From the sequence record MG592456.1: a stretch of 64,000 bases of DNA; one strand, given 5' to 3'. Within the stretch, counting starts at the first letter, position 1. Every line of letters starts with the position of its first letter. A program made the position numbers and the translations under genes. This document shows, in pieces, positions 1 through 64,000 of the stretch. Below the pieces are notes generated by a model. The model saw only the letters and a program-made list of their open reading frames with translations. It did not search any database and was not told the DNA's origin.

Positions 1-2305
<2,305 letters not shown>

Positions 2306-2306
2306 T

Positions 2307-2314
2307 TATAAATA
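2307..2314 (+). promoter_or_regulatory. T4-type late promoter TATAAATA upstream of gene 18
   Basis: Exact TATAAATA in the 17-18 intergenic gap. Confidence 0.8.
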
Positions 2315-2350
2315 TCGTAGAACACATAAACTTATGGTAAGGAAATACAA

Positions 2351-4354
2351 ATGGCATTATTGAGCCCGGGTATTGAGAACAAAGAGATTAACCTTTCGAG
2401 TGCTATTGGCAGTGCCTCTACAGGTCGCGCTGCTATGGTGGGAAAATTTGAGTGGGGTCCGGCTTATCGAATCACTCAAGTGACCTCAGAGTCGGACTTG
2501 GTTACTCTATTTGGCCGCCCAAATGACTACACCGCAGCTTCATTTATGACTGCAAACAACTTCTTAAAGTATGGTAATGACTTGCGCCTTGTACGTATCT
2601 GTGATGAAGCTACGGCACAGAACGCTACTGCTCTTTATCATTCAATCAACTACACCTTAGGCGCATCTAACGGCTGTGTGGTAGGTGACGAGATTACAAT
2701 TAACTATTCAGGCGTTGGTGACTTAGTTGCGACTGGTACCGTACTTGAAGTAGACACCACAAATAACAACGCTGCTGTGCGTATATCACTGCCAAGTGCA
2801 GAGATCATCGCTGCTGCAAAGGCTGATGGCAACTACCCAGCAACGGGTACAATCTCATTGCTACCAACGCAGGGCGATATTACCGTAACTTCTACAAGCA
2901 TTAACACGGATGGGTCGGTTTACTTCCCTAACGTGGATTTTGCAAATGGCGCAATGACCAACATCACTGACGGTGAATTTGCGGATCTTTCTGCTAAACA
3001 GGGATTCCCGCGCATTGCTTCGCGTTATGTCGGTGCATTCGGTGACAATCTTTCTGTAGAAATCATCAATTACGCTGACTATCAAGCCGCATACACATTC
3101 CAAGCTGGAAAATCTGCGGGTGATATCGATTTGCCTGTATTCCCTGAGGGTGGAACTCGTTCAGTTAACTTAGCTAGCTATTTTGATTTCGGACCGAATA
3201 ACAGCAATCAATATGCCGTTATTGTTCGCGTATCAGGTGAAGTAGAAGAAGCGTTCGTCGTTTCAACTCAACCGGGTGATAAAGACGTGAATGGTCAATC
3301 AATTTACATTGATGAGTATTTTGAAAACAGCGGCTCGCAGTACATCATGGCTGTTTCGGAAGACTGGGTGACTCAATCTGCTGCATACAACTACGGTGGT
3401 GGGTTTGATTCAGACGCAGGTGCAGATGATTGGATCTTCGGGTTGGATATGCTATCAGATCCAGAGGTTCTATACACAAACTTAATCATTGCGGGTAATG
3501 CTGCTGCTGAAGAAGTAGCTATTGCATCAACCGTGCAGAAATACGCTATCGACTCTGTTGCTAATGTTCGTCAAGATTGTATTGTGTTCGTGTCGCCTCC
3601 TGCGGAGCACGTAATTAACAAGCAATCTGGCACAGCAGTGAATAACATTGTTGGGTGGCGTACGGGTATCAACCCAGCTAATGGCGACGTGGTAGAAGAT
3701 AACTTGAATGTTAGCACGACTTATGCGGTGATCGATGCCAACTATAAATATCAATATGATAAGTATTCAGATCGAAATCGCTGGGTTCCTCTAGCAGGCG
3801 ACATTGCGGGTCTTTGTGCTTACACCGATCAAGTTTCGCAGCCTTGGATGTCACCAGCGGGATTCAATCGCGGTCAAATTAAAGGCGTTAATCGTCTAGC
3901 GATTGATTTACGTCGCGCCCAACGTGATGCACTATATCAAGTGGGAATCAACCCAGTGGTTGGATTTGCTGGACAAGGGTTCATACTGTATGGTGATAAG
4001 ACGGCTACGCAGCAAGCAAGTGCATTTGATCGTATTAACGTACGTCGTTTGTTCAACTTGCTGAAGAAAGCAATTTCTGAATCTGCTAAGTATCGCCTAT
4101 TCGAACTGAATGACGAGTTTACTCGTTCAAGCTTCAAGTCAGAAATCGATGCATACTTGACAAACATTCAAGATCTTGGTGGAATCTACGATTTCCGTGT
4201 TGTTTGTGACACTACGAATAACCCAGGTACTGTTGTTGACGCAAACCAGTTCGTAGCTAGTATCTACGTTAAACCGGCTCGCTCGATTAACTTCATTACA
4301 CTGAACTTCGTCGCGACATCTACGGATGCTGACTTTGATGAAATCATCGGCTAA
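2351..4354 (+). CDS. 18: Tail sheath protein
   Basis: MALLSPGIENKE N-terminus, WMSPAGFNRG, FDRINVRRLF, YVKPARSINFITLNF. Confidence 0.97.
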   Translation: MALLSPGIENKEINLSSAIGSASTGRAAMVGKFEWGPAYRITQVTSESDLVTLFGRPNDYTAASFMTANNFLKYGNDLRLVRICDEATAQNATALYHSINYTLGASNGCVVGDEITINYSGVGDLVATGTVLEVDTTNNNAAVRISLPSAEIIAAAKADGNYPATGTISLLPTQGDITVTSTSINTDGSVYFPNVDFANGAMTNITDGEFADLSAKQGFPRIASRYVGAFGDNLSVEIINYADYQAAYTFQAGKSAGDIDLPVFPEGGTRSVNLASYFDFGPNNSNQYAVIVRVSGEVEEAFVVSTQPGDKDVNGQSIYIDEYFENSGSQYIMAVSEDWVTQSAAYNYGGGFDSDAGADDWIFGLDMLSDPEVLYTNLIIAGNAAAEEVAIASTVQKYAIDSVANVRQDCIVFVSPPAEHVINKQSGTAVNNIVGWRTGINPANGDVVEDNLNVSTTYAVIDANYKYQYDKYSDRNRWVPLAGDIAGLCAYTDQVSQPWMSPAGFNRGQIKGVNRLAIDLRRAQRDALYQVGINPVVGFAGQGFILYGDKTATQQASAFDRINVRRLFNLLKKAISESAKYRLFELNDEFTRSSFKSEIDAYLTNIQDLGGIYDFRVVCDTTNNPGTVVDANQFVASIYVKPARSINFITLNFVATSTDADFDEIIG

Positions 4355-4384
4355 TTGAATCACACGAGGGGGATTTATCCCCTT

Positions 4385-4391
4385 CTAAATA
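4385..4391 (+). promoter_or_regulatory. Late promoter variant CTAAATA upstream of gene 19, directly after a short hairpin
   Basis: The same CTAAATA variant recurs upstream of other late genes (minus strand 16414-16420, 18023-18029, 27476-27482; plus strand 40454-40460). Confidence 0.55.
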
Positions 4392-4405
4392 AAAGGTAAG
4401 AGAAA

Positions 4406-4903
4406 ATGTTAAATGTAGATAACATTAAACGAGCTTTTAGCAATGGAGATTTCGCTCGTCCGAACTTGTTCGAAGTCGAGATTCCGTTCCTAGGGCAGAA
4501 TTTTAAATTTCAATGTCGTGCATCATCAATGCCACCCGGCAATGTTGAAAAAGTCGAAGTATCATATCAGAACCGAAAGTATAACATCGCGGGTGATCGT
4601 ACATTTGACGATTGGAACGTGACGGTATACAACGATGAACTTCATGGCATTCGAAAAGCCATTCTGGAATGGCAAGCACGTGCAGTAGGTTTAGGTAAAG
4701 AAGTTTCTGGTGGAGCCCCCGAAGAGTACAAGCGTACGGGTACAATTACTCAGCTTGATCGAAATGGCGATCCAACAGCAACAGTGTCCGTGTTTGGGAT
4801 ATTTCCAACCGTAGTGGGAGAAATTGCACTTGATTGGGATTCAAACAACGAAATTGAAACGTTCGAAACGACTTTCAGCCTAGATTATTTCACGATAGTA
4901 TAA
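4406..4903 (+). CDS. 19: Tail tube protein
   Basis: GDFARPNLFEVEIP, IAGDRTFDDWNVT, LDWDSNNEIETFETTF. Confidence 0.95.
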   Translation: MLNVDNIKRAFSNGDFARPNLFEVEIPFLGQNFKFQCRASSMPPGNVEKVEVSYQNRKYNIAGDRTFDDWNVTVYNDELHGIRKAILEWQARAVGLGKEVSGGAPEEYKRTGTITQLDRNGDPTATVSVFGIFPTVVGEIALDWDSNNEIETFETTFSLDYFTIV

Positions 4904-4943
4904 TCTTTGAGGGGCTTTCGAGCCCCTTTTATTGAGGTAAGAT

Positions 4944-6488
4944 ATGTTAGATTTTATGAAATTTTGGGCGAAAGAAGAAGAACAGGAAATTAACGATCAA
5001 AGAGCAAATCCTGTGCGTTCGTTTTCTGCACCTGATAATACAGATGGTGCGAAAGAGATTCATACTAACCTGTTAGCTCCTCAAATGGGTGCCAATCATT
5101 TCCCCGTTGACACTGCCGCCGAAGGCACTATGCCCGTCAAGGAATTGATTGCGTCGTACCGAGCACTAGCAGAATATCATGAAGTTGATGACGCGATTCA
5201 AGAAATCGTTGATGAAGCTATCGTATATGAAAACGATAAAGAAGTTGTATGGTTGAATTTAGACAACACGAACTTCTCAGAAGCAATCAAAGCTAAGATT
5301 AATGAAGAATTTGACGCAGTAATCGGTCTTCTTCACATGCGAAAATTCGGCTACAAGTGGTTTCGAAAATGGTATGTCGATTCGCGCATTTATTTCCACA
5401 AAATCTTAGATAAAGAGAACAACATTATCGAATTGCGCCCACTGAATCCCATGAAAATGGAATTGGTTCGCGAAGTTCAAAAAGAAACAGTTGATGGGGT
5501 CGACGTTGTAGTTGGGACTCTCGAATATTACATTTATCGCCAGTCTGATTACAAAATGCCGTCGTGGATGGCTAGTACGAGATCTCAGTCCGCAATTCGC
5601 ATCCCAAGAGACGCGATTGTTTACGCTCATAGTGGATTAAACCGTGGTTGTGTTGATAACCCGTATATCATTGGGTATCTAGACCGCGCTATAAAGCCCG
5701 CTAACCAACTTAAAATGCTAGAAGATGCACTTGTCATCTATCGTCTAGCACGCGCCCCTGAGCGTCGTGTATTCTACGTTGACGTGGGCAACTTACCTAC
5801 GCAAAAAGCGCAGCAATACGTAAACAACATCATGCAGAACGTGAAAAATCGCGTGGTGTACGATTCGAATACGGGTAAAGTAAAAAATACAACGAATGCC
5901 ATGTCGATGCTGGAAGATTATTACCTACCGCGACGTGAGGGTTCAAAGGGTACTGAAGTTAGCACGTTACCGGGTGGTCAGTCATTAGGCGACATCGAAG
6001 ACGTATTATATTTCAACCGTAAGTTATACAAAGCAATGCGTATTCCAACATCGCGTGCGGCCTCTGAAGATCAGGGTGGTGGCATCAACTTTGGTGGCGG
6101 TTCGGAAATAACACGTGATGAATTGAAGTTCACTAAATTCATTAAGCGCTTGCAGACTAAATTCGAAACTGTAATTACCGACCCACTGCATCATCAGTTG
6201 ATTGTGAAAAACATTATCACTGAAGAAGAATGGGCAGCCAACTATGAAAAGTTATACGTCGTTTTCAACCAAGATTCATATTTCGAAGAATCTAAGGAAT
6301 TAGAGATTCTAAATAGTCGTATGAATGCGATGCGAGACGTCGGTGAATATGCAGGCAAATATTACAGTCATAAATACATTCAGAAGAACATCTTGAGACT
6401 CTCCGATGACCAAATTAATACGATGCAAATCGAGATTGATGAGGAAGAGAAGAATCCGAGATTCCAACCAGACGATCAGGGTTTTTAA
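4944..6488 (+). CDS. 20: Portal vertex protein
   Basis: LKMLEDALVIYRLARAPERRVFYVDVGNLP, MLEDYYLPRREG, EITRDELKF. Confidence 0.97.
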   Translation: MLDFMKFWAKEEEQEINDQRANPVRSFSAPDNTDGAKEIHTNLLAPQMGANHFPVDTAAEGTMPVKELIASYRALAEYHEVDDAIQEIVDEAIVYENDKEVVWLNLDNTNFSEAIKAKINEEFDAVIGLLHMRKFGYKWFRKWYVDSRIYFHKILDKENNIIELRPLNPMKMELVREVQKETVDGVDVVVGTLEYYIYRQSDYKMPSWMASTRSQSAIRIPRDAIVYAHSGLNRGCVDNPYIIGYLDRAIKPANQLKMLEDALVIYRLARAPERRVFYVDVGNLPTQKAQQYVNNIMQNVKNRVVYDSNTGKVKNTTNAMSMLEDYYLPRREGSKGTEVSTLPGGQSLGDIEDVLYFNRKLYKAMRIPTSRAASEDQGGGINFGGGSEITRDELKFTKFIKRLQTKFETVITDPLHHQLIVKNIITEEEWAANYEKLYVVFNQDSYFEESKELEILNSRMNAMRDVGEYAGKYYSHKYIQKNILRLSDDQINTMQIEIDEEEKNPRFQPDDQGF

Positions 6489-6501
6489 GGGGTAATAGAT
6501 A

Positions 6502-6669
6502 ATGAGTTTGGAAAACATGGTATCAGCAGCACGCGATGGTAAACTTGCAGAGTTTGAGGCTCAATTCAGTCGAGAAATCGGTCAGCGTGTCGCGTCTAGA
6601 ATTGATGATATGAAACAAGAAATTGGTCACTCAATCAAAGTAGACGGTGAAATCGTTCAGGGGGACTAA
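6502..6669 (+). CDS. 67: Prohead core protein gp67-like (55 aa, missed by the ORF track)
   Basis: Manual translation MSLENMVSAARDGKLAEFEAQFSREIGQRVASRIDDMKQEIGHSIKVDGEIVQGD; TAATG overlap with gene 68; canonical position between 20 and 68. Confidence 0.75.
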   Translation: MSLENMVSAARDGKLAEFEAQFSREIGQRVASRIDDMKQEIGHSIKVDGEIVQGD

Positions 6670-7160
6670 TGAAGTTCATAACAGAAGCAGTACAAGACAA
6701 AATCGTTGAAGATTTGGTTGGTGCAGTCAGCGAGGGGCACTTAGAACGCTCCGAGATCAGCGCGACTATTAAAGCATTTGCCGAATCTGAAGACATTGGT
6801 GTACACAGTAACAAAGAAATAACACACGACGTTGAAGTTGTGTTGGATGCTCTTAGTTCGCTTGAATCGGGGTTGACGTTTGAAGAGGTTTGCGAAAATC
6901 TCAATCTTACTGAAAAATTGGTTAAGCAAGTATCTGTTGCAAAGAAAAAAGCGGGTGGGAGTTTGATTAACAAACGAGTTGATCGAAAAACTGCAAAGCG
7001 TAAGGCGACTCAGACTACCGGATTGAGTAAAGCAGCTCGTACGAAATCAGCACGCAAAGCTGCCAAAACTCGCAAAAGAGCTAAAGGCACCAGTTCAGAT
7101 CGCAAGGCGAAAAAACTTCGAGCTAAGTCGATGAAGAAGCGTACTCAGATGGGGCTTTAA
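6669..7160 (+). CDS. 68: Prohead core protein gp68
   Basis: Acidic N-half and highly basic C-half (KRKATQTTGLSKAARTKSARKAAKTRK); position before 21. Confidence 0.85.
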   Translation: MKFITEAVQDKIVEDLVGAVSEGHLERSEISATIKAFAESEDIGVHSNKEITHDVEVVLDALSSLESGLTFEEVCENLNLTEKLVKQVSVAKKKAGGSLINKRVDRKTAKRKATQTTGLSKAARTKSARKAAKTRKRAKGTSSDRKAKKLRAKSMKKRTQMGL

Positions 7161-7162
7161 TT

Positions 7163-7801
7163 ATGGCTGACTTACAATTACTCATTGAAGACTGGGGCGT
7201 ATCGTCTTCGGATACTTCCGGCGAGGCTCCCCTTGTCGAGGCAAAGTTGCCTGAAAAGAAAGGCGGCGATTTGTATATTGAGGGTATTTTCATGCAATCG
7301 AACGTTGTCAACCGTAATGGTAGACGATATCCGAAAAAAGTCATGGAAAATGCCGTATCTAAATACATGCAAGAACAAGTCAACACGAATCAGGCGTTAG
7401 GCGAACTTAATCACCCTCAGAGATCGAATGTCGATCCTGCTGAAGCTGCTATCCGTATTACAGAACTGCACTGGGATGGGGATAACGTATTAGGTAAAGC
7501 TATCGTTCTAAATACACCGAAGGGACAAATTGTTCGGGCTCTAATCGAAGGTGGTTGGGTTCCCGGGGTAAGTTCACGAGGTCTAGGTTCAGTTAAGCAA
7601 GTTGACGGCATCAACGAAGTGCAAGACTTTCGTCTTACAGTCGGTGTTGATGTAGTTTGGGGCCCGAGTGCTCCTAGTGCTTACGTTAAACCTGTAACTG
7701 AGTCAAACGCAACTGCTAAAACGGTGAAAACAGAAGAAATTACTGAAAGTAATGACGCTGACTTTACGAAACTAGCGGAAACCTTAAAAACTCTCTTATA
7801 A
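7163..7801 (+). CDS. 21: Prohead protease
   Basis: LYIEGIFMQSNVVNRNGRRYP, ALGELNHP, GVSSRGLGS, DVVWGPSAPSA. Confidence 0.95.
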   Translation: MADLQLLIEDWGVSSSDTSGEAPLVEAKLPEKKGGDLYIEGIFMQSNVVNRNGRRYPKKVMENAVSKYMQEQVNTNQALGELNHPQRSNVDPAEAAIRITELHWDGDNVLGKAIVLNTPKGQIVRALIEGGWVPGVSSRGLGSVKQVDGINEVQDFRLTVGVDVVWGPSAPSAYVKPVTESNATAKTVKTEEITESNDADFTKLAETLKTLL

Positions 7802-7804
7802 ATA
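7797..7804 (+). promoter_or_regulatory. Late promoter TATAAATA upstream of gene 22
   Basis: Exact consensus overlapping the gene 21 stop. Confidence 0.75.
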
Positions 7805-7832
7805 TATAAAACTATTTAAGGAATTGAAGAAG

Positions 7833-8681
7833 ATGCAAATCAAAGAGCAACTACTTGAAGCGGTATCACAAGATGATACTAAAATCACTACTGCTTTAGA
7901 TGGCATTTTTGAATCAGTTGAACTTTCCGAAGATGTTCGTACGAAGTTCAGCACTGTATTTGAAAGTGTTATCAAAACAAAAGCCGTTGAGCTTGCAGAA
8001 GCACATATTGCCGAAGCTGCTACAAAGGCTGAAGCAATTATCACTGAACATAAGGAAGAGCTAAACGAAGCCGCTGAAAAGTACGGTGAACATTTAGCAG
8101 AGCAAATGTCCAATAAACTAGATTCATACTTGGATCATGTTGTTGATGCATGGATGGCAGAAAATAAACTTGCTGTTGAAAATGGTCTAAAAGTTTCGAT
8201 GTTTGATGGTTTGATGGAAGGCATGAAAAATGTATTCATCGAAAACAACGTAAATTGCCCAGATGAACAGATCGACATGATTGATACTCTTGAAGAGAAT
8301 ATCACTGATCTCGAAGCTCGTTTGGATGTGATGGTTGTTGAAAATCGCGGTCACAAAGAATTCGCAAACAAGGTTGAGAAAAAGTCAATCGTTGAGCGCG
8401 TGACGAAAGGTATGGCTGAGTCTCAAAAAGAGCAAGTTTCAGACCTAGCCGAATCAATTCGTTTCGATGAAAACTTCGAAGACAATCTTAACAGCGTAAT
8501 CAAATTCGCAGCCGGTATCAAACTTGCAGAAATGGAAGATGAAAAAGGCGACGAAGAAAAGAAAAAGCCTGAGCCAAAGAAAGACGGCGAAGACGACGCT
8601 GAAAAGAAAGACGAAGAAATGGAAGAGTCGACGGTCCCATCAATGGGCGCATATTTAAGAGCCACTCGTTCTACTCGATAA
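7833..8681 (+). CDS. 22: Prohead scaffolding/core protein
   Basis: Acidic coiled-coil, FSTVFESVIK, YLDHVVDAWMAENKLAVENG; between 21 and 23; ATG 7833 preferred over TTG 7824. Confidence 0.9.
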   Translation: MQIKEQLLEAVSQDDTKITTALDGIFESVELSEDVRTKFSTVFESVIKTKAVELAEAHIAEAATKAEAIITEHKEELNEAAEKYGEHLAEQMSNKLDSYLDHVVDAWMAENKLAVENGLKVSMFDGLMEGMKNVFIENNVNCPDEQIDMIDTLEENITDLEARLDVMVVENRGHKEFANKVEKKSIVERVTKGMAESQKEQVSDLAESIRFDENFEDNLNSVIKFAAGIKLAEMEDEKGDEEKKKPEPKKDGEDDAEKKDEEMEESTVPSMGAYLRATRSTR

Positions 8682-8705
8682 GCAAATAAGCATCATTTGA
8701 CGCTA

Positions 8706-8713
8706 TATAAATA
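8706..8713 (+). promoter_or_regulatory. Late promoter TATAAATA upstream of gene 23
   Basis: Exact consensus. Confidence 0.8.
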
Positions 8714-8751
8714 CTTTTGTAAATTTTAGAATTAATCAAGGAATCACTAAG

Positions 8752-10296
8752 ATGAACCTAACTGAAAAATGGAAAGACTTGCTTGAAGCAGACGGTGCGG
8801 AAATGCCAGAGATTGCGACAGCGACTAAACAAAAAATCATGGCGAAGATTTTCGAAAACCAAGATAACGATATCAATCGTGATCCTATGTATCGTGATCA
8901 ACAGCTAGTTGAAGCATTCAACTCTGGTTTAACCGAAGCAGTTGTTAACGGTGACCACGGTAGCGCTTCTAACATCGCTCAAGGTGTAACCACTGGTGCT
9001 GTAACAAACATCGGTCCTACCGTAATGGGCATGGTTCGCCGCGCTATTCCACAGCTTATCGCTTTCGATATTGCTGGTGTACAGCCAATGACTGGACCAA
9101 CTTCTCAAGTGTTTACACTTCGAAGCGTGTACGGTAAAGATCCACTTACTGGCAAAGAAGCATTCCACCCGATTCATCAAGCTGATGCATCGTTCTCTGG
9201 TCAAGCTGCTGCTAGTGCAATCGCTTTATTCCCAGTTGCTACCCCTGCTATTGACGGTACTCCGTATCAAGCGCAAGTAACGACTGCTGGTGGAACTGAA
9301 GATACTCGCTACTTCTTAGCATTATCAGACACCGTAACTCTTGCTGCTGAAGGTGTTATGACTGCTGACGAATATGTTGCTGCTATCAGCAGTGGCCTAG
9401 TTGTTGAAGTTGATGCTGGCATGGCAACATCGCAAGCTGAATTACAAGAAAACTTCAACGGTTCGAGCGGTAACGATTGGAACGAAATGTCATTCCGCAT
9501 CGACAAGCAGGTTGTTGAAGCGAAATCACGCCAATTGAAAGCTCAATACTCAATTGAACTTGCTCAAGATTTACGCGCAGTACATGGCTTAGATGCTGAT
9601 GCTGAATTAAGCGGAATTCTTGCTAACGAAGTTATGGTCGAGCTTAACCGCGAAATCGTTAACTTAGTTAACTCACAAGCTCAAATCGGTAAGTCTGGAT
9701 GGACTAAAGGCGCTGGTGCTGCTGGTGTATTCGACTTCGCAGACGCTGTTGATGTTAAAGGCGCACGTTGGGCTGGTGAAGCTTACAAAGCTCTTTTAAT
9801 CCAAATCGAAAAAGAAGCAAACGAAATTGGTCGTCAGACTGGTCGTGGTAACGGTAACTTCATCATTGCATCGCGCAACGTAGTTTCTGCACTTGCGATG
9901 ACTGACACTCTTGTTGGCCCTGCTGCACAAGGTCTTCAAGACGGTTCTATGAACACTGATACAAACCAAACTGTATTCGCGGGTATTCTAGGTGGACGCT
10001 TTAAAGTGTACATTGACCAATACGCAGTGAACGATTACTTCACAGTTGGTTTCAAAGGTTCTACTGAAATGGACGCGGGTGTATTCTACTCTCCGTATGT
10101 ACCGTTAACTCCACTACGTGGATCAGACAGCAAGAACTTCCAACCAGTGATTGGTTTCAAGACCCGCTACGGTATCCAAGTTAACCCATTTGCTGACCCA
10201 GATGCTTCAGTGCAGAAGGTTGGTAACGGTGCTCCAGTTGCTGCTTCAATGCAACGCAACGCTTACTTCCGTCGCGTATTTGTTCGAGGCCTTTAA
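8752..10296 (+). CDS. 23: Major capsid protein
   Basis: RRAIPQLIAFDIAGVQPMTGPT, SRQLKAQYSIELAQDLRAVHGLDA, FYSPYVPL, FQPVIGFKTRYG. Confidence 0.98.
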   Translation: MNLTEKWKDLLEADGAEMPEIATATKQKIMAKIFENQDNDINRDPMYRDQQLVEAFNSGLTEAVVNGDHGSASNIAQGVTTGAVTNIGPTVMGMVRRAIPQLIAFDIAGVQPMTGPTSQVFTLRSVYGKDPLTGKEAFHPIHQADASFSGQAAASAIALFPVATPAIDGTPYQAQVTTAGGTEDTRYFLALSDTVTLAAEGVMTADEYVAAISSGLVVEVDAGMATSQAELQENFNGSSGNDWNEMSFRIDKQVVEAKSRQLKAQYSIELAQDLRAVHGLDADAELSGILANEVMVELNREIVNLVNSQAQIGKSGWTKGAGAAGVFDFADAVDVKGARWAGEAYKALLIQIEKEANEIGRQTGRGNGNFIIASRNVVSALAMTDTLVGPAAQGLQDGSMNTDTNQTVFAGILGGRFKVYIDQYAVNDYFTVGFKGSTEMDAGVFYSPYVPLTPLRGSDSKNFQPVIGFKTRYGIQVNPFADPDASVQKVGNGAPVAASMQRNAYFRRVFVRGL

Positions 10297-10317
10297 GCTT
10301 TAACAAACGACTGATAC

Positions 10318-10348
10318 AAAAAAAGACTCTTAATTGAGTCTTTTTTTT
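10318..10348. terminator. Bidirectional intrinsic terminator between gene 23 and the convergent endonuclease gene
   Basis: A-run GACTC-ttaatt-GAGTC T-run. Confidence 0.8.
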
Positions 10349-10362
10349 GGCTAAAATTCGAG

Positions 10363-11802
10363 TTATTCTAAAACGTACACAAGCAATCCACAATCCCATA
10401 TTCTGCGATAATTGTTCATATACATGTTTTCAGATTCGGTCAGCTCATCATTGAAGTGCATCTTGCGTTTTATGTCAGACCGCTTAAATCCACCTTTATG
10501 AAAAAGCCTATTTCCTTTCAGATACCAATATGTCGGTGGGGCGATATGAGATAGTTTGAACTGCAATGCATCGTAAACTCCACCCACAGACCAACGCCTA
10601 TTTGCATATGACACGATTACACCGTCATATCCCCGTCTAAACGCCCGGAGAAGCTTACTTGCCCCGCCATTGATACGAACGTCACTCTTTACGCAATATC
10701 GGTTTAATTCCCACGCATAGTTCGTTGAGCGTGGTTTGTTGAATGACATAACACTGACTAATTCACCGGCGTGATATAATCCATACATGTGAGTGGCATT
10801 GCACTTTCCTTGCAGATGATATTCATCGCAAAATTCACGGAATATATTACTACTGATTTTATCGACTGTACAATTTCTTGCATGTAAAACACGAGACGGG
10901 GATTTCAATATTGACGATAGGAACGCCTTGACTGATTTCATATTATCGGTGTCAAAGATATGAATCAATCGAATCCCAAGATCTGCACATCGTTCGGTCT
11001 TTTCGATATGATACTTGCTCATTCGATAATCATCGGATTTACTGGCGCTGCTGTGCCAATACGTCCCGTCATATTCAATTGCCAATTTAGCAGACGGTAT
11101 ATAAATGTCGAGTTCGCGCCCGCCAAGAATATCTCTATTGCTATATTCAGCATCAGGGCATATATTCTTAACAAATTCAAATAAGTCAATTTCAATTTTA
11201 CTGCGACTTCTTGACTTAAAACAACGAACGCACCCGACACCGTCATTTTTATGATCACTCGCACGCACTTGAAAATCTCCATGTACTTTACAAGTCACTG
11301 ATACCATGTCAGTTGCATATTCAAATGATACATTATCGTACGTGTACTCACTGTTGTGGCGTTCTGCTGCACCAGCCTTCCAATCATCAACAGATATTCG
11401 TGTTTTGTCGTTAGCGCACTTCGAACACCCATGAGATAGATGTGAATGCGGGATCACTTCGAAATCCCCATGAAGCGGGCAGCCGATTATGACTTTCTCC
11501 GTGAAAGACGTATATCCCATATGAGAATAATCATAATAATTCCCGTGTACGGCAATAGCACGCTCAATAAATTTCTCTTCGGTCACGATCTTACTGCGTG
11601 CGTTGTTTCGCGTTGAGCAAATATTACACCCACTGCCTTTAATGTGATTATACGCAGGAGTTAGGAAGAATTCATTACAATCCGGACATCCAACTTTGAC
11701 CTTAGCATCCCATCGAGTATATTCGACTTGACTGTAATCAAACTTATCGCCGTGCTTTGCAATCGCATCAGCAACCCATTGCTCTGTTGTTTTCTTCGCC
11801 AT
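10363..11802 (-). CDS. Hef-like free-standing homing endonuclease: three Zn-finger repeats, a Vsr/PD-(D/E)xK-like nuclease and a C-terminal GNAT/Mom-like domain
   Basis: Three HG..YDYS...C..HG.F...H...GC..C repeats; ELDIYIPSAKLAIEYDGTYWHS; WELNRYC...GGASKLL...IVSYANRRWSVGGVY. Confidence 0.75.
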   Translation of the reverse strand: MAKKTTEQWVADAIAKHGDKFDYSQVEYTRWDAKVKVGCPDCNEFFLTPAYNHIKGSGCNICSTRNNARSKIVTEEKFIERAIAVHGNYYDYSHMGYTSFTEKVIIGCPLHGDFEVIPHSHLSHGCSKCANDKTRISVDDWKAGAAERHNSEYTYDNVSFEYATDMVSVTCKVHGDFQVRASDHKNDGVGCVRCFKSRSRSKIEIDLFEFVKNICPDAEYSNRDILGGRELDIYIPSAKLAIEYDGTYWHSSASKSDDYRMSKYHIEKTERCADLGIRLIHIFDTDNMKSVKAFLSSILKSPSRVLHARNCTVDKISSNIFREFCDEYHLQGKCNATHMYGLYHAGELVSVMSFNKPRSTNYAWELNRYCVKSDVRINGGASKLLRAFRRGYDGVIVSYANRRWSVGGVYDALQFKLSHIAPPTYWYLKGNRLFHKGGFKRSDIKRKMHFNDELTESENMYMNNYRRIWDCGLLVYVLE

Positions 11803-11862
11803 TTTAACCTCAAAAATAGATGATACACAAGTATATCATCTATTTACTAATCAATCAATCAT

Positions 11863-12960
11863 TTAGCAGTCTAGGAATTCTTTCGCAATACGTTCTCGCT
11901 CCATTTTCAGAGCAAGTCCGTATTCGGGTCCCTCTGGTACATCGACTTTCACGTCTCGCGTGAGGTCGACTATACGTGCGATGACTGAACGCTTCGTTCT
12001 GTCAGACATTTGATTGAGTGCAATAGCAAAAACATCACTATTCCCAAACGCACCTAAGTCTTGTAGCTTGTGAACCACACACTGAGAGTAAACGTGCAGC
12101 GATTTAAGCAACATTAGCGTCTCGGCGACCTTACGATACTTCTTTGTAGCCCCATACGTATCAGCGTGTCTACAATGAGAATCGAACACAGCCCATTTTG
12201 ATAATGTTTCGTCATCGTTAAACTCAGCACCTTGCCAGTTGTAGAAGCGCAAGCTCATTAGTTCTTCATTTGTAACCCACGAGCTGAACCCGATGTCACT
12301 CAAAAAACGAAAGTACACAAACGAATCTTTTTCTGTAAGTGCTTTTGTAGTCTCAAGCCATACACGTTCTTTCGGTAAATTGTCAAGCATACCCGCAGCT
12401 ACCATTTCTCGGCATAACGTGATAGTTTCAGGTGCAACTGTGAATCCAAGCGAGTAGTAACGCGCATAGAATCGAGCAACGCGCAGTACACGTAACGGAT
12501 CTTCGGCAAATGCTTTAGTTGTATGACGAAGAATTTTATTATTCAAGTCATCTAATCCACCATGCGGGTCGATGACGTCAACAGTCGAGCCAAACATAAA
12601 CATACCCGCAACGTGCATATTGTCATCAGCAGCGATTGCCATTGAGTTGATAGTCAGATCACGACGAGCTAAATCGTCTTCTAATGTCACACCATCAGTA
12701 GTGAACGTGAAATCTGTTGTTTTGCCGCCTGTACTACGTTCAACACGAGCAAGTGCAACTTCATTGCCTTCTTCATCTAACCACACTGGAAAATCGGCTC
12801 CGATCGGCTCACCGTATTTTGCATTCATGAATGCATGATCGACGCCTGTAACAACATAATCAATGTCTTTCGGGGCTGATGTGTAATGTGGGTTTTTCAT
12901 ATTAGCAAGAATTGAGTCGCGAATTGCCCCACCGACAATGTATTTTGTTTCAACGTTCAT
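11863..12960 (-). CDS. cca: tRNA nucleotidyltransferase (class II CCA-adding enzyme)
   Basis: IVGGAIRD, KDIDYVV, EDDLARRDLTINSMA, DPHGGLDDL, EDPLRVLRVARF; start chosen at ATG 12960 behind a GGAG RBS. Confidence 0.92.
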   Translation of the reverse strand: MNVETKYIVGGAIRDSILANMKNPHYTSAPKDIDYVVTGVDHAFMNAKYGEPIGADFPVWLDEEGNEVALARVERSTGGKTTDFTFTTDGVTLEDDLARRDLTINSMAIAADDNMHVAGMFMFGSTVDVIDPHGGLDDLNNKILRHTTKAFAEDPLRVLRVARFYARYYSLGFTVAPETITLCREMVAAGMLDNLPKERVWLETTKALTEKDSFVYFRFLSDIGFSSWVTNEELMSLRFYNWQGAEFNDDETLSKWAVFDSHCRHADTYGATKKYRKVAETLMLLKSLHVYSQCVVHKLQDLGAFGNSDVFAIALNQMSDRTKRSVIARIVDLTRDVKVDVPEGPEYGLALKMERERIAKEFLDC

Positions 12961-13015
12961 ATATTTCTCCTGTAAAGTGAAATACATTAGAACATGTGCG
13001 CGATAATTTGTCAAA

Positions 13016-13023
13016 TATAAATA
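13016..13023 (+). promoter_or_regulatory. Late promoter TATAAATA for the 13063 operon, back-to-back with a TTGACA sigma70 promoter (minus strand 13009-13014) for cca
   Basis: Exact TATAAATA; divergent TTGACA-17-TCTAAT with extended -10 TG. Confidence 0.65.
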
Positions 13024-13062
13024 CATTCAGAAATAACACTATATTCATTAAAGGGATTCATT

Positions 13063-13611
13063 ATGAGTCAATTGAAAACACACATCGACACGTTAACCAA
13101 AAAAGAATTGGACGCATTCGCGCAGGAATTTTATGGCGTTAATTTAGACCAGCGCAAGTCGAAAGGCGCTATGGCTAAAGTATTAATCGAAGCTGCCGAC
13201 GTTACGGTCCCATTAAAGCAACTCCCATGGGAAGAGCTACTAATTGAAGAAATAAAAGAACTTGAGACCATCGAGCCTGAAGTAATCGAGCCTGAAGTAA
13301 TCGAGCCTGAAGTAATCGTCCCAGAACTCGACCTTACCCAAATCACCGAGCCAGATCTTGCACCCGCACTAGAAGTCGCAGAAGATTTCAAGCCACTGCC
13401 ACAGCCATTTAAGAATGGTGCTAAACGATTCATGGTTGTTCCGATTGACGCAGTAGAGAGTTATCAAAAACTAGCAGCGGGTGATATTGAAATCAGTGCT
13501 GTTTTGGCATCATCACGTCGAGCTGTTGAAAGTATCATCTTCTATGTTGAACGTGACGGTGAGGTGTTGGTTCGCGAATCACGTAATAGCCGTTTCATCA
13601 CACTAAAATAA
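13063..13611 (+). CDS. inh: Inh-like (prohead protease inhibitor) paralog 1
   Basis: N-terminal LTKKELDAFAQEFYGVNLDQRKSK, acidic linker, C-terminal FYVERDGEVLVRESRNSRFITLK resembling the T4 Inh C-terminus. Confidence 0.65.
   Translation: MSQLKTHIDTLTKKELDAFAQEFYGVNLDQRKSKGAMAKVLIEAADVTVPLKQLPWEELLIEEIKELETIEPEVIEPEVIEPEVIVPELDLTQITEPDLAPALEVAEDFKPLPQPFKNGAKRFMVVPIDAVESYQKLAAGDIEISAVLASSRRAVESIIFYVERDGEVLVRESRNSRFITLK
13270..13314 (+). repeat. 3 x 15-bp perfect tandem repeat ATCGAGCCTGAAGTA (IEPEV) in the Inh-like linker
   Basis: Read directly. Confidence 0.95.
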
Positions 13612-13620
13612 GGGAAGACA

Positions 13621-13956
13621 ATGACAACACCTATCAACTCACCTTTCGGTGACCTTACACTTGCGTGTGAGATTAGTGAAGCCGCTGTTGCTGAAGCAAT
13701 AAGCCTTCGCAGTATATACGACAACGTCGAAACCATTCCGTTGAATCACGCAGGTGAGAGCTACGTTATCATCGATCAGCAATCATATCGTGACTTTGCC
13801 GCATCGATTGAAGTCGGTACTATTACTTCAGTTGCCACACTGCCTCAAGAAACAATTGACGTCTTAGCCGGTGCTGTAGATGGGGCAACAACACTGTGCC
13901 GCGAAGCTCGAAACGGCAGATTCTTTCGAATCTCGTGGTCTGTTCCTGTAATATAA
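13621..13956 (+). CDS. Hypothetical protein with an Inh-like C-terminal motif
   Basis: 111 aa; ends TTLCREARNGRFFRISW, echoing VLVRESRNSRFITLK of the upstream gene. Confidence 0.55.
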   Translation: MTTPINSPFGDLTLACEISEAAVAEAISLRSIYDNVETIPLNHAGESYVIIDQQSYRDFAASIEVGTITSVATLPQETIDVLAGAVDGATTLCREARNGRFFRISWSVPVI

Positions 13957-13959
13957 ACC

Positions 13960-13990
13960 AAAAAAAGCCACTCAATCGAGTGGCTTTTTT
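13960..13990. terminator. Bidirectional intrinsic terminator
   Basis: A-run GCCACTC-aatc-GAGTGGC T-run between convergent genes. Confidence 0.85.
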
Positions 13991-14001
13991 GTGTCTGCGA
14001 G

Positions 14002-15186
14002 TTACGCAATTAGCGCGACACGCTGAACAATTGTTTGTTTCACATCGTTGTACTCACTGTGCTCTTTAACAGTTGCTTTCACTGTGACTACGGTCTCAAC
14101 TTCGATAGGATCGAAATCTTTCGTGCTTAGACGCTTAGAGCCGAACCACATAACCATGTTGTTTTCAGCATCACGGAATGTGTGAATGAAAGTGTCACCG
14201 TAAAATCCCTCAACACGAAGTACTTTCTTCAATGTCAATACGAAGTTTTCACGCTTCTTAGGAGTGCCGATGTACTCTGACTCGCCCATTTCCTCTTCTA
14301 GCTTCTTAGCTGCTTTCGCAGCGATGTCTTGCTCTTTAGCCTTGTTGTAAGCGACGATAGCAGCAATAGTGAACCCAACTTGCTTGAACTCGTTGAAATG
14401 CGCTGTAACCGACGCTTTGACGTTGTGAATGAAGTCATTCTTCGGGTCTTGAGCTGCACACCACTCGATAATCTCAACTGCATCAGCTTTCGCGCTGTCA
14501 TAGTTGTGTTTTGCAAGAAGCTCATTACGTGCTTTGCGGTCTTCTTTAGTCAATGAATTAACCATTGACAATACCCAGTGTTTTGTTTCGCCACCCGCTT
14601 TGTAATCGCCAAATTCACGAACGAACAATACTGACCAAGTAACTAGCTCAAGTGGCGACCAACCAGCAAACCCTCTAGAACCACAAGGCTCGTAGTCATC
14701 ACCGAAAGAAGCAATCGACTCGTAAAAATGTGCTAGTGAATCAACATTTTTAGTCGGTAGGTAGTACTTCAAGCAAGATCCACCGACAGGCATTTCTTTA
14801 CCAGTTTCATCATTTTTGATGATGTATGTTACGTTACGCTGACGATTCGAATTACAATGCTCACAAGTAGTGTCGCCTAAAAGATGACGATGATTTGTTT
14901 CGTTCATTGAGCGAACCAAACCAGTTGCGTGATCAAGTTGAGTCAAGAAAGACCAACCGTTGTGCTGTGGGTAAGCACCGTTGATTGTCACGTCAATAAA
15001 GTGAGTGATTCTGTCTTTACCCGTATATGCGTTGTAAGTCTTACGACTCGTTTCTTCACCAAATTCGTGAGTAAGTGCATCAACACCAAGACGCTTTGCA
15101 ATCTTGTTTGCGTTTTCTAAACGCTCAAGGAATGCTGGAATATCAGTAGTCTTGATTTCGTAAGTCGCGTTGATTTCGTTATTCAT
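14002..15186 (-). CDS. Hypothetical early protein with a Cys/His Zn-binding region and a possible C-terminal OB-fold
   Basis: CEHCNSNRQR...VGGSC; C-terminal YIGTPKKRENFVLT...VKATVKEHSEYNDVKQTIVQR beta-rich segment. Confidence 0.55.
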   Translation of the reverse strand: MNNEINATYEIKTTDIPAFLERLENANKIAKRLGVDALTHEFGEETSRKTYNAYTGKDRITHFIDVTINGAYPQHNGWSFLTQLDHATGLVRSMNETNHRHLLGDTTCEHCNSNRQRNVTYIIKNDETGKEMPVGGSCLKYYLPTKNVDSLAHFYESIASFGDDYEPCGSRGFAGWSPLELVTWSVLFVREFGDYKAGGETKHWVLSMVNSLTKEDRKARNELLAKHNYDSAKADAVEIIEWCAAQDPKNDFIHNVKASVTAHFNEFKQVGFTIAAIVAYNKAKEQDIAAKAAKKLEEEMGESEYIGTPKKRENFVLTLKKVLRVEGFYGDTFIHTFRDAENNMVMWFGSKRLSTKDFDPIEVETVVTVKATVKEHSEYNDVKQTIVQRVALIA

Positions 15187-15228
15187 AATATAGCCTCTAG
15201 TAAGTGGTCGAATGTTTTCGATAGAGCT

Positions 15229-15257
15229 ATATTACTGCTTTATGGTGATGAGCGCAA
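15229..15257 (-). promoter_or_regulatory. Sigma70-type early promoter TTGCGC-17-TAATAT with an upstream T-tract
   Basis: 17-bp spacing; followed by the conserved ATCGAAAAC leader. Confidence 0.65.
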
Positions 15258-15282
15258 CCTTTAAACCAAAAAAAATCGCAAA

Positions 15283-15795
15283 TTAATGCGATTCTGATAA
15301 ATTAACTGTTTTCAGCCATTCAGTCCAATTCTTCTTACTACCAATCTTAGTGAACGGTATGTCGTCATTGTCGATCCAAGTCTTCGAACGGTCATAAGCA
15401 CCAGTAACGTCAAATCCATGATAGTCATCACCAACCCAAAGCCACTTGTGGTGCCAAATTGCATTGACTTGACGTGGCTTAGCGACGGCGCCTGTTTGAC
15501 TGTTATACGCAATCATCAATCCAGCGGCTGGTTCTTGAACTAAATCGAATTCTTTCGACTCGTAAAACGCAGTCACGCCCGTCTTGTAGTCAATGCGAAC
15601 AATATTAGCCCTGAACGTTGGATGCTCAATTGATATCGCTGTGCGTGCGAGTGAGCATCGTTCTTTGAACTCTTCTGGGATATAATCGACATGAACGTAT
15701 AGGGAATTAGATATGTCTTTCCCAACTCCCCATTTGCTTCGTTTTATCGCACTACCTTTACGAGTTTTAATAACCGCACGTTCGAAAATAATCAT
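15283..15795 (-). CDS. Hypothetical late protein resembling the accessory (non-methyltransferase) domain of phosphorothioation-associated putative methyltransferases
   Basis: GVGKDISNSLYVH...NIVRI...EFD...EP...IWHHKWLWVGDDY motif order (recognised by eye). Confidence 0.45.
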   Translation of the reverse strand: MIIFERAVIKTRKGSAIKRSKWGVGKDISNSLYVHVDYIPEEFKERCSLARTAISIEHPTFRANIVRIDYKTGVTAFYESKEFDLVQEPAAGLMIAYNSQTGAVAKPRQVNAIWHHKWLWVGDDYHGFDVTGAYDRSKTWIDNDDIPFTKIGSKKNWTEWLKTVNLSESH

Positions 15796-16388
15796 ATTGA
15801 ATGTGACCTTGTGGTGATATTACGAATCATACGACTAGCGTATTCATACTCGCCAATTAGAGCTGACATTGCGGCTTTATCAACGTAGAATGTACTGTCT
15901 TCGATCATGTTTAAATGATTATAAATCTCGCGAAAGTCATGACGATCGTACTCTCTTGCCTGGTTTCTAAGCGCCCCGCCTGCTTTATCATCATCATGCA
16001 CTCGTTTGTATTCGTCAACGACGCGAAGCATTTCAGAGGCGTATTTTTTCATCGCCATGTTATCCATTTTGAGACGTTTCGCTGCCTTTTTGATTTCTTC
16101 GTCAGGTCGCTTCAATTCAATCACGTCCCCTAGCACATTTAAACTGTGAATCGTATCGATTGCAGATTTCTCCATGCGGAGTTTGTGCTGCTCTAGAGAT
16201 TGATTATGCTTACTAAGCTCACCTGATGCTACAGCACCTGCGATAAGACCCGCAAATGCACTCCACCAACCACCTTTAGCTTGCATACGCTTCTTAACTT
16301 CACCCTTTGATCCAGATGTCGCTTTTTTAAATTGAGCCCACTTCCCGCTAATTGATGCGCGATCAGCCTCTGTTAAAAATTCAATCAT
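15792..16388 (-). CDS. Hypothetical late protein, candidate internal head protein
   Basis: Starts MIEFLTEA at ATG 16388 (GGGT RBS); CTAAATA late promoter at 16414-16420 on the minus strand; Gly-rich hydrophobic segment GGWWSAFAGLIAGAVASG. Confidence 0.55.
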   Translation of the reverse strand: MIEFLTEADRASISGKWAQFKKATSGSKGEVKKRMQAKGGWWSAFAGLIAGAVASGELSKHNQSLEQHKLRMEKSAIDTIHSLNVLGDVIELKRPDEEIKKAAKRLKMDNMAMKKYASEMLRVVDEYKRVHDDDKAGGALRNQAREYDRHDFREIYNHLNMIEDSTFYVDKAAMSALIGEYEYASRMIRNITTRSHSI

Positions 16389-16469
16389 GCTTTTACCCCT
16401 TATCTGTTTCATATATTTAGATACAAAAAAGGGCTGGCTAATGCCAACCCTTTAATCTCTCGAATTCGT

Positions 16470-16742
16470 TTAAATGAATTTTTCAATCGGTGATTGCGAC
16501 TCGACGAAGTCAATTCCCTTGAAAATGCAATATGCTTCATGAAAACAGTCTTCCTCACGGTCGACAACAATCTTGACATCATTAAACGTGAACATGATGC
16601 AATCATGTTGCTTAGTTGCCATGTTATACATCGGCTCATGTTGAAATTCTATACCACAAGGCGTTAGCAATACGCGACGAGTTTTTGGTACTTCAACTTG
16701 TGGGACATCGTGCTCGGCAAATGCTTGTTCAAATATATTCAT
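16470..16742 (-). CDS. Hypothetical protein
   Basis: 90 aa ORF with its own sigma70 promoter TAGACA-17-TATGAT (16773-16801, minus strand) and a downstream hairpin terminator at about 16425-16455. Confidence 0.6.
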   Translation of the reverse strand: MNIFEQAFAEHDVPQVEVPKTRRVLLTPCGIEFQHEPMYNMATKQHDCIMFTFNDVKIVVDREEDCFHEAYCIFKGIDFVESQSPIEKFI

Positions 16743-16798
16743 AAAAAGCTCTTAGACTGTTTCGATATAGATATCATAGTCTTTTTTGAGGCGAATGT

Positions 16799-17290
16799 CT
16801 ACCGCTTTCTCCATCTTTTAAGATTATCGTCATATTCGCTATGTTTCCACAAATCAAATACGATGGTACCACTCTGAAACCACCAAACGAGTGAGATTGT
16901 GTCATTCAACTTCGGATCTTTTGGGTTTTTTCCCACATAAAGCTCGGTGCTAGGGTGACTATGATATATTGCCTTTGTGACATGTGTAAATTTATAACCA
17001 CCTTCTGGCTTCCCGAGTTCTTTCGGTGGGTGTAGCTTGCCTTTGTAAGCAACTTCATATACGGTGTTCTTAAACACTATACGCGCAGAATCGATATTAA
17101 ACAGCAAGTTTTGATACTTAGCCGCATTCGGGGCTATCTTCCATTTGAATTTCGGATCCTTTTCTAGCAATTTGTCAATTTCAGGCTCACCCACTAACTT
17201 ACCTAAGTTGTGATTTCCCCATTCCTCATCAAGTGCTAAACTAATCTCAACCCCGAATAGCTGATTTTCATGTTCACTGAACTGAATCAT
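16799..17290 (-). CDS. Hypothetical late protein (weak RelE/YafQ-like C-terminus)
   Basis: 163 aa directly downstream of inh in the same operon; starts MIQFSE. Confidence 0.5.
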   Translation of the reverse strand: MIQFSEHENQLFGVEISLALDEEWGNHNLGKLVGEPEIDKLLEKDPKFKWKIAPNAAKYQNLLFNIDSARIVFKNTVYEVAYKGKLHPPKELGKPEGGYKFTHVTKAIYHSHPSTELYVGKNPKDPKLNDTISLVWWFQSGTIVFDLWKHSEYDDNLKRWRKR

Positions 17291-17292
17291 AA

Positions 17293-17769
17293 TTACCCCA
17301 AAGTAACAAACATATTCTTTGTTGAGTTGTGTATAAGTAACTTACCGTTTCGTTTCACCCAAAACTCAATTGTCTTTAGTACATCAGTGTCACGTCGACC
17401 CAGATGCCACTCAATCAATACAGACTCTGGGAGCGGATGATAACACTCGTCTCCACGACGATAAGTAGGCATCCACAGTGGCTTGAAATCATCTTTTATT
17501 TCAACGACTTCGCTCAGTGTTTGAGCCATTTCAATCACCTCGCGCTTAATCTCATCAGGCGAGTTTTCAAGTTCTACGATTGCATCTAATTCGACAACCA
17601 CAGTTTCAGTGAGTTCTGCTGGCAGCGGTTTAACAGGCGCCTCTTGAAATTCAGATATTTCCGAGATCATTCTGCCTTTAGTCGTGGCACTTAGTTCAAT
17701 GTCGTAATACTCAAGTGCAAATTCAGTGATTTCGCGCTTCGTTAATTTCTTTAGATATTCAGCAATCAT
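17293..17769 (-). CDS. inh: Inh-like paralog 2, at the canonical inh position divergent from uvsW
   Basis: LTKREITEFALEYYDIEL...DDFKPLWMP...IEFWVKRNGKLLIHNSTKNMFVTL; ATGA overlap with the upstream gene. Confidence 0.65.
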   Translation of the reverse strand: MIAEYLKKLTKREITEFALEYYDIELSATTKGRMISEISEFQEAPVKPLPAELTETVVVELDAIVELENSPDEIKREVIEMAQTLSEVVEIKDDFKPLWMPTYRRGDECYHPLPESVLIEWHLGRRDTDVLKTIEFWVKRNGKLLIHNSTKNMFVTLG

Positions 17770-17990
17770 ATTGCCTCCCATTCTACTCTTGTTAAACACA
17801 CCCATACGTTTTCCGTCATATCAACGAAACACACACATTCGGTGTCGATTAAATTCTTTCGTGCTTCTGAATAGTTGTTATTCAGCGCAGGTATCATTTT
17901 TGTATCGAGTGATCCGTTGTAAGTGCGACCGTTCAATTCAAACTTATATAGACCTGCTTTCAGTTTATCTAATAATTCACTTCTTTTCAT
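17766..17990 (-). CDS. Small hypothetical protein (possible Sm/SH3-like WYL_2 domain)
   Basis: ELLDKLKAG...FEL...RTYNGSLD...FVDMTENVWVC pattern. Confidence 0.4.
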   Translation of the reverse strand: MKRSELLDKLKAGLYKFELNGRTYNGSLDTKMIPALNNNYSEARKNLIDTECVCFVDMTENVWVCLTRVEWEAI

Positions 17991-18003
17991 GTTTTCATAC
18001 TCT

Positions 18004-18029
18004 TATAAATACACATATAACATATTTAG
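18004..18029. promoter_or_regulatory. Divergent late promoters (TATAAATA plus strand for uvsW; CTAAATA minus strand for the inh operon)
   Basis: Both motifs lie in the short intergenic gap. Confidence 0.7.
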
Positions 18030-18053
18030 ATGAAATCGCATAGAGAGAAAAAC

Positions 18054-19571
18054 ATGACGGACATTAAAATTGAGTACCATGATGAGAGCTATGCGAGAGT
18101 TGTAGCAGAACCAGCAATCATGCACGAAATGATAGACTACTTCTCATTCCTAACAGACGGGTATAAGTTCAACCCTAAGTTCAAGGCAGGGATTTGGGAC
18201 GGCAAAATTCGATTGATGACATACCAAGGCATGATCCCATATGGGTTAGTTGGGCAATGTCGGTCATTTGCATCAAATATGATGTACACGATTGAAACGG
18301 ACGAGAAACTAGACCCAGTCGAGCGTATAAGTCGTGAAGATTTCGACGCTTGGGTGAAATCACTAGATATTTACTCAGGCAGTACAAAAATCGAGCCACA
18401 TTGGTATCAAGCTGACTCTATTTTCACTGGCATCAATAATCAACATAGCTTGCTTAACTTGCCGACGTCGGCAGGTAAATCTTTGATCCAATCATTGACG
18501 TCTAGGTGGTATCTTGAAAATCACGAGTTGAAAGTGTTGATTATCGTCCCAACGACTGCACTTGTACAACAAATGCGTGATGACTTTTTAGATTATCGCT
18601 TATTTGATCATGACGACATCTATCAGATTCGCGGTGGCGTTGACCGTAATGCAATCGGTGATTGTAGTATTGTAGTTTCAACGTGGCAATCAGCCGTTAA
18701 GCAAGATGCAGAATGGTTCAAGCAGTTTGGTATGTTGATGGTCGATGAATGTCACTTAGCAACGGGCAAGTCGCTCGACGGTATCATCAAGAAGATGACC
18801 AACTGTGAATATAAGCTTGGGTTGACGGGTTCACTTCGAGACGGCAAAGCAAACATTCTGCAATATGTCGGCACATTCGGTGATATTTTCAAACCTGTAT
18901 CGACTGCTCAGTTGATGCAAGAAGGACAAGTCACAGATTTAAAGATCAATTGTCTGATGCTTGAGTACCCGCAACCTCTTAGAGAAGAAATGAAAGGTTG
19001 TTCGTATCCGGAAGAAATGAAATTCCTTCTTGAGAATAAGCACCGCAATCGATATCTGATTAAGTTATCGTATGCTCTGAGCGCTAAGAGAGGCGAGAAC
19101 ACGCTTTTACTGTTCAAGAACATATCACACGGCAAATTGCTTTACGAAGCGCTGTGCAAGATCTACGACCCCGAGAAGGTGTTTTACGTGTCAGGCGAGA
19201 CTAAGACTGATGACCGTACCAAGATTAAGAAACTTGCTGAAGATATTGACGGTGCTATCATCGTTGCGTCATATGGTGTATTCGCAACGGGTATTTCGAT
19301 TAAGAAATTACACAACGTGATTTACGCCCACCCGACAAAATCAAAAATTCTGACGCTTCAGAGCATAGGTCGTGTATTACGTAAGCATGGTAGTAAAGTT
19401 ACCGCGAAATTGTTCGATATCATTGATAATCTAGCAATCAAGCCGAAGCGTAAGAACGCCAAGAAGCCATACACTCATATAAATTACACCATGAATCATG
19501 GTATGGCGCGAATCGAACTTTACAACCAAGAAGAATTTAAGTACTCGGTTAAGAAAGTTGATTTAGCATAG
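18054..19571 (+). CDS. uvsW: UvsW SF2 DNA helicase
   Basis: LPTSAGKS, VDECH, GLTGS, FATGISIKKLHNVI, LQSIGRVLR. Confidence 0.95.
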   Translation: MTDIKIEYHDESYARVVAEPAIMHEMIDYFSFLTDGYKFNPKFKAGIWDGKIRLMTYQGMIPYGLVGQCRSFASNMMYTIETDEKLDPVERISREDFDAWVKSLDIYSGSTKIEPHWYQADSIFTGINNQHSLLNLPTSAGKSLIQSLTSRWYLENHELKVLIIVPTTALVQQMRDDFLDYRLFDHDDIYQIRGGVDRNAIGDCSIVVSTWQSAVKQDAEWFKQFGMLMVDECHLATGKSLDGIIKKMTNCEYKLGLTGSLRDGKANILQYVGTFGDIFKPVSTAQLMQEGQVTDLKINCLMLEYPQPLREEMKGCSYPEEMKFLLENKHRNRYLIKLSYALSAKRGENTLLLFKNISHGKLLYEALCKIYDPEKVFYVSGETKTDDRTKIKKLAEDIDGAIIVASYGVFATGISIKKLHNVIYAHPTKSKILTLQSIGRVLRKHGSKVTAKLFDIIDNLAIKPKRKNAKKPYTHINYTMNHGMARIELYNQEEFKYSVKKVDLA

Positions 19572-19574
19572 ACC

Positions 19575-19602
19575 AAAAAAAAGAGCCGAAAGGCTCTTTT
19601 TT
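19575..19602. terminator. Bidirectional intrinsic terminator
   Basis: A-run GAGCC-gaaa-GGCTC T-run. Confidence 0.85.
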
Positions 19603-19606
19603 GTTT

Positions 19607-19708
19607 TTAGTCGAATATACCTGAGATAATCGCACCCAAGAATTCGATTAATATTTCAAACGGTAGCCACAGCCACTCGAAGAATCCCCGTTTTTTGCGA
19701 TTACTCAT
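19607..19708 (-). CDS. 33-aa membrane peptide (missed by the ORF track)
   Basis: MSNRKKRGFFEWLWLPFEILIEFLGAIISGIFD; last gene of the uvsY operon before the terminator. Confidence 0.55.
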   Translation of the reverse strand: MSNRKKRGFFEWLWLPFEILIEFLGAIISGIFD

Positions 19709-19712
19709 AGGA

Positions 19713-19880
19713 TTAATCGATTAGAAGTTGAGTTTCGTTTAGCTGTTCGCTGCTAGACTCGGTCATTTGCATTTCGGCTAAATGCGATTGACATTGTCCT
19801 GCATGAACAATACCTTGAGGTACGTTGAGGGTAACGTCATCAGCTTTAATTTCTTGTTTACATACTACACATTGTGTCAT
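19713..19880 (-). CDS. uvsY.-2: UvsY.-2 homolog (55 aa)
   Basis: MTQCVVCKQEI...VHAGQC...ESSSEQLNETQLL matches the T4 uvsY.-2 pattern and position. Confidence 0.75.
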   Translation of the reverse strand: MTQCVVCKQEIKADDVTLNVPQGIVHAGQCQSHLAEMQMTESSSEQLNETQLLID

Positions 19881-20044
19881 AGAAAAGTTCCTGTCTTTAT
19901 TACAACTTGAATTAAGTTGTTATTTTCTGCGGTGGCAATTAGTGGCCCGTGAAGTTGCCACCCGTCGTTTAAATATTTAGCAACTTCATTTTCAAGCTCA
20001 TCACGTTCGCGAATATCTTTCATTAAGATTTTGTATTTTGTCAT
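19877..20044 (-). CDS. 55-aa hypothetical protein (DUF1737-like)
   Basis: ELENEVAKYLNDGWQLHGP motif; ATGA coupling to the next gene. Confidence 0.5.
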   Translation of the reverse strand: MTKYKILMKDIRERDELENEVAKYLNDGWQLHGPLIATAENNNLIQVVIKTGTFL

Positions 20045-20046
20045 AA

Positions 20047-20463
20047 TCACAACCCGATTAATTCTTTGAAAATCTTAGTGGCAACGCCACCATCGAATAC
20101 TTTACCCGTACCGCGCAATGCTTGTTGTAGACCACCCATAGCTTTCATGCTATTAGCACCTGATTCCGAAATGAAATCAACAATAATTTCTTTCATTTCT
20201 TCGTCTGTCATTGCTTGCGGGAGTAATTCCGCACATGCACTAGACTCTTGGGTTAATTTCGCAATTAGCTCTTCATCAGTTGCGTGTTCAAGTGCAAGTT
20301 TGTTGCTGTCAATAACACCTTTCAGTGCTTTGATGGCTGCTTGGTCATCATAAATTTGTCGACGATCAAGATCAGCGATAACAACGCCGATGACTGATGA
20401 AATAACTGTGTTTCGTGATTTGCGTGCTGCAAGATGAGCCGCTTTAATTTGGTCGATAATCAT
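20047..20463 (-). CDS. GatB/YqeY-domain protein
   Basis: QIKAAHLAARKSRN...ELLPQAMTDEEMKEII...MKAMGGL...DGGVATKI. Confidence 0.75.
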   Translation of the reverse strand: MIIDQIKAAHLAARKSRNTVISSVIGVVIADLDRRQIYDDQAAIKALKGVIDSNKLALEHATDEELIAKLTQESSACAELLPQAMTDEEMKEIIVDFISESGANSMKAMGGLQQALRGTGKVFDGGVATKIFKELIGL

Positions 20464-20873
20464 ACTATACCACTCTCAATTTTTCTATTATCAATTATGT
20501 GTTTAATTGTGAAGCCCATTTGACTAATGCCTTTCAGTGCCTCTTCAGTGAACGATAAAACGTCCTTCACATGAGTATACAAAGCAATTTGCGTCTGTAA
20601 AGTAGGATCACCCGCAAGTGCAAATTTCATTTCACTCTTTTCAACGATGTAGTCGCAAACCTCGTCATCATGTTTTCCGCTGTAGTACATCCAACGATCC
20701 GTTCGAGTTCGCTCCATTTTTAATTCTGCTTTAAGCAGCAGCTTTCGTGCATCTGCTCGATAACAAAGCCATTTACCGTGTAATACGGGAATGTTAATAG
20801 CTGCTAGCTCAATCTTTGTCGTGTCAATTTTTACGTCTTCTTTGTATTCTCGTTTCAAATCTTCTAGATTCAT
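20460..20873 (-). CDS. uvsY: Recombination mediator UvsY
   Basis: MNLEDLKREYKEDVKID...LHGKWL...WMYYSGK...GFTIKHIIDNRKIESG. Confidence 0.9.
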   Translation of the reverse strand: MNLEDLKREYKEDVKIDTTKIELAAINIPVLHGKWLCYRADARKLLLKAELKMERTRTDRWMYYSGKHDDEVCDYIVEKSEMKFALAGDPTLQTQIALYTHVKDVLSFTEEALKGISQMGFTIKHIIDNRKIESGIV

Positions 20874-20892
20874 ATGTACCTCGCTGATGTGA

Positions 20893-20921
20893 AGTATATA
20901 TACTCATCGGCATTATGTAAA
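20893..20921 (-). promoter_or_regulatory. Sigma70-type promoter TTTACA-17-TATACT for uvsY
   Basis: Near-consensus elements with 17-bp spacing. Confidence 0.75.
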
Positions 20922-20932
20922 CATCAATTTCT

Positions 20933-20986
20933 CTAATATTTCTAATTTCACTAAGAATACTAAAATCACTAATTCAACTAAGATGA
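20933..20986. repeat. Six phased 9-bp repeats (CTAAnnnnn), iteron-like
   Basis: CTAA begins at 20933, 20942, 20951, 20960, 20969 and 20978. Confidence 0.85.
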
Positions 20987-21043
20987 GACGGAATTTTTCC
21001 GCCTCGGATTATCCTGCCGCTTCGCTTGGTTTCTTCTAGACAT

Positions 21044-21065
21044 AAAAAAAGCCCTTTCGGGCTTT
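21044..21065 (-). terminator. Intrinsic terminator after gene 35
   Basis: Minus strand reads AAAGCCC-gaaa-GGGCTTTTTTT. Confidence 0.8.
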
Positions 21066-21067
21066 AA

Positions 21068-23755
21068 TTACTTCAATACAAAATCAATTGCAGTTAATTT
21101 GTCTTCGAACATACTAGCAACAAGCACTTCAGACACAATAGGCAAAGCCCAAGATGTTTTTGAAGATGATATGCTACCTTCGTCTCGAAATCTCAGATTC
21201 AAAGTTTTGGAATCAGATCTCCAACGATACATTCCTGTACTGTTGTTTGCTACACCAACCCCTTTCGTAAGTCGTTCTGAATCTTCGAAGTTAACAGCAC
21301 CGAAGTATTCGTCAAACTTAGCTTCAAACGCTTGATGTTGCTCATTAGTCCAGTGATGTGGCAATATGAAATTACTCAACAACACCCACTGATTTGTATA
21401 ACTCGCTGCACTATTGAGTGAATCTTGCGTGATATATGTTGTTGTCGCAGCACCAGTTGAAGTCACTAGTGTATCATATACCCCACTCGCGTCTTTAACC
21501 CGAGAACTGAACTGAAGTGATCCGGCATCTTTACTAGACGCATTAACCCACATAGAAACGAAATACGGTCTAGACGGATCGATTGTAATGCCATCCAATT
21601 CTATCATACTTTGTGTCCCGCTAACGTTCGTCACTGACTTTTCAGTCCCTGTTAGTACGTGAGTACCCCAGTTGACGTTATCAGCTTCAAATTGCGGCAT
21701 ATCGATTGCATTGTACAAGTTCGAGTCCGAATCATACGCAGATTTCCAACTAACGTCATCAACTGCATTACCTGCAATCGGTGAGTTGATCAGATTAGCG
21801 ACAGCTACCCCATTCGACGACGTTTTCAGTGTATTTCCGACTGGGACAGAAAACCCAGCTCGATACAGTTGTGCGTACTCAAAGTAAGCCTGAGTTCCAT
21901 TCGTCCATACGGCACATTGTGTTGTGCCAGTTGGTACACTGGCAAATATTTCGTATGTTTGCATCAACTCAACTGAGTCGACTGTAATAACCTCACGGGA
22001 AATTTCAACATTTCCGCCATTGTAAAAAATCAGCGTAGCCCATGTGGCTCCTGCGTCTTTTTGGGCTTGACTCACGCACATTCTCACTTTGTATAGCAAA
22101 AACTGTCCATCTTTTACATCAAGCGGTATTCTTGTATTATCCAGATCGGACGTTTGTGTCGTCTCTACAATCGCAGTACCGTATCCATTCGATCCGATAT
22201 CATCAATGCTGTTAAACGTGATGTTGATTTCAGAATCCCCATCTAGTGGATCATCAAATGTACAACGATCTGTAACAATACCCAGTGCGCCATGCCCGAA
22301 TGCACAATAACTGTAGCTGTACTTTGAAAAATAATCAGTACCACGCCATTCAACTGGATTGAATTGTGCCATTGCAGCGTCTACAGCCGAATCGCTGTAT
22401 ACCGACCCGTTCGACACTAGAATAAACGCTTCATCATCCGCAATTGCGTTCAGTTTATTGATAAAGTTGCTTCGCTCTGCTGATTGAGTCAGTTGATACG
22501 AGTTTGCATACGTAATCATACCCATGTTATTAACAATAGCAAAAAACATATCTGAATTAACTTTCGGCTCAGGCGTGAATGCATTATTGCCATTAGCCGT
22601 CGTAAATGCTAGATTAGGACTACCGTTTGCCACCCCGCGAATTTGCAGATTTAATAAGTTATTCGAACCCTCTTTGAATAATCGAGATTCTAGCTCATAA
22701 TCGCCAACGATCATACTCATGGGAGCGTATACCCACAACTCAACGAGTTTCGTATTCACTCCGGGTCCGGGTATCCACGGAGACCCCCCGTTGAATGTAT
22801 GAGCACCAATTGCCCACCACCACGCTGCTGTGTTAACTGACCCATCAGCTAGAGTATAGTGACCTGTGTCGAATTCTAATCCACCCCATCCCGACGCTGT
22901 GGATTCAATTGAAATCGCCTCGTAACCTCTAACACCACCGGAAAACGTAGCGTAATCGCCCGGATAGTTCTTAATCAACGGTGCTGAACTGATGATCATG
23001 TTCGTCACCCATCGACGAGTTCCGAACGTTGGTACGGTGGCGGCTGTTGACGTATATCCCAAATACCACTGGAAATCCTCGGTTGTGCTTAGAGTATTCG
23101 GCGTCGTGATTCTTATATAACGTCGCTGCCAGCGAATCCCATCTAGTATGATATCATTCCCAGACGATTCAAATACTTGACCTTGTCCTTCCGTTTGCAC
23201 CGGGTTATCGTCCCCGTCCCAAATACGAGAGTGAAACACCCATCCATCATCAGCGTCGAATGATTGATCTTCGTATGCAACCCATGCAGAAATGGTATAA
23301 GTTGTATTTGGTTTGAATCGAGAATTCGGGACTGATAGTGTATACTGATTGCCACCAGTTGTGATATTATTCTGCTCAAGAACAAAATCCGAAGAACCTG
23401 GATTTTCTTTCTCTATTATCTGCCAAACGCCGCTAGACGTTGTGCGTTCGACAACATCTAACCCGCCAGCAAGATTACCATTGATCAATATCTGATCTGT
23501 TTGCTCCGACGCAAAGTTGTTACTCTGCTTCCAGATATTTGTTATATTTTCATTCGGGTAATGAAGCTTGAATTGGAACTTGCCGTCTTCACGGCGAAAT
23601 TCCTCAAGTCCATTTAACGCACTGAATTTAGCCTCGATGTCGGGATCTGTACCGACACTTCTAGCTTCAGCATCAGAGGAGAACAAGTCCCCTCCCGATG
23701 AATCGTGGCGAAATATCAGTAGATAATCGCCTTCACGTTTAAGTCTTTCGTACAT
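21068..23755 (-). CDS. 35: Long tail fibre hinge connector, gp35-like, with large N-terminal extension
   Basis: Directly downstream of gene 34; ILEI/PANDER-like segment (FINKLNAIADDEAFILVSNG...YSYCAFG); extra beta-sandwich domains. Confidence 0.65.
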   Translation of the reverse strand: MYERLKREGDYLLIFRHDSSGGDLFSSDAEARSVGTDPDIEAKFSALNGLEEFRREDGKFQFKLHYPNENITNIWKQSNNFASEQTDQILINGNLAGGLDVVERTTSSGVWQIIEKENPGSSDFVLEQNNITTGGNQYTLSVPNSRFKPNTTYTISAWVAYEDQSFDADDGWVFHSRIWDGDDNPVQTEGQGQVFESSGNDIILDGIRWQRRYIRITTPNTLSTTEDFQWYLGYTSTAATVPTFGTRRWVTNMIISSAPLIKNYPGDYATFSGGVRGYEAISIESTASGWGGLEFDTGHYTLADGSVNTAAWWWAIGAHTFNGGSPWIPGPGVNTKLVELWVYAPMSMIVGDYELESRLFKEGSNNLLNLQIRGVANGSPNLAFTTANGNNAFTPEPKVNSDMFFAIVNNMGMITYANSYQLTQSAERSNFINKLNAIADDEAFILVSNGSVYSDSAVDAAMAQFNPVEWRGTDYFSKYSYSYCAFGHGALGIVTDRCTFDDPLDGDSEINITFNSIDDIGSNGYGTAIVETTQTSDLDNTRIPLDVKDGQFLLYKVRMCVSQAQKDAGATWATLIFYNGGNVEISREVITVDSVELMQTYEIFASVPTGTTQCAVWTNGTQAYFEYAQLYRAGFSVPVGNTLKTSSNGVAVANLINSPIAGNAVDDVSWKSAYDSDSNLYNAIDMPQFEADNVNWGTHVLTGTEKSVTNVSGTQSMIELDGITIDPSRPYFVSMWVNASSKDAGSLQFSSRVKDASGVYDTLVTSTGAATTTYITQDSLNSAASYTNQWVLLSNFILPHHWTNEQHQAFEAKFDEYFGAVNFEDSERLTKGVGVANNSTGMYRWRSDSKTLNLRFRDEGSISSSKTSWALPIVSEVLVASMFEDKLTAIDFVLK

Positions 23756-23764
23756 AAGTCACCC

Positions 23765-26700
23765 TTAAATCGCATGACCGAAAGTGAATTCCATCACACC
23801 TTGATTGCTCGTTGACATTCTTACAGTGCCAACTTGAATATAGTCTCTGTATTTAACACTCTCACCCGTACCGCCATCTGGCGTGAACAAATCGATTCGT
23901 TCAGACAGAACTTTACCTGCCCCTGCTGACAATGCAGAATGCGGGTCGCCGAGATTAACTGGGTCACTCGTACGAACATCAGATGTTACTTGAACGATAC
24001 CTTGATTCGAACGACTTGCTTTGCGCAAGCGATCATTATTGACTGTACCGCTAGTGATATTCTCACCGGTGTGGTTGTGACTATTGTCTGCCACTGTCAC
24101 CGTAATCGTTTTGTTTGCAGTCCCATCAATCGATGTAGACCCGCTAACATCACCTGCAAGTGTCAGTGTTCTTGCCGTAGCCCATTTGCTAGCTGATACA
24201 GCGTTATTACTAATACCCAAGTACTTGGTACGCAATGATCCCGTTCCGGGTGATGCACCGTTTGCACTCGATTCGTTCTCGACAATCGCTCCCGTAACTT
24301 GAACACCCGTTTCTTGAGTTGACATTTTCAGTACTTTATTGTGATACAAATCAGTAGCACCATGCGTCTGAACGACGAAGGTATCGTCTGATCCACTATA
24401 AATCCTGAATTTAGCATCAACCCCGTAATTGCGAATAAACATGTCGTTGGTGTTTGCGTTAGATAATTGCCAGTAATTGGCGTTATCACTGCTGTACATT
24501 CGGACATTTTCAGCATTACGGAACGAATAAGTCCCATTGATATTCTGGGCAATATCTCTACGCGCAAACTGCGTGCTGTCTAACCCGTCTAGCAAGTCTG
24601 AATCATCTGCTTTTGCATTCAAAGGCAAATAATTGCGTAATGCATAGTTCAACCCGTATGGAGTAACTGCATACGTGTTACGCTCGTACTCTGTGTAAGC
24701 TTGAGTAGAACCGACAGTGCTGTTACCAACCCATGTATCTGCGGCTGATGAGTTCTGTACAGTACCGTATAATGCTTCACTTGCGCGAGAATTACTTGCA
24801 TATCGCGTCCAGTGTTGCAAAGTGGCCGGAGTCACGATTGTGTCGGTTGAAGTTCCATCGTTTATTTCAGCGGAAGTCGCAATTTCCGCAATACCAGCAA
24901 GCGTTTCAGTCGCACGTCTTGCATTCAGCTTGGCAGGTGTGATGATATGAATATCAGATCCACCCGTGTTGGCGTTTGCTTCAGCTTGCGTTGCTACTTC
25001 AAGAGTACCACGTTGAGTTTCAGTTGCAACTGCGATTTTGAAGTCGACGCCACTCCAGATATCACCTGTATGAGCAATACCATCTGTAGACCAACCATCC
25101 CCAGCGGCAACCCCGTCACTTGTGAAGTGGTCATAACTCAGCCAAGTTTCAAACTTCGCTGGAGTTAGAATGCGAGTATCGTCCGTACCTGCGTCAGTTT
25201 CCGTCTGTGTTGCAATTTCAGCTACACCGCGACGACCTTCTTGAGCACTTCGGTTGTGCAATGTTTCAGGAGTTACAAACACATTGTTCCAGCTTTCGCC
25301 CGTGCCCGTAATCGCATTGGTTTCCGTCTGAGTTGCATGACGAGAAATACCACGAATTGATGAACTTGCTTTCCACGCTGCTAATTTCATAGGCGTGATG
25401 ATAGCGTCATCTACAGTTGAATCGTTGACGCGAAGTTCGGTTGATTTAGCAACCCACAACGTACCGGGTTGATCTTCAGTCGCGCGATATTCGTCAAGCA
25501 TTTTCGGTGTAACAAATCGCAAATGGTCATCGGCATCATATACAGTATCATTCACCCCGTTTAACGTACGGTCGGTACGCATATTATCAGTGCTTGATAC
25601 CGTTCCATCAGCCGCAATGTTGTTTGACGCCTTGGTCAGTTTACCTACACCTGTTAGATCCTCTTCCGCTTGTGCAGCATGAAACTTTTTAGGTGTCACG
25701 ATGTGTGTATCAAGCGTTAAGCTACGAGTTTCCGTCTGTGTTGCAATTTCAGCTACACCGCGACGTGTTTCTGTAGCAGTACGGTCGTTCAATGTAGCTG
25801 GCGTTACGATTAAATCGTCGCGATGCGCACCACTTGTTCCTAATTGAACTTCGGCTGTAGTAGCAGTACGAGCCATACCCACTTGAGTTTCATTAGCACG
25901 ACGAGCGTCTAATGTTTCAACTGTGATTACATTGTCTTTCAGTGGGTTTTGATTCGCCCATGATTGACCTGCGTCTTCTGCATGTGCGTATTCAATTCCG
26001 TGAGCCAGTGCTTCAGTTGGGCTAGCTAATGGAACAATACCCGGGCGTTTACGATGAGTTTCGTCTGCAATATCGATTCGTGAAGAAACATTCACAAATG
26101 ACCATACTTTTCTGTCACCGTCGTACACTAATCCGAATGAATATGCAGTGTCGTCGCCAGCAATCGTAATCGAATCGTTAAATTCATCTGTCTGTGCTGC
26201 ATATACTGAATATTTGTTCATGCGTAAGTCGGACAAGTTCATTAAGATCTTGTATTCGTCCGCGCCTGCGCCAGTATCATCGTCACCGAAATCTGGGTGT
26301 ACTCTAATCGTTACATCTTTGTCGGCAGTTAGCTCGTTTGAGAAGTCAATCCAATCTCCTGCAACGGGTTTAACCGGCAGTGTAATTGTAAGTGAACTGA
26401 TCGCACTATCTATCTCAATCGCATAGCGTTTTCGTGATTTGACGAATATAGAAGACGAGCTTCCGATTGTGTTAATCAGGTGTGGGTTAGAAGATACACG
26501 AAGAATCCATACCAATACGCCGCCGTCATCTATTAGAATAAATTCACCCGATCCGATGTTATCAAGTGATAAGTCATCGAGATCTGCACCTGTAAACGGG
26601 TGGCGAATTTTCTGATTCACACTTAGTGGGTTTGTTCGTAGATAAACAGTTGTTTTGTCTGTTAAGAACATCGCGTCGTTAATTGTAAACGAGTCACCAA

Positions 26701-27436
26701 CACGGGGAACCAATGGCATTGAGATTGCAAACGGCTTCGCAGTCCCGTCAAATGTAATTATTTCGCCAACACTTGCGTTATAACCACCATTCGATATATA
26801 GCTACCTTGCTGTGACGAGTGACCGTCGTCTAGGTATGTTTCATATACGTCTTGGTGTAGCTGAAACGTCCATGCAATTCCGTTGAAGACCAAGTACAGC
26901 GTACTTGCAGGTCGATTGAATAACAATGATCCTGATGACGTAACCGAACCCGTTATGTCGTACTCTCGAATACTAAGGCCGCCCGTGGCAACGATTGTTG
27001 CTGGGTAAGTTGATAATACGCCTCTGCCGTCCATCAACGTAACAGTATCACCTGTGACTGGATTTTCCGGTAATGTGATATCGATTTCAGCCGTAGCTGT
27101 TAAGAATAAAAAATCACCTATATTCGCGCCAATTGAAGTATCTACGTTTTCCCACTCGGGGTCGGTACGCATGTTTCTCCATTTCTGTTTATCAAACGGC
27201 TCGGCTACGGAAATAGGGGTTATGTTTTTGTATAGACGCTGATTGTACTCAACGATGAAATCCAATGGATACACGTTGCGTGTTTCGTCATACTCTTGAA
27301 CTGTGTTCTTTTCAATAAAGTAGCCAAGATTGACACCATCGCCAAACTCTCCGACGCGCGGATCTGCTACATTTATTACGTTCTGACCACTCGCATCAAG
27401 ACCTGACGCACGAAACGCTCTGCGGAATTCAGTCAT
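23765..27436 (-). CDS. 34: Long tail fibre proximal subunit
   Basis: MTEFRRAFRASGLDASGQNVINVADP N-terminus; repeated ATETRRGVAEIATQTE / IVTP.KL units; GGAG RBS; CTAAATA late promoter at 27476-27482 (minus strand). Confidence 0.9.
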   Translation of the reverse strand: MTEFRRAFRASGLDASGQNVINVADPRVGEFGDGVNLGYFIEKNTVQEYDETRNVYPLDFIVEYNQRLYKNITPISVAEPFDKQKWRNMRTDPEWENVDTSIGANIGDFLFLTATAEIDITLPENPVTGDTVTLMDGRGVLSTYPATIVATGGLSIREYDITGSVTSSGSLLFNRPASTLYLVFNGIAWTFQLHQDVYETYLDDGHSSQQGSYISNGGYNASVGEIITFDGTAKPFAISMPLVPRVGDSFTINDAMFLTDKTTVYLRTNPLSVNQKIRHPFTGADLDDLSLDNIGSGEFILIDDGGVLVWILRVSSNPHLINTIGSSSSIFVKSRKRYAIEIDSAISSLTITLPVKPVAGDWIDFSNELTADKDVTIRVHPDFGDDDTGAGADEYKILMNLSDLRMNKYSVYAAQTDEFNDSITIAGDDTAYSFGLVYDGDRKVWSFVNVSSRIDIADETHRKRPGIVPLASPTEALAHGIEYAHAEDAGQSWANQNPLKDNVITVETLDARRANETQVGMARTATTAEVQLGTSGAHRDDLIVTPATLNDRTATETRRGVAEIATQTETRSLTLDTHIVTPKKFHAAQAEEDLTGVGKLTKASNNIAADGTVSSTDNMRTDRTLNGVNDTVYDADDHLRFVTPKMLDEYRATEDQPGTLWVAKSTELRVNDSTVDDAIITPMKLAAWKASSSIRGISRHATQTETNAITGTGESWNNVFVTPETLHNRSAQEGRRGVAEIATQTETDAGTDDTRILTPAKFETWLSYDHFTSDGVAAGDGWSTDGIAHTGDIWSGVDFKIAVATETQRGTLEVATQAEANANTGGSDIHIITPAKLNARRATETLAGIAEIATSAEINDGTSTDTIVTPATLQHWTRYASNSRASEALYGTVQNSSAADTWVGNSTVGSTQAYTEYERNTYAVTPYGLNYALRNYLPLNAKADDSDLLDGLDSTQFARRDIAQNINGTYSFRNAENVRMYSSDNANYWQLSNANTNDMFIRNYGVDAKFRIYSGSDDTFVVQTHGATDLYHNKVLKMSTQETGVQVTGAIVENESSANGASPGTGSLRTKYLGISNNAVSASKWATARTLTLAGDVSGSTSIDGTANKTITVTVADNSHNHTGENITSGTVNNDRLRKASRSNQGIVQVTSDVRTSDPVNLGDPHSALSAGAGKVLSERIDLFTPDGGTGESVKYRDYIQVGTVRMSTSNQGVMEFTFGHAI
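25197..25765. repeat. Identical 38-bp direct repeat pair (25197-25234 and 25728-25765) inside gene 34
   Basis: GTTTCCGTCTGTGTTGCAATTTCAGCTACACCGCGACG occurs twice, 531 bp apart. Confidence 0.9.
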
Positions 27437-27511
27437 TTCATTGCTCCTTTGTTTAATATGCAATTCTGTATGTTATATTTAGACGCATGATAACTACATA
27501 GGAAAAGGCAC

Positions 27512-28447
27512 ATGAGCAACTTAGAAGGGTTTTTCAAACGAAAGACGAAAGTTCAAGACGGGATGCCGACAGGAGTTAACTTAGTCGACTTCAGCCAAAT
27601 CGTTTTGAGTACTATTATGGCTACTTACAAACCGGGCGACTTATTAACAGTTGATTTGATTCGTCACATTGTATTGAACACACTTCGCGCTAACGTTTCG
27701 AAAAACAAATTACGATACCCTTGCATTATATTGTGTTTCGATAATGGTGAGGGTGGCTACTGGAGAAAGAAAGCTGCTTGGTACTATAAGCACAATCGAA
27801 AAGGCGAACGGGATAAGTCAGAGTGGGACTTTACAGTCATATTTGAAGCGATGTCCATCATTAAGCAAGAAATCAAAGATAACATGCCATACCGCGTAAT
27901 GGACATCATGGGTGTTGAAGCTGATGATCATATCGGTGTGCTAACGAAATATTATGTCGAACATAACGTACCGGTTCTTATCACTTCATCGGACGGTGAC
28001 TTCACACAGTTGCATACAAGCAAGCTTGTGCGTCAATGGTCGCCTATTATGCGGAAGTGGGTAAAGCCAAAACATGGCTCTCCTGAAATGGACATTATGT
28101 TCAAATGTATTAAAGGAGATAAGAAAGATGGTATCGCGCCATTGAAAGCTCCTAATGATCATTATACTCACGGTGACGGTCGTAGAGCACCTGCGGTTCG
28201 AGCAGAAGAGCTTCGAACTTTGATGACTTCTACACAAGAAGAGTTGAAAAACTTGCTAACTGATGAGCAATGGTTGCGTTACGTTGAGAATCGAAGTTTG
28301 TTAGATTTTGAGTATATCCCTACTGATATCAGTGATAGTATACTTGAACAGTTTAAAGAGCAGAAACCAGCGGCTCGCGGCAAAATGCTTATGTATTTTG
28401 GGTCTAAGAAGTTAGATAGTTTAGTCCCGTTGATGAGCGACTTTTAA
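27512..28447 (+). CDS. rnh: T4-type RNase H (5'-3' exonuclease, FEN family)
   Basis: LVDFSQI, LCFDN, GVEADDHIG, SSDGDFTQL, KGDKKDGI. Confidence 0.95.
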   Translation: MSNLEGFFKRKTKVQDGMPTGVNLVDFSQIVLSTIMATYKPGDLLTVDLIRHIVLNTLRANVSKNKLRYPCIILCFDNGEGGYWRKKAAWYYKHNRKGERDKSEWDFTVIFEAMSIIKQEIKDNMPYRVMDIMGVEADDHIGVLTKYYVEHNVPVLITSSDGDFTQLHTSKLVRQWSPIMRKWVKPKHGSPEMDIMFKCIKGDKKDGIAPLKAPNDHYTHGDGRRAPAVRAEELRTLMTSTQEELKNLLTDEQWLRYVENRSLLDFEYIPTDISDSILEQFKEQKPAARGKMLMYFGSKKLDSLVPLMSDF

Positions 28448-28534
28448 TTATAAAAATGTTTAGAATGTTTAGTGCTGCGATATAATAGCAGCACGAAACG
28501 AGAACGACTTGAACAAAACATATTGAGGTAAAAA

Positions 28535-28795
28535 ATGGAAATCGAAACAATTTCAACTCCGCAAGACAAAACTGAAGTCATTAACATGGTCAAAGAAGCT
28601 TCTACATGTTTGCTTCGGATGGATTCTGAGCGTGATTTGCTGAAAGAAATCGCTGCACGGGCAAAGGAAGAATTTGAAATCAAGCCTGCGGATTTTAATA
28701 AAGTCGTGAAGATGTACCACAAACAAAACCGTCACGAAGAACAAGAAAAGCACCAAAAAATTGACGGTCTATACGAGAAACTATTTGATGATTAG
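28535..28795 (+). CDS. dsbA: Double-stranded DNA binding protein DsbA
   Basis: MVKEAS...AKEEFEIKPADFNKVVKMYHKQNR; position between rnh and 33. Confidence 0.85.
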   Translation: MEIETISTPQDKTEVINMVKEASTCLLRMDSERDLLKEIAARAKEEFEIKPADFNKVVKMYHKQNRHEEQEKHQKIDGLYEKLFDD

Positions 28796-29078
28796 TGATT
28801 ACGTTATAAAAGAAGAGCTAGGTGAGCTTGTACCGCCTATTAAAGGCAGCTTACGACAGAAAATTTCTCTTGAAATTGAAGAAATTTACAATAGTTGCCC
28901 CACTATTACGTATCTAGAGGCGTGTTTATTTTTTATTGAGCAATATGATTATGACATCAGTCGTTTTCCGTATTTGATCAATCAAACGCTGAAAGATAAA
29001 ATTGAGACTGAGGCGATAAATGAAAAGACTATTAGAAGTCGATTTGGTTCTGCCTCGGACTTGGGTGAGTGGGTTTAG
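28788..29078 (+). CDS. 33: Late transcription co-activator gp33
   Basis: SLEIEEIY...TYLEACLFFIE...LKDKIETEAINEK; synteny. Confidence 0.8.
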   Translation: MISDYVIKEELGELVPPIKGSLRQKISLEIEEIYNSCPTITYLEACLFFIEQYDYDISRFPYLINQTLKDKIETEAINEKTIRSRFGSASDLGEWV

Positions 29079-29667
29079 CATATTCCGTACGTATTGCGCT
29101 GTAAAGGCGCATATGAGTGGCAAATATGACATTTCGAAGTACAAGCTTGCCATGAAGACACGCGAGTCAGCGTATGAAAAGCGCTCTGATAAGGTGTTCT
29201 TCGAGCGCCTTGCTAAACGCCATACCCTGAATGATTGCTATCAGTTGCTGGTGAGCAATCTGGCAGCAAATCCAAATGCAATCTCTTATGAGATAGCAGG
29301 TGCTGATGCTCATGAATTCTGGTTGAAACATACCGGGTTCTTGGAGATTTACAGTCAGCACTATAAGAGTGAATTGCTCACGCTTTTTACTCTTATAAAT
29401 AGCGAGAATAAGAAATTTAAAGACTTGTTTAGAGGCGAGGGGCACCCTGTTATAATGCAACTCGTTTTACGCGGGACTATCTCAATCGAGACGTTCGTGA
29501 TTCTGAACAGATTGTTGAATTTCGTCCCTGTAATCGATAAAGATTACGGTGATGACATTTTCTGGTTTGAGTTTAAGACTCGTGCTTTGGCATACGATAA
29601 GTTGTTGAAAATCGATGATAAACTTGCAAAAGAAATGTTTATTCTCGTTAAAAATCAAGTAAAATAA
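29020..29667 (+). CDS. 59: Helicase loader gp59 (start possibly GTG 29065)
   Basis: KAHMSGKYDISKY, YEKRSDKVFFERLAK, ISIETFVIL. Confidence 0.9.
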   Translation: MKRLLEVDLVLPRTWVSGFSIFRTYCAVKAHMSGKYDISKYKLAMKTRESAYEKRSDKVFFERLAKRHTLNDCYQLLVSNLAANPNAISYEIAGADAHEFWLKHTGFLEIYSQHYKSELLTLFTLINSENKKFKDLFRGEGHPVIMQLVLRGTISIETFVILNRLLNFVPVIDKDYGDDIFWFEFKTRALAYDKLLKIDDKLAKEMFILVKNQVK

Positions 29668-29712
29668 ACACACTATTAAACATTATAATATACGATAAAA
29701 TAAGGTAATACA

Positions 29713-30633
29713 ATGTCACAATTCAAACGTAAATCGCCAGCAATGCTTCAAGAAAAATTAGAAAAAATGACTCAAAAGAAGTCTTTCGACAAATCTGATG
29801 AGTGGAAACTTTCTACTGATAAACTTGGTAATGGCTCTGCTGTGATTCGCTTCTTGCCTGCTAAAAGCGACGACGATCTACCATTCGTAAAAATCTTCAC
29901 TCACGGCTTCAAAGAAAACGGCAACTGGTTCATTGATAACTGTCCGTCTACGATTGATTTGCCTTGCCCAGTTTGTGCCGCTAACGGTGAACTATGGCAG
30001 ACTGAAGACGAAGACAATCAAAACATTGCACGTAAGCGCAAGCGTACACTTTCATACTGGGCTAACATCGTTGTTATTAAAGACGAAGCAGCGCCAGACA
30101 ATGAAGGTAAAGTTTTCAAATACCGTTTCGGGAAGAAAATTCTTGACAAAGTGACTCAAGCTGCACAAGCAGACGACGATCTTGGTGTACCTGGCATGGA
30201 CGTTACCTGTGTGTTCGACGGTGCTAACTTCAGCTTAAAGGCTAAAAAGGTATCTGGGTTCCCTAACTATGACGACTCTAAATTTGGCCCATCTACTGAG
30301 CTTTATGGCGGTGATGAAGCGAAGCTTGGTGCTGTTTGGGAAGAAATGCACGATTTAAACGCAATCGTTGCTCCATCTGCGTTTAAATCTGAAGCAGACT
30401 TGCAGACACGTTTCTTGCAAGTAACTGGTGCTGCGAAGCCTAAAGCAACTGCGGCTCAAAATCTTGAAGCTGAACTAAGCGCAAGTAAAGCCCCAGAAAA
30501 CGCTAACGCTGCAAAGCCAAAGCCACAGGCCAAGCCAGCGGCTGCTCCGATTGAAACTGACACGTCAGATGTTGGTGATTCAGTTGATAGCGAACTGGAC
30601 GAACTTCTAGCTGGACTTGAGTTAGACGACTAA
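29713..30633 (+). CDS. 32: Single-stranded DNA binding protein
   Basis: GNGSAVIRFLP, HGFKENGNWFIDNCPST...CPVC, KYRFGKKI, acidic C-tail. Confidence 0.96.
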   Translation: MSQFKRKSPAMLQEKLEKMTQKKSFDKSDEWKLSTDKLGNGSAVIRFLPAKSDDDLPFVKIFTHGFKENGNWFIDNCPSTIDLPCPVCAANGELWQTEDEDNQNIARKRKRTLSYWANIVVIKDEAAPDNEGKVFKYRFGKKILDKVTQAAQADDDLGVPGMDVTCVFDGANFSLKAKKVSGFPNYDDSKFGPSTELYGGDEAKLGAVWEEMHDLNAIVAPSAFKSEADLQTRFLQVTGAAKPKATAAQNLEAELSASKAPENANAAKPKPQAKPAAAPIETDTSDVGDSVDSELDELLAGLELDD

Positions 30634-30687
30634 CGAATGATAAGGGCTTGCAGAAATGCAAGCCCTTTATTCTCTATGGAGAAAGTA

Positions 30688-31236
30688 ATGAAACTTCAAA
30701 TCGTCTTTGCTCATGCATTTAGCAAATCCCCTCACGCCCCATTCGGCAATAAAAATTCTCTACCATGGAAGCACAATAGAAACGACTTGATGAATTTCAA
30801 GCGTATCACTGACGGTAGCGTTCTTGTAATGGGTTCTAACACGTTCAAATCTCTGCCGGGTAAGCTAGTAGGTCGACCTCACGTTGTGCTCAGTGACACG
30901 AACACAGCGGTAACAGAGAGTGGTTCTGCTGCTGATCTCTATACTTCAATGGCGATATCGGATTTAATTGAAGAGATAAAAAGTGTTTATCTCCCGCTAG
31001 GATACGATACAATAAGTGTCATCGGAGGCCCGTCAGTCATACGACAATTTCTCGACTATGCAGATTGCATATATAAAACAACAATCGTCGAGGAGATTGA
31101 ACAATATGATGTCACGATCGATTTGGCTGAGATTACTATGAAGTTCCCTTATAGGGGAACATCTGAACTTATTGACGATGGTATATCCGGAAACTCAATA
31201 ACTTATTTTGAGAAGTTAACTAAAGGTGACTTATGA
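30688..31236 (+). CDS. frd: Dihydrofolate reductase
   Basis: FGNKNSLPW, VMGSNTFKSLP, GRPHVVLS, VIGGPSV. Confidence 0.9.
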   Translation: MKLQIVFAHAFSKSPHAPFGNKNSLPWKHNRNDLMNFKRITDGSVLVMGSNTFKSLPGKLVGRPHVVLSDTNTAVTESGSAADLYTSMAISDLIEEIKSVYLPLGYDTISVIGGPSVIRQFLDYADCIYKTTIVEEIEQYDVTIDLAEITMKFPYRGTSELIDDGISGNSITYFEKLTKGDL

Positions 31237-31964
31237 TTTTTAAAAACAATATTGGCTGGTATGCGGGTCCTAATTCAGTTCGCCATGACTTCTACATCAA
31301 TGGCCCGATTTTAGAAGCTTGTGACTATAATGAAATGCTTCAAGTTTTACATACGGCTCAAGAACACGATGTGATTTACTTGCACTTGAACACCCCTGGT
31401 GGTTGTTTCATGTCTGCATGTCAGATCTGTGATGCGATTATGCAATCTAAAGCAGGTGCTGTTATAGCGTGTGCCGAAGGTGAGATTTGCAGCGCGGGTA
31501 CAATGATTTTCTTAGCATGTAATGGCTGGAATGTATCTCCATTCTCAACGTTCATGTTTCATACGTCGAGTAGTATGCAAGGCGGCAAGTTGCCAGACAG
31601 CTTAAAGTCGATTAAATCACATGAAGAGCATTTGAATCGTGTGTGTACTTTATTGTACGATCCGTTCTTTGATGCAGAAGAAGTTGACGCGATTATCAAT
31701 CACAACCAAGACTGTTGGTTGACTCCTGAAGAAGTCAATGAACGTTTAATCGCCATGACTGAAAAGCAAACTCAAGAAATGGAAGATATGGCTAAAGACG
31801 TCAAGGCTGCACAAGAGGCAGATGCCGATGCGAAGATTGAAGAAGCGGTAGCCGCACGATTGCTTGAAATGAACGACGGTGCTGGGGCCACACGCGAAGT
31901 TGATAAAGTTGACAAGAAGGCTAAGAAGCCATCTGTCAAACGAGTTCACGATTATAACGAATAA
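31233..31964 (+). CDS. ClpP-like protease subunit with C-terminal coiled-coil extension
   Basis: IYLHLNTPGG, CSAGT (Ser), FMFHT (His), QDCWLTPEE. Confidence 0.8.
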   Translation: MIFKNNIGWYAGPNSVRHDFYINGPILEACDYNEMLQVLHTAQEHDVIYLHLNTPGGCFMSACQICDAIMQSKAGAVIACAEGEICSAGTMIFLACNGWNVSPFSTFMFHTSSSMQGGKLPDSLKSIKSHEEHLNRVCTLLYDPFFDAEEVDAIINHNQDCWLTPEEVNERLIAMTEKQTQEMEDMAKDVKAAQEADADAKIEEAVAARLLEMNDGAGATREVDKVDKKAKKPSVKRVHDYNE

Positions 31965-32015
31965 CCAATTGTAGATACAAGGGGCACTTGTTGCCCCATT
32001 ATTTTAAGGTACAAC

Positions 32016-33116
32016 ATGTCAGAATTATTAAAGACGTTAAAGAAATCTAGCACATCTGGTTATGCTCATATTCTTTCTGAAAGTGAGTTCATGTACGACA
32101 AAGCCCACACTCGAACATATGTCCCAGCGATCAATATTGCATTCAGTGGTGAAGTTGATGGTGGCATGACGTCAGGGTTAACTGTTCTAGCTGGTCCATC
32201 TAAGCACTTCAAGTCCAATTTAGGGCTAGTGGGTGTTGCAGCGTATTTGAAAAAATACGAAAATGCGGTTTGTGTATTCATCGATACTGAATTCGGGATC
32301 ACACCCGCTTACTTGAAAGCTTGTGGTGTCGACCCAGCGCGTGTTCTTCATATTCAATGTGAAACCGTTGAGCGTATGAAATTCGAAATGGCAAATCAGC
32401 TTAAAGATTTAACAGCACGCAAAGCAGCTAAGAAAAAAGGCGATGAGCCCGATCGTGTTGTGTTCTTCATTGACTCGGTTGGTAACGTGGCATCTGCGAA
32501 AGAAGTCGAAGACGCTCAGAACGAATCAAGTAAAGCCGATATGACCCGCGCAAAGCAGTTGAAGTCACTTTTCCGTATCGTCACTCCGTATTTCACGATG
32601 CTTGATATCCCGTGTATTGCGATTAATCACACGTATCAAACGCAAGAAATGTACAGCAAGACAGTGATGTCGGGTGGTACAGGTATAATGTATTCAGCCG
32701 ACACCGTTATCATCTTGGGTAAGCAGCAAGAAAAAGATGGCAAAGAGATTGTAGGGTATCATTTCATCATGAATATCGAAAAGTCTCGTTTCGTCAAAGA
32801 AAAGATGAAAATTCCATTGACTGTGACATATAAAAAGGGTATCGATCCGTTTTCTGGTCTATTGGACATCGCACTTGAAACAGGTTACGTCGTCAAGCCG
32901 TCAAATGGTTGGTATCAGCGTGCGTCTGTAGATGCTGAAACGGGTGAAATGATCATCGAAGAACAGAAATATCGTGCCAAAGACACACAGTGCAATGATT
33001 TTTGGAAGCCGATTATAAATAACCCGCAATTTAAAGCGGCGGTGAAACACCAATTCTGTCTTGGTCAGATCAATGAAGATGACATGGCTAAAGAAATAGA
33101 CGATTTATTCGACTAA
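32016..33116 (+). CDS. uvsX: RecA-like recombinase UvsX
   Basis: AGPSKHFKS, FIDTEFG, FIDSVGN, INHTY, VMSGGTG. Confidence 0.95.
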   Translation: MSELLKTLKKSSTSGYAHILSESEFMYDKAHTRTYVPAINIAFSGEVDGGMTSGLTVLAGPSKHFKSNLGLVGVAAYLKKYENAVCVFIDTEFGITPAYLKACGVDPARVLHIQCETVERMKFEMANQLKDLTARKAAKKKGDEPDRVVFFIDSVGNVASAKEVEDAQNESSKADMTRAKQLKSLFRIVTPYFTMLDIPCIAINHTYQTQEMYSKTVMSGGTGIMYSADTVIILGKQQEKDGKEIVGYHFIMNIEKSRFVKEKMKIPLTVTYKKGIDPFSGLLDIALETGYVVKPSNGWYQRASVDAETGEMIIEEQKYRAKDTQCNDFWKPIINNPQFKAAVKHQFCLGQINEDDMAKEIDDLFD

Positions 33117-33126
33117 AGGACGTCAC

Positions 33127-33417
33127 ATGAACATGAATCAAGCGCAAGTCAGTGAAATGCTTCACGAATTGAAACAAGAAATCAAATTTAGCATACTTAT
33201 TGATGATGTTGAAGTTTATGTGACCGATATTATATACGATAATAGTGGTCAATTACGTGTTGAGTTTGTTTCTCAACACCCTGAGCGTGAGGCTGAAATA
33301 CGTCCTCACGTGACGGCTTGTATTATGAAACTTATTAGTGAAGAGGAACAAAAGCAATGCAAATCGAGCAGTCGATTTTCTCGAATCTTATCGAAAATCA
33401 AGAATATTTTGCGGTAG
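33127..33417 (+). CDS. 40: Head vertex assembly chaperone gp40-like
   Basis: VYVTDIIYD...LRVEF...IRPHVTACI; between uvsX and 41 as in T4. Confidence 0.65.
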   Translation: MNMNQAQVSEMLHELKQEIKFSILIDDVEVYVTDIIYDNSGQLRVEFVSQHPEREAEIRPHVTACIMKLISEEEQKQCKSSSRFSRILSKIKNILR

Positions 33418-34763
33418 TCATTCCTCATTTAAAGAAAGATTATTTTCAGTCGGCAGCGCATCAAGAAATATTCAGCATGATTAAAAACCATGCTGATGAA
33501 TATAAGCGTCGAGCGACACCTGAGGTATTAAAAGTTTGCTTAGAATCAATGAATGGTATCAGCGAATATGATTACGCCGAGATTCAGCAAACGATTGCAG
33601 CATTAGAACCACATCCGAGTCACGACTTGCGTTGGCTCATTGACGAAACTGAGAAATTTTGTGTTGAGCAAAGTGTATTTAACGCACTTAGCGAAGCACT
33701 CGAAATTCAAGAAAACGCATCGAAGCCATTAGATCAACGCAATAAACGTGTCAAGGCAATTGGTGCAATTCCTGACATCATGCGCGATGCGCTTGGTGTT
33801 TGTTTTGACACGTCAGTTGGTCATGATTACTTTGCAGACTGGGAGCCACGATATAAATCTTATATCGAAAAGGCTGCTAAAATACCATTCAAGATGAACA
33901 TACTCAACAAGATCACTCAGGGTGGTGTTGAGAGAAGTACACTTAATCTATTACTTGCTGGCTCAAACGTCGGTAAGTCACTTGCTTTATGTCATCTAGC
34001 GACTGAATATCTTCTACAGGGATATAACGTCTTGTATATCAGTTTGGAAATGAGTGAAGGCGCTGTTTCGAAGCGTATTGATGCCAACTTAATGGACATC
34101 AGCATGGACGACTTCGACACGATCACTGAGAAGACATACGGTAGTAAAATTCAAAATCTTGAGAAGAAAACTCAAGGTAAGTTATTTATTAAGCAGTTCC
34201 CTACGGCAGGTGCTAACGCTACTCACTTCAATACATTGATGAATGAGCTACGAACTAAAAAAGAAGTAATCCCTGATGTAGTAATTGTCGATTATCTAGG
34301 TATTTGTGCAAGTTCTCGTGTTGCCAGTTCTGAAAACACGTACGTTCACGTTAAAGCTATTGCAGAAGAAATTCGTGGATTTGCTGTAGAACATAACGTT
34401 GCTGTTTGGTCTGCTGCACAGACTACACGTAGCGCGTGGGATGCATCTGACATGGGCATGGGTGACATTGCTGAATCAGCGGGTCTAGCTCACACGGCAG
34501 ATTTAATTCTAGGTATCATGGAAACAGAAGAAACGGTTGCACTCGGTCAACAACGTGTTAAACAAATCAAATCACGTTATGCCGACCGTAATCAAGATCA
34601 GTCATTCATGATTGCAGTTCACAAAGGTAAACAACGATGGGGTGATGTAGATGGAACAGCAAGCTACGACGCAGCCGCAACGGTTCAGAACAGATCCGCG
34701 TCGCCGTTCAATCAAAAGAAAGATTCGCCGTCTGATGACTCGCCGAGGAAAGTGAATTGGTAG
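33357..34763 (+). CDS. 41: Replicative DNA helicase
   Basis: AGSNVGKS, ISLEMSE, IVDYLGIC, SAAQTTR, AHTAD. Confidence 0.96.
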   Translation: MQIEQSIFSNLIENQEYFAVVIPHLKKDYFQSAAHQEIFSMIKNHADEYKRRATPEVLKVCLESMNGISEYDYAEIQQTIAALEPHPSHDLRWLIDETEKFCVEQSVFNALSEALEIQENASKPLDQRNKRVKAIGAIPDIMRDALGVCFDTSVGHDYFADWEPRYKSYIEKAAKIPFKMNILNKITQGGVERSTLNLLLAGSNVGKSLALCHLATEYLLQGYNVLYISLEMSEGAVSKRIDANLMDISMDDFDTITEKTYGSKIQNLEKKTQGKLFIKQFPTAGANATHFNTLMNELRTKKEVIPDVVIVDYLGICASSRVASSENTYVHVKAIAEEIRGFAVEHNVAVWSAAQTTRSAWDASDMGMGDIAESAGLAHTADLILGIMETEETVALGQQRVKQIKSRYADRNQDQSFMIAVHKGKQRWGDVDGTASYDAAATVQNRSASPFNQKKDSPSDDSPRKVNW

Positions 34764-35002
34764 AGATCATAGGGTCAAAGTATTGCTTGGCGTGTACTAG
34801 AGTATGCGCCACCTTACAAAAACGAAACATAACATATAAGTTCTATGACGCATTTCGCAAAGACGAACGATACGACTATCTCCAGAAGATAGCTGAAGAT
34901 GATGGCTATACATCCCATCCAATCGCGTTTTACAACGAAGAGTGTCTTGGATCTGGATTCAGTGTTCTCAACAGCATTGATAAAAAACTTGCAGAGGAAT
35001 AA
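34757..35002 (+). CDS. Glutaredoxin-like protein
   Basis: CLAC CxxC near the N-terminus, SHP cis-Pro region; precedes nrdD. Confidence 0.7.
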   Translation: MVEIIGSKYCLACTRVCATLQKRNITYKFYDAFRKDERYDYLQKIAEDDGYTSHPIAFYNEECLGSGFSVLNSIDKKLAEE

Positions 35003-36835
35003 ATGAAAGAAGAAATTTTAGACATCGTTAGCGGATCTGGATCGAATAAAGAAAACGCAAACAAAGATTCGAAGGTCATCCCAACAATGCGTGATCTCGT
35101 AGCTGGTGTGACATCTAAAGAATATGCTCTTACTGAACTATTACCGGAGAAAATTGCCGCTGCGCATATCGACGGTGATATTCACTTTCATGATCTTGAC
35201 TATAGCCCTTTGTTCCCACAGTTCAATTGTATGCTTATCGATGTAAAAGGTATGCTGACATCTGGGTTTAAGATGGGTAATGCTGAAATTACTGAGCCGA
35301 ATAGCATCACAACTGCTGCTACCGTCGTGACTCAAATCATTCAACAGGTAAGCAGTCATATCTACGGCGGCAACACAGTGAGTCGAATTGACGAAGTACT
35401 TGCTCCGTATGTAAGAAAGTCATATTACAAATGGCTTGAAATTGGTCGAGAAGAACATCCGCACTCTGATTCGAAAGCCGCTATTTTTGCTCGTAAACGA
35501 GTCGAGAAAGAGACTTACGACGCATTCCAGACATTTGAGTATCAAGTCAATACAATGCAGACTAGCAACGGTCAGACGCCATTCACGACTATTAACTTCG
35601 GGTTAGGTACGTCGTGGGAAGAAAAACTGATTCAGACTTGTATCTTGCAGAATCGCATAGCCGGTCTTGGTAAGACTCGCAAGACAGCAATCTTCCCTAA
35701 GTTGGTATATACATTGCGCGATGGCGTTAATATGCATGAGGGTGACCCGTGTTACGGCATCAAGAAACTTGCGCTTGAATGTGCAACGAAACGCATGTAT
35801 CCTGATGTATTGAATTACGAACGTTTAGTTGAAACCACTGGTGGATTTAAGCCGCCTATGGGTTGTCGCTCATTCTTAGGCGACTGGAAAAATGAAAGCG
35901 GTGACTCTGTATTCGATGGTCGAAATAACTTAGGTGTTGTTAGCTTAAACATCCCGCGAATTGCAATTGAATCAGCGGGTGACATGGAACGGTTCTTTGA
36001 AATCCTGCACGAGCGATGTGAACTAGCGTTTGAAGCTCTCATGATTCGCATACGACGATTTGACACAGTCACTGCATCAGTTGCACCGATTCTGTATTGC
36101 GAAGGCGCTATGGGCGTTCGATTGAAGCCTACCGATCTTGTAAGTGAAGTCTTTAAAGATGGTCGAGCAAGTATCTCACTCGGTTACATTGGGTTGCATG
36201 AAGCGGTTACATTACTGTCTAACGATGAAGCTCATACTTTTGATTCACACCATAAACAGTTCTTAGCTGAAAAGATTGTTGAGACGTTACGCAAGTACAC
36301 TGACGCATGGAAAGAAGCAACGGGTTATGGGTTCAGTTTATACAGCACGCCAAGTGAGTCGCTGTGTGATAGATTCTGCCGCCTTGATCAAGAGAAGTAC
36401 GGTATCATTACTGGCATCAACGATAAAGATTATTACACGAACTCGTTTCATCTTGACGTTTACAAGAAAGTAAATCCGTTCGAGAAGATTGACTTTGAAG
36501 CTAAATACCCGCATTTCGCAACAGGTGGTTTCATTTGTTACGCTGAATTCCCGAATATGCGCGACAATATCAAAGGTCTTGAGCGTGTTTGGGACTATTC
36601 GCACGACCATGTTGCTTATTTCGGGACTAATACACCGATTGATCAATGCACATGTGGTTGGACGGGTGAAGCTCACATTGATTCAGAAGGCTATGCATGT
36701 CCCGTCTGCGGACAGCGAGATCCAGAGAAGTTGCATGTTACTCGACGTGTTTGTGGATATCTAGGGAATCCCGGCTCTCGTGGCTGGAATCACGGCAAGA
36801 CAGTTGAAATGAAGAACAGAGTTAAACATCAATAG
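35003..36835 (+). CDS. nrdD: Anaerobic ribonucleotide reductase (class III)
   Basis: DIHFHDLDY, FNCMLID, PMGCRSFL, STPSESLC, YYTNSFH, RRVCGYL glycyl radical motif; no intron. Confidence 0.97.
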   Translation: MKEEILDIVSGSGSNKENANKDSKVIPTMRDLVAGVTSKEYALTELLPEKIAAAHIDGDIHFHDLDYSPLFPQFNCMLIDVKGMLTSGFKMGNAEITEPNSITTAATVVTQIIQQVSSHIYGGNTVSRIDEVLAPYVRKSYYKWLEIGREEHPHSDSKAAIFARKRVEKETYDAFQTFEYQVNTMQTSNGQTPFTTINFGLGTSWEEKLIQTCILQNRIAGLGKTRKTAIFPKLVYTLRDGVNMHEGDPCYGIKKLALECATKRMYPDVLNYERLVETTGGFKPPMGCRSFLGDWKNESGDSVFDGRNNLGVVSLNIPRIAIESAGDMERFFEILHERCELAFEALMIRIRRFDTVTASVAPILYCEGAMGVRLKPTDLVSEVFKDGRASISLGYIGLHEAVTLLSNDEAHTFDSHHKQFLAEKIVETLRKYTDAWKEATGYGFSLYSTPSESLCDRFCRLDQEKYGIITGINDKDYYTNSFHLDVYKKVNPFEKIDFEAKYPHFATGGFICYAEFPNMRDNIKGLERVWDYSHDHVAYFGTNTPIDQCTCGWTGEAHIDSEGYACPVCGQRDPEKLHVTRRVCGYLGNPGSRGWNHGKTVEMKNRVKHQ

Positions 36836-36839
36836 CGAT

Positions 36840-36847
36840 TATAAATA
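36840..36847 (+). promoter_or_regulatory. Late promoter TATAAATA for the 36873 gene
   Basis: Exact consensus, 25 bp before the ATG, AGGA RBS. Confidence 0.8.
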
Positions 36848-36872
36848 AAGATTTATAGCATTAGGAATAAAC

Positions 36873-37526
36873 ATGTATAGTTTTTCTGAATTCATAAATC
36901 TTGCGGAATCGGATTACATGGGCTCACATCGAGCCCCGGGGCCACCGCACGCCGCACGACTTGATGACTTGACTAAAGGGGATTTCAGCTACCCAGACGA
37001 TATCTACGGCCCTGACGCCACACGATACTATGCCACCGGGTCTAGTCGTGCGGACTCTGAAAGTATGGCAGTTATCCGCGCATCGCGAGATTCACCGAAC
37101 TCAAAGGTTGTGATATATCGAGCAGTTCCAGATTACGACCATGATGTTCGCTCGGAGTTGAAGAAAATCAATTCTTATATTTCATCATATAATCGTTATG
37201 GGTTCTTCGATGATGATGATTATATGGACTCGCTGTACAATAAGTTTGTTAGCGAGTTGGGTCAACGACATATTGCCGTTCAGGATGCAATGATTGCATA
37301 CTTGAATGACAAAAGTGATGAATTGTCATCGAACATGAATAGTGAGAAGCTTACAATCAATTCAGGGGATTGGGTTTCTCTTAGCAAATCATATGCGATC
37401 GAGCATGGTCGAAGTAACCTCGACGGAAAGTACAAAATCATCCAAAAAAAGGTTTATGTCAAGGAACTATTCACTGACGGTGACTCGATTAATGAGTTCG
37501 GTTGGTGGAAAGGCGGTCGACGTTAA
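36873..37526 (+). CDS. Putative ADP-ribosyltransferase-fold protein with a capsid-targeting-like leader
   Basis: MYSFSEFINLAES leader; IYRAVP / GDWVSLSKSYA / SINEFG in R-S-E order. Confidence 0.45.
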   Translation: MYSFSEFINLAESDYMGSHRAPGPPHAARLDDLTKGDFSYPDDIYGPDATRYYATGSSRADSESMAVIRASRDSPNSKVVIYRAVPDYDHDVRSELKKINSYISSYNRYGFFDDDDYMDSLYNKFVSELGQRHIAVQDAMIAYLNDKSDELSSNMNSEKLTINSGDWVSLSKSYAIEHGRSNLDGKYKIIQKKVYVKELFTDGDSINEFGWWKGGRR

Positions 37527-37538
37527 ACACTCATAAAG

Positions 37539-37561
37539 AAAGCGCCTTCGGGCGCTTTTTT
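37539..37561 (+). terminator. Intrinsic terminator
   Basis: GCGCC-ttcg-GGCGC T-run. Confidence 0.9.
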
Positions 37562-37564
37562 CGT

Positions 37565-37593
37565 TTTACAACCTAGAAAAGTTATGATACGAT
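37565..37593 (+). promoter_or_regulatory. Sigma70 early promoter TTTACA-17-TACGAT (extended -10)
   Basis: 17-bp spacing plus TG motif. Confidence 0.7.
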
Positions 37594-37620
37594 GCGTTTT
37601 ACATTAACTTGGAGAACGAC

Positions 37621-37881
37621 ATGAAAACATTTATCATTAGGGCAGTGTGCATTGCAGTTATTCTTGGAAGCCCTATTGCGATGCTAGCAATGAAACCCGA
37701 CGCTGTGCCATTAGACTTCGACGCGACTGAAATTTCATACCCGAGCAGTCATTCTCTTTATCCTAAAACATGTCTAGATGGTATATTGTACTATCAGATG
37801 TATCGTGGTGGTGCTGCCGTCATTGATAAAGACACACTGACTTATATTCGATGCGAGGATCCGCGAAATGTCATTTTATAA
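37621..37881 (+). CDS. Hypothetical membrane/exported protein
   Basis: N-terminal hydrophobic helix, two Cys; GGAG RBS. Confidence 0.6.
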   Translation: MKTFIIRAVCIAVILGSPIAMLAMKPDAVPLDFDATEISYPSSHSLYPKTCLDGILYYQMYRGGAAVIDKDTLTYIRCEDPRNVIL

Positions 37882-38083
37882 TCAAACGACTGAGAATCGA
37901 CGTGCTGTACTCAAAAAGATTACAGACGTTCTCGATTCAGCCAATGTGACTGACGAAGAACGCATCTTCGCACTTAAAGAATTAGCAATGGTGGACGATT
38001 TGTTGATGAAGTCATTTGTGAATTATACATTCGAAATGAGACAAGGTCCAGTCTATAAACGAGTGCGCATCAAAAAAGATTGA
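37868..38083 (+). CDS. Hypothetical protein
   Basis: 71 aa, coupled to the upstream gene. Confidence 0.55.
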   Translation: MSFYNQTTENRRAVLKKITDVLDSANVTDEERIFALKELAMVDDLLMKSFVNYTFEMRQGPVYKRVRIKKD

Positions 38084-38092
38084 ATAAAACGG

Positions 38093-38121
38093 TTTACAAA
38101 CTACATCACCAAGCGTAATAT
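38093..38121 (+). promoter_or_regulatory. Sigma70 early promoter TTTACA-17-TAATAT
   Basis: 17-bp spacing; followed by the ATCGAAAC leader. Confidence 0.7.
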
Positions 38122-38155
38122 GAACTTATCGAAACGACTAACGAAAGAGAATATT

Positions 38156-38653
38156 ATGACTTTATTAAACATCAAGCAAATCGCTGAACAAATTAAAGAA
38201 ACTGTTCGCCCTGCGTACATGAAGAATGCAGAAGCCAAAGCAAACTGGATTCATAACATTCGCACGATAAGACAGTCTCCTGAGTTTAAAGCATTCACGG
38301 ATGAGTACCAACGTTACGGTCATCTTTTTGGACTGGGTTACGGCAAAGGTCACATCGATTTAGCTCGTTCATATAGTCTTGACGATTTGATTGCGAAAAT
38401 GCAGAAAGACGCTGAAATGGCTCTTGGTAAAATCGAGATTGCTGTCATGAAGAAAGCAAGCAAACTTGACGTTGCTGCTGTTGAACTAATCGAGATTGGT
38501 GATTCATGGGATGAGTTCATCGAAGGATCGTGGAAACTAACTGTATCAAGTGGTCAAACTTGTGTGCTGTCATTCTCTACGCTTCTGGCGGGTGGTTATA
38601 ACATTCAATGCTTGCACGTCCGTACCAAATATAAACTTTCAAAGTTGAAATAA
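38156..38653 (+). CDS. Hypothetical early protein
   Basis: Start in the recurrent GAGAATATTATG context; ends GGYNIQCLHVRT. Confidence 0.6.
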   Translation: MTLLNIKQIAEQIKETVRPAYMKNAEAKANWIHNIRTIRQSPEFKAFTDEYQRYGHLFGLGYGKGHIDLARSYSLDDLIAKMQKDAEMALGKIEIAVMKKASKLDVAAVELIEIGDSWDEFIEGSWKLTVSSGQTCVLSFSTLLAGGYNIQCLHVRTKYKLSKLK

Positions 38654-38662
38654 GAGGGTAGT

Positions 38663-39253
38663 ATGTACATTAAAACAATTTCTAAAAAGCAAGTTGCAAA
38701 GCCAGTCGAGCTTAAAAGTGGCTCTCTTGTTCGAGTATACGTCCGGGGCCAACAATATCTCGCTGGGTTATTTGTGTGGAATGGCGCATCGAATTCTAGT
38801 GTGATTTATGACATTGTCAACGATACGGCATGGGTCATAGACACCGCAACGTGTAGACTTATGTCGCATGACGTCGAGATCCCGTACACTCGATTTGAAG
38901 AACAGCTTACTTGTTCTGAGCTATACACAGACGAGAAAACAAACAATCTGATGTATAACTCTGATGAAGTTGAAGAGGTAGTTGTGTATGAGCCACTAAA
39001 GCGCGGTGATGTGATACCCGTAGAATTAAATTTCAACCCTGTGAACGCGATTGTTCTGCACGCATCGAAGCAACACTTGGCAATTGTTGCAGACGGCACC
39101 CCATTCGTATTCAATGTCATAGACGTACGATGCGGTCGTTTTTGCAATGTAGATGATCGCCCACTGGGAGGCATTCTTAAACAATGTAGTCTTCCAGCGA
39201 ACATCGTCGTTAATAAAGAGAATCAATCCACGAGTGAATTACAAGACAATTAA
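38663..39253 (+). CDS. Hypothetical protein
   Basis: 196 aa, GAGG RBS. Confidence 0.6.
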   Translation: MYIKTISKKQVAKPVELKSGSLVRVYVRGQQYLAGLFVWNGASNSSVIYDIVNDTAWVIDTATCRLMSHDVEIPYTRFEEQLTCSELYTDEKTNNLMYNSDEVEEVVVYEPLKRGDVIPVELNFNPVNAIVLHASKQHLAIVADGTPFVFNVIDVRCGRFCNVDDRPLGGILKQCSLPANIVVNKENQSTSELQDN

Positions 39254-39707
39254 TGAATGTGATTTAGCCAATGGCGAAGGTGTTCGATTGAGCATCTTCG
39301 TTTCGGGCTGCAATCACGAATGTGCGGGCTGCTACAATGAATCGACGTGGGACGTGAGCGATGGTATCGAATTCACATCAAACACGCTTAGAGACGTTCT
39401 AGTGAGCTTAGAAGCGCACGACGGGCTGTCTTTATCAGGCGGCGATCCCTTACACCCAGCAAACCGCGAAACAATCTTGAATATCTGCAAATCAGCTAAA
39501 GAAAAATATCCCGAAAAGGACATTTGGCTGTGGAGTGGGTACAAATTGAGTTCTGTTTATCATTTAGAGATTATGAATTATATTGATGTCTTCATCGACG
39601 GTCGATATAAGCGTCATCAGCCGACCATGAAAGCATGGCGTGGTAGTGATAATCAGATCATGTATACTAAAGTCGATGGTGAATTGGTGAATCATGATAA
39701 GAAATGA
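39234..39707 (+). CDS. nrdG: Anaerobic RNR activase (radical SAM)
   Basis: GTG start giving MNYKTINECDLANGEGVR; CNHECAGC; SGGDPL; IDGRY; WRGSDNQ. Confidence 0.95.
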   Translation: MNYKTINECDLANGEGVRLSIFVSGCNHECAGCYNESTWDVSDGIEFTSNTLRDVLVSLEAHDGLSLSGGDPLHPANRETILNICKSAKEKYPEKDIWLWSGYKLSSVYHLEIMNYIDVFIDGRYKRHQPTMKAWRGSDNQIMYTKVDGELVNHDKK

Positions 39708-39906
39708 GAGCACACCTGAAACATGCGGAAAGACATACATCGAACAGATGCCACAATCTCGTGGGTGGTCGTTTTATCATCATACGTGGGGTGACGCGAC
39801 GGGGTTTTATGTTCGTTTGTACACGTTTCATAAAACTAAGATTTCGATGGTACTATCTCAGTATATCGGGATTACAGATATTTTTATTTTAGGGAGACAA
39901 CAATGA
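39694..39906 (+). CDS. Hypothetical protein
   Basis: 70 aa, coupled to both neighbours. Confidence 0.45.
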   Translation: MIRNESTPETCGKTYIEQMPQSRGWSFYHHTWGDATGFYVRLYTFHKTKISMVLSQYIGITDIFILGRQQ

Positions 39907-40427
39907 GTTGTGTTTGGTTTACAAGTGACTTGCATCTAGGTCACAGAAATATTGGTAAGTATCGTGATGGTGTCGTCGACACTCAAGGCAATACAGATTG
40001 GATTGTCAATTTCTGGAAAGCAAATGTCAAGAAGCGTGATGTTGTAATCATGCTCGGCGATACTGCATTCACTGAAGAAGCAATCGACATTTTAGCGACA
40101 TTACCTGGGATTAAGCGGCAATATGGCGGCAATCACGACGATTTACCCGTTGCAAGCTACTTGCGTGCAGTCGATAACGTGCGTGGATGTGAGAAATTTC
40201 GTCAACTTGGTTGGCTAAGTCACTTCCCTCTTCATCCCGAAGAGCTTCGCGGTCAGTTTAGTATTCACGGTCATGTGCATTACAGCACAATTCCCGACTG
40301 GCGTTATGTGAATGTGTGCTGTGACAACTTGCAGCGCAACATTGGTCAGCCAATGATCACGCTTGACAACTTGAGAAAGTTGCTTGAAGTGCGTCGAACT
40401 ACTCAAGAAGTAAGCTACGACTACTAA
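39903..40427 (+). CDS. Calcineurin-like metallophosphoesterase
   Basis: SDLHLGH, LGD, GNHD, HGHVH. Confidence 0.88.
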   Translation: MSCVWFTSDLHLGHRNIGKYRDGVVDTQGNTDWIVNFWKANVKKRDVVIMLGDTAFTEEAIDILATLPGIKRQYGGNHDDLPVASYLRAVDNVRGCEKFRQLGWLSHFPLHPEELRGQFSIHGHVHYSTIPDWRYVNVCCDNLQRNIGQPMITLDNLRKLLEVRRTTQEVSYDY

Positions 40428-40492
40428 AATCGTGCATCTATCTGTGTGAACATCTAAATACAAGCATGTATTATTGATGGTGTTCATACACG

Positions 40493-41338
40493 ATGATAGA
40501 TGTTTTGTTAAGATATAACGTCAAAATCATCAATAGTCGCAAGTTAATTGTTTACACAAATAGAAATCGACTGCGGCTTATTGATAAATTGACTAAAGAG
40601 CTTGGCGGGTTGTACGTAAAGTGCGATTCTGGAAGTTCAATCGGGTGTATACAAATGGATTCATGTCGAGTATACGTCAAGCCAACATCTAATCCCGGTA
40701 TTGATAACGAACACAATTTCTATGCTATTGTAAAGCAATACATTGATTCAGGTTGTTCTAAGATTAGAATTGGTAGACGAACTATTAAAGGTGTGCGCTC
40801 GATTGAAATGTCGGGTCATGACACAAAGAACAATAAAAAAGCAGATATGGTCTTGAAGACTAGAAAGGGCGATTTTCCTATTTCAATTAAAAAACAGAAT
40901 GCAGCTCGTTGGGCTAGTACCGATGGGATTCATGGAAGAGAGGCATGCAAATTATTAAACGATATGATCAACGACAAGGTTGTTGACTTGTTTAATTTTT
41001 CAGATGATGGTAAGGTCAAGAGACTTAGCCAGCCGATTGCACGCAAATTGCGTGATGACGAAATAAATCACGTCGTATTCGGGTCTGATATTCTGGATAA
41101 CGGGATTGTTATCGTCAATAGCTTTACGCTAGATGATTTTGTTTTCCGTAATGGTACCTTACATATAGATGGTGAAGTGATCTTGACGTCGAAAGATATC
41201 AAAGGCACTAAATATCATCCATATATGATGATTAGAAACGACGCTTGCCGACGCAGTAAAGATTTACCTTATGGTGTTCGAGTTGAGGTTGTGTTTGAAT
41301 CAAGAATAACGAAAAATACGATTGTTTACGAGGAGTAG
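40493..41338 (+). CDS. Putative PD-(D/E)xK endonuclease (free-standing, late promoter)
   Basis: E(HNF)...KADMVL...PISIKK motif; CTAAATA at 40454-40460 inside an RBS-occluding hairpin. Confidence 0.5.
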   Translation: MIDVLLRYNVKIINSRKLIVYTNRNRLRLIDKLTKELGGLYVKCDSGSSIGCIQMDSCRVYVKPTSNPGIDNEHNFYAIVKQYIDSGCSKIRIGRRTIKGVRSIEMSGHDTKNNKKADMVLKTRKGDFPISIKKQNAARWASTDGIHGREACKLLNDMINDKVVDLFNFSDDGKVKRLSQPIARKLRDDEINHVVFGSDILDNGIVIVNSFTLDDFVFRNGTLHIDGEVILTSKDIKGTKYHPYMMIRNDACRRSKDLPYGVRVEVVFESRITKNTIVYEE

Positions 41339-41341
41339 CTA

Positions 41342-42178
41342 ATGGCTATTAAAGACAAACTGGAAGAGTTGATTGGAACGATTCGCAGTTGCAGTACTAA
41401 AGATGGTGTAGCAGAAATTGAAAAGCTGTATGCACAAAAGAAAAAGGAGTTAGGTGCAAACATTACTCCCATGATGGACATTCGTGTTCGTGATGCAATT
41501 CGTGGTAGACATACTCAGTTTGATAATGAAGCTGCTGAAGCCAAAGAAATGGCGAAAATGAAAAAGCAAGAAGATGATGCCAACGCGATTGCCGCTAAAA
41601 TGGAATCTGGGTTATTCGTCACTAGTGAGAAAGAATTTTTCTTACATGAGACCGTTCTTGATGCATGTGCGATTGATGCGGCATGTATCATGGAGGTTTC
41701 TGCGGATATTCCAACCAATGGTCATATAGAGTTGTATAAGACTCTCTCAGAAGCGGCTGTTCATGTTGGCGCGACGGCTAAGATGATTATACCTCCGTCA
41801 CGCAATCGCGTGCTGAGTGATGCAGATCGCGTTCGTATGTTCGAATCCATGAGCAATGTTGATGTTGAAACAAAATGCGTGATGTTTGCTGAGGTGGAGA
41901 GAATGATCGCGCGGGGTCAAACTCGTGTATTTGCATTAGTCGAATCTGAGAAGATTGCGGAATATCGTCGTCTAGGTCAGCATTTCTTGCGTGTTGGTGG
42001 GCTTCGTTTCGAGATCGTTGAAGTTAAGAACAAAATCCCATCTAGTGTCGTCGAGCAATTCATTGCTAATGATGATCTAGATTCGTTTATGAAAAACGTG
42101 TCGCTTCCGATGCAAGAAGCTGAACGTATGTTCGATCGTCACCTTGAAGTTCTGATGGAGTCAGGTCATGTCAACTAA
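41342..42178 (+). CDS. UvsW.1-like domain fused to a degenerate HIGH-family (cytidylyltransferase-like) domain
   Basis: IRSCSTKDGVAEIEKLY...DIRVRDAIRG matches T4 UvsW.1 IASCQTLEGLEELEAYY...DISVRDALAG; PTNGHIELY HIGH-like motif. Confidence 0.55.
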   Translation: MAIKDKLEELIGTIRSCSTKDGVAEIEKLYAQKKKELGANITPMMDIRVRDAIRGRHTQFDNEAAEAKEMAKMKKQEDDANAIAAKMESGLFVTSEKEFFLHETVLDACAIDAACIMEVSADIPTNGHIELYKTLSEAAVHVGATAKMIIPPSRNRVLSDADRVRMFESMSNVDVETKCVMFAEVERMIARGQTRVFALVESEKIAEYRRLGQHFLRVGGLRFEIVEVKNKIPSSVVEQFIANDDLDSFMKNVSLPMQEAERMFDRHLEVLMESGHVN

Positions 42179-42647
42179 AACTATTCCAAAGCGTGGTGCT
42201 GATGGGTTCTACGCTCTTCGATTGACTCGTCTCCTACATCTTGAATTCAAGCGCTGGGAAGCGTTTAAGTTGGGAATTATCGACGATAAAGGCAATCTTC
42301 TACGTAAAGCAGAAACGCCTAAAGAAAAGAGCAACTGGACAATGTTTCATATCACAGTGCGTAATATCAAACGCCTTGTGCATTTGAATCCAGTTGGCGC
42401 ACAAATTTTAAATCACGGCGCATCGTACTTGTTGCTGATTGAACTTGCTAAAGAATACGATTTGGGTGATTCATTTGCTCAATCTGTATTTGACTTACAA
42501 GAGGAAATGGTTGCAGGTGATGCGGGCGGTGATCCCGAAATGATTGCCAAAGGCGAAACATCTGGTGCTATAACTGGCCCGGGACCAAAGGTTCTTGGTA
42601 AAAAGAAAAAGAAAAAGAAGCTGAAGAAATTCAGACACTTCGACTAA
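42168..42647 (+). CDS. Conserved T4-like hypothetical protein with a C-terminal 61.1-like motif
   Basis: WEAFKLGIIDDKGNLLRK; EEMVAGDAGGDP...SGAITGPGP; precedes primase. Confidence 0.55.
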   Translation: MSTKTIPKRGADGFYALRLTRLLHLEFKRWEAFKLGIIDDKGNLLRKAETPKEKSNWTMFHITVRNIKRLVHLNPVGAQILNHGASYLLLIELAKEYDLGDSFAQSVFDLQEEMVAGDAGGDPEMIAKGETSGAITGPGPKVLGKKKKKKKLKKFRHFD

Positions 42648-42651
42648 AAAT

Positions 42652-42676
42652 TGCCCCGATTTAGGGGCATTTTTTT
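42652..42676 (+). terminator. Intrinsic terminator
   Basis: TGCCCC-gattta-GGGGCA T-run. Confidence 0.8.
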
Positions 42677-42724
42677 GTTTATAATTCGTGAATTCGTGTC
42701 AAAATACGTCACGGAGGATATATT

Positions 42725-43783
42725 ATGAAAATATTAATTGATATACAGTACGCCAAGATGCTCCAACATCGACTGTTGCTACCGAAAGTACACAGTAATC
42801 GACCGTTCAAAATCAATGCACGCTGTCCTGTATGTGGTGACTCAAAGAAGAACAAATTCAAGACGCGATTCTGGATTAACGAAGTCAAAGCGAAAGGTGG
42901 CGAAGTTCATCTGCGCTGTTCATGCTGGAACTGCAATTTGAACGTATCTTTGTATCAGTTCTTACAAGACCATGAACCGGGATTATTCGCGCAATATCGA
43001 GTTGATTTATTCAAAGAAAACAACTCTCGTGAGCGAAAAGAACGCACACCAGAACCCGTCGTCGAGAAAAAAGAAGCTGTCGTGATTGAAAAGGAAGCTG
43101 AGACACAGCTATTTCATAATATAACAGCGTTGAAAGACGATCATGTCATGCACAAGTACCTCGAAATGCGTAAAATCCCGAAAGACAAGTGGCACTTGCT
43201 TGGGTTTACTCGTGGCTGGACTAACATGGCTAAGTCACTGCGCCCCGATTTGTATGAAGGTGAGATTAGACACGATCATCCGCGACTTGTAATACCGATT
43301 TACAACAAAAACGGGCTAGTTGCAGTGCAAGGTAGGGCACTTACAAATAAACACGCTCAACGCTATATGACGATTAAAATCGACGATGATTTCAATAAGA
43401 TTTATGGTACGGAACGCATCAACGAAGACGACCCAGTTATTTTCGTAGAGGGTCCGATTGATAGTTTATTCCTATACAATTGCTGTGCTATAGTAGGCGG
43501 ACAAGTTAGCCCGAAGAACGCACCGTACGCTGGTAACAGAATATGGGCGCTAGATAGAGAGCCATTTCATCCGGATACCGTCAAACGTATGCATACGTTG
43601 ATTAAAGCGGGTGAGCGAATAGTAATATGGGATAGACTCCCGTCAGATTTGAATAACGCGAAAGATATAAATGATTTCGTAAAGGCGGGTTATACTCCTG
43701 AGTTTATCCAGAAGTATATTTATGATAATGCGGTTTCCGGGATGGCGGCTACGCTTCGATTAAATCGATGGGCTCGCGTATAG
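42725..43783 (+). CDS. 61: DNA primase
   Basis: CPVCGDS...CWNC Zn finger, RLVIPI, VQGRAL, FVEGPIDSLFL TOPRIM. Confidence 0.95.
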   Translation: MKILIDIQYAKMLQHRLLLPKVHSNRPFKINARCPVCGDSKKNKFKTRFWINEVKAKGGEVHLRCSCWNCNLNVSLYQFLQDHEPGLFAQYRVDLFKENNSRERKERTPEPVVEKKEAVVIEKEAETQLFHNITALKDDHVMHKYLEMRKIPKDKWHLLGFTRGWTNMAKSLRPDLYEGEIRHDHPRLVIPIYNKNGLVAVQGRALTNKHAQRYMTIKIDDDFNKIYGTERINEDDPVIFVEGPIDSLFLYNCCAIVGGQVSPKNAPYAGNRIWALDREPFHPDTVKRMHTLIKAGERIVIWDRLPSDLNNAKDINDFVKAGYTPEFIQKYIYDNAVSGMAATLRLNRWARV

Positions 43784-44459
43784 ACCACTCAGGGAAGTTA
43801 TTTGAGTTACATCGAGTTTTAACAGAACGTGGGTCACATTTATTTTGGCGCCCTGCCTCTGCCAAAGAACGAAACTCTCCATTCGGTGTGATGTACACGC
43901 CGAAGAAGCCGGAAGAAGCCTGTGCTATTTTAATTCGTGTATCGTCTTTATATTCTCGTTCTGAGTTTGTGACTTTTATACGGTCGATAAATGATTGTGG
44001 GCGCTTCTTCCCTTTATGAGCTTTGGATATTGCGCTGAAGTGTCGTTCTTTAGACTCTTCTGATTTATGCCAATTCCCCTTTCGCTCTTTGCGTATTTCG
44101 AACATTCGCTCTGAAATGTGTTTCGCTGATTTTCGTCGAGCGATTTCATACATAGCACCTGTGAATCTCTTCTGACCGTCACTATTGGCAGCAAACACGT
44201 CCACTGTTCTCCACATGGCTCCTCCATATATCCGAGCCAGTAGTAAATGTGCTACGTAATGTTCACGTGCAGATAGTTCAATGATATTATCATTTGTATC
44301 AGCGTCGATGTCCCATATGTAATCATCACGCTCGCCATAACGTTTAGAGAATCTACACATCGACGCTGGTTTGATGTGATGTTTCTCTGAGTAATCTAAA
44401 ACATCGATACGATGTTTAGCTCTTTCGATTAGTAGTGTATACTGCTTCTCATAATTCAT
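43749..44459 (-). mobile_element. Free-standing HNH (Mob-like) homing endonuclease with NUMOD3-type DNA-binding motif
   Basis: EKHHIKP...NIIELSAREHYVAHLLL; ISKAHKGKKRP; opposite strand to the primase/dut block; own promoter TTGACA-18-TATAAT (44490-44519). Confidence 0.85.
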
Positions 44460-44534
44460 AATGCTATATCCTGTATAGTTTGTTCATATATTATATATCA
44501 CCACTGGTGGTCCTGTCAAACGAGAGAAAATTTA

Positions 44535-45035
44535 ATGAAACTAATCTACCTGCCGCACTACAAAGAAAACAAACATAACGAACTGCAAGACTTCATCCCG
44601 CCTCTTAAAAATATGGACATCGACGACGCTGGCATTGATATGCGTGCTGCAATCATCGGTGATATTAAATTAGCACCGGGCGAAGACGCTGTGATTCCAT
44701 CTGGCGTTAAGATTCACATCGGATCTGACGAAACGCATAACGCCTTCGTTCAAATGGGGCTATACGGTTGCATTTTACCACGTTCGGGTCTTGGGTTTAA
44801 GCATTATTTACGACTTGCAAACACTGCTGGTGTGATTGATGCAAATTATCAAGGCGAAATTATGATTAAGATTCGCAACGAGGGTGATGATACATTGCAC
44901 ATTGCTCGTGGTGATCGTATCTGTCAAATCATCTTTCAGTATTACCGCAAAGGTGTTCAATTTAATGTCGTTGATAAATTCGATGATGAAACAGCACGTG
45001 GAGCAAAAGGCTTCGGTGCAAGTGGTGTAAGTTAG
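44535..45035 (+). CDS. dut: Trimeric dUTPase
   Basis: AGIDM, PRSGLG, GVIDANYQGE, GDRICQ, RGAKGFGASG. Confidence 0.95.
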   Translation: MKLIYLPHYKENKHNELQDFIPPLKNMDIDDAGIDMRAAIIGDIKLAPGEDAVIPSGVKIHIGSDETHNAFVQMGLYGCILPRSGLGFKHYLRLANTAGVIDANYQGEIMIKIRNEGDDTLHIARGDRICQIIFQYYRKGVQFNVVDKFDDETARGAKGFGASGVS

Positions 45036-45045
45036 AGGTATCAAT

Positions 45046-45756
45046 ATGAGCAATAAGAGTGAGTTTCCAATTGACATCATTTGTGACTACGAAGGACTTG
45101 CGGTTTGCCCTTCCGCCGCAGTCATTGAACTCGGCGCAGTAGCATTTGAACATGACTATACAAAAGTCCCTGATTATCAAGCGCTAGTCGATAACGGGTT
45201 TCAAGCTAAATTTCACTTGAAGTCACAGAAAGGTGTTCGAGTCATTGATAGCGCGACTGTATCTTGGTGGAAAGAACAATCCCCTGAAGCGAAAGCCATC
45301 TTAATCCCTAGTGGAAGTGATGTAACAGTTGCTGAAGGGCATCGACTGTTTATTGAATGGATCGAAAACAACACAGGCTATGATGGTCGCTCTCACATTT
45401 ATTGCCGTGGCAATAACTATGACTTGCCATTGATGGTTGATTGCTTCGCAGAATCCGGTCTACGTCATGCGATTTTAGAGCGCTTCTGGAAATTCCGCGA
45501 CGTTCGAACACGCATTGAAGCACTCATGCTCAATCGCGACATGTGCTCAGTACCAATTCGAGCTGATGCAATGCCTGGTTTCATTCATCATAGTGGTATT
45601 CACGATTGTGCCAAAGACGCGATGATGTTGATCATGGCAGCTCGATACGCGCTTGATCTTGAAGAACTACCAGAAAAGCTTGACTGTCATGAAGTATCAG
45701 TGAGATTTACTGATGAAGAGCGCGAAGAAAAGGTTCAACGGGAGCTAGAAAAATGA
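45046..45756 (+). CDS. dexA: DexA-like 3'-5' exonuclease (DEDDh)
   Basis: DYEGL, RGNNYDLP, FWKFRDVRTRIE, HSGIHDCAKD. Confidence 0.88.
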   Translation: MSNKSEFPIDIICDYEGLAVCPSAAVIELGAVAFEHDYTKVPDYQALVDNGFQAKFHLKSQKGVRVIDSATVSWWKEQSPEAKAILIPSGSDVTVAEGHRLFIEWIENNTGYDGRSHIYCRGNNYDLPLMVDCFAESGLRHAILERFWKFRDVRTRIEALMLNRDMCSVPIRADAMPGFIHHSGIHDCAKDAMMLIMAARYALDLEELPEKLDCHEVSVRFTDEEREEKVQRELEK

Positions 45757-45914
45757 TTGTATCAGTACATTTACTATCGCAAGCGGTAGCAGTCACACAC
45801 GAGAACGTTAAAAACGCTTATACCAAGGATGCACTGTATTGTGTCATGCTTAAAAGCGGTGTTGTTTATAAGTATCCGCTGTGTAATATTTTCCGCATTG
45901 TTGAAAACATGTAG
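45753..45914 (+). CDS. 53-aa hypothetical protein (missed by the ORF track)
   Basis: MIVSVHLLSQAVAVTHENVKNAYTKDALYCV...YKYPLCNIFRIVENM; ATGA overlap with dexA. Confidence 0.55.
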   Translation: MIVSVHLLSQAVAVTHENVKNAYTKDALYCVMLKSGVVYKYPLCNIFRIVENM

Positions 45915-45921
45915 AAATTAG

Positions 45922-45950
45922 TTGACTTAGTTGATAAGAGTCTTTAATAT
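45922..45950 (+). promoter_or_regulatory. Sigma70 early promoter TTGACT-17-TAATAT
   Basis: Near-consensus. Confidence 0.75.
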
Positions 45951-46020
45951 GTCTCTTATCAACTAACAACAGAGAATAATATGACATCACTTGGCCTATT
46001 AAATTTATGGAGATTGTGTA

Positions 46021-46272
46021 ATGATTAATTTAGAATTTTATCAAGGTACAAAATACGCACTGAATACTCAAGGTACTATGTTGCTTGTTCAGGCAACTTC
46101 AAAGCCTGTTGAAGCTACCGTCGACAATTTCTTCTACACAATCATGCCTGAATTGTCTGTTGCTGAAACAGCCGAAGCTATAGCAATCCTGTTCAACGAC
46201 GGGTTGATCACTATTGTGTGTCAAGACGACTTCACTGTTGAAGAAATTTTAAATCAAATGATGGGAAATTAG
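46021..46272 (+). CDS. Hypothetical protein
   Basis: 83 aa, GGAG RBS. Confidence 0.55.
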   Translation: MINLEFYQGTKYALNTQGTMLLVQATSKPVEATVDNFFYTIMPELSVAETAEAIAILFNDGLITIVCQDDFTVEEILNQMMGN

Positions 46273-46274
46273 TA

Positions 46275-46721
46275 ATGAAAGCATATTGCTTTGTTAATCG
46301 ATATTGTATTGGTATTCAAGCGGGTATTCAAGCCGCACATGCGCTCGTACGACTTGGTGAAATGCGCGATGATTCAGGTGCATACAAGAAATGGGCTAAT
46401 GAAGAAGAAACACTTTGTGTTTTATCTGCAAGCGATCATGACCATCTTGCGAATATTGAAATGACGATCAAAGAAATGGATCTTGATATCCCTGTTGCCT
46501 CGTTTCAAGAAGCCGGCTTGAATAATTCATTAACTGCTGTTGCATTTATCGCAGATGAGCGTATAATCAAAATTCAACAAGAAGTGTATGAATGGCGCGA
46601 ATTGCGCAAACGTAATGAAGGCAAGACTAGAGGCGTATTTGATTCAGATATGTTCTATCGTCACGGTCAACGTTACGCACTGGTGAAATACTTACAGGAG
46701 TTCAAATCTCACAATGGCTAA
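46275..46721 (+). CDS. Peptidyl-tRNA hydrolase type 2 (PTH2)-like protein
   Basis: GIQAGIQAAHA, YKKW...TLCVL, FQEAGL...TAVA. Confidence 0.6.
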   Translation: MKAYCFVNRYCIGIQAGIQAAHALVRLGEMRDDSGAYKKWANEEETLCVLSASDHDHLANIEMTIKEMDLDIPVASFQEAGLNNSLTAVAFIADERIIKIQQEVYEWRELRKRNEGKTRGVFDSDMFYRHGQRYALVKYLQEFKSHNG

Positions 46722-46941
46722 ATTAACTTTAACTACTGCTGCATTATTCGAAGAAATAATGACACAAGATGATGTTGATGTGAAACACACGACAACAGGT
46801 CCAGAATACGTTACGGCTGTATATCAAAACGGCTCTATGATTGCAGAGCGTGTTTTATACGTAGCGCAAGCTGAACATTTCGTTGTGGCTCGTGACGAAG
46901 AAGTGCGCGAAACTCGCAAACCGCTAAGGAAATTACCATGA
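46714..46941 (+). CDS. Hypothetical protein
   Basis: 75 aa, coupled. Confidence 0.55.
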   Translation: MAKLTLTTAALFEEIMTQDDVDVKHTTTGPEYVTAVYQNGSMIAERVLYVAQAEHFVVARDEEVRETRKPLRKLP

Positions 46942-47186
46942 AAAACAAAGGCTTTACACTAATTGAACTAATGATCATCTTGGCTATAGTAGGAATTCTA
47001 GGTTCTATTCTATTGCCTGCCATTTTTGGCGGCTCTGCGAGTGTTGACACGTACGACACGTACGACACGTATGACTATAACGAGCCAGTTCAACAACCTC
47101 AATCAACTCATATCATAGCGACTGATGCTCAAGGTAAGCAGATGCTATGTGACACAACAACAGGGCAATGCGTGCCCGTCAAATAA
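46938..47186 (+). CDS. Mini type IV pilin-like protein (prepilin N-methylation motif)
   Basis: MKNKG|FTLIELMIILAIVGILGSILLP class III signal; C-terminal Cys pair. Confidence 0.85.
   Translation: MKNKGFTLIELMIILAIVGILGSILLPAIFGGSASVDTYDTYDTYDYNEPVQQPQSTHIIATDAQGKQMLCDTTTGQCVPVK
47046..47072 (+). repeat. 3 x 9-bp tandem repeat GACACGTAY (DTY) in the pilin-like gene
   Basis: Read directly. Confidence 0.9.
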
Positions 47187-47195
47187 GGCGAAATA

Positions 47196-48104
47196 ATGCA
47201 AAATTATTTAGATTTATGCGGTGATATTCTCAATAACGGCGATTTTCTTGAGAATCGTACGGGTATGAGCACTGTTAGTGTAATTGGTCGCGAATTGCGT
47301 TGGGATTTATCGAAATCTTACCCCGTCCCGATCACTAAAAAATTAGCAACAAAGGCAATCACCGGTGAGCTATTGTGGTTTTTCTCGGGATCTGGGTTGA
47401 TCACTGATCTTCGACGTTATAGTTGCCTTACTGATGACCAGTTCTGTATTTGGCAGCAAAATCTCGATGAATTGAATGCTCGTGCTGAAAAGGCAGGTGT
47501 AGTTCGAAACGAAAAAGATTTAGGTTACGTTTACGGTAAGATTTGGCGCAAGCGTTTGTCTGTGACTGCAAATAAAGAAGTGGTTGAGTTTGACCAAATT
47601 CATCAATTGCTTTGTGATATTGAAGCAGTGAAGAATGATCCGACTGAATCTGCACAGAGACGTTTACTCGTTGATGCGTGGGATCCTCTGATGCACACTG
47701 AAAGTAATTCAGTCGACGTGGCTTTACCGCCTTGTCACTACGGCTTTCAAGTGTTTGTTCGAAATGGCAAGCTGTCTCTTAAATGGAACCAACGTTCTGT
47801 CGATACATTCCTTGGACTTCCGTTTAATATCGCGTCATATGCGCTATTAACGCACATTTTAGCGCAATTAACAGGCTTAAAAGTCGGTGAATTGATCTTC
47901 TCTGGTGGTGATGTTCATATTTACGAAGATCACATTGTACCTGTGTTGAAGCAGATGCGCCGTGATCCAGAACGTGATCATAGACTGCCGCAGATTTCCA
48001 TGCCGCGTTTTGATACACTTGAAGAATTGTTGCAGTTAGATGCAAGTGATTTTGGTGTATACGACTACGACCCATATCCAGCTATTAAAGGTAAAATGTC
48101 ATGA
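47196..48104 (+). CDS. td: Thymidylate synthase ThyA
   Basis: NRTG, GELLWF, LPPCH, WNQRSVDTFLGLPFNIASY, DVHIYEDH; no intron. Confidence 0.96.
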   Translation: MQNYLDLCGDILNNGDFLENRTGMSTVSVIGRELRWDLSKSYPVPITKKLATKAITGELLWFFSGSGLITDLRRYSCLTDDQFCIWQQNLDELNARAEKAGVVRNEKDLGYVYGKIWRKRLSVTANKEVVEFDQIHQLLCDIEAVKNDPTESAQRRLLVDAWDPLMHTESNSVDVALPPCHYGFQVFVRNGKLSLKWNQRSVDTFLGLPFNIASYALLTHILAQLTGLKVGELIFSGGDVHIYEDHIVPVLKQMRRDPERDHRLPQISMPRFDTLEELLQLDASDFGVYDYDPYPAIKGKMS

Positions 48105-48397
48105 GCAATTTATATGTTTACGTAGAAGTAGACGAGAACGACGGTGATTATATCGGCGATTTAAAACCAATTGATACTTATGAAGCTGAACGACTTGAAG
48201 CATTGATTGCAAAATCAGGCGATAATCTTGAGAAGTGGCAATATGGTGAATGCGCTGATGTTGAGCCAGAAGAAGCGTATCCCGACTTTACTGAAGATGA
48301 CATTGACTTCATTAATGAACAGATGCCGAGTCCTGAATACGGGTTTCACACAGTCGTGAAAATTCAAATCGTATCAATGGTGAAAAAATTACTATGA
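48101..48397 (+). CDS. Acidic hypothetical protein
   Basis: 98 aa, coupled. Confidence 0.6.
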   Translation: MSNLYVYVEVDENDGDYIGDLKPIDTYEAERLEALIAKSGDNLEKWQYGECADVEPEEAYPDFTEDDIDFINEQMPSPEYGFHTVVKIQIVSMVKKLL

Positions 48398-48702
48398 TCA
48401 ATACAGTATTAGCAACGAGTAAGCGCATTAACAACGGCCGTAAACCGTACGACGTATTAGCTAGTGCAACTGAAGAACTCGGTGAGCTATCTACTGAAGT
48501 ACGAGTCAAATACGGGTGTTCATATAAAACACCTGACGTTGACGGTATTCTTGGCGAGTCAGTCGACGGCATTTTATGTCTAATCGACATGATTTACGTC
48601 GACAACCCAGAGATCACAGAAGCTGATGTCATGCAAGTAGTTCGAAATAAACTTGCAAAATGGGAACGTAAAGAAACTGAACACGCAGAACGAACTGCAT
48701 AG
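48394..48702 (+). CDS. MazG-like nucleotide pyrophosphohydrolase
   Basis: ATEELGEL...GESVDGILCLID EExxE...ExxD helices. Confidence 0.7.
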   Translation: MINTVLATSKRINNGRKPYDVLASATEELGELSTEVRVKYGCSYKTPDVDGILGESVDGILCLIDMIYVDNPEITEADVMQVVRNKLAKWERKETEHAERTA

Positions 48703-48717
48703 CAAAAAGGTAATAAC

Positions 48718-49002
48718 ATGTCAATTTCAATTGAAACAATCTTAGGCGCACAAGAGGACGTTCTTGAATTCTTACTTGGTGGTTACGATGATGCTGAAAA
48801 CGGTGCTCGACTAGTTGAGCAAGATGGTGGTGGCGAAGGTGGTAGTGAATACTGTTACTCAATCGTCGAGCTGAACGGTAAATATTACCGCTGTGAATAT
48901 AGCTACTACAGCCACATGGGTTACGATAATTACGACTCATTCGAAGAAGTGTGGCCCGTGGAAGTCACTGTCACGCAGTACACCAACACAAAGCCTGCAT
49001 AA
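48718..49002 (+). CDS. Acidic hypothetical protein
   Basis: 94 aa; EQDGGGEGGSEY. Confidence 0.6.
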   Translation: MSISIETILGAQEDVLEFLLGGYDDAENGARLVEQDGGGEGGSEYCYSIVELNGKYYRCEYSYYSHMGYDNYDSFEEVWPVEVTVTQYTNTKPA

Positions 49003-49751
49003 TGCGAATCGTGACGGGTTCATCTGCGCTGCATCAACATGGTATTAACTTGCGTAAAACCATCAAAGATGTTGATGTTTTCGTAGACAGCCCGACATCT
49101 GCACGCCCAACGGACGATTTGATAGTCATTCCGTTGGCGATTATGGAGATGTTCGAAAGTGATGTAGCGACTCCTGACGAGGTTTACACGATTAAGTGTA
49201 GTCATCTTGGTTGGGACGAGCATTCGGTGGGTAAAAGTCAGTTTGGTGGGTCTAAATTATGGGACAAACACAAGCGCGACGTGATTGCATTATCAACAAT
49301 GTGCAATATCAAGCCAGAATTATATGCAGCATTGACTGAACATTGGCGTACTGTAATCGGAAACAAGCCGTATTTGAGTCTCGAACAGAAGGCAGAAAGC
49401 TTTTTCAATGATAACGTCGCTTACGTGTACGACCATGACGAGTTACATCGTTTAGTTGCTGCACCTAACGCGCCATTATTTGAAAAGATACTCAAAGACG
49501 GTTGTGAAGTTTCAGTGTCAAAAGCCAAGTTTGATAGCCTGACTTTTGATGAGCAGATACGCTTATTCCATGAAGAGATAACGGTGATTGCAATTGAACG
49601 ATATATTGTTCATGGTCATCCTAAATTGTTTGCATGGACATGCGCGTTGAAAAAGACGGTAACACGTCTTACGAAGAACTGGGCGAGTGATTTCATATGC
49701 TCAAACATGAGGCATTTCATCAAACCGCGATATAATTTAGATGTTGTCTAA
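49002..49751 (+). CDS. Putative Pol-beta-like nucleotidyltransferase-domain protein
   Basis: IVTGSSAL...KDVDVFV (GS...DxD); TAATG coupling. Confidence 0.55.
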   Translation: MRIVTGSSALHQHGINLRKTIKDVDVFVDSPTSARPTDDLIVIPLAIMEMFESDVATPDEVYTIKCSHLGWDEHSVGKSQFGGSKLWDKHKRDVIALSTMCNIKPELYAALTEHWRTVIGNKPYLSLEQKAESFFNDNVAYVYDHDELHRLVAAPNAPLFEKILKDGCEVSVSKAKFDSLTFDEQIRLFHEEITVIAIERYIVHGHPKLFAWTCALKKTVTRLTKNWASDFICSNMRHFIKPRYNLDVV

Positions 49752-49752
49752 C

Positions 49753-49788
49753 AAAGGGGTTGCATATTGCAGCCCTTTTCTGTATCAT
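49753..49788 (+). promoter_or_regulatory. Terminator hairpin containing the -35 of the next promoter (TTGCAT-17-TATCAT)
   Basis: AAAGGGGTTGCA-tat-TGCAGCCCTTTT followed by TATCAT. Confidence 0.65.
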
Positions 49789-49817
49789 TCTCTTATCAAA
49801 ACAAAACAGAGAATATT

Positions 49818-50525
49818 ATGACAGCATACAAAGTGAAAAAAATGCAATGCAAGAGACGCGAGATTGCTTTCAACTTCACCAAGCCGCAGTGGGATACATT
49901 AATCAATCTTAAAACGTCGATGCGATGTGCCTATACGAACCACCCGTTTTCTCCACAAGGTCCTATGTCGGCTACAGTCGAGCGTATCGACGAGTCGAAG
50001 CCGTATGAGCCGGGCAACTGCGTACTTGTTACTCAACTCGCGAATCAACTGAAGGCGGATTACATTGAAAATGATGGTGATGAGTCGAAGGCAGACAAGA
50101 ATGAGATTCATGTGCTTGGTGTTATTAGACGTGTGTTGGGTAAGCCTGAGAAGATGAAGGATATTGTTCAAACTTATCTCGATCATTACAAAGGCCCGAT
50201 TGCATCAACTGAATCATCCGATCTCGACATTGCCGAGTTGTACTGCAAATATTCAAGAAAGGCACAACGTAATGGTGTTGCTTTTCAAATTACGCTAGGG
50301 CAGTTCAAACGCGCTGTGTCTCGCTCTACGTGCCAAGTGAGCAAAGTGCATCTGCCTGACATTAAACATCGCGTAGTGCGCGTTTTAGATAGCTCTAAGC
50401 CGGTTACACTCGATAATATTCAAGTTACTAGTCAAGCAATTGATGCGATTATGAATCAAATCGAGTCGATTGACATGACCGCTTCACAAAAACGCACATT
50501 TATGACTTCTATAGGAGCAAAATAA
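49818..50525 (+). CDS. Srd-like protein (His-Me-finger-like repeated domain)
   Basis: KRREIAFNFT...CAYTNHPF...TVERIDESKPYEPGNCVLV...NQLK, with a degenerate second copy at the C-terminus. Confidence 0.55.
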   Translation: MTAYKVKKMQCKRREIAFNFTKPQWDTLINLKTSMRCAYTNHPFSPQGPMSATVERIDESKPYEPGNCVLVTQLANQLKADYIENDGDESKADKNEIHVLGVIRRVLGKPEKMKDIVQTYLDHYKGPIASTESSDLDIAELYCKYSRKAQRNGVAFQITLGQFKRAVSRSTCQVSKVHLPDIKHRVVRVLDSSKPVTLDNIQVTSQAIDAIMNQIESIDMTASQKRTFMTSIGAK

Positions 50526-50791
50526 TGAACACATTAGAAACTACATATACGGGTTGTATGCCTGTTGTCAACGTAGGTGGGGTATTACTCGCCGTTGAAC
50601 GTGACATTGATTATGTTACTGTTGACGTTAATGGTCTAGTTCAAGGTTGGCTAGAAGCTAGACCGTACTTTGATGGTGATGAGAAGACATGGTCGTCATT
50701 TGAATTGTATGGCAGACAAGTCTTGCTTGCCAAATTCTCAACACCTGTGACCAATGAGGCAATTGAAACACTAATTGAGGTATATGCATAA
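50525..50791 (+). CDS. Hypothetical protein
   Basis: 88 aa, GGAG RBS. Confidence 0.6.
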   Translation: MNTLETTYTGCMPVVNVGGVLLAVERDIDYVTVDVNGLVQGWLEARPYFDGDEKTWSSFELYGRQVLLAKFSTPVTNEAIETLIEVYA

Positions 50792-51129
50792 TGAATACGG
50801 TTGATTTTATCCTACGTGATCTCGCGAATAAACATCAAAATTCCTCTGGCTACATTAAAGGGATGCCTGTCGATTTATTTGCATTTAAGTTAGTCGATGG
50901 TCATATCACAGGTTGCGATATTAAAGGCACTATCGAAAAAATCTGCAACTCTATAATGAAATACACAGGCGAAGATTACGAAACCACACGTGAATGGTTT
51001 AGAACGGCTGACAGTGAGCAATGGTTCGGCGATGAGTTTGAAGTGAATGGCGACACGTATCTTAGTTTTTTCTGTCGTTATGAAATACCACAGGAGCATT
51101 TGCTCCCTCAATATATTGGAAAGCTATGA
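50791..51129 (+). CDS. Hypothetical protein
   Basis: 112 aa, GAGG RBS. Confidence 0.6.
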   Translation: MNTVDFILRDLANKHQNSSGYIKGMPVDLFAFKLVDGHITGCDIKGTIEKICNSIMKYTGEDYETTREWFRTADSEQWFGDEFEVNGDTYLSFFCRYEIPQEHLLPQYIGKL

Positions 51130-51848
51130 GAATTTTTATTTTTAGTGGTGCTGGATTAGACGCGGAGTCTGGCATTCAGACTTTTCGCGACACGGGTGGC
51201 ACTTGGCATCAACATGATCTTATGAAAGTATGCTCAATCGATACATTCGAAGAAAATTACGAGCTGTGTCATGAGTTTTACAATCAGCGACGTGTTGAAA
51301 TGAACAACGTTGAGCCGAATTCAGCTCATTACAAAATTGCTGAATTATGCAAGAAATACGAAGTTGAAAACTTCACTGCAAACGTGTCTGATTTATTAGA
51401 ACGTGCAGGTGTACCAGACGTGTGTCATATTCACGGTAATCTTATGCAAATGGCGATTAATTACCCGTCACAGCATGGGTGTGAGATTCGAGACATCGGA
51501 TATACTGCACATGAGCTAGTACCGGGTCGCATCGACAAGCCAAATGTTGTATTTTTCGGTGAAGGTGCTCCGATGTATCAACCATTCTGGGGTGCAATCG
51601 ACACATTAACTGAAGAAGACATTGCTATTGTTGTGGGCAGTACGTTAGAAGTGAATCCGATTCACTACGACATTGCGGCAACGGGTGCAAAGTTTATTCT
51701 AATCAACCCACAAGGGATTGACACTGACGGAACATCAAATATGAATGACGCTATTCGTATTTGTGACGTGTTCATCAATCTCCCAGCCACAAAGGCTTTC
51801 GATGAGATTGAAGCGCATATTGAAAACCATATTTCAAACCACAGTTAG
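51126..51848 (+). CDS. Sir2/CobB-family NAD-dependent deacylase
   Basis: SGAGLDAESGIQTFR, PNSAH, TANVSDLLERAG, HIHGN, KPNVVFFGE, VGSTL. Confidence 0.92.
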   Translation: MRIFIFSGAGLDAESGIQTFRDTGGTWHQHDLMKVCSIDTFEENYELCHEFYNQRRVEMNNVEPNSAHYKIAELCKKYEVENFTANVSDLLERAGVPDVCHIHGNLMQMAINYPSQHGCEIRDIGYTAHELVPGRIDKPNVVFFGEGAPMYQPFWGAIDTLTEEDIAIVVGSTLEVNPIHYDIAATGAKFILINPQGIDTDGTSNMNDAIRICDVFINLPATKAFDEIEAHIENHISNHS

Positions 51849-52002
51849 TATTTGTGTGTTTACTATCGTTGGGTTGAGTGCTACATTTGCCTTATTGTTA
51901 GCGTTGATACTCTTACTAGATAAGTTGTATATGTATGCTGCGTTTGTGTTTATAATAAGTGCATTACTAGCGTACTACTTTGAGAAATTAAGTGAGGGAT
52001 AA
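51745..52002 (+). CDS. Small membrane protein (start uncertain, possibly TTG 51820)
   Basis: Two hydrophobic helices; TAATG coupling to topoisomerase. Confidence 0.5.
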   Translation: MTLFVFVTCSSISQPQRLSMRLKRILKTIFQTTVSICVFTIVGLSATFALLLALILLLDKLYMYAAFVFIISALLAYYFEKLSEG

Positions 52003-53786
52003 TGAGCGAAAAGTTTGAAATTTTGTCGGATCGAATGCACGTGTTGCGTCGCCCGAATATGTATATTGGCTCTGTCAATAATGAATCATCACAGCGCTTT
52101 GTGTTGGGAGAATATCGTGAAATTGAATACGTCCCGGGATTGATCAAAATCATAAACGAGATCGTGGATAATAGCTTAGACGAGGCAATCAGAACTAAGT
52201 TTAAATTTGCCAATGTTATTGACGTGAAAATTGAAGGGAATCGCGTAACAGTATCTGATAATGGTAGAGGTCTACCACAAGATATGATAATTGACTCCAA
52301 TGGGAAAGAGTTACTACGCCCTGAAGCTGCATGGACACGCACAAAAGCAGGTACGTCGTTTGATGATGAGCGAACAACAATTGGTACTAATGGAGTCGGG
52401 TCTGCGCTGACTAACTTCTTCAGTCACCAGTTTACAGGTACGACGTGTGATGGTAAAAATACTGTCATGGTCAAGTGCTCTAATAATGGTGAACGTACGT
52501 TCGTTCGTACTGATAAGGGCGGGACGCAAGGAACGTCAGTTGAGTTCATCCCCGACTTTAATAGATTCGGTGTGTTTGGGATTTCAAAACAAGATGAACT
52601 TATTATCCAAGACCGTCTTGCAACATTGTCCGTTGCCTTTCCTGAAATCACGTTTCGTTACAACGGTAAAAAACATGCACCGACGCTGAAGCAGTACGCC
52701 AAGATGTTTAACACCGCCGTGACGCATGAAGATAAAAACGTTGCAGTGTTTATCGCGGGTTCTGAAGAATTTAGGCAAAATAGTTTCGTCAACGGGGTAA
52801 ATACATCTAGCGGTGGAACTCACGTCGATTACTTCATGAACAAACTCTGTGATGAGTTAATCCCGATGATTAAGCGCAAGACGAAAGTGAATGTGCCGAA
52901 GCCTCAGTTGAAAAACGGGCTAACGCTCGGGTTATTCATACGTGATTTTGTCGATCCTAAGTTTGACAGTCAAACCAAAGAGCGATTAACCAGCTCACAA
53001 GCTGAAGTGTCACCGTATTTGAAAGATTTGTCGTATGATAAAATTGCTAAACGAGTTTTAGCCGAAGACGACATTATTCTGCCTATCATTGAAGCTTTAC
53101 TTGCTAAACAAAACGCTGCTGAAGCACGCGAATTAGCAAAGAAGCAGAAAAGCAGTCAGAAAGCAAAAGTTGCTGAACATATCAAGGCATCACAACCCGG
53201 TGGGACTCTGTTTTTGACAGAAGGTAAGTCGGCTATTGGTTACTTGATTAAAGTTCGCGATAGCAAGAAGCATGGTGGTATGCCGCTACGTGGTAAAGTA
53301 CTTAGCACATGGGGCAAACGTCCTGCTGAAATTATGAAGAACAAGGAACTATGTGATATTATGTCAGTTCTCGGTCTTCAGTTAGGCAACCCGAACATTC
53401 GTGACATGTACTATAACGATATTGGTATTCTGGTTGATGCAGATGTCGATGGGAAGGGGTCTATTTTCCCATTACTGCTTGCATTTTTCTATAATTGGCC
53501 AGAGCTATATAAACAAAAAAGAATCAAATTCGTCCGAACACCTGTTGTGATTGCAACAAAAGCGAAGGAAACGCAATGGTTCTACTCAATAGAAGAGTAT
53601 CGAAAAGCAAAGTTAGGTAAGTTGTGGAAAATTCGTTACATTAAGGGACTCGGTTCGCTGACTGAAACAGAGTACAAGCGAGTGATCGTGGACCCTGTGT
53701 ATGACGAAATTGTCATTGACGATCCTACTGGCTTCGAGTTACTATTCGGTGACAACACTGACAAACGAAAGGAATGGATGACATGA
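52002..53786 (+). CDS. 39: Type IIA topoisomerase large subunit (fused 39+60, no translational hop)
   Basis: RPNMYIGS, EIVDNSLDE, DNGRG, GTNGVGS, LTEGKSA, PLRGK, DADVDG, YIKGLGS. Confidence 0.96.
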   Translation: MSEKFEILSDRMHVLRRPNMYIGSVNNESSQRFVLGEYREIEYVPGLIKIINEIVDNSLDEAIRTKFKFANVIDVKIEGNRVTVSDNGRGLPQDMIIDSNGKELLRPEAAWTRTKAGTSFDDERTTIGTNGVGSALTNFFSHQFTGTTCDGKNTVMVKCSNNGERTFVRTDKGGTQGTSVEFIPDFNRFGVFGISKQDELIIQDRLATLSVAFPEITFRYNGKKHAPTLKQYAKMFNTAVTHEDKNVAVFIAGSEEFRQNSFVNGVNTSSGGTHVDYFMNKLCDELIPMIKRKTKVNVPKPQLKNGLTLGLFIRDFVDPKFDSQTKERLTSSQAEVSPYLKDLSYDKIAKRVLAEDDIILPIIEALLAKQNAAEARELAKKQKSSQKAKVAEHIKASQPGGTLFLTEGKSAIGYLIKVRDSKKHGGMPLRGKVLSTWGKRPAEIMKNKELCDIMSVLGLQLGNPNIRDMYYNDIGILVDADVDGKGSIFPLLLAFFYNWPELYKQKRIKFVRTPVVIATKAKETQWFYSIEEYRKAKLGKLWKIRYIKGLGSLTETEYKRVIVDPVYDEIVIDDPTGFELLFGDNTDKRKEWMT

Positions 53787-54013
53787 TCACTGCAAAACAG
53801 GCACGTGAGAAGCGCAAGAAAGGGTCACAGGCAGTACAAAGAGCACTAGACGAGTTGGATTTAGCCATCCAACTCGCGGCGCCCACGAAAGATCGGGTGG
53901 ATTACAACACTAAGAAAATGGCGCTTACGGAACGTGACGAACTACGAAATCAACTCATTAGCATGGGCTACAGCGCTTATATTGCCGATGATAAACTAGA
54001 GGTAATGTGGTAA
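53774..54013 (+). CDS. Hypothetical protein
   Basis: 79 aa. Confidence 0.55.
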   Translation: MDDMITAKQAREKRKKGSQAVQRALDELDLAIQLAAPTKDRVDYNTKKMALTERDELRNQLISMGYSAYIADDKLEVMW

Positions 54014-54228
54014 TGTTTGGATTTAAACGAATCATAGGTGGGTTAATAGACGGGTTTCATGAAGAAATGGATCATATTGGTGCTTCGCCGAATCACTATC
54101 ATTTGAATCTGATTCATGCACTCCTAGCTGGGCTTGGATTCGCAACGCAAATGATACTAATGTCGATGTTTTTCGTCGTATGTATTGTGCCATTGATGGC
54201 GTTCAAGCAGTTATTTCGTATTAAATAA
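54007..54228 (+). CDS. Hypothetical membrane protein
   Basis: Hydrophobic C-half. Confidence 0.5.
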   Translation: MVMFGFKRIIGGLIDGFHEEMDHIGASPNHYHLNLIHALLAGLGFATQMILMSMFFVVCIVPLMAFKQLFRIK

Positions 54229-54244
54229 AGGACGGAGGTGCCAA

Positions 54245-54517
54245 ATGCACAAGTCTTTTATCGAACATCAAGCGCTAATGACAGAAATGTCATATCAAGA
54301 GTTGCGTGATCTCACAATTAATGAGATTCACGCGCTCGTTAAAAAGCTGAAGAAACAGCTTCCGAAAAAATACAAAGACATCATTGATGAACTTGAACCT
54401 GACATGTACGAAGATCTAATTGCAGAAATTGCATATGATGGTGGTATGAAGGGTAAAAAGTTCGTCGGACTTAAAATCCCAAAGCGAATCTTAGACCGGT
54501 ACGCTGACTATTATTAA
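54245..54517 (+). CDS. Hypothetical protein
   Basis: 90 aa, GGAGG RBS. Confidence 0.6.
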   Translation: MHKSFIEHQALMTEMSYQELRDLTINEIHALVKKLKKQLPKKYKDIIDELEPDMYEDLIAEIAYDGGMKGKKFVGLKIPKRILDRYADYY

Positions 54518-54528
54518 GTGAGTATATC

Positions 54529-54792
54529 ATGTTTAACGCGGAAACCGCTCAAAAATACACAACGACGTCTCTATGCAACAATCTACCAGAAATTTTCTTG
54601 AAGATGGTTGAGGACGATATTTTAGACGCAACTGACAATGGGAAATCATTTGTAGTCATCACTGAACTAGACGAACTACCCCAAGCGAAAGAACAGTTAT
54701 TCATTGAGTACGCACACGCTCTTGGATATGTTGCGTTTTTTGGTGAAGATGGTTCTTCATTGGAGGTATCATGGTCAAGGCGAAGAAATTAA
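54529..54792 (+). CDS. Hypothetical protein (architecture similar to 53774: M...A..A...I..A...G...L.V.W)
   Basis: 87 aa. Confidence 0.55.
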   Translation: MFNAETAQKYTTTSLCNNLPEIFLKMVEDDILDATDNGKSFVVITELDELPQAKEQLFIEYAHALGYVAFFGEDGSSLEVSWSRRRN

Positions 54793-55511
54793 ACGTTTAC
54801 TACTGTAGTGATATTCACAACGACTACCACGCTAGAAACGCGCTGTTAGACTTAACGGGCGACGTTGATGCAGTTCTAGTCGTTGCGGGTGATATCAACT
54901 CTAAAGGGCGTACAGTGCGTGATCTCGAAGAAGTCGCGGATCGATGGCTAGCTGTAATTGCAGTGCCGGGTAATCACGATTGGTGGGGATTGGCATTACA
55001 TGAACGACATAAATTCAAATCAGAGCTTGACAATGTTCACGTTTTGTTAGAAGATTGGGTTGTGATTAAAGACGTAACGTTTGTCGGGACTACATTGTGG
55101 CATGAAGTCGAAGACTGGCATGCTGGGATGATATGGAAAGAGTCAATGAATGACCAAAAGAAGATACGTGGCCATAACTGGTGCCGTCTTCAAGGACATC
55201 ACATTCACTCAGAACACGTACGAGCTGTCAAGTTTATCGAAGACGCTCAACGAGTCATTAACGGTAAGAAAATTCTGATTACTCACCATGCAATGTGTTC
55301 GAAGTCTATCGACGAACGCTATGTGGGTCAGTCATCAAATCGTTTTTATTACACGAATCTCCCTCATTTGCTTGAGGGATTCGATTTTCACATACATGGT
55401 CACGTTCATCAAGAATTTGACTACGAAGTTTATGACTGTAATGTCGTGTGTAATCCACACGCATACGGCTCGGAAAACGATGATTACGGAATAAGGATTT
55501 TATCAATATGA
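54771..55511 (+). CDS. Calcineurin-like metallophosphoesterase
   Basis: SDIHND, AGD, GNHD, GTTLW, THH, HGHVH. Confidence 0.88.
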   Translation: MVKAKKLNVYYCSDIHNDYHARNALLDLTGDVDAVLVVAGDINSKGRTVRDLEEVADRWLAVIAVPGNHDWWGLALHERHKFKSELDNVHVLLEDWVVIKDVTFVGTTLWHEVEDWHAGMIWKESMNDQKKIRGHNWCRLQGHHIHSEHVRAVKFIEDAQRVINGKKILITHHAMCSKSIDERYVGQSSNRFYYTNLPHLLEGFDFHIHGHVHQEFDYEVYDCNVVCNPHAYGSENDDYGIRILSI

Positions 55512-55726
55512 TTACTTTTACTTTGTTTTACTTGTTGGTTGGTGTGTTTTTAGCAATACTGTTATGTGAAGATGTTCGCCCTTCTTATATTGAATCGTGC
55601 AAAGACAAGGGCTCTCAGCCTTGGTCATATCGTCGATTCGTTGTCGTGTGTGTCGTAGTGTTGCCATTGATTGCCTGCGCGTTTCTCATCAAGAAACTAA
55701 CTAAGTTTCTGAAGAAACGCGCGTAA
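55508..55726 (+). CDS. Hypothetical membrane protein
   Basis: Two hydrophobic helices. Confidence 0.55.
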   Translation: MITFTLFYLLVGVFLAILLCEDVRPSYIESCKDKGSQPWSYRRFVVVCVVVLPLIACAFLIKKLTKFLKKRA

Positions 55727-55772
55727 TATTGTGTTTAAATACGTGCGTCAAATAATAACGTTAAGGTAAAAC

Positions 55773-56018
55773 ATGACGCACGATTTTAATATGATTTTAG
55801 AGCAATACAACTTAGCCAATCACGACTGTGATGGCGATTTTGATGACTATTATTGGGCCGTAGCCGAATGGATCAGTCAGACAGTTTTCAATCGCGAGGC
55901 TATACGTAAACACGATATTCTTGAACTTCTATGCGATCTGCTAGAAATTGACGAGCATGTCATAAATGTCGATGATGTTGATTCATTATTGATTGACATT
56001 TATGCTTATAACGAGTAA
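55773..56018 (+). CDS. Highly acidic hypothetical protein
   Basis: 81 aa, 20 D/E versus 3 K/R by hand count. Confidence 0.6.
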   Translation: MTHDFNMILEQYNLANHDCDGDFDDYYWAVAEWISQTVFNREAIRKHDILELLCDLLEIDEHVINVDDVDSLLIDIYAYNE

Positions 56019-56098
56019 GCTCATATCCTATGAAAAAACTTAAAAAACATCACAGAAAGGAACTATTTCACTAAGTAACCTCAACTTGGAGAAATGAA

Positions 56099-56611
56099 AT
56101 GGAACCAAAACTGTACAAAGGCGTGAAAAAACGAGATCTGCCGTATTCAAATGTTCACCACATGTTCACTGATCGTGATGGTAGCTGGATTCCAATGTGG
56201 GCTAGAACGTACGCACGTTTCAACCCATGGGGAAGTTCGTTCGACGACGGTATCGAGTGTGATAGAGTTGGATTTTACATCAGCCCCAGACACTCTCGCC
56301 AGATTGATTTACTGCGTACTGCTGCATGGCTAGAACGTTACGGGAACAACTATATTTTCCGTAAAACGCCAGTCCCTTGTGTGCATAACCGCCGCAATGT
56401 AGTTATGCCAAAACGTCAACATGGCGCGATGGCAGAGCACAATCACAACCTTATGTGTCGTGACGTGTTCGAAAAAGGCGTTATCGGTAAGCTTGTACGT
56501 CAAAAGCGTGCATATTGTAGCAAGATGATTGCAACCGACTGGGATTTCCCTTGTGGGTACAATGCTCAACGTGGCTGGAAGCGTTCTAAAAAGCGTAAGC
56601 AGTGGATGTAA
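56099..56611 (+). CDS. Basic hypothetical protein
   Basis: 170 aa; ends DWD...RGWKRSKKRKQW; GGAG RBS. Confidence 0.6.
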   Translation: MEPKLYKGVKKRDLPYSNVHHMFTDRDGSWIPMWARTYARFNPWGSSFDDGIECDRVGFYISPRHSRQIDLLRTAAWLERYGNNYIFRKTPVPCVHNRRNVVMPKRQHGAMAEHNHNLMCRDVFEKGVIGKLVRQKRAYCSKMIATDWDFPCGYNAQRGWKRSKKRKQWM

Positions 56612-56612
56612 T

Positions 56613-56649
56613 AAAAGGGTTGACTTCGGTCAGCCCTTTTGCTTATAAT
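56613..56649 (+). promoter_or_regulatory. Terminator hairpin containing TTGACT -35, followed by TATAAT
   Basis: AAAAGGGTTGAC-ttcg-GTCAGCCCTTTT; 18-bp spacer. Confidence 0.65.
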
Positions 56650-56678
56650 ACAGCTTAAATTAACTATGAGAATAATAT

Positions 56679-57272
56679 ATGACAGATGTTAAACCAACAA
56701 TCATTTTAGATGTCGACGGTGTGCTTATTGATTGGGCATGTCAACTTCCGTTTTTCTGTAAAAAGGCGGGCATTGATCCTGTTCACGTATTGAAGCATTA
56801 CACTGCGCCAGTTCACGTCGATCCTTGTGAACTATTCGGCATTCCAGACGCAAACCTTGCATACGATTTGATGGATCGATATAACTTGCAGCATGGTAAG
56901 TTTATGACTGCGTACCCAGATGCAGTCGACGAAATTCACAAGATTGCACGCGATTACAATCTAATTGCATTGACGAAATTCGGTGTTACGACCGAGCACT
57001 GGATGACTCGAAAGTTCAACCTAGACACATTCTTCCCAAATTGCTTCAGCGAATTGATTACAATCGGATTTGACGCTTCGAAAGTTGGGTATGTTCGTAA
57101 ATTGTCGACGAATCATGATGTGGTTGCATTCGTTGACGATCAGATTGAAAACACAGACCTAATTTCCAACGCATTCGCCAACTCCGAAATGAAAGTGGTT
57201 CACTTGAATCGATATGATGCACGAGCGGATGTGAATCACATGAGCAAGCTAGTTGAATTCATTAAAGGATAG
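56679..57272 (+). CDS. 30.2: HAD-superfamily phosphatase (T4 gp30.2-like)
   Basis: PTIILDVDGVL, FVDDQ; near DNA ligase as in T4. Confidence 0.8.
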   Translation: MTDVKPTIILDVDGVLIDWACQLPFFCKKAGIDPVHVLKHYTAPVHVDPCELFGIPDANLAYDLMDRYNLQHGKFMTAYPDAVDEIHKIARDYNLIALTKFGVTTEHWMTRKFNLDTFFPNCFSELITIGFDASKVGYVRKLSTNHDVVAFVDDQIENTDLISNAFANSEMKVVHLNRYDARADVNHMSKLVEFIKG

Positions 57273-57337
57273 TGTTTAACAGATAGTAATCTCGTAATAT
57301 AATAAGCTCCTACGGGGGCTTTTTTTATGGTTCAAAT

Positions 57338-57637
57338 ATGATAAAGAAAATATATGTTGTTCATGCTGATAGTGCTATTGCAAAACGTGCAGTATTACTT
57401 GATAGGCGTGAAGCTAAAGGCAAAACACTATTCGCAAACACTGCTGAATGGGAAGCTGAACTGAAAACAGATTGGCAAGAATGGAATAAAGAAATGTGTG
57501 ACTTTATAACTCACATCTACGGTGATCACATCGCCGGTAAGATGTTTAACGTCACAATAGTTAATGGCAATGTACATTATGAGGAATCGGATGTTTGCTA
57601 TACTAATGAAAAACAACCAAGAAGTGGCGATTATTGA
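57338..57637 (+). CDS. Hypothetical protein
   Basis: 99 aa after a hairpin terminator at about 57304-57327. Confidence 0.55.
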   Translation: MIKKIYVVHADSAIAKRAVLLDRREAKGKTLFANTAEWEAELKTDWQEWNKEMCDFITHIYGDHIAGKMFNVTIVNGNVHYEESDVCYTNEKQPRSGDY

Positions 57638-57791
57638 TCTTGGTGATGTAATCATGCCTGCATTGTACGCCAAAAAGGATGATGCAATGCAAGTACTATA
57701 TAAAAACGACTTGCAAGATCGGTGCTTTGTTGCATCAGTTCGAGCAGAAATACATATTGAGGGTAATAATGATACTACAGATTCTGAATAA
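57564..57791 (+). CDS. Hypothetical protein
   Basis: 75 aa, overlaps neighbours; start uncertain. Confidence 0.45.
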   Translation: MAMYIMRNRMFAILMKNNQEVAIIDLGDVIMPALYAKKDDAMQVLYKNDLQDRCFVASVRAEIHIEGNNDTTDSE

Positions 57792-59109
57792 ACTCGGTGA
57801 TACATCGAAACGTAATGCGAAAATTGACATTCTGAAAGGCGAAGTTGATAATGAATTGCTCAAGCGAGTGTTTCAATTAGCATACACCCCGCAGTTTAGA
57901 TTCAACATGAAGAAACTGCCGACCGTAGGACGCGGTTCGACTATCAATGAATATAGCTATACGACTCTGAGCATTGCGCTTGAATCGATTTACCAAACAC
58001 TAGTGGTGAAACAGCTTCGCGGTCATGATGCACAAGCATTCGTTGAACGCACGTTCATGGAAGTGTCTGAGAGTGATGAAGAAGTGTTACGACGTGTAAT
58101 CTCGAAAGACTTGCGCACGGGCTGTACGGGTGGTACAGCTAACAAAATCTGGAAAGGTTTGATACCAGAACAGCCTCAAATGCTAGCTAGTTCGTATAAA
58201 GATAAGCTCGTTGACGCTATCTTGAAAGCACTCGCATACGCTGAACTGAAAGCTGATGGTGCTCGTTGTTTTGCTCACGTCAATCTTGATGGTGAAATCT
58301 CAATGACATCGCGCAACGGTAACCCATATCTGGGTCTGACTCGTGTTGAGCAGGCGCTTCATTCGATGCAAGTTCAAGGCTTCGTCGTCGATGGTGAGTT
58401 AGTATACGCACCGAATGGCTTGAATGAAGTCAAAGACCGTAGCACTGGCAATGGCATTGTGAACAAAGCTGGTAAAGGTACGATTACAGTCGACGAGCAA
58501 GCGGGAATTGTCTTTCAAGTATGGGATATCATCCCAGAAGACGTTTATTTCGGTGTTTCTAATGACATGAACATGCCGTATTCAAAGCGTAAACAGATTC
58601 TAGCTGATGTTGCTCAAGTTGCACGTGGCGTTATCGAGCCAATACCGTGGGCGACTGTGTCGACTAAAGAACAAGCCTCTGAAATCTACAATCAGTATGT
58701 AGCAATGGGACTTGAAGGCATTATCTTGAAAGACCCGACTGCATTGTGGGAAAACAAGCGAAGCAAGTCATTAGTCAAGTACAAAGAAGTGCATGACGGT
58801 GATCTTGAAATCATTGATGTGCTTGAGGGTGACAAGAAGAACAAAGGTCGAATGGGCGCGTTATTGCTCCGTTCACGTTGTGGTCTGCTTATCACTAAGT
58901 GTGGATCTGGGTTCTCAGACGAACAACGCATTGAAATGTGGGAAAGACGTGAAGAATTGATTGGAATGATCGTCGAAATCAATTACAATGCAATTACGAA
59001 AGGTCGAAACAAAGACACATGGTCTTGTTTCTTGCCTATTTTCGTTCAAATTCGCGACGATAAAGACGTTGCTAACTTGCTCGAAGAAATGTCTGGTTTT
59101 AAGGGGTAA
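57769..59109 (+). CDS. 30: ATP-dependent DNA ligase
   Basis: ELKADGAR (KxDG), VDGEL, EGIILK, KYK, CGSGFSD, FLPIF. Confidence 0.96.
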   Translation: MILQILNKLGDTSKRNAKIDILKGEVDNELLKRVFQLAYTPQFRFNMKKLPTVGRGSTINEYSYTTLSIALESIYQTLVVKQLRGHDAQAFVERTFMEVSESDEEVLRRVISKDLRTGCTGGTANKIWKGLIPEQPQMLASSYKDKLVDAILKALAYAELKADGARCFAHVNLDGEISMTSRNGNPYLGLTRVEQALHSMQVQGFVVDGELVYAPNGLNEVKDRSTGNGIVNKAGKGTITVDEQAGIVFQVWDIIPEDVYFGVSNDMNMPYSKRKQILADVAQVARGVIEPIPWATVSTKEQASEIYNQYVAMGLEGIILKDPTALWENKRSKSLVKYKEVHDGDLEIIDVLEGDKKNKGRMGALLLRSRCGLLITKCGSGFSDEQRIEMWERREELIGMIVEINYNAITKGRNKDTWSCFLPIFVQIRDDKDVANLLEEMSGFKG

Positions 59110-59112
59110 CTC

Positions 59113-59649
59113 ATGCACAAGATCGAATCTGTACACGCTGACGTTGGGGTTTTCAATGGCCAAGTCGCTTTTCAAGTTGACGGTCGCCTACTGTTAATTG
59201 AGGTTTGTACACCAACCTTCAATGACTACAACGAGTGGCGATTAACTAATTTAAGAATCGCTTCAGGGAAGTACGACCCGAGTCAAAATGATGTTGAACT
59301 GACTCCGTATGACATTCCTGAATACATAATCGATCAAGACGAGCTTGATTTTCTCGACAAATGGTTCCCGACTAAGATGGTAGCCTTGAGCGATCTAGAA
59401 TCCCAATCAAGTCCGCATCATTATCTCGGTTATGAACAACTGGTCAGTGTTAATTATGACGAGGGGTTCAAACATCTAGTAAACCGACCTGAATTATGGC
59501 GTGAAGAGCTAGACAGTTTCGATACGGACGAAAACTCGTGGGTTCTAGCTAAAGACTTCCAGCGCCGAAAATTGCACGAGCCGCAAGGCATGTACTCGCT
59601 GTTAATCTTCATGGCAGAACACATACGCGCAAATTACTACAAGAAATAA
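59113..59649 (+). CDS. Hypothetical protein
   Basis: 178 aa. Confidence 0.6.
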   Translation: MHKIESVHADVGVFNGQVAFQVDGRLLLIEVCTPTFNDYNEWRLTNLRIASGKYDPSQNDVELTPYDIPEYIIDQDELDFLDKWFPTKMVALSDLESQSSPHHYLGYEQLVSVNYDEGFKHLVNRPELWREELDSFDTDENSWVLAKDFQRRKLHEPQGMYSLLIFMAEHIRANYYKK

Positions 59650-59651
59650 AC

Positions 59652-59691
59652 AAAAGGGTTGACTTCGGTCAACCCTTTTTTCGTATAAATA
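59652..59691 (+). promoter_or_regulatory. Terminator hairpin immediately followed by late promoter TATAAATA (59684-59691)
   Basis: AAAAGGGTTGAC-ttcg-GTCAACCCTTTT then TATAAATA. Confidence 0.75.
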
Positions 59692-59713
59692 TGTTCATTT
59701 ATAGAGAACAATT

Positions 59714-60601
59714 ATGATTGTATTTGAACCTTTTCAACTCGACGAGTCATTAGACCGAGCTGCTCCGTATAAATGGGGTGGTGGTAGCGCGGCAAGATTT
59801 GAAGTGAATGGCACGAAGTATCAAGTCGAGTTCAGTCAGCGGGATGGTATTACTTATGATGAGGTCGGGAGAGATTTGACTACACTCGACGTTGCGTTTC
59901 GCTGGCTTGACCCAGAAATGGAACGATATTCGTATGCATTGAAGAAAGACAGCACACCGCGAGAATCGATGACTGTTTTGGCTACTGTGCTAGCAGCGAC
60001 GTTTGAGAAAGCAGATAAAACAAAACCAGATTTGATTACGTTCAGTGCGTTTTCTGATACTGATGGACGTGACGCGAAGAAACGTTTTGATTTGTATAAT
60101 AGAATGGCTATCAAATATGGCAAGCAGAAAGGCTATACCGTACATACTCGCGGCAGAAACTTTATCCTTGTAAATGACAAGCCCGTCGCAAAAGCGCAAA
60201 GGCGACTTGCCAACGATGGTGTGTTACATGACGAGGAACTAACGTATGTCGAATTCTCTCAGTGTAATGCATATACGTGGGCTAAGATATTTGATGTGAA
60301 AGAGGGCAAGGTGGCAAGGATTAATCTACCACATGGTTGGTTTATCATAGACCGAACCAGTGATGAAATTGATATTATGGTAGGTGGATCTGGCGGGTCA
60401 CATCAAACACTGGATAACTCTAGTATTTGGCGCGACATGATGGTACCGACAAATGTTCAGAACGGCACCAGAGAGTTTGAGATTGAAGAATATCACGCAG
60501 TTTTAGCTGATGGTCGAGTGTTGATGTGTGGGTTCACGACGTTTTATATTCTTCCGCATATGGAATCAGTGAAAGAGATTTGGGGTAACGTGCAGATATA
60601 A
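59714..60601 (+). CDS. Hypothetical late protein, candidate internal head protein
   Basis: MIVFEPFQLDES leader; late promoter; convergent with alt. Confidence 0.55.
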   Translation: MIVFEPFQLDESLDRAAPYKWGGGSAARFEVNGTKYQVEFSQRDGITYDEVGRDLTTLDVAFRWLDPEMERYSYALKKDSTPRESMTVLATVLAATFEKADKTKPDLITFSAFSDTDGRDAKKRFDLYNRMAIKYGKQKGYTVHTRGRNFILVNDKPVAKAQRRLANDGVLHDEELTYVEFSQCNAYTWAKIFDVKEGKVARINLPHGWFIIDRTSDEIDIMVGGSGGSHQTLDNSSIWRDMMVPTNVQNGTREFEIEEYHAVLADGRVLMCGFTTFYILPHMESVKEIWGNVQI

Positions 60602-60629
60602 AAAAAGGGAGCTAATTAGCTCCCTTTTT
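60601..60629. terminator. Bidirectional intrinsic terminator
   Basis: A-run GGGAGCT-aatt-AGCTCCC T-run. Confidence 0.85.
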
Positions 60630-60641
60630 CAGGTCTATCGT

Positions 60642-62357
60642 TTATGGTGTAAGTCGTGAATGTTGCTTCATTTCAATCTCGATTGGCAAATCTACTTCAG
60701 CAAGTCGCATGATAGTTGCAACTGAATCGAGTTCTTCGAGGCGTTCGGTCTTAGCATGAAGAGATATAATACTTTCATTGTAAGCCCCTGCATCGCGCAC
60801 TGTCAGACGAATAATACAATCACGAGACTCTGGATCCAATTGAATCACATCTGCGTCAAATACCGTGTTACGATTGATGATCATTTCACATTCATGTGGG
60901 TTACCGTGCTTACCGGGTATTAGAACCGGTAATCCCGTTGGCTCTATGATGAAAATCACAGAAAGTGCATTAATCCCCGCAAGTGCATCATACATTTCAG
61001 ACGATCCAACACCCGCTTTCATGATAGAAACACTGCTTCCGCCAGCAAATTCAGTTGCAACAGACGGGTCCATTGAAGCACTCATATATGCCGTTGATGC
61101 AAACAACTTACTGCGTATGATTTTACGCAGATCATCACCACCAATATCTGCACCGCGATACAAAAGAGGTGCGGGGGTCATGTTGTCAAGTGTGATGCCA
61201 CCCTGACTAAAGGCTTCGTCTAATGAGTCAACGAGTGATCTTGCACGATCATCGCCATCGCCCGTCAACAACAATTCATTAATTTCAGTAAATGAAGATC
61301 CGGTGTATTGAGCAATCGCTGCTTGAACTTTAGGTGACATGCCCGCCCAGTAATCTTTTTGCATCAATGACATTGAAATGGCGTCGTATTGCTTGCCAAC
61401 AATTTTCGAATTCGACGCAATCAAATTCGTGCATACCTGTTGCACGTGCGTACGAACCGTTTGTCCATTGGAAAGATGTACATTTTCCAAGTACGGTGCC
61501 ATCGTTGCACTCATTTCCTCAAGTGATAAATTAGAACCGGCTGCTACAGCCGCTGCTTGTGTGAATTCGCGTGCTGCTACCTGTTGATACGAAGTTCGCA
61601 TTGTCATATTGTGACTCATCGATTCCAAACGATTCTTTGCTGGATTCATAAGTGGTGGCGTAACTGCTGGAATGTGCAACGAATTCGCGGTAACACGTTT
61701 CGCTGGCTTTTCTTCCATCCATTCAGCTTTCACGTCATCGTGATATTCCTCGAAGCCCGGGGTCATGTCAGCCGTTACTATAATCGTTTTCTTGCTTGCG
61801 ACGTCTACTTCGAGCGCCATTTTAGCGGCAAGTTGATAAAGCGTATCAGCTTCGATTTCTAGCAGCTTATTAGTATTAAACCCCGGTCGTGTGATAACAA
61901 AGAAACTGTAGTCTTCAGCCATTGACGTTTCACCGTCGTTTGTAATTTGTGTAGTTTCGCACCCAAGACGCAATTTTTTAAATAGTGTTTTGATACGCAT
62001 ATCGAACATTTTACCTGTACCCTTGCGCTGAATACGCATAGACACAGCATTGGCACGAGTTTTCAACATGAAATCTTGAACAACCTTGACGATTGTTTCT
62101 TGGAATTTCTGTGGGTTCTTAGTTTCGCGTATAGTAATGCCGCCTTTCTTGCCGCGCATTGCTGATACAGTACAGAACCAAGCACGTTTACCGCGATTCG
62201 CTACGTCTGATTTTGTTTTATTCGTGAACGTAACGACCACATCCCTTGATTCGCCGTTCATGTCGACAACAAAGAACTTGTTTTCTTTCGTCGAGCGAGC
62301 CGGATAGTAATCGTAGGTATCGCCCATGCTTTCATTTAGTTGTTGAAATCCAATCAT
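60642..62357 (-). CDS. alt: Alt-like ADP-ribosyltransferase (R-S-E clade, VIP2-like C-terminus)
   Basis: AIAQYTGSSFTEIN, LLYRG, STAYMSAS, HECEMII; start MIGFQQLNES at ATG 62357; CATAAATA late-promoter variant upstream. Confidence 0.8.
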   Translation of the reverse strand: MIGFQQLNESMGDTYDYYPARSTKENKFFVVDMNGESRDVVVTFTNKTKSDVANRGKRAWFCTVSAMRGKKGGITIRETKNPQKFQETIVKVVQDFMLKTRANAVSMRIQRKGTGKMFDMRIKTLFKKLRLGCETTQITNDGETSMAEDYSFFVITRPGFNTNKLLEIEADTLYQLAAKMALEVDVASKKTIIVTADMTPGFEEYHDDVKAEWMEEKPAKRVTANSLHIPAVTPPLMNPAKNRLESMSHNMTMRTSYQQVAAREFTQAAAVAAGSNLSLEEMSATMAPYLENVHLSNGQTVRTHVQQVCTNLIASNSKIVGKQYDAISMSLMQKDYWAGMSPKVQAAIAQYTGSSFTEINELLLTGDGDDRARSLVDSLDEAFSQGGITLDNMTPAPLLYRGADIGGDDLRKIIRSKLFASTAYMSASMDPSVATEFAGGSSVSIMKAGVGSSEMYDALAGINALSVIFIIEPTGLPVLIPGKHGNPHECEMIINRNTVFDADVIQLDPESRDCIIRLTVRDAGAYNESIISLHAKTERLEELDSVATIMRLAEVDLPIEIEMKQHSRLTP

Positions 62358-62437
62358 TTTAGACTCATCTCCAGTGTAATTTATAAGTGTATTTATGCGG
62401 TTTGTATTGAGCAATTAAAAAAAAATGTAAAAAGTGG

Positions 62438-62467
62438 TTGCGTCTTTCACCAAATGGCGATTACTAT
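62438..62467 (+). promoter_or_regulatory. Early promoter TTGCGT-18-TACTAT with A-tract UP element
   Basis: Followed by the ATCGAAAC leader. Confidence 0.55.
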
Positions 62468-62507
62468 AACTACATCGAAACGAGACATTCAACGAAGCGA
62501 GAAAATT

Positions 62508-63008
62508 ATGACAAATCTAAAAGCAAAAGCAACAACAATGACACCTGAGCAAATCGCAGCACACTTTGACATGACTGTTATGTCAAACGGTTTTCAAGCA
62601 ATCGATAAAAACAATCGTATGCACTTCTTATCAGATTTACGCTCACAGCTTCGCAAAGCATCGTCTAAGAAAGCAAACAAGAAAGCTGTATTGCCAACTG
62701 CTCAAGAGAACATCATGCGCTTAAACGCTGATTTTAGCGAGTACAATTGGTTTATTCGCGACACACAGCCTGGCTTAGATATTGAAAAACTTGGTTTACG
62801 TTTATACTTCATCGGTGGTGTTAACGTTCATCAGCTAAACATTCGTTCAACGTTGTTCAGCACGAAAGAATTGAACAAGATGTTTGAGAGTAATAAAGTA
62901 CTGAAAAATCATACCGGCAAGGGTTCTGTGACTATTGGCTCACTTTCATACGATGAAGTTGTTCATATAACTAACAAAATCATCTTTGAGAGTAAAGAAA
63001 TGCAATAA
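62508..63008 (+). CDS. Hypothetical early protein (basic)
   Basis: Start in GAGAAAATTATG context. Confidence 0.6.
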   Translation: MTNLKAKATTMTPEQIAAHFDMTVMSNGFQAIDKNNRMHFLSDLRSQLRKASSKKANKKAVLPTAQENIMRLNADFSEYNWFIRDTQPGLDIEKLGLRLYFIGGVNVHQLNIRSTLFSTKELNKMFESNKVLKNHTGKGSVTIGSLSYDEVVHITNKIIFESKEMQ

Positions 63009-63033
63009 TTTTGGTTATTTAGTGAATCGGGTA

Positions 63034-63062
63034 TTGACAGTAACATCGAAATACCCGATAAT
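63034..63062 (+). promoter_or_regulatory. Early promoter TTGACA-17-GATAAT bracketed by a perfect 10-bp inverted repeat
   Basis: ATCGGGTATT (63026-63035) / AATACCCGAT (63050-63059). Confidence 0.7.
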
Positions 63063-63112
63063 AAACACATCAAGTCGAGACAGACTTACTAATCAACTTA
63101 AAAGAGAACATT

Positions 63113-63913
63113 ATGACTATCACTAAAGCAGAAATGAACAAAATCGCACTAGACATCATCGGTGGCAACAACTTGCTTAAACGTGACTTGCTTGCAGAAG
63201 GTTGGACATTCACTTTCTCTAAGAGAAAATCTGCTTTAGGTGATTGTAGTTACGGAAAAAAGGTTATTCGTCTTTCTGAAGTTTATTTGAATGCACGTAC
63301 TAAAGACGAGCAAATCAACACAATCACTCACGAAATGGCACACGCTATTTCGTTCACAGACAACAGAGAACGTGGTCACGGGGCGGGATGGAAGCGTATT
63401 CATCGCTCACTTGGTGGCGATGGTCAGCGTTGTTCTGATGTGTCTAATCCTGAAGCAGTTAAAAGCAAGTATGTTGCTTTTTTCGAAAACTCAAACGGCG
63501 AGCTTGAAATTCTTGCTAACGTTGATAAACGCACTCGCAAGTTTCACCCACAGCATATTCATCACATTTATGTGAAGGGTCGTAAAGCTGAAACTCAAGG
63601 TAAAATTCGTCTTGTAGCCTCTGAGACTTTCGAAATTCTTCGTTCTGAAGCGACTCAACAGCCAGTCAGAGAGCCGATTCAGAAAGTAGAAGCGAAGAAA
63701 GTAGAAAAGAAAGCTGCACCTGCTAAGAAAGCAACTGTACGTGGCGAAGCGGGTCGACTAGAAATTGCTGCTCAAGCTGCTGCGATACTTAACTTCACTA
63801 ACATCAGCTTTGACCGTCGTGGCAAGTATCAAGACTGGTACATCAATGCTACTGTTAACGGGGCTGAGTTTAATCAACGTCTAGACACTTTCAAGAAAAA
63901 ACATAGCTTCTAA
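63113..63913 (+). CDS. SprT-like zinc metalloprotease
   Basis: LGDC...IRLS...THEMAH...HGAGWK...GG...RC. Confidence 0.85.
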   Translation: MTITKAEMNKIALDIIGGNNLLKRDLLAEGWTFTFSKRKSALGDCSYGKKVIRLSEVYLNARTKDEQINTITHEMAHAISFTDNRERGHGAGWKRIHRSLGGDGQRCSDVSNPEAVKSKYVAFFENSNGELEILANVDKRTRKFHPQHIHHIYVKGRKAETQGKIRLVASETFEILRSEATQQPVREPIQKVEAKKVEKKAAPAKKATVRGEAGRLEIAAQAAAILNFTNISFDRRGKYQDWYINATVNGAEFNQRLDTFKKKHSF

Positions 63914-63929
63914 GCTAACGAATTACATT

Positions 63930-63955
63930 AAGCCACTCGATTGAGTGGCTTTTTT
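63930..63955 (+). terminator. Intrinsic terminator, identical to the minus-strand reading of the one at 13965-13986
   Basis: AAGCCACTC-gatt-GAGTGGCTTTTTT. Confidence 0.9.
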
Positions 63956-64000
63956 CGGTCTCCGAAAAATACCGTCTCACTTTAGTAATATTAGGGACTT

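Follow-up and report, generated by a model that had tools for sequence, protein, structure and literature searches.

Late genes with a shared N-terminal leader as candidate internal head protein genes in a KVP40-like Vibrio phage

Results

The window analyzed here, 64,000 nucleotides long, corresponds to bases 1–64000 of Vibrio phage 1.081.O._10N.286.52.C2 (MG592456.1), a marine, KVP40-like phage of the T4 type. An initial annotation had singled out six of its ORFs for their similar N-termini. All six (NVP1081O_017, 016, 019, 040, 083, and 084) match GenBank CDS at the coordinates it gave, and the quoted starts were borne out: MIEFLTEA for 017, MIIFERA for 016, MIQFSE for 019, MYSFSEFINLAES for 040, MIVFEPFQLDES for 083, and MIGFQQLNES for 084. 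The start of gp68 (MKFITEA) and the late promoters quoted for the ORFs were likewise present.

NVP1081O_084 (60642–62357, minus strand) encodes an Alt-type ADP-ribosyltransferase of 571 aa with the leader MIGFQQLNE followed by S. Its Pfam match is to PF03496 (29.5 bits against a cut-off of 23.4), and its PHROG match is to phrog_802 (1.4e-56). Its R/S/E-x-E motif set is intact (LYRG, SAS, and E-C-E), and its predicted activity is ADP-ribosylation of host proteins. The gene adjoins the DNA ligase gene, and alt is placed in the same way in Aeh1 and Kimel. A CATAAATA late-type promoter lies 40 nt upstream of the start (62390–62397, minus strand) and is conserved upstream of alt orthologues in KVP40, nt-1, K567, and F86. 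The orthologues begin MIG[FY]Q[QE]L[NT]E, and identity is 70–80% over these first 10 positions but 50% overall. In three further T4-type genera, Alt relatives carry leaders of 6–10 residues ending in [I/L/M]-T-E, a pattern that agrees with the published ITE-6 site of T4 Alt (PMC5694885); those in two of the three genera have a CTAAATA or CATAAATA promoter.

NVP1081O_083 (59714–60601, plus strand; 295 aa; phrog_6387) starts with the leader MIVFEPFQLDE, followed by S. An exact TATAAATA late promoter is located 30 nt upstream (59684–59691, plus strand), directly behind a terminator-like hairpin with a T-run; the two together span 59653–59691 on the plus strand, an arrangement kept in KVP40, nt-1, F86, and K567. 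The protein combines an N-domain related to DUF6934 with a β-rich C-domain that has no known relative. All orthologues begin MI[IV]FE and continue with a linker of variable length, which ends in hydrophobic-x-E-[AS] just ahead of a conserved [FL]-x-R-x-A-P-Y-K-W. In the AlphaFold 2 model (pLDDT 86), residues 1–12 scored below 50 and were disordered; a PDB search with this model gave no fold match. Two paralogues that lack late promoters, 128 and 130, also begin with L-x-E-[AS]-[FL]-D, and the same element opens internal repeats in multidomain metagenomic proteins of this family. The L-x-E-[AS] of the 083 family may therefore be a fold element instead of a cleavage site.

NVP1081O_040 (36873–37526, plus strand; 217 aa) consists of the leader MYSFSEFINLAE, an S, and a domain. 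Its exact TATAAATA late promoter lies 33 nt upstream of the start (36840–36847, plus strand). The domain had no Pfam match, and its AlphaFold 2 model had no PDB match. The model (pLDDT 91) did match BFVD models of phage proteins of 276–1475 aa with E values of 1e-18 to 1e-6, including one whose name is large-polyvalent-protein-associated domain protein; the domain also occurs as a module in large multidomain phage proteins. Some 20 homologues from metagenomes, each roughly 200 aa in length, have leaders of the same style, 10–26 residues long, before an invariant Tyr. One of these, from an uncultured T4-type phage, sits between gp4-like and gp2 head genes on its contig, and a homologue in a phage that is not of the T4 type has a 110-residue extension in place of the leader. 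The VH7D homologue has a leader-like start, but its gene stands behind regA without a late promoter.

The other three ORFs are clustered near inh on the minus strand. NVP1081O_017 (15792–16388; 198 aa; phrog_16422) is basic (pI 9.5) and has the leader MIEFLTE followed by A; position 7 is E and not hydrophobic. All five orthologues examined begin MIEF[LI]TE; overall identity is 67–73% among close relatives but drops to 38% for D479. The start resembles those of this phage's gp68 (MKFITE, then A) and Kimel Alt (MLETLTE, then A). The start of NVP1081O_016 (15283–15795; 170 aa, basic) overlaps the stop of 017, which places it in the same operon. This protein lacks the C-terminal domain of its longer relatives (306–325 aa). 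Its orthologues begin M-x-[IL]-I-F-E-R-A, so the position of the F varies, shifting from 4 to 5; the D479 form is 175 aa long and begins MIEFIAE. In phrog_16075, which holds the 016 orthologues, the C-half resembles the 083 N-domain. A CTAAATAT late-type promoter lies 32 nt upstream of 017 (16413–16420), preceded by a hairpin with a T-run (16413–16452 for the two together). Hairpin and CTAAATA are kept in nt-1, K567, and V09; D479 carries CATAAATA instead.

NVP1081O_019 (16799–17290, minus strand; 163 aa, basic) follows 021 and 020 in the 021–020–019 late operon, whose CTAAATAT late-type promoter (18022–18029, minus strand) lies 39 nt upstream of 021 and is also kept in nt-1, ahead of the equivalent start. 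Its orthologues begin M-x-x-F-[SN]-E-[HY]-E-N and are 77–81% identical overall, yet only 5–6 of the first 10 residues match. Both 016 and 019 are weak candidates. NVP1081O_020 (17293–17769, minus strand) encodes an Inh-like prohead protease inhibitor (phrog_8608 at 2.6e-38); its paralogue 013 (13063–13611, plus strand; phrog_8608 at 6.6e-49) has a TATAAATA promoter. NVP1081O_018 (16470–16742, minus strand) was ruled out as a leader-family member, since its orthologues have L in place of F4 and are preceded by TTGACA-type promoters; the caution originally attached to this gene, that it fits the leader but has a non-late promoter, was right.

The plus strand at 7163–7801 encodes a gp21-type prohead (head maturation) protease (phrog_207 at 1.1e-75), presumably the enzyme that processes the leader. 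Its own N-terminus contains L-I-E ending at residue 9, and LIE-9 has been reported for T4 gp21 (PMC9026906). It lies among the prohead core genes gp67, gp68, and gp22 (6517–8681, plus strand), which matched phrog_14217 (prohead) and phrog_14114 and phrog_237 (head scaffolding). The core is the presumed docking partner of the leader.

For a genome-wide count, the leader was defined as M-[IVLY]-x-F followed by hydrophobic-x-Glu by residue 16. We used our own gene calls on the 239-kb genome (381 genes), whose starts agree with the annotation for 75 of 81 genes. Seven of the 381 genes have the leader; six of these immediately follow a late-type promoter, and the remaining one is the portal gene gp20. 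With an extended promoter definition, 6 of 32 late-type-promoter genes have the leader, compared with 1 of 349 others (Fisher p = 1.5e-6); with exact TATAAATA copies only, the counts are 3/18 and 4/363 (p = 0.0028). The association exceeds chance, although both p-values are optimistic because the motif was sharpened after data inspection. Even so, the two matches outside the window, NVP1081O_121 and NVP1081O_317, both proved to have a late promoter (base rate, 8%).

The variant late promoters look real. Genome-wide, 18 of 21 TATAAATA copies and 12 of 31 CTAAATA copies are 15–80 nt upstream of a start, 16 and 7 times the expectation, respectively. CTAAATA was also found before tail tube and tail fiber genes, and relatives have each variant at the corresponding position.

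Relatives preserve both the leader and the late promoter of 017, 083, 084 (Alt), and 121, with joint conservation seen across KVP40, nt-1, K567/K566, F86, V09, and D479. In 084, 017, and 121, identity is 70–100% within the first 10 residues, versus 38–73% over the whole protein. Their codons show synonymous changes while the peptide is kept, so selection acts on the peptide. Beyond the leader, 084, 040, 017, 121, and 317 had no detectable similarity to one another.

Discussion

We propose, with a probability of about 0.6, that the leader genes encode internal head proteins of this KVP40-like phage, loaded by means of a T4-style targeting propeptide. The proposal draws on sequence conservation and on analogy with T4, in which residues 4 and 7 of the capsid-targeting sequence drive targeting and residues 8 and 10 processing (PMC9026906), and Alt is processed at ITE-6 and LTE-619 (PMC5694885). 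In the leaders of 040, 083, and 084, F4 is followed by F7 or L7 and then by L-x-E. Each gene would be transcribed late from a TATAAATA, CATAAATA, or CTAAATA promoter, and each protein would carry the short propeptide M-I-x-F ... hydrophobic-x-Glu. During prohead assembly, the propeptide would bind the gp22/gp67/gp68 scaffolding core, and the gp21-type protease would cut after the Glu to free the mature protein within the head. In the next infection, the cargo may exit with the DNA, as T4 Alt and the T4 internal proteins do. The most likely members are 084, 083, 040, and 017, plus 121 and 317; 016 and 019 are possible, weak members. Several points count against the proposal: the post hoc sharpening of the motif, the L-x-E-[AS] element in 083 paralogues and repeats, the VH7D homologue of 040, the E at position 7 of 017, the shifted F in 016 orthologues, and the portal's fit to the leader pattern. 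A literature search also yielded nothing on virion content, N-termini, or expression, either for this phage or for others of the KVP40 type.

The earlier idea of a capsid-targeting leader set that includes Alt is supported in its core by the conserved leaders and late promoters, the presence of the protease and core genes, the [I/L/M]-T-E leaders of Alt relatives, and the disordered residues 1–12 of 083. Its cargo labels and the term "effector system" did not hold up. Among the six, a second ART-like protein was not recovered: Pfam, NCBIfam, and PHROG gave nothing of the kind for either 040 or 083, and when the 040 and Alt families were compared by hhalign, the probability was 0.3%. No related match was found for a phosphorothioation-associated-like domain, nor any match for a RelE-like protein. 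The supposed Gly-rich membrane segment is a weakly hydrophobic stretch of 017 (19-residue Kyte–Doolittle maximum, 1.03). "Mostly undescribed effector system" is an overstatement, since T-even internal proteins are an established theme of diverse cargo with the targeting sequence as the common feature (PMC3012670, PMC9026906). The packaging principle is already known, and the new part is the particular cargo; the members are separate late genes on a common packaging route, not one system.

The shared start could instead be an expression feature, with AT-rich codons (ATG ATT ATT TTT GAA) favoring translation of late messages and the Glu sites incidental, but we regard this as very improbable. 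The leader codons are AT-rich, and the members are all late genes with similar ribosome-binding contexts; however, most late genes, highly expressed structural ones included, lack the start. Moreover, ATT/ATA, TTT/TTC, GAA/GAG, and TTA/CTA/TTG changes preserve the peptide, which argues for selection on amino acids, and the leader terminates at a hydrophobic-x-Glu boundary directly before the conserved fold. Somewhat less remote, though still unlikely, is that the similarity was inherited and is not functional: a promoter–leader cassette or paralogues would have spread by duplication or recombination, and the L-x-E-[AS] of 083 would be the first element of its domain. The two 083 paralogues in the genome, the resemblance of the 016 orthologues' C-half to the 083 N-domain, and the internal repeats bearing the same element agree with this, as do the hairpin-plus-promoter modules before 017, 083, and 291, given that recombination at such modules has been described for KVP40 and nt-1 (PMC4122927). 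The mutual dissimilarity of 084, 040, 017, 121, and 317 outside the leader speaks against it. Such spread would also be compatible with head packaging, not competing with it, as T-even internal-protein loci are thought to diversify through cassette spread.

A more serious, if still minority, reading applies to 017, 016, and 019, which had been proposed as injected effectors. They lie beside inh in a head-gene neighborhood, and 017 and 019 are well conserved (67–73% in close relatives and 77–81%, versus 39–51% for 083, 084, and 121); these genes may therefore encode prohead-core or morphogenetic components like gp67, gp68, or Inh, needed for or consumed in head assembly and not injected. The gp68-like start of 017 points the same way, and all three proteins are basic without an enzyme-family match. 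T4 internal proteins, however, are likewise basic and lack enzyme signatures, and 017 falls to 38% identity in D479.

As internal head proteins, the candidates resemble T4 IPI, IPII, and IPIII (Mullaney and Black 1996, per PMC9026906, PMC3012670) in the short N-terminal propeptide with hydrophobic or aromatic positions 4 and 7 and a hydrophobic-x-Glu site, in late expression (judged here from promoter sequence), in dispersed, variable cargo, and in the phage-encoded gp21-type protease and gp22/67/68 core. They differ in that the mature parts are unrelated in sequence and the M-I-x-F leader is genus-specific. Several cargo proteins are also larger (217–571 aa) and acidic, unlike the small, basic T4 proteins. 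Like T4 Alt, 084 is an Alt/VIP2-family ART in the corresponding position beside the ligase gene, with a late promoter and a short leader ending in hydrophobic-x-Glu; its leader, however, has 9 residues (L-N-E) rather than 6, and across the N-terminal two thirds its similarity to coliphage Alt is weak, with tblastn coverage limited to residues ~340–500.

The polyvalent proteins found in phages and conjugative elements (Iyer et al. 2017, PMC5512222) are described as virion-embedded and likely injected, as summarized in PMC9503650. The 040 fold matches single modules of such large multidomain phage proteins, for which travel in the virion and early action in infection are predicted in the literature; 040 differs in that its one module stands alone behind a T4-style leader and matches no named Pfam domain. 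The hairpin-plus-promoter modules resemble the PeSLs (promoter/stem-loop modules) of T4-type phages (PMC4122927) in that a hairpin adjoins a promoter before variable genes and is kept across KVP40-type genomes, but they differ in having a late-type promoter, placed after the hairpin.

Leader sequence and late-type promoters across the genome

All N-termini and coordinates quoted in the initial annotation, which had proposed a set of virion-packaged effectors with a common start, were correct and coincided with annotated CDS. The major capsid gene is 100% identical to that of Vibrio phage 1.081.O._10N.286.52.C2 (MG592456.1) and has identical coordinates there; the window corresponds to bases 1-64000 of this record. 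Simple gene calls were made on the whole 239,318-bp genome of this Schizotequatrovirus, a KVP40-like T4-type phage. They gave 381 genes, and their starts agreed with the annotation in 75 of 81 cases within the window. The leader was scored as M-[IVLY]-x-F followed by a hydrophobic-x-Glu whose Glu comes no later than residue 16. Seven of the 381 genes matched. Six of them were directly behind a late-type promoter, and the seventh was the portal gene gp20. Enrichment among late-promoter genes was checked over this one genome: the leader was found in 6 of 32 late-promoter genes versus 1 of 349 others (Fisher p = 1.5e-6) and, when only the exact form TATAAATA was counted, in 3 of 18 versus 4 of 363 genes (p = 0.0028). 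Both p-values are optimistic, the leader definition having been adjusted on genes of the window. At internal Met positions, the frequency of the pattern was 0.25%. Both matches outside the window, genes NVP1081O_121 and NVP1081O_317 (gene products are named by these last digits below), turned out to be late-promoter genes. The observation is real and reaches beyond the window.

The leaders of the six late-promoter members (017, 040, 083, 084, 121, and 317) are 7-14 residues long. Position 4 is F in every member, whereas position 7 is F (040, 083), L (084), E (017), or V (121, 317). The Glu sites are L-T-E (017), L-A-E (040), L-D-E (083), L-N-E (084), L-H-E (317), and A-I-E or I-F-E (121), and they are kept in orthologues. 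For 084, 017, and 121, the first ten residues were 70-100% identical, versus 38-73% over the whole protein. Synonymous codon differences in the leaders indicate that the peptide itself is conserved.

The promoters claimed by the initial annotation were present as sequence motifs at the genes concerned. Exact TATAAATA is located 33 nt upstream of the 040 start and 30 nt upstream of the 083 start; CATAAATA is located 40 nt upstream of the 084 start, and CTAAATAT is located 32 nt upstream of the 017 start. The start of 016 overlaps the 017 stop, and 019 is downstream of 021 and the Inh-like gene 020, behind CTAAATAT. A start followed at a distance of 15-80 nt for 18 of the 21 genomic copies of TATAAATA, 16 times the expected number, and for 12 of the 31 copies of CTAAATA, 7 times the expected number. 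The tail tube and tail fibre genes are also preceded by CTAAATA. Each promoter variant is kept at the same place in relatives, and the variant promoters appear credible as sequence elements. Late transcription of the members is predicted from these enriched, conserved motifs.

At three late genes, a GC-rich hairpin and a T-run were observed directly before the late-type promoter: at 59653-59691 (+) before 083, at 16413-16452 (-) before 017, and at about 17400-17450 of L005, another piece of the same genome, upstream of gene 291. The arrangement is kept in relatives. It is similar to the recombination modules of promoter and stem-loop reported from KVP40 and nt-1; a difference is that the promoter here is of the late type.

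Predicted packaging and processing machinery

Encoded in the window are a head maturation protease of the gp21 type (phrog_207), the scaffold proteins gp22 and gp68, gp67, and the portal; the core genes matched phrog_237, phrog_14217, and phrog_14114. The N-terminus of the protease contains L-I-E with its Glu at residue 9, which is also the position given for T4 gp21 (PMC9026906). In T4, internal proteins and Alt reach the prohead core via N-terminal targeting propeptides of 10-19 residues, in which residues 4 and 7 serve targeting and residues 8 and 10 serve processing (PMC9026906). T4 Alt is trimmed at ITE-6, where it loses six residues, and at LTE-619, where it loses 63 (PMC5694885). T-even internal proteins are diverse and have the targeting sequence alone in common (PMC3012670). 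The members described here are like the T4 internal proteins in having a short putative N-terminal propeptide with a hydrophobic-x-Glu end, together with a phage-encoded gp21-type protease and a gp22/gp67/gp68 core.

Most likely, capsid targeting and gp21 processing of the T4 type are applied here to a lineage-specific set of late proteins. We give this known mechanism a probability of about 0.6 as the explanation of the leader set. Our confidence is greater in the case of 084; it is smaller for 016 and 019, and these two may be core components. The members are new, and the principle is already known. Since it is textbook T4 biology, the gain lies in annotation and candidate discovery, not in a new mechanism.

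The packaged proteins of T4 include a restriction inhibitor and a modifier of host RNA polymerase. If the leader marks head cargo, leader plus late promoter would be a cheap sequence rule by which the proteins co-delivered with the DNA of KVP40-type phages could be listed. Candidates for host takeover and counter-defence could then be nominated in a large and ecologically important group of marine phages, and the orphan domain of the 040 family would be tied to the virion-delivered 'polyvalent protein' repertoire. We consider it possible, at somewhat under even odds, that KVP40-type phages and numerous uncultured T4-type phages of marine and freshwater origin carry a larger, largely uncharted set of head-packaged, protease-processed proteins that is recognisable by a lineage-specific leader and a late promoter. 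This set would include a stand-alone polyvalent-protein module (040 family) and DUF6934-related proteins (083 family).

The Alt-type ADP-ribosyltransferase 084

084 scored 29.5 bits against PF03496 (cut-off 23.4) and matched phrog_802 at 1.4e-56. Its motifs LYRG, SAS, and E-C-E align with those of Alt relatives (the R, S-x-S, E-x-E set). Judged by these matches, 084 is an Alt/VIP2-type ADP-ribosyltransferase (ART). E-C-E is D-C-D in KVP40 and D-C-E in nt-1 at the same alignment place; therefore, conservation of the catalytic glutamates varies within the genus. The gene adjoins the DNA ligase gene region both here and in the relatives of this phage, and in Aeh1 and Kimel alt neighbours gene 30.

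The 084 orthologues start MIG[FY]Q[QE]L[NT]E, all with CATAAATA. In phage F86, Alt is annotated at 4402-6138 (-) of L009 with a start 16 codons upstream of the conserved MIGF, overlapping the conserved CATAAATA. The annotated start was probably called too far upstream. In other genera, Alt-family proteins start MELITE (T4-like coliphage KMB23), MSIKEMLMTE (Aeh1), and MLETLTE (Acinetobacter phage Kimel), and the promoters are CTAAATA in Aeh1 and CATAAATA in Kimel. Across genera, they follow the same leader logic as T4 Alt.

The 083 family

The 083 orthologues in KVP40, nt-1, F86, and K567 were 39-46% identical overall and all start MI[IV]FE. Next comes a linker that varies in length and closes with hydrophobic-x-E-[AS], immediately ahead of the conserved [FL]-x-R-x-A-P-Y-K-W; the K567 orthologue is without the linker (MIIFE, then AFSRP). 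A hairpin, a T-run, and TATAAATA are upstream of 083 and all these orthologues. In the 083 model, residues 1-12 had pLDDT below 50, and the fold begins after residue 12. Its N-domain is related to DUF6934, and its C-domain is beta-rich. Sequence and fold searches against PDB gave no significant match (fold at E<=0.001); acetyltransferase-like and RNase E DNase-I-domain-like matches were weak (E>0.05). A close-relative scan of IMG/VR gave no match. The word-indexed protein search gave one relative, and tblastn against phage genomes and an exhaustive HMMER search gave the rest. The HMMER match P0060 (2180 aa, fibronectin repeats) was discarded as spurious.

083 has two paralogues, 128 and 130, in a gene block that looks early, at genome positions 92666-93613 and 93906-94745 (+) (28666-29613 and 29906-30745 of genome piece L003). 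They start MKFS..., are without a late promoter, and contain an L-x-E-A-[FM]-D boundary. An L-x-E-A / D-R-A-A boundary was seen in both. Distant multidomain relatives repeat the 083 domain, and each internal copy begins [LIV]-x-E-A-[FL]-D-x-P-Y-P-Y-x-W. Because internal copies begin with it, the Glu 'site' in this family may be a fold element; what sets the late copies apart is the MIIFE prefix. A more speculative reading of the tandem-repeat members is that they are polyproteins that would be cut at each [LIV]-x-E-A boundary by a prohead protease. One repeat protein, P0064, is on a 7-kb contig without annotated neighbours.

The 040 family and the proposed cargo labels

No relative of 040 was found in Pfam, NCBIfam, or PDB by sequence and fold searches (PDB fold at E<=0.001). 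Its AF2 model had a pLDDT of 91. A Foldseek search of this model against BFVD gave 13 matches at E<=0.001 (best 1.1e-18, TMq 0.46-0.63). Among the matched proteins, which ranged from 129 to 1475 aa, the matches included modules within large multidomain phage proteins (E 1e-18 to 1e-6), and one was named a large-polyvalent-protein-associated domain protein. According to the model, the 040 fold is common to a domain embedded in such large proteins. Polyvalent proteins are described as embedded in the virion and probably injected (PMC9503650).

In metagenomes, homologues of about 200 aa have 10-26 residue leaders of the same style, e.g., MKTFKEFLIEKED and MISFIKFIKLLEND, and in the family the leader stands before an invariant Tyr. 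One homologue is flanked by gp4-like and gp2 genes on a T4-type contig. The VH7D homologue, directly behind regA, has the leader-like start MKTYTEFLSE. In a 34.7-kb non-T4-type phage, a 110-residue extension replaces the leader. A TATAAATA copy just upstream of the homologue in contig L013 was rejected as a promoter; it is too close to the start.

The specific cargo labels of the initial annotation gained no supporting family, profile, or fold match. For a second ART-like protein, 040 or 083, there was no Pfam or NCBIfam match and no PDB fold match at E<=0.001; the fold searches placed cholera toxin A1 and SdeA only at E>1, with TM of about 0.2-0.3. In hhalign, the 040 family against the Alt family reached a probability of 0.3%, and 040 was rejected as an ART. 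The RelE-like and phosphorothioation-associated labels had no Pfam, NCBIfam, or PHROG match in 016, 017, 019, 040, and 083. As for the membrane segment, the most hydrophobic 19-residue window of 017 scored 1.03, and its Gly/Ala-rich stretch is too weakly hydrophobic for a transmembrane helix.

017, 016, 019, and the Inh neighbourhood

The 017 orthologues all start MIEF[LI]TE, with a hairpin and CTAAATA; D479 has CATAAATA. In 016 orthologues (nt-1, K567, V09; 306-325 aa), the F is shifted by one residue. The C-terminal domain is missing from 016 of this phage (15283-15795, -; 170 aa) and from its D479 counterpart (175 aa), both of which are short forms. In the long forms, the extra C-terminal half is similar to the 083-family N-domain (phrog_16075). 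The 019 orthologues keep M-x-x-F-[SN]-E. 018 was not accepted as a member because its orthologues have lost F4 and have TTGACA-type promoters. 017, 016, 019, and 317 are basic proteins for which no family match was found (in Pfam and NCBIfam for 016, 017, and 019).

Two paralogues of an Inh-like prohead protease inhibitor were observed in this region, at 13063-13611 (+) and 17293-17769 (-). Both matched phrog_8608, and they were 27% identical to each other. One of the two has its own TATAAATA promoter.

Other late genes and annotation points

121 (347 aa) starts MIIFENVQSQAAIEQ behind CTAAATAC, and 317 (109 aa) starts MIEFNNVALHES behind TATAAATA. The 121 orthologues start MII[FI]E[NS]V, all with CTAAATA; like alt, the gene points the opposite way from its neighbours on both sides.

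Gene 291, at genome positions 177475-178602 (17475-18602 of L005, +), is a PARP-like second gene of the ART superfamily (PF00644, 25 bits, just below the cut-off). A CTAAATAT promoter and a hairpin precede it. The product starts MKNLNQFMEELQLNE, without M-I-x-F, and Glu-containing sites are present. It is a possible further enzyme of the late or packaged kind. Three late-promoter genes between genome positions 153404 and 157876 (41404-41982, 42068-43306, and 45349-45876 of genome piece L004, +) have the common start MALP-x-SG...AA[LM]IN-x-ELGR, a second, different N-terminus common to late genes.

CDS 045, annotated as 101 aa with a 4Fe-4S domain and a GTG start at 39402, is nested in an ATG-initiated 184-aa ORF at 39153-39707 (+), and its annotated start may be too far downstream. 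MG592456.1 is named a Vibrio phage, and its host is listed as Shewanella. The 'CRISPR spacer' ncRNA features of this record, inside rIIB and a tail gene, look like annotation artefacts.
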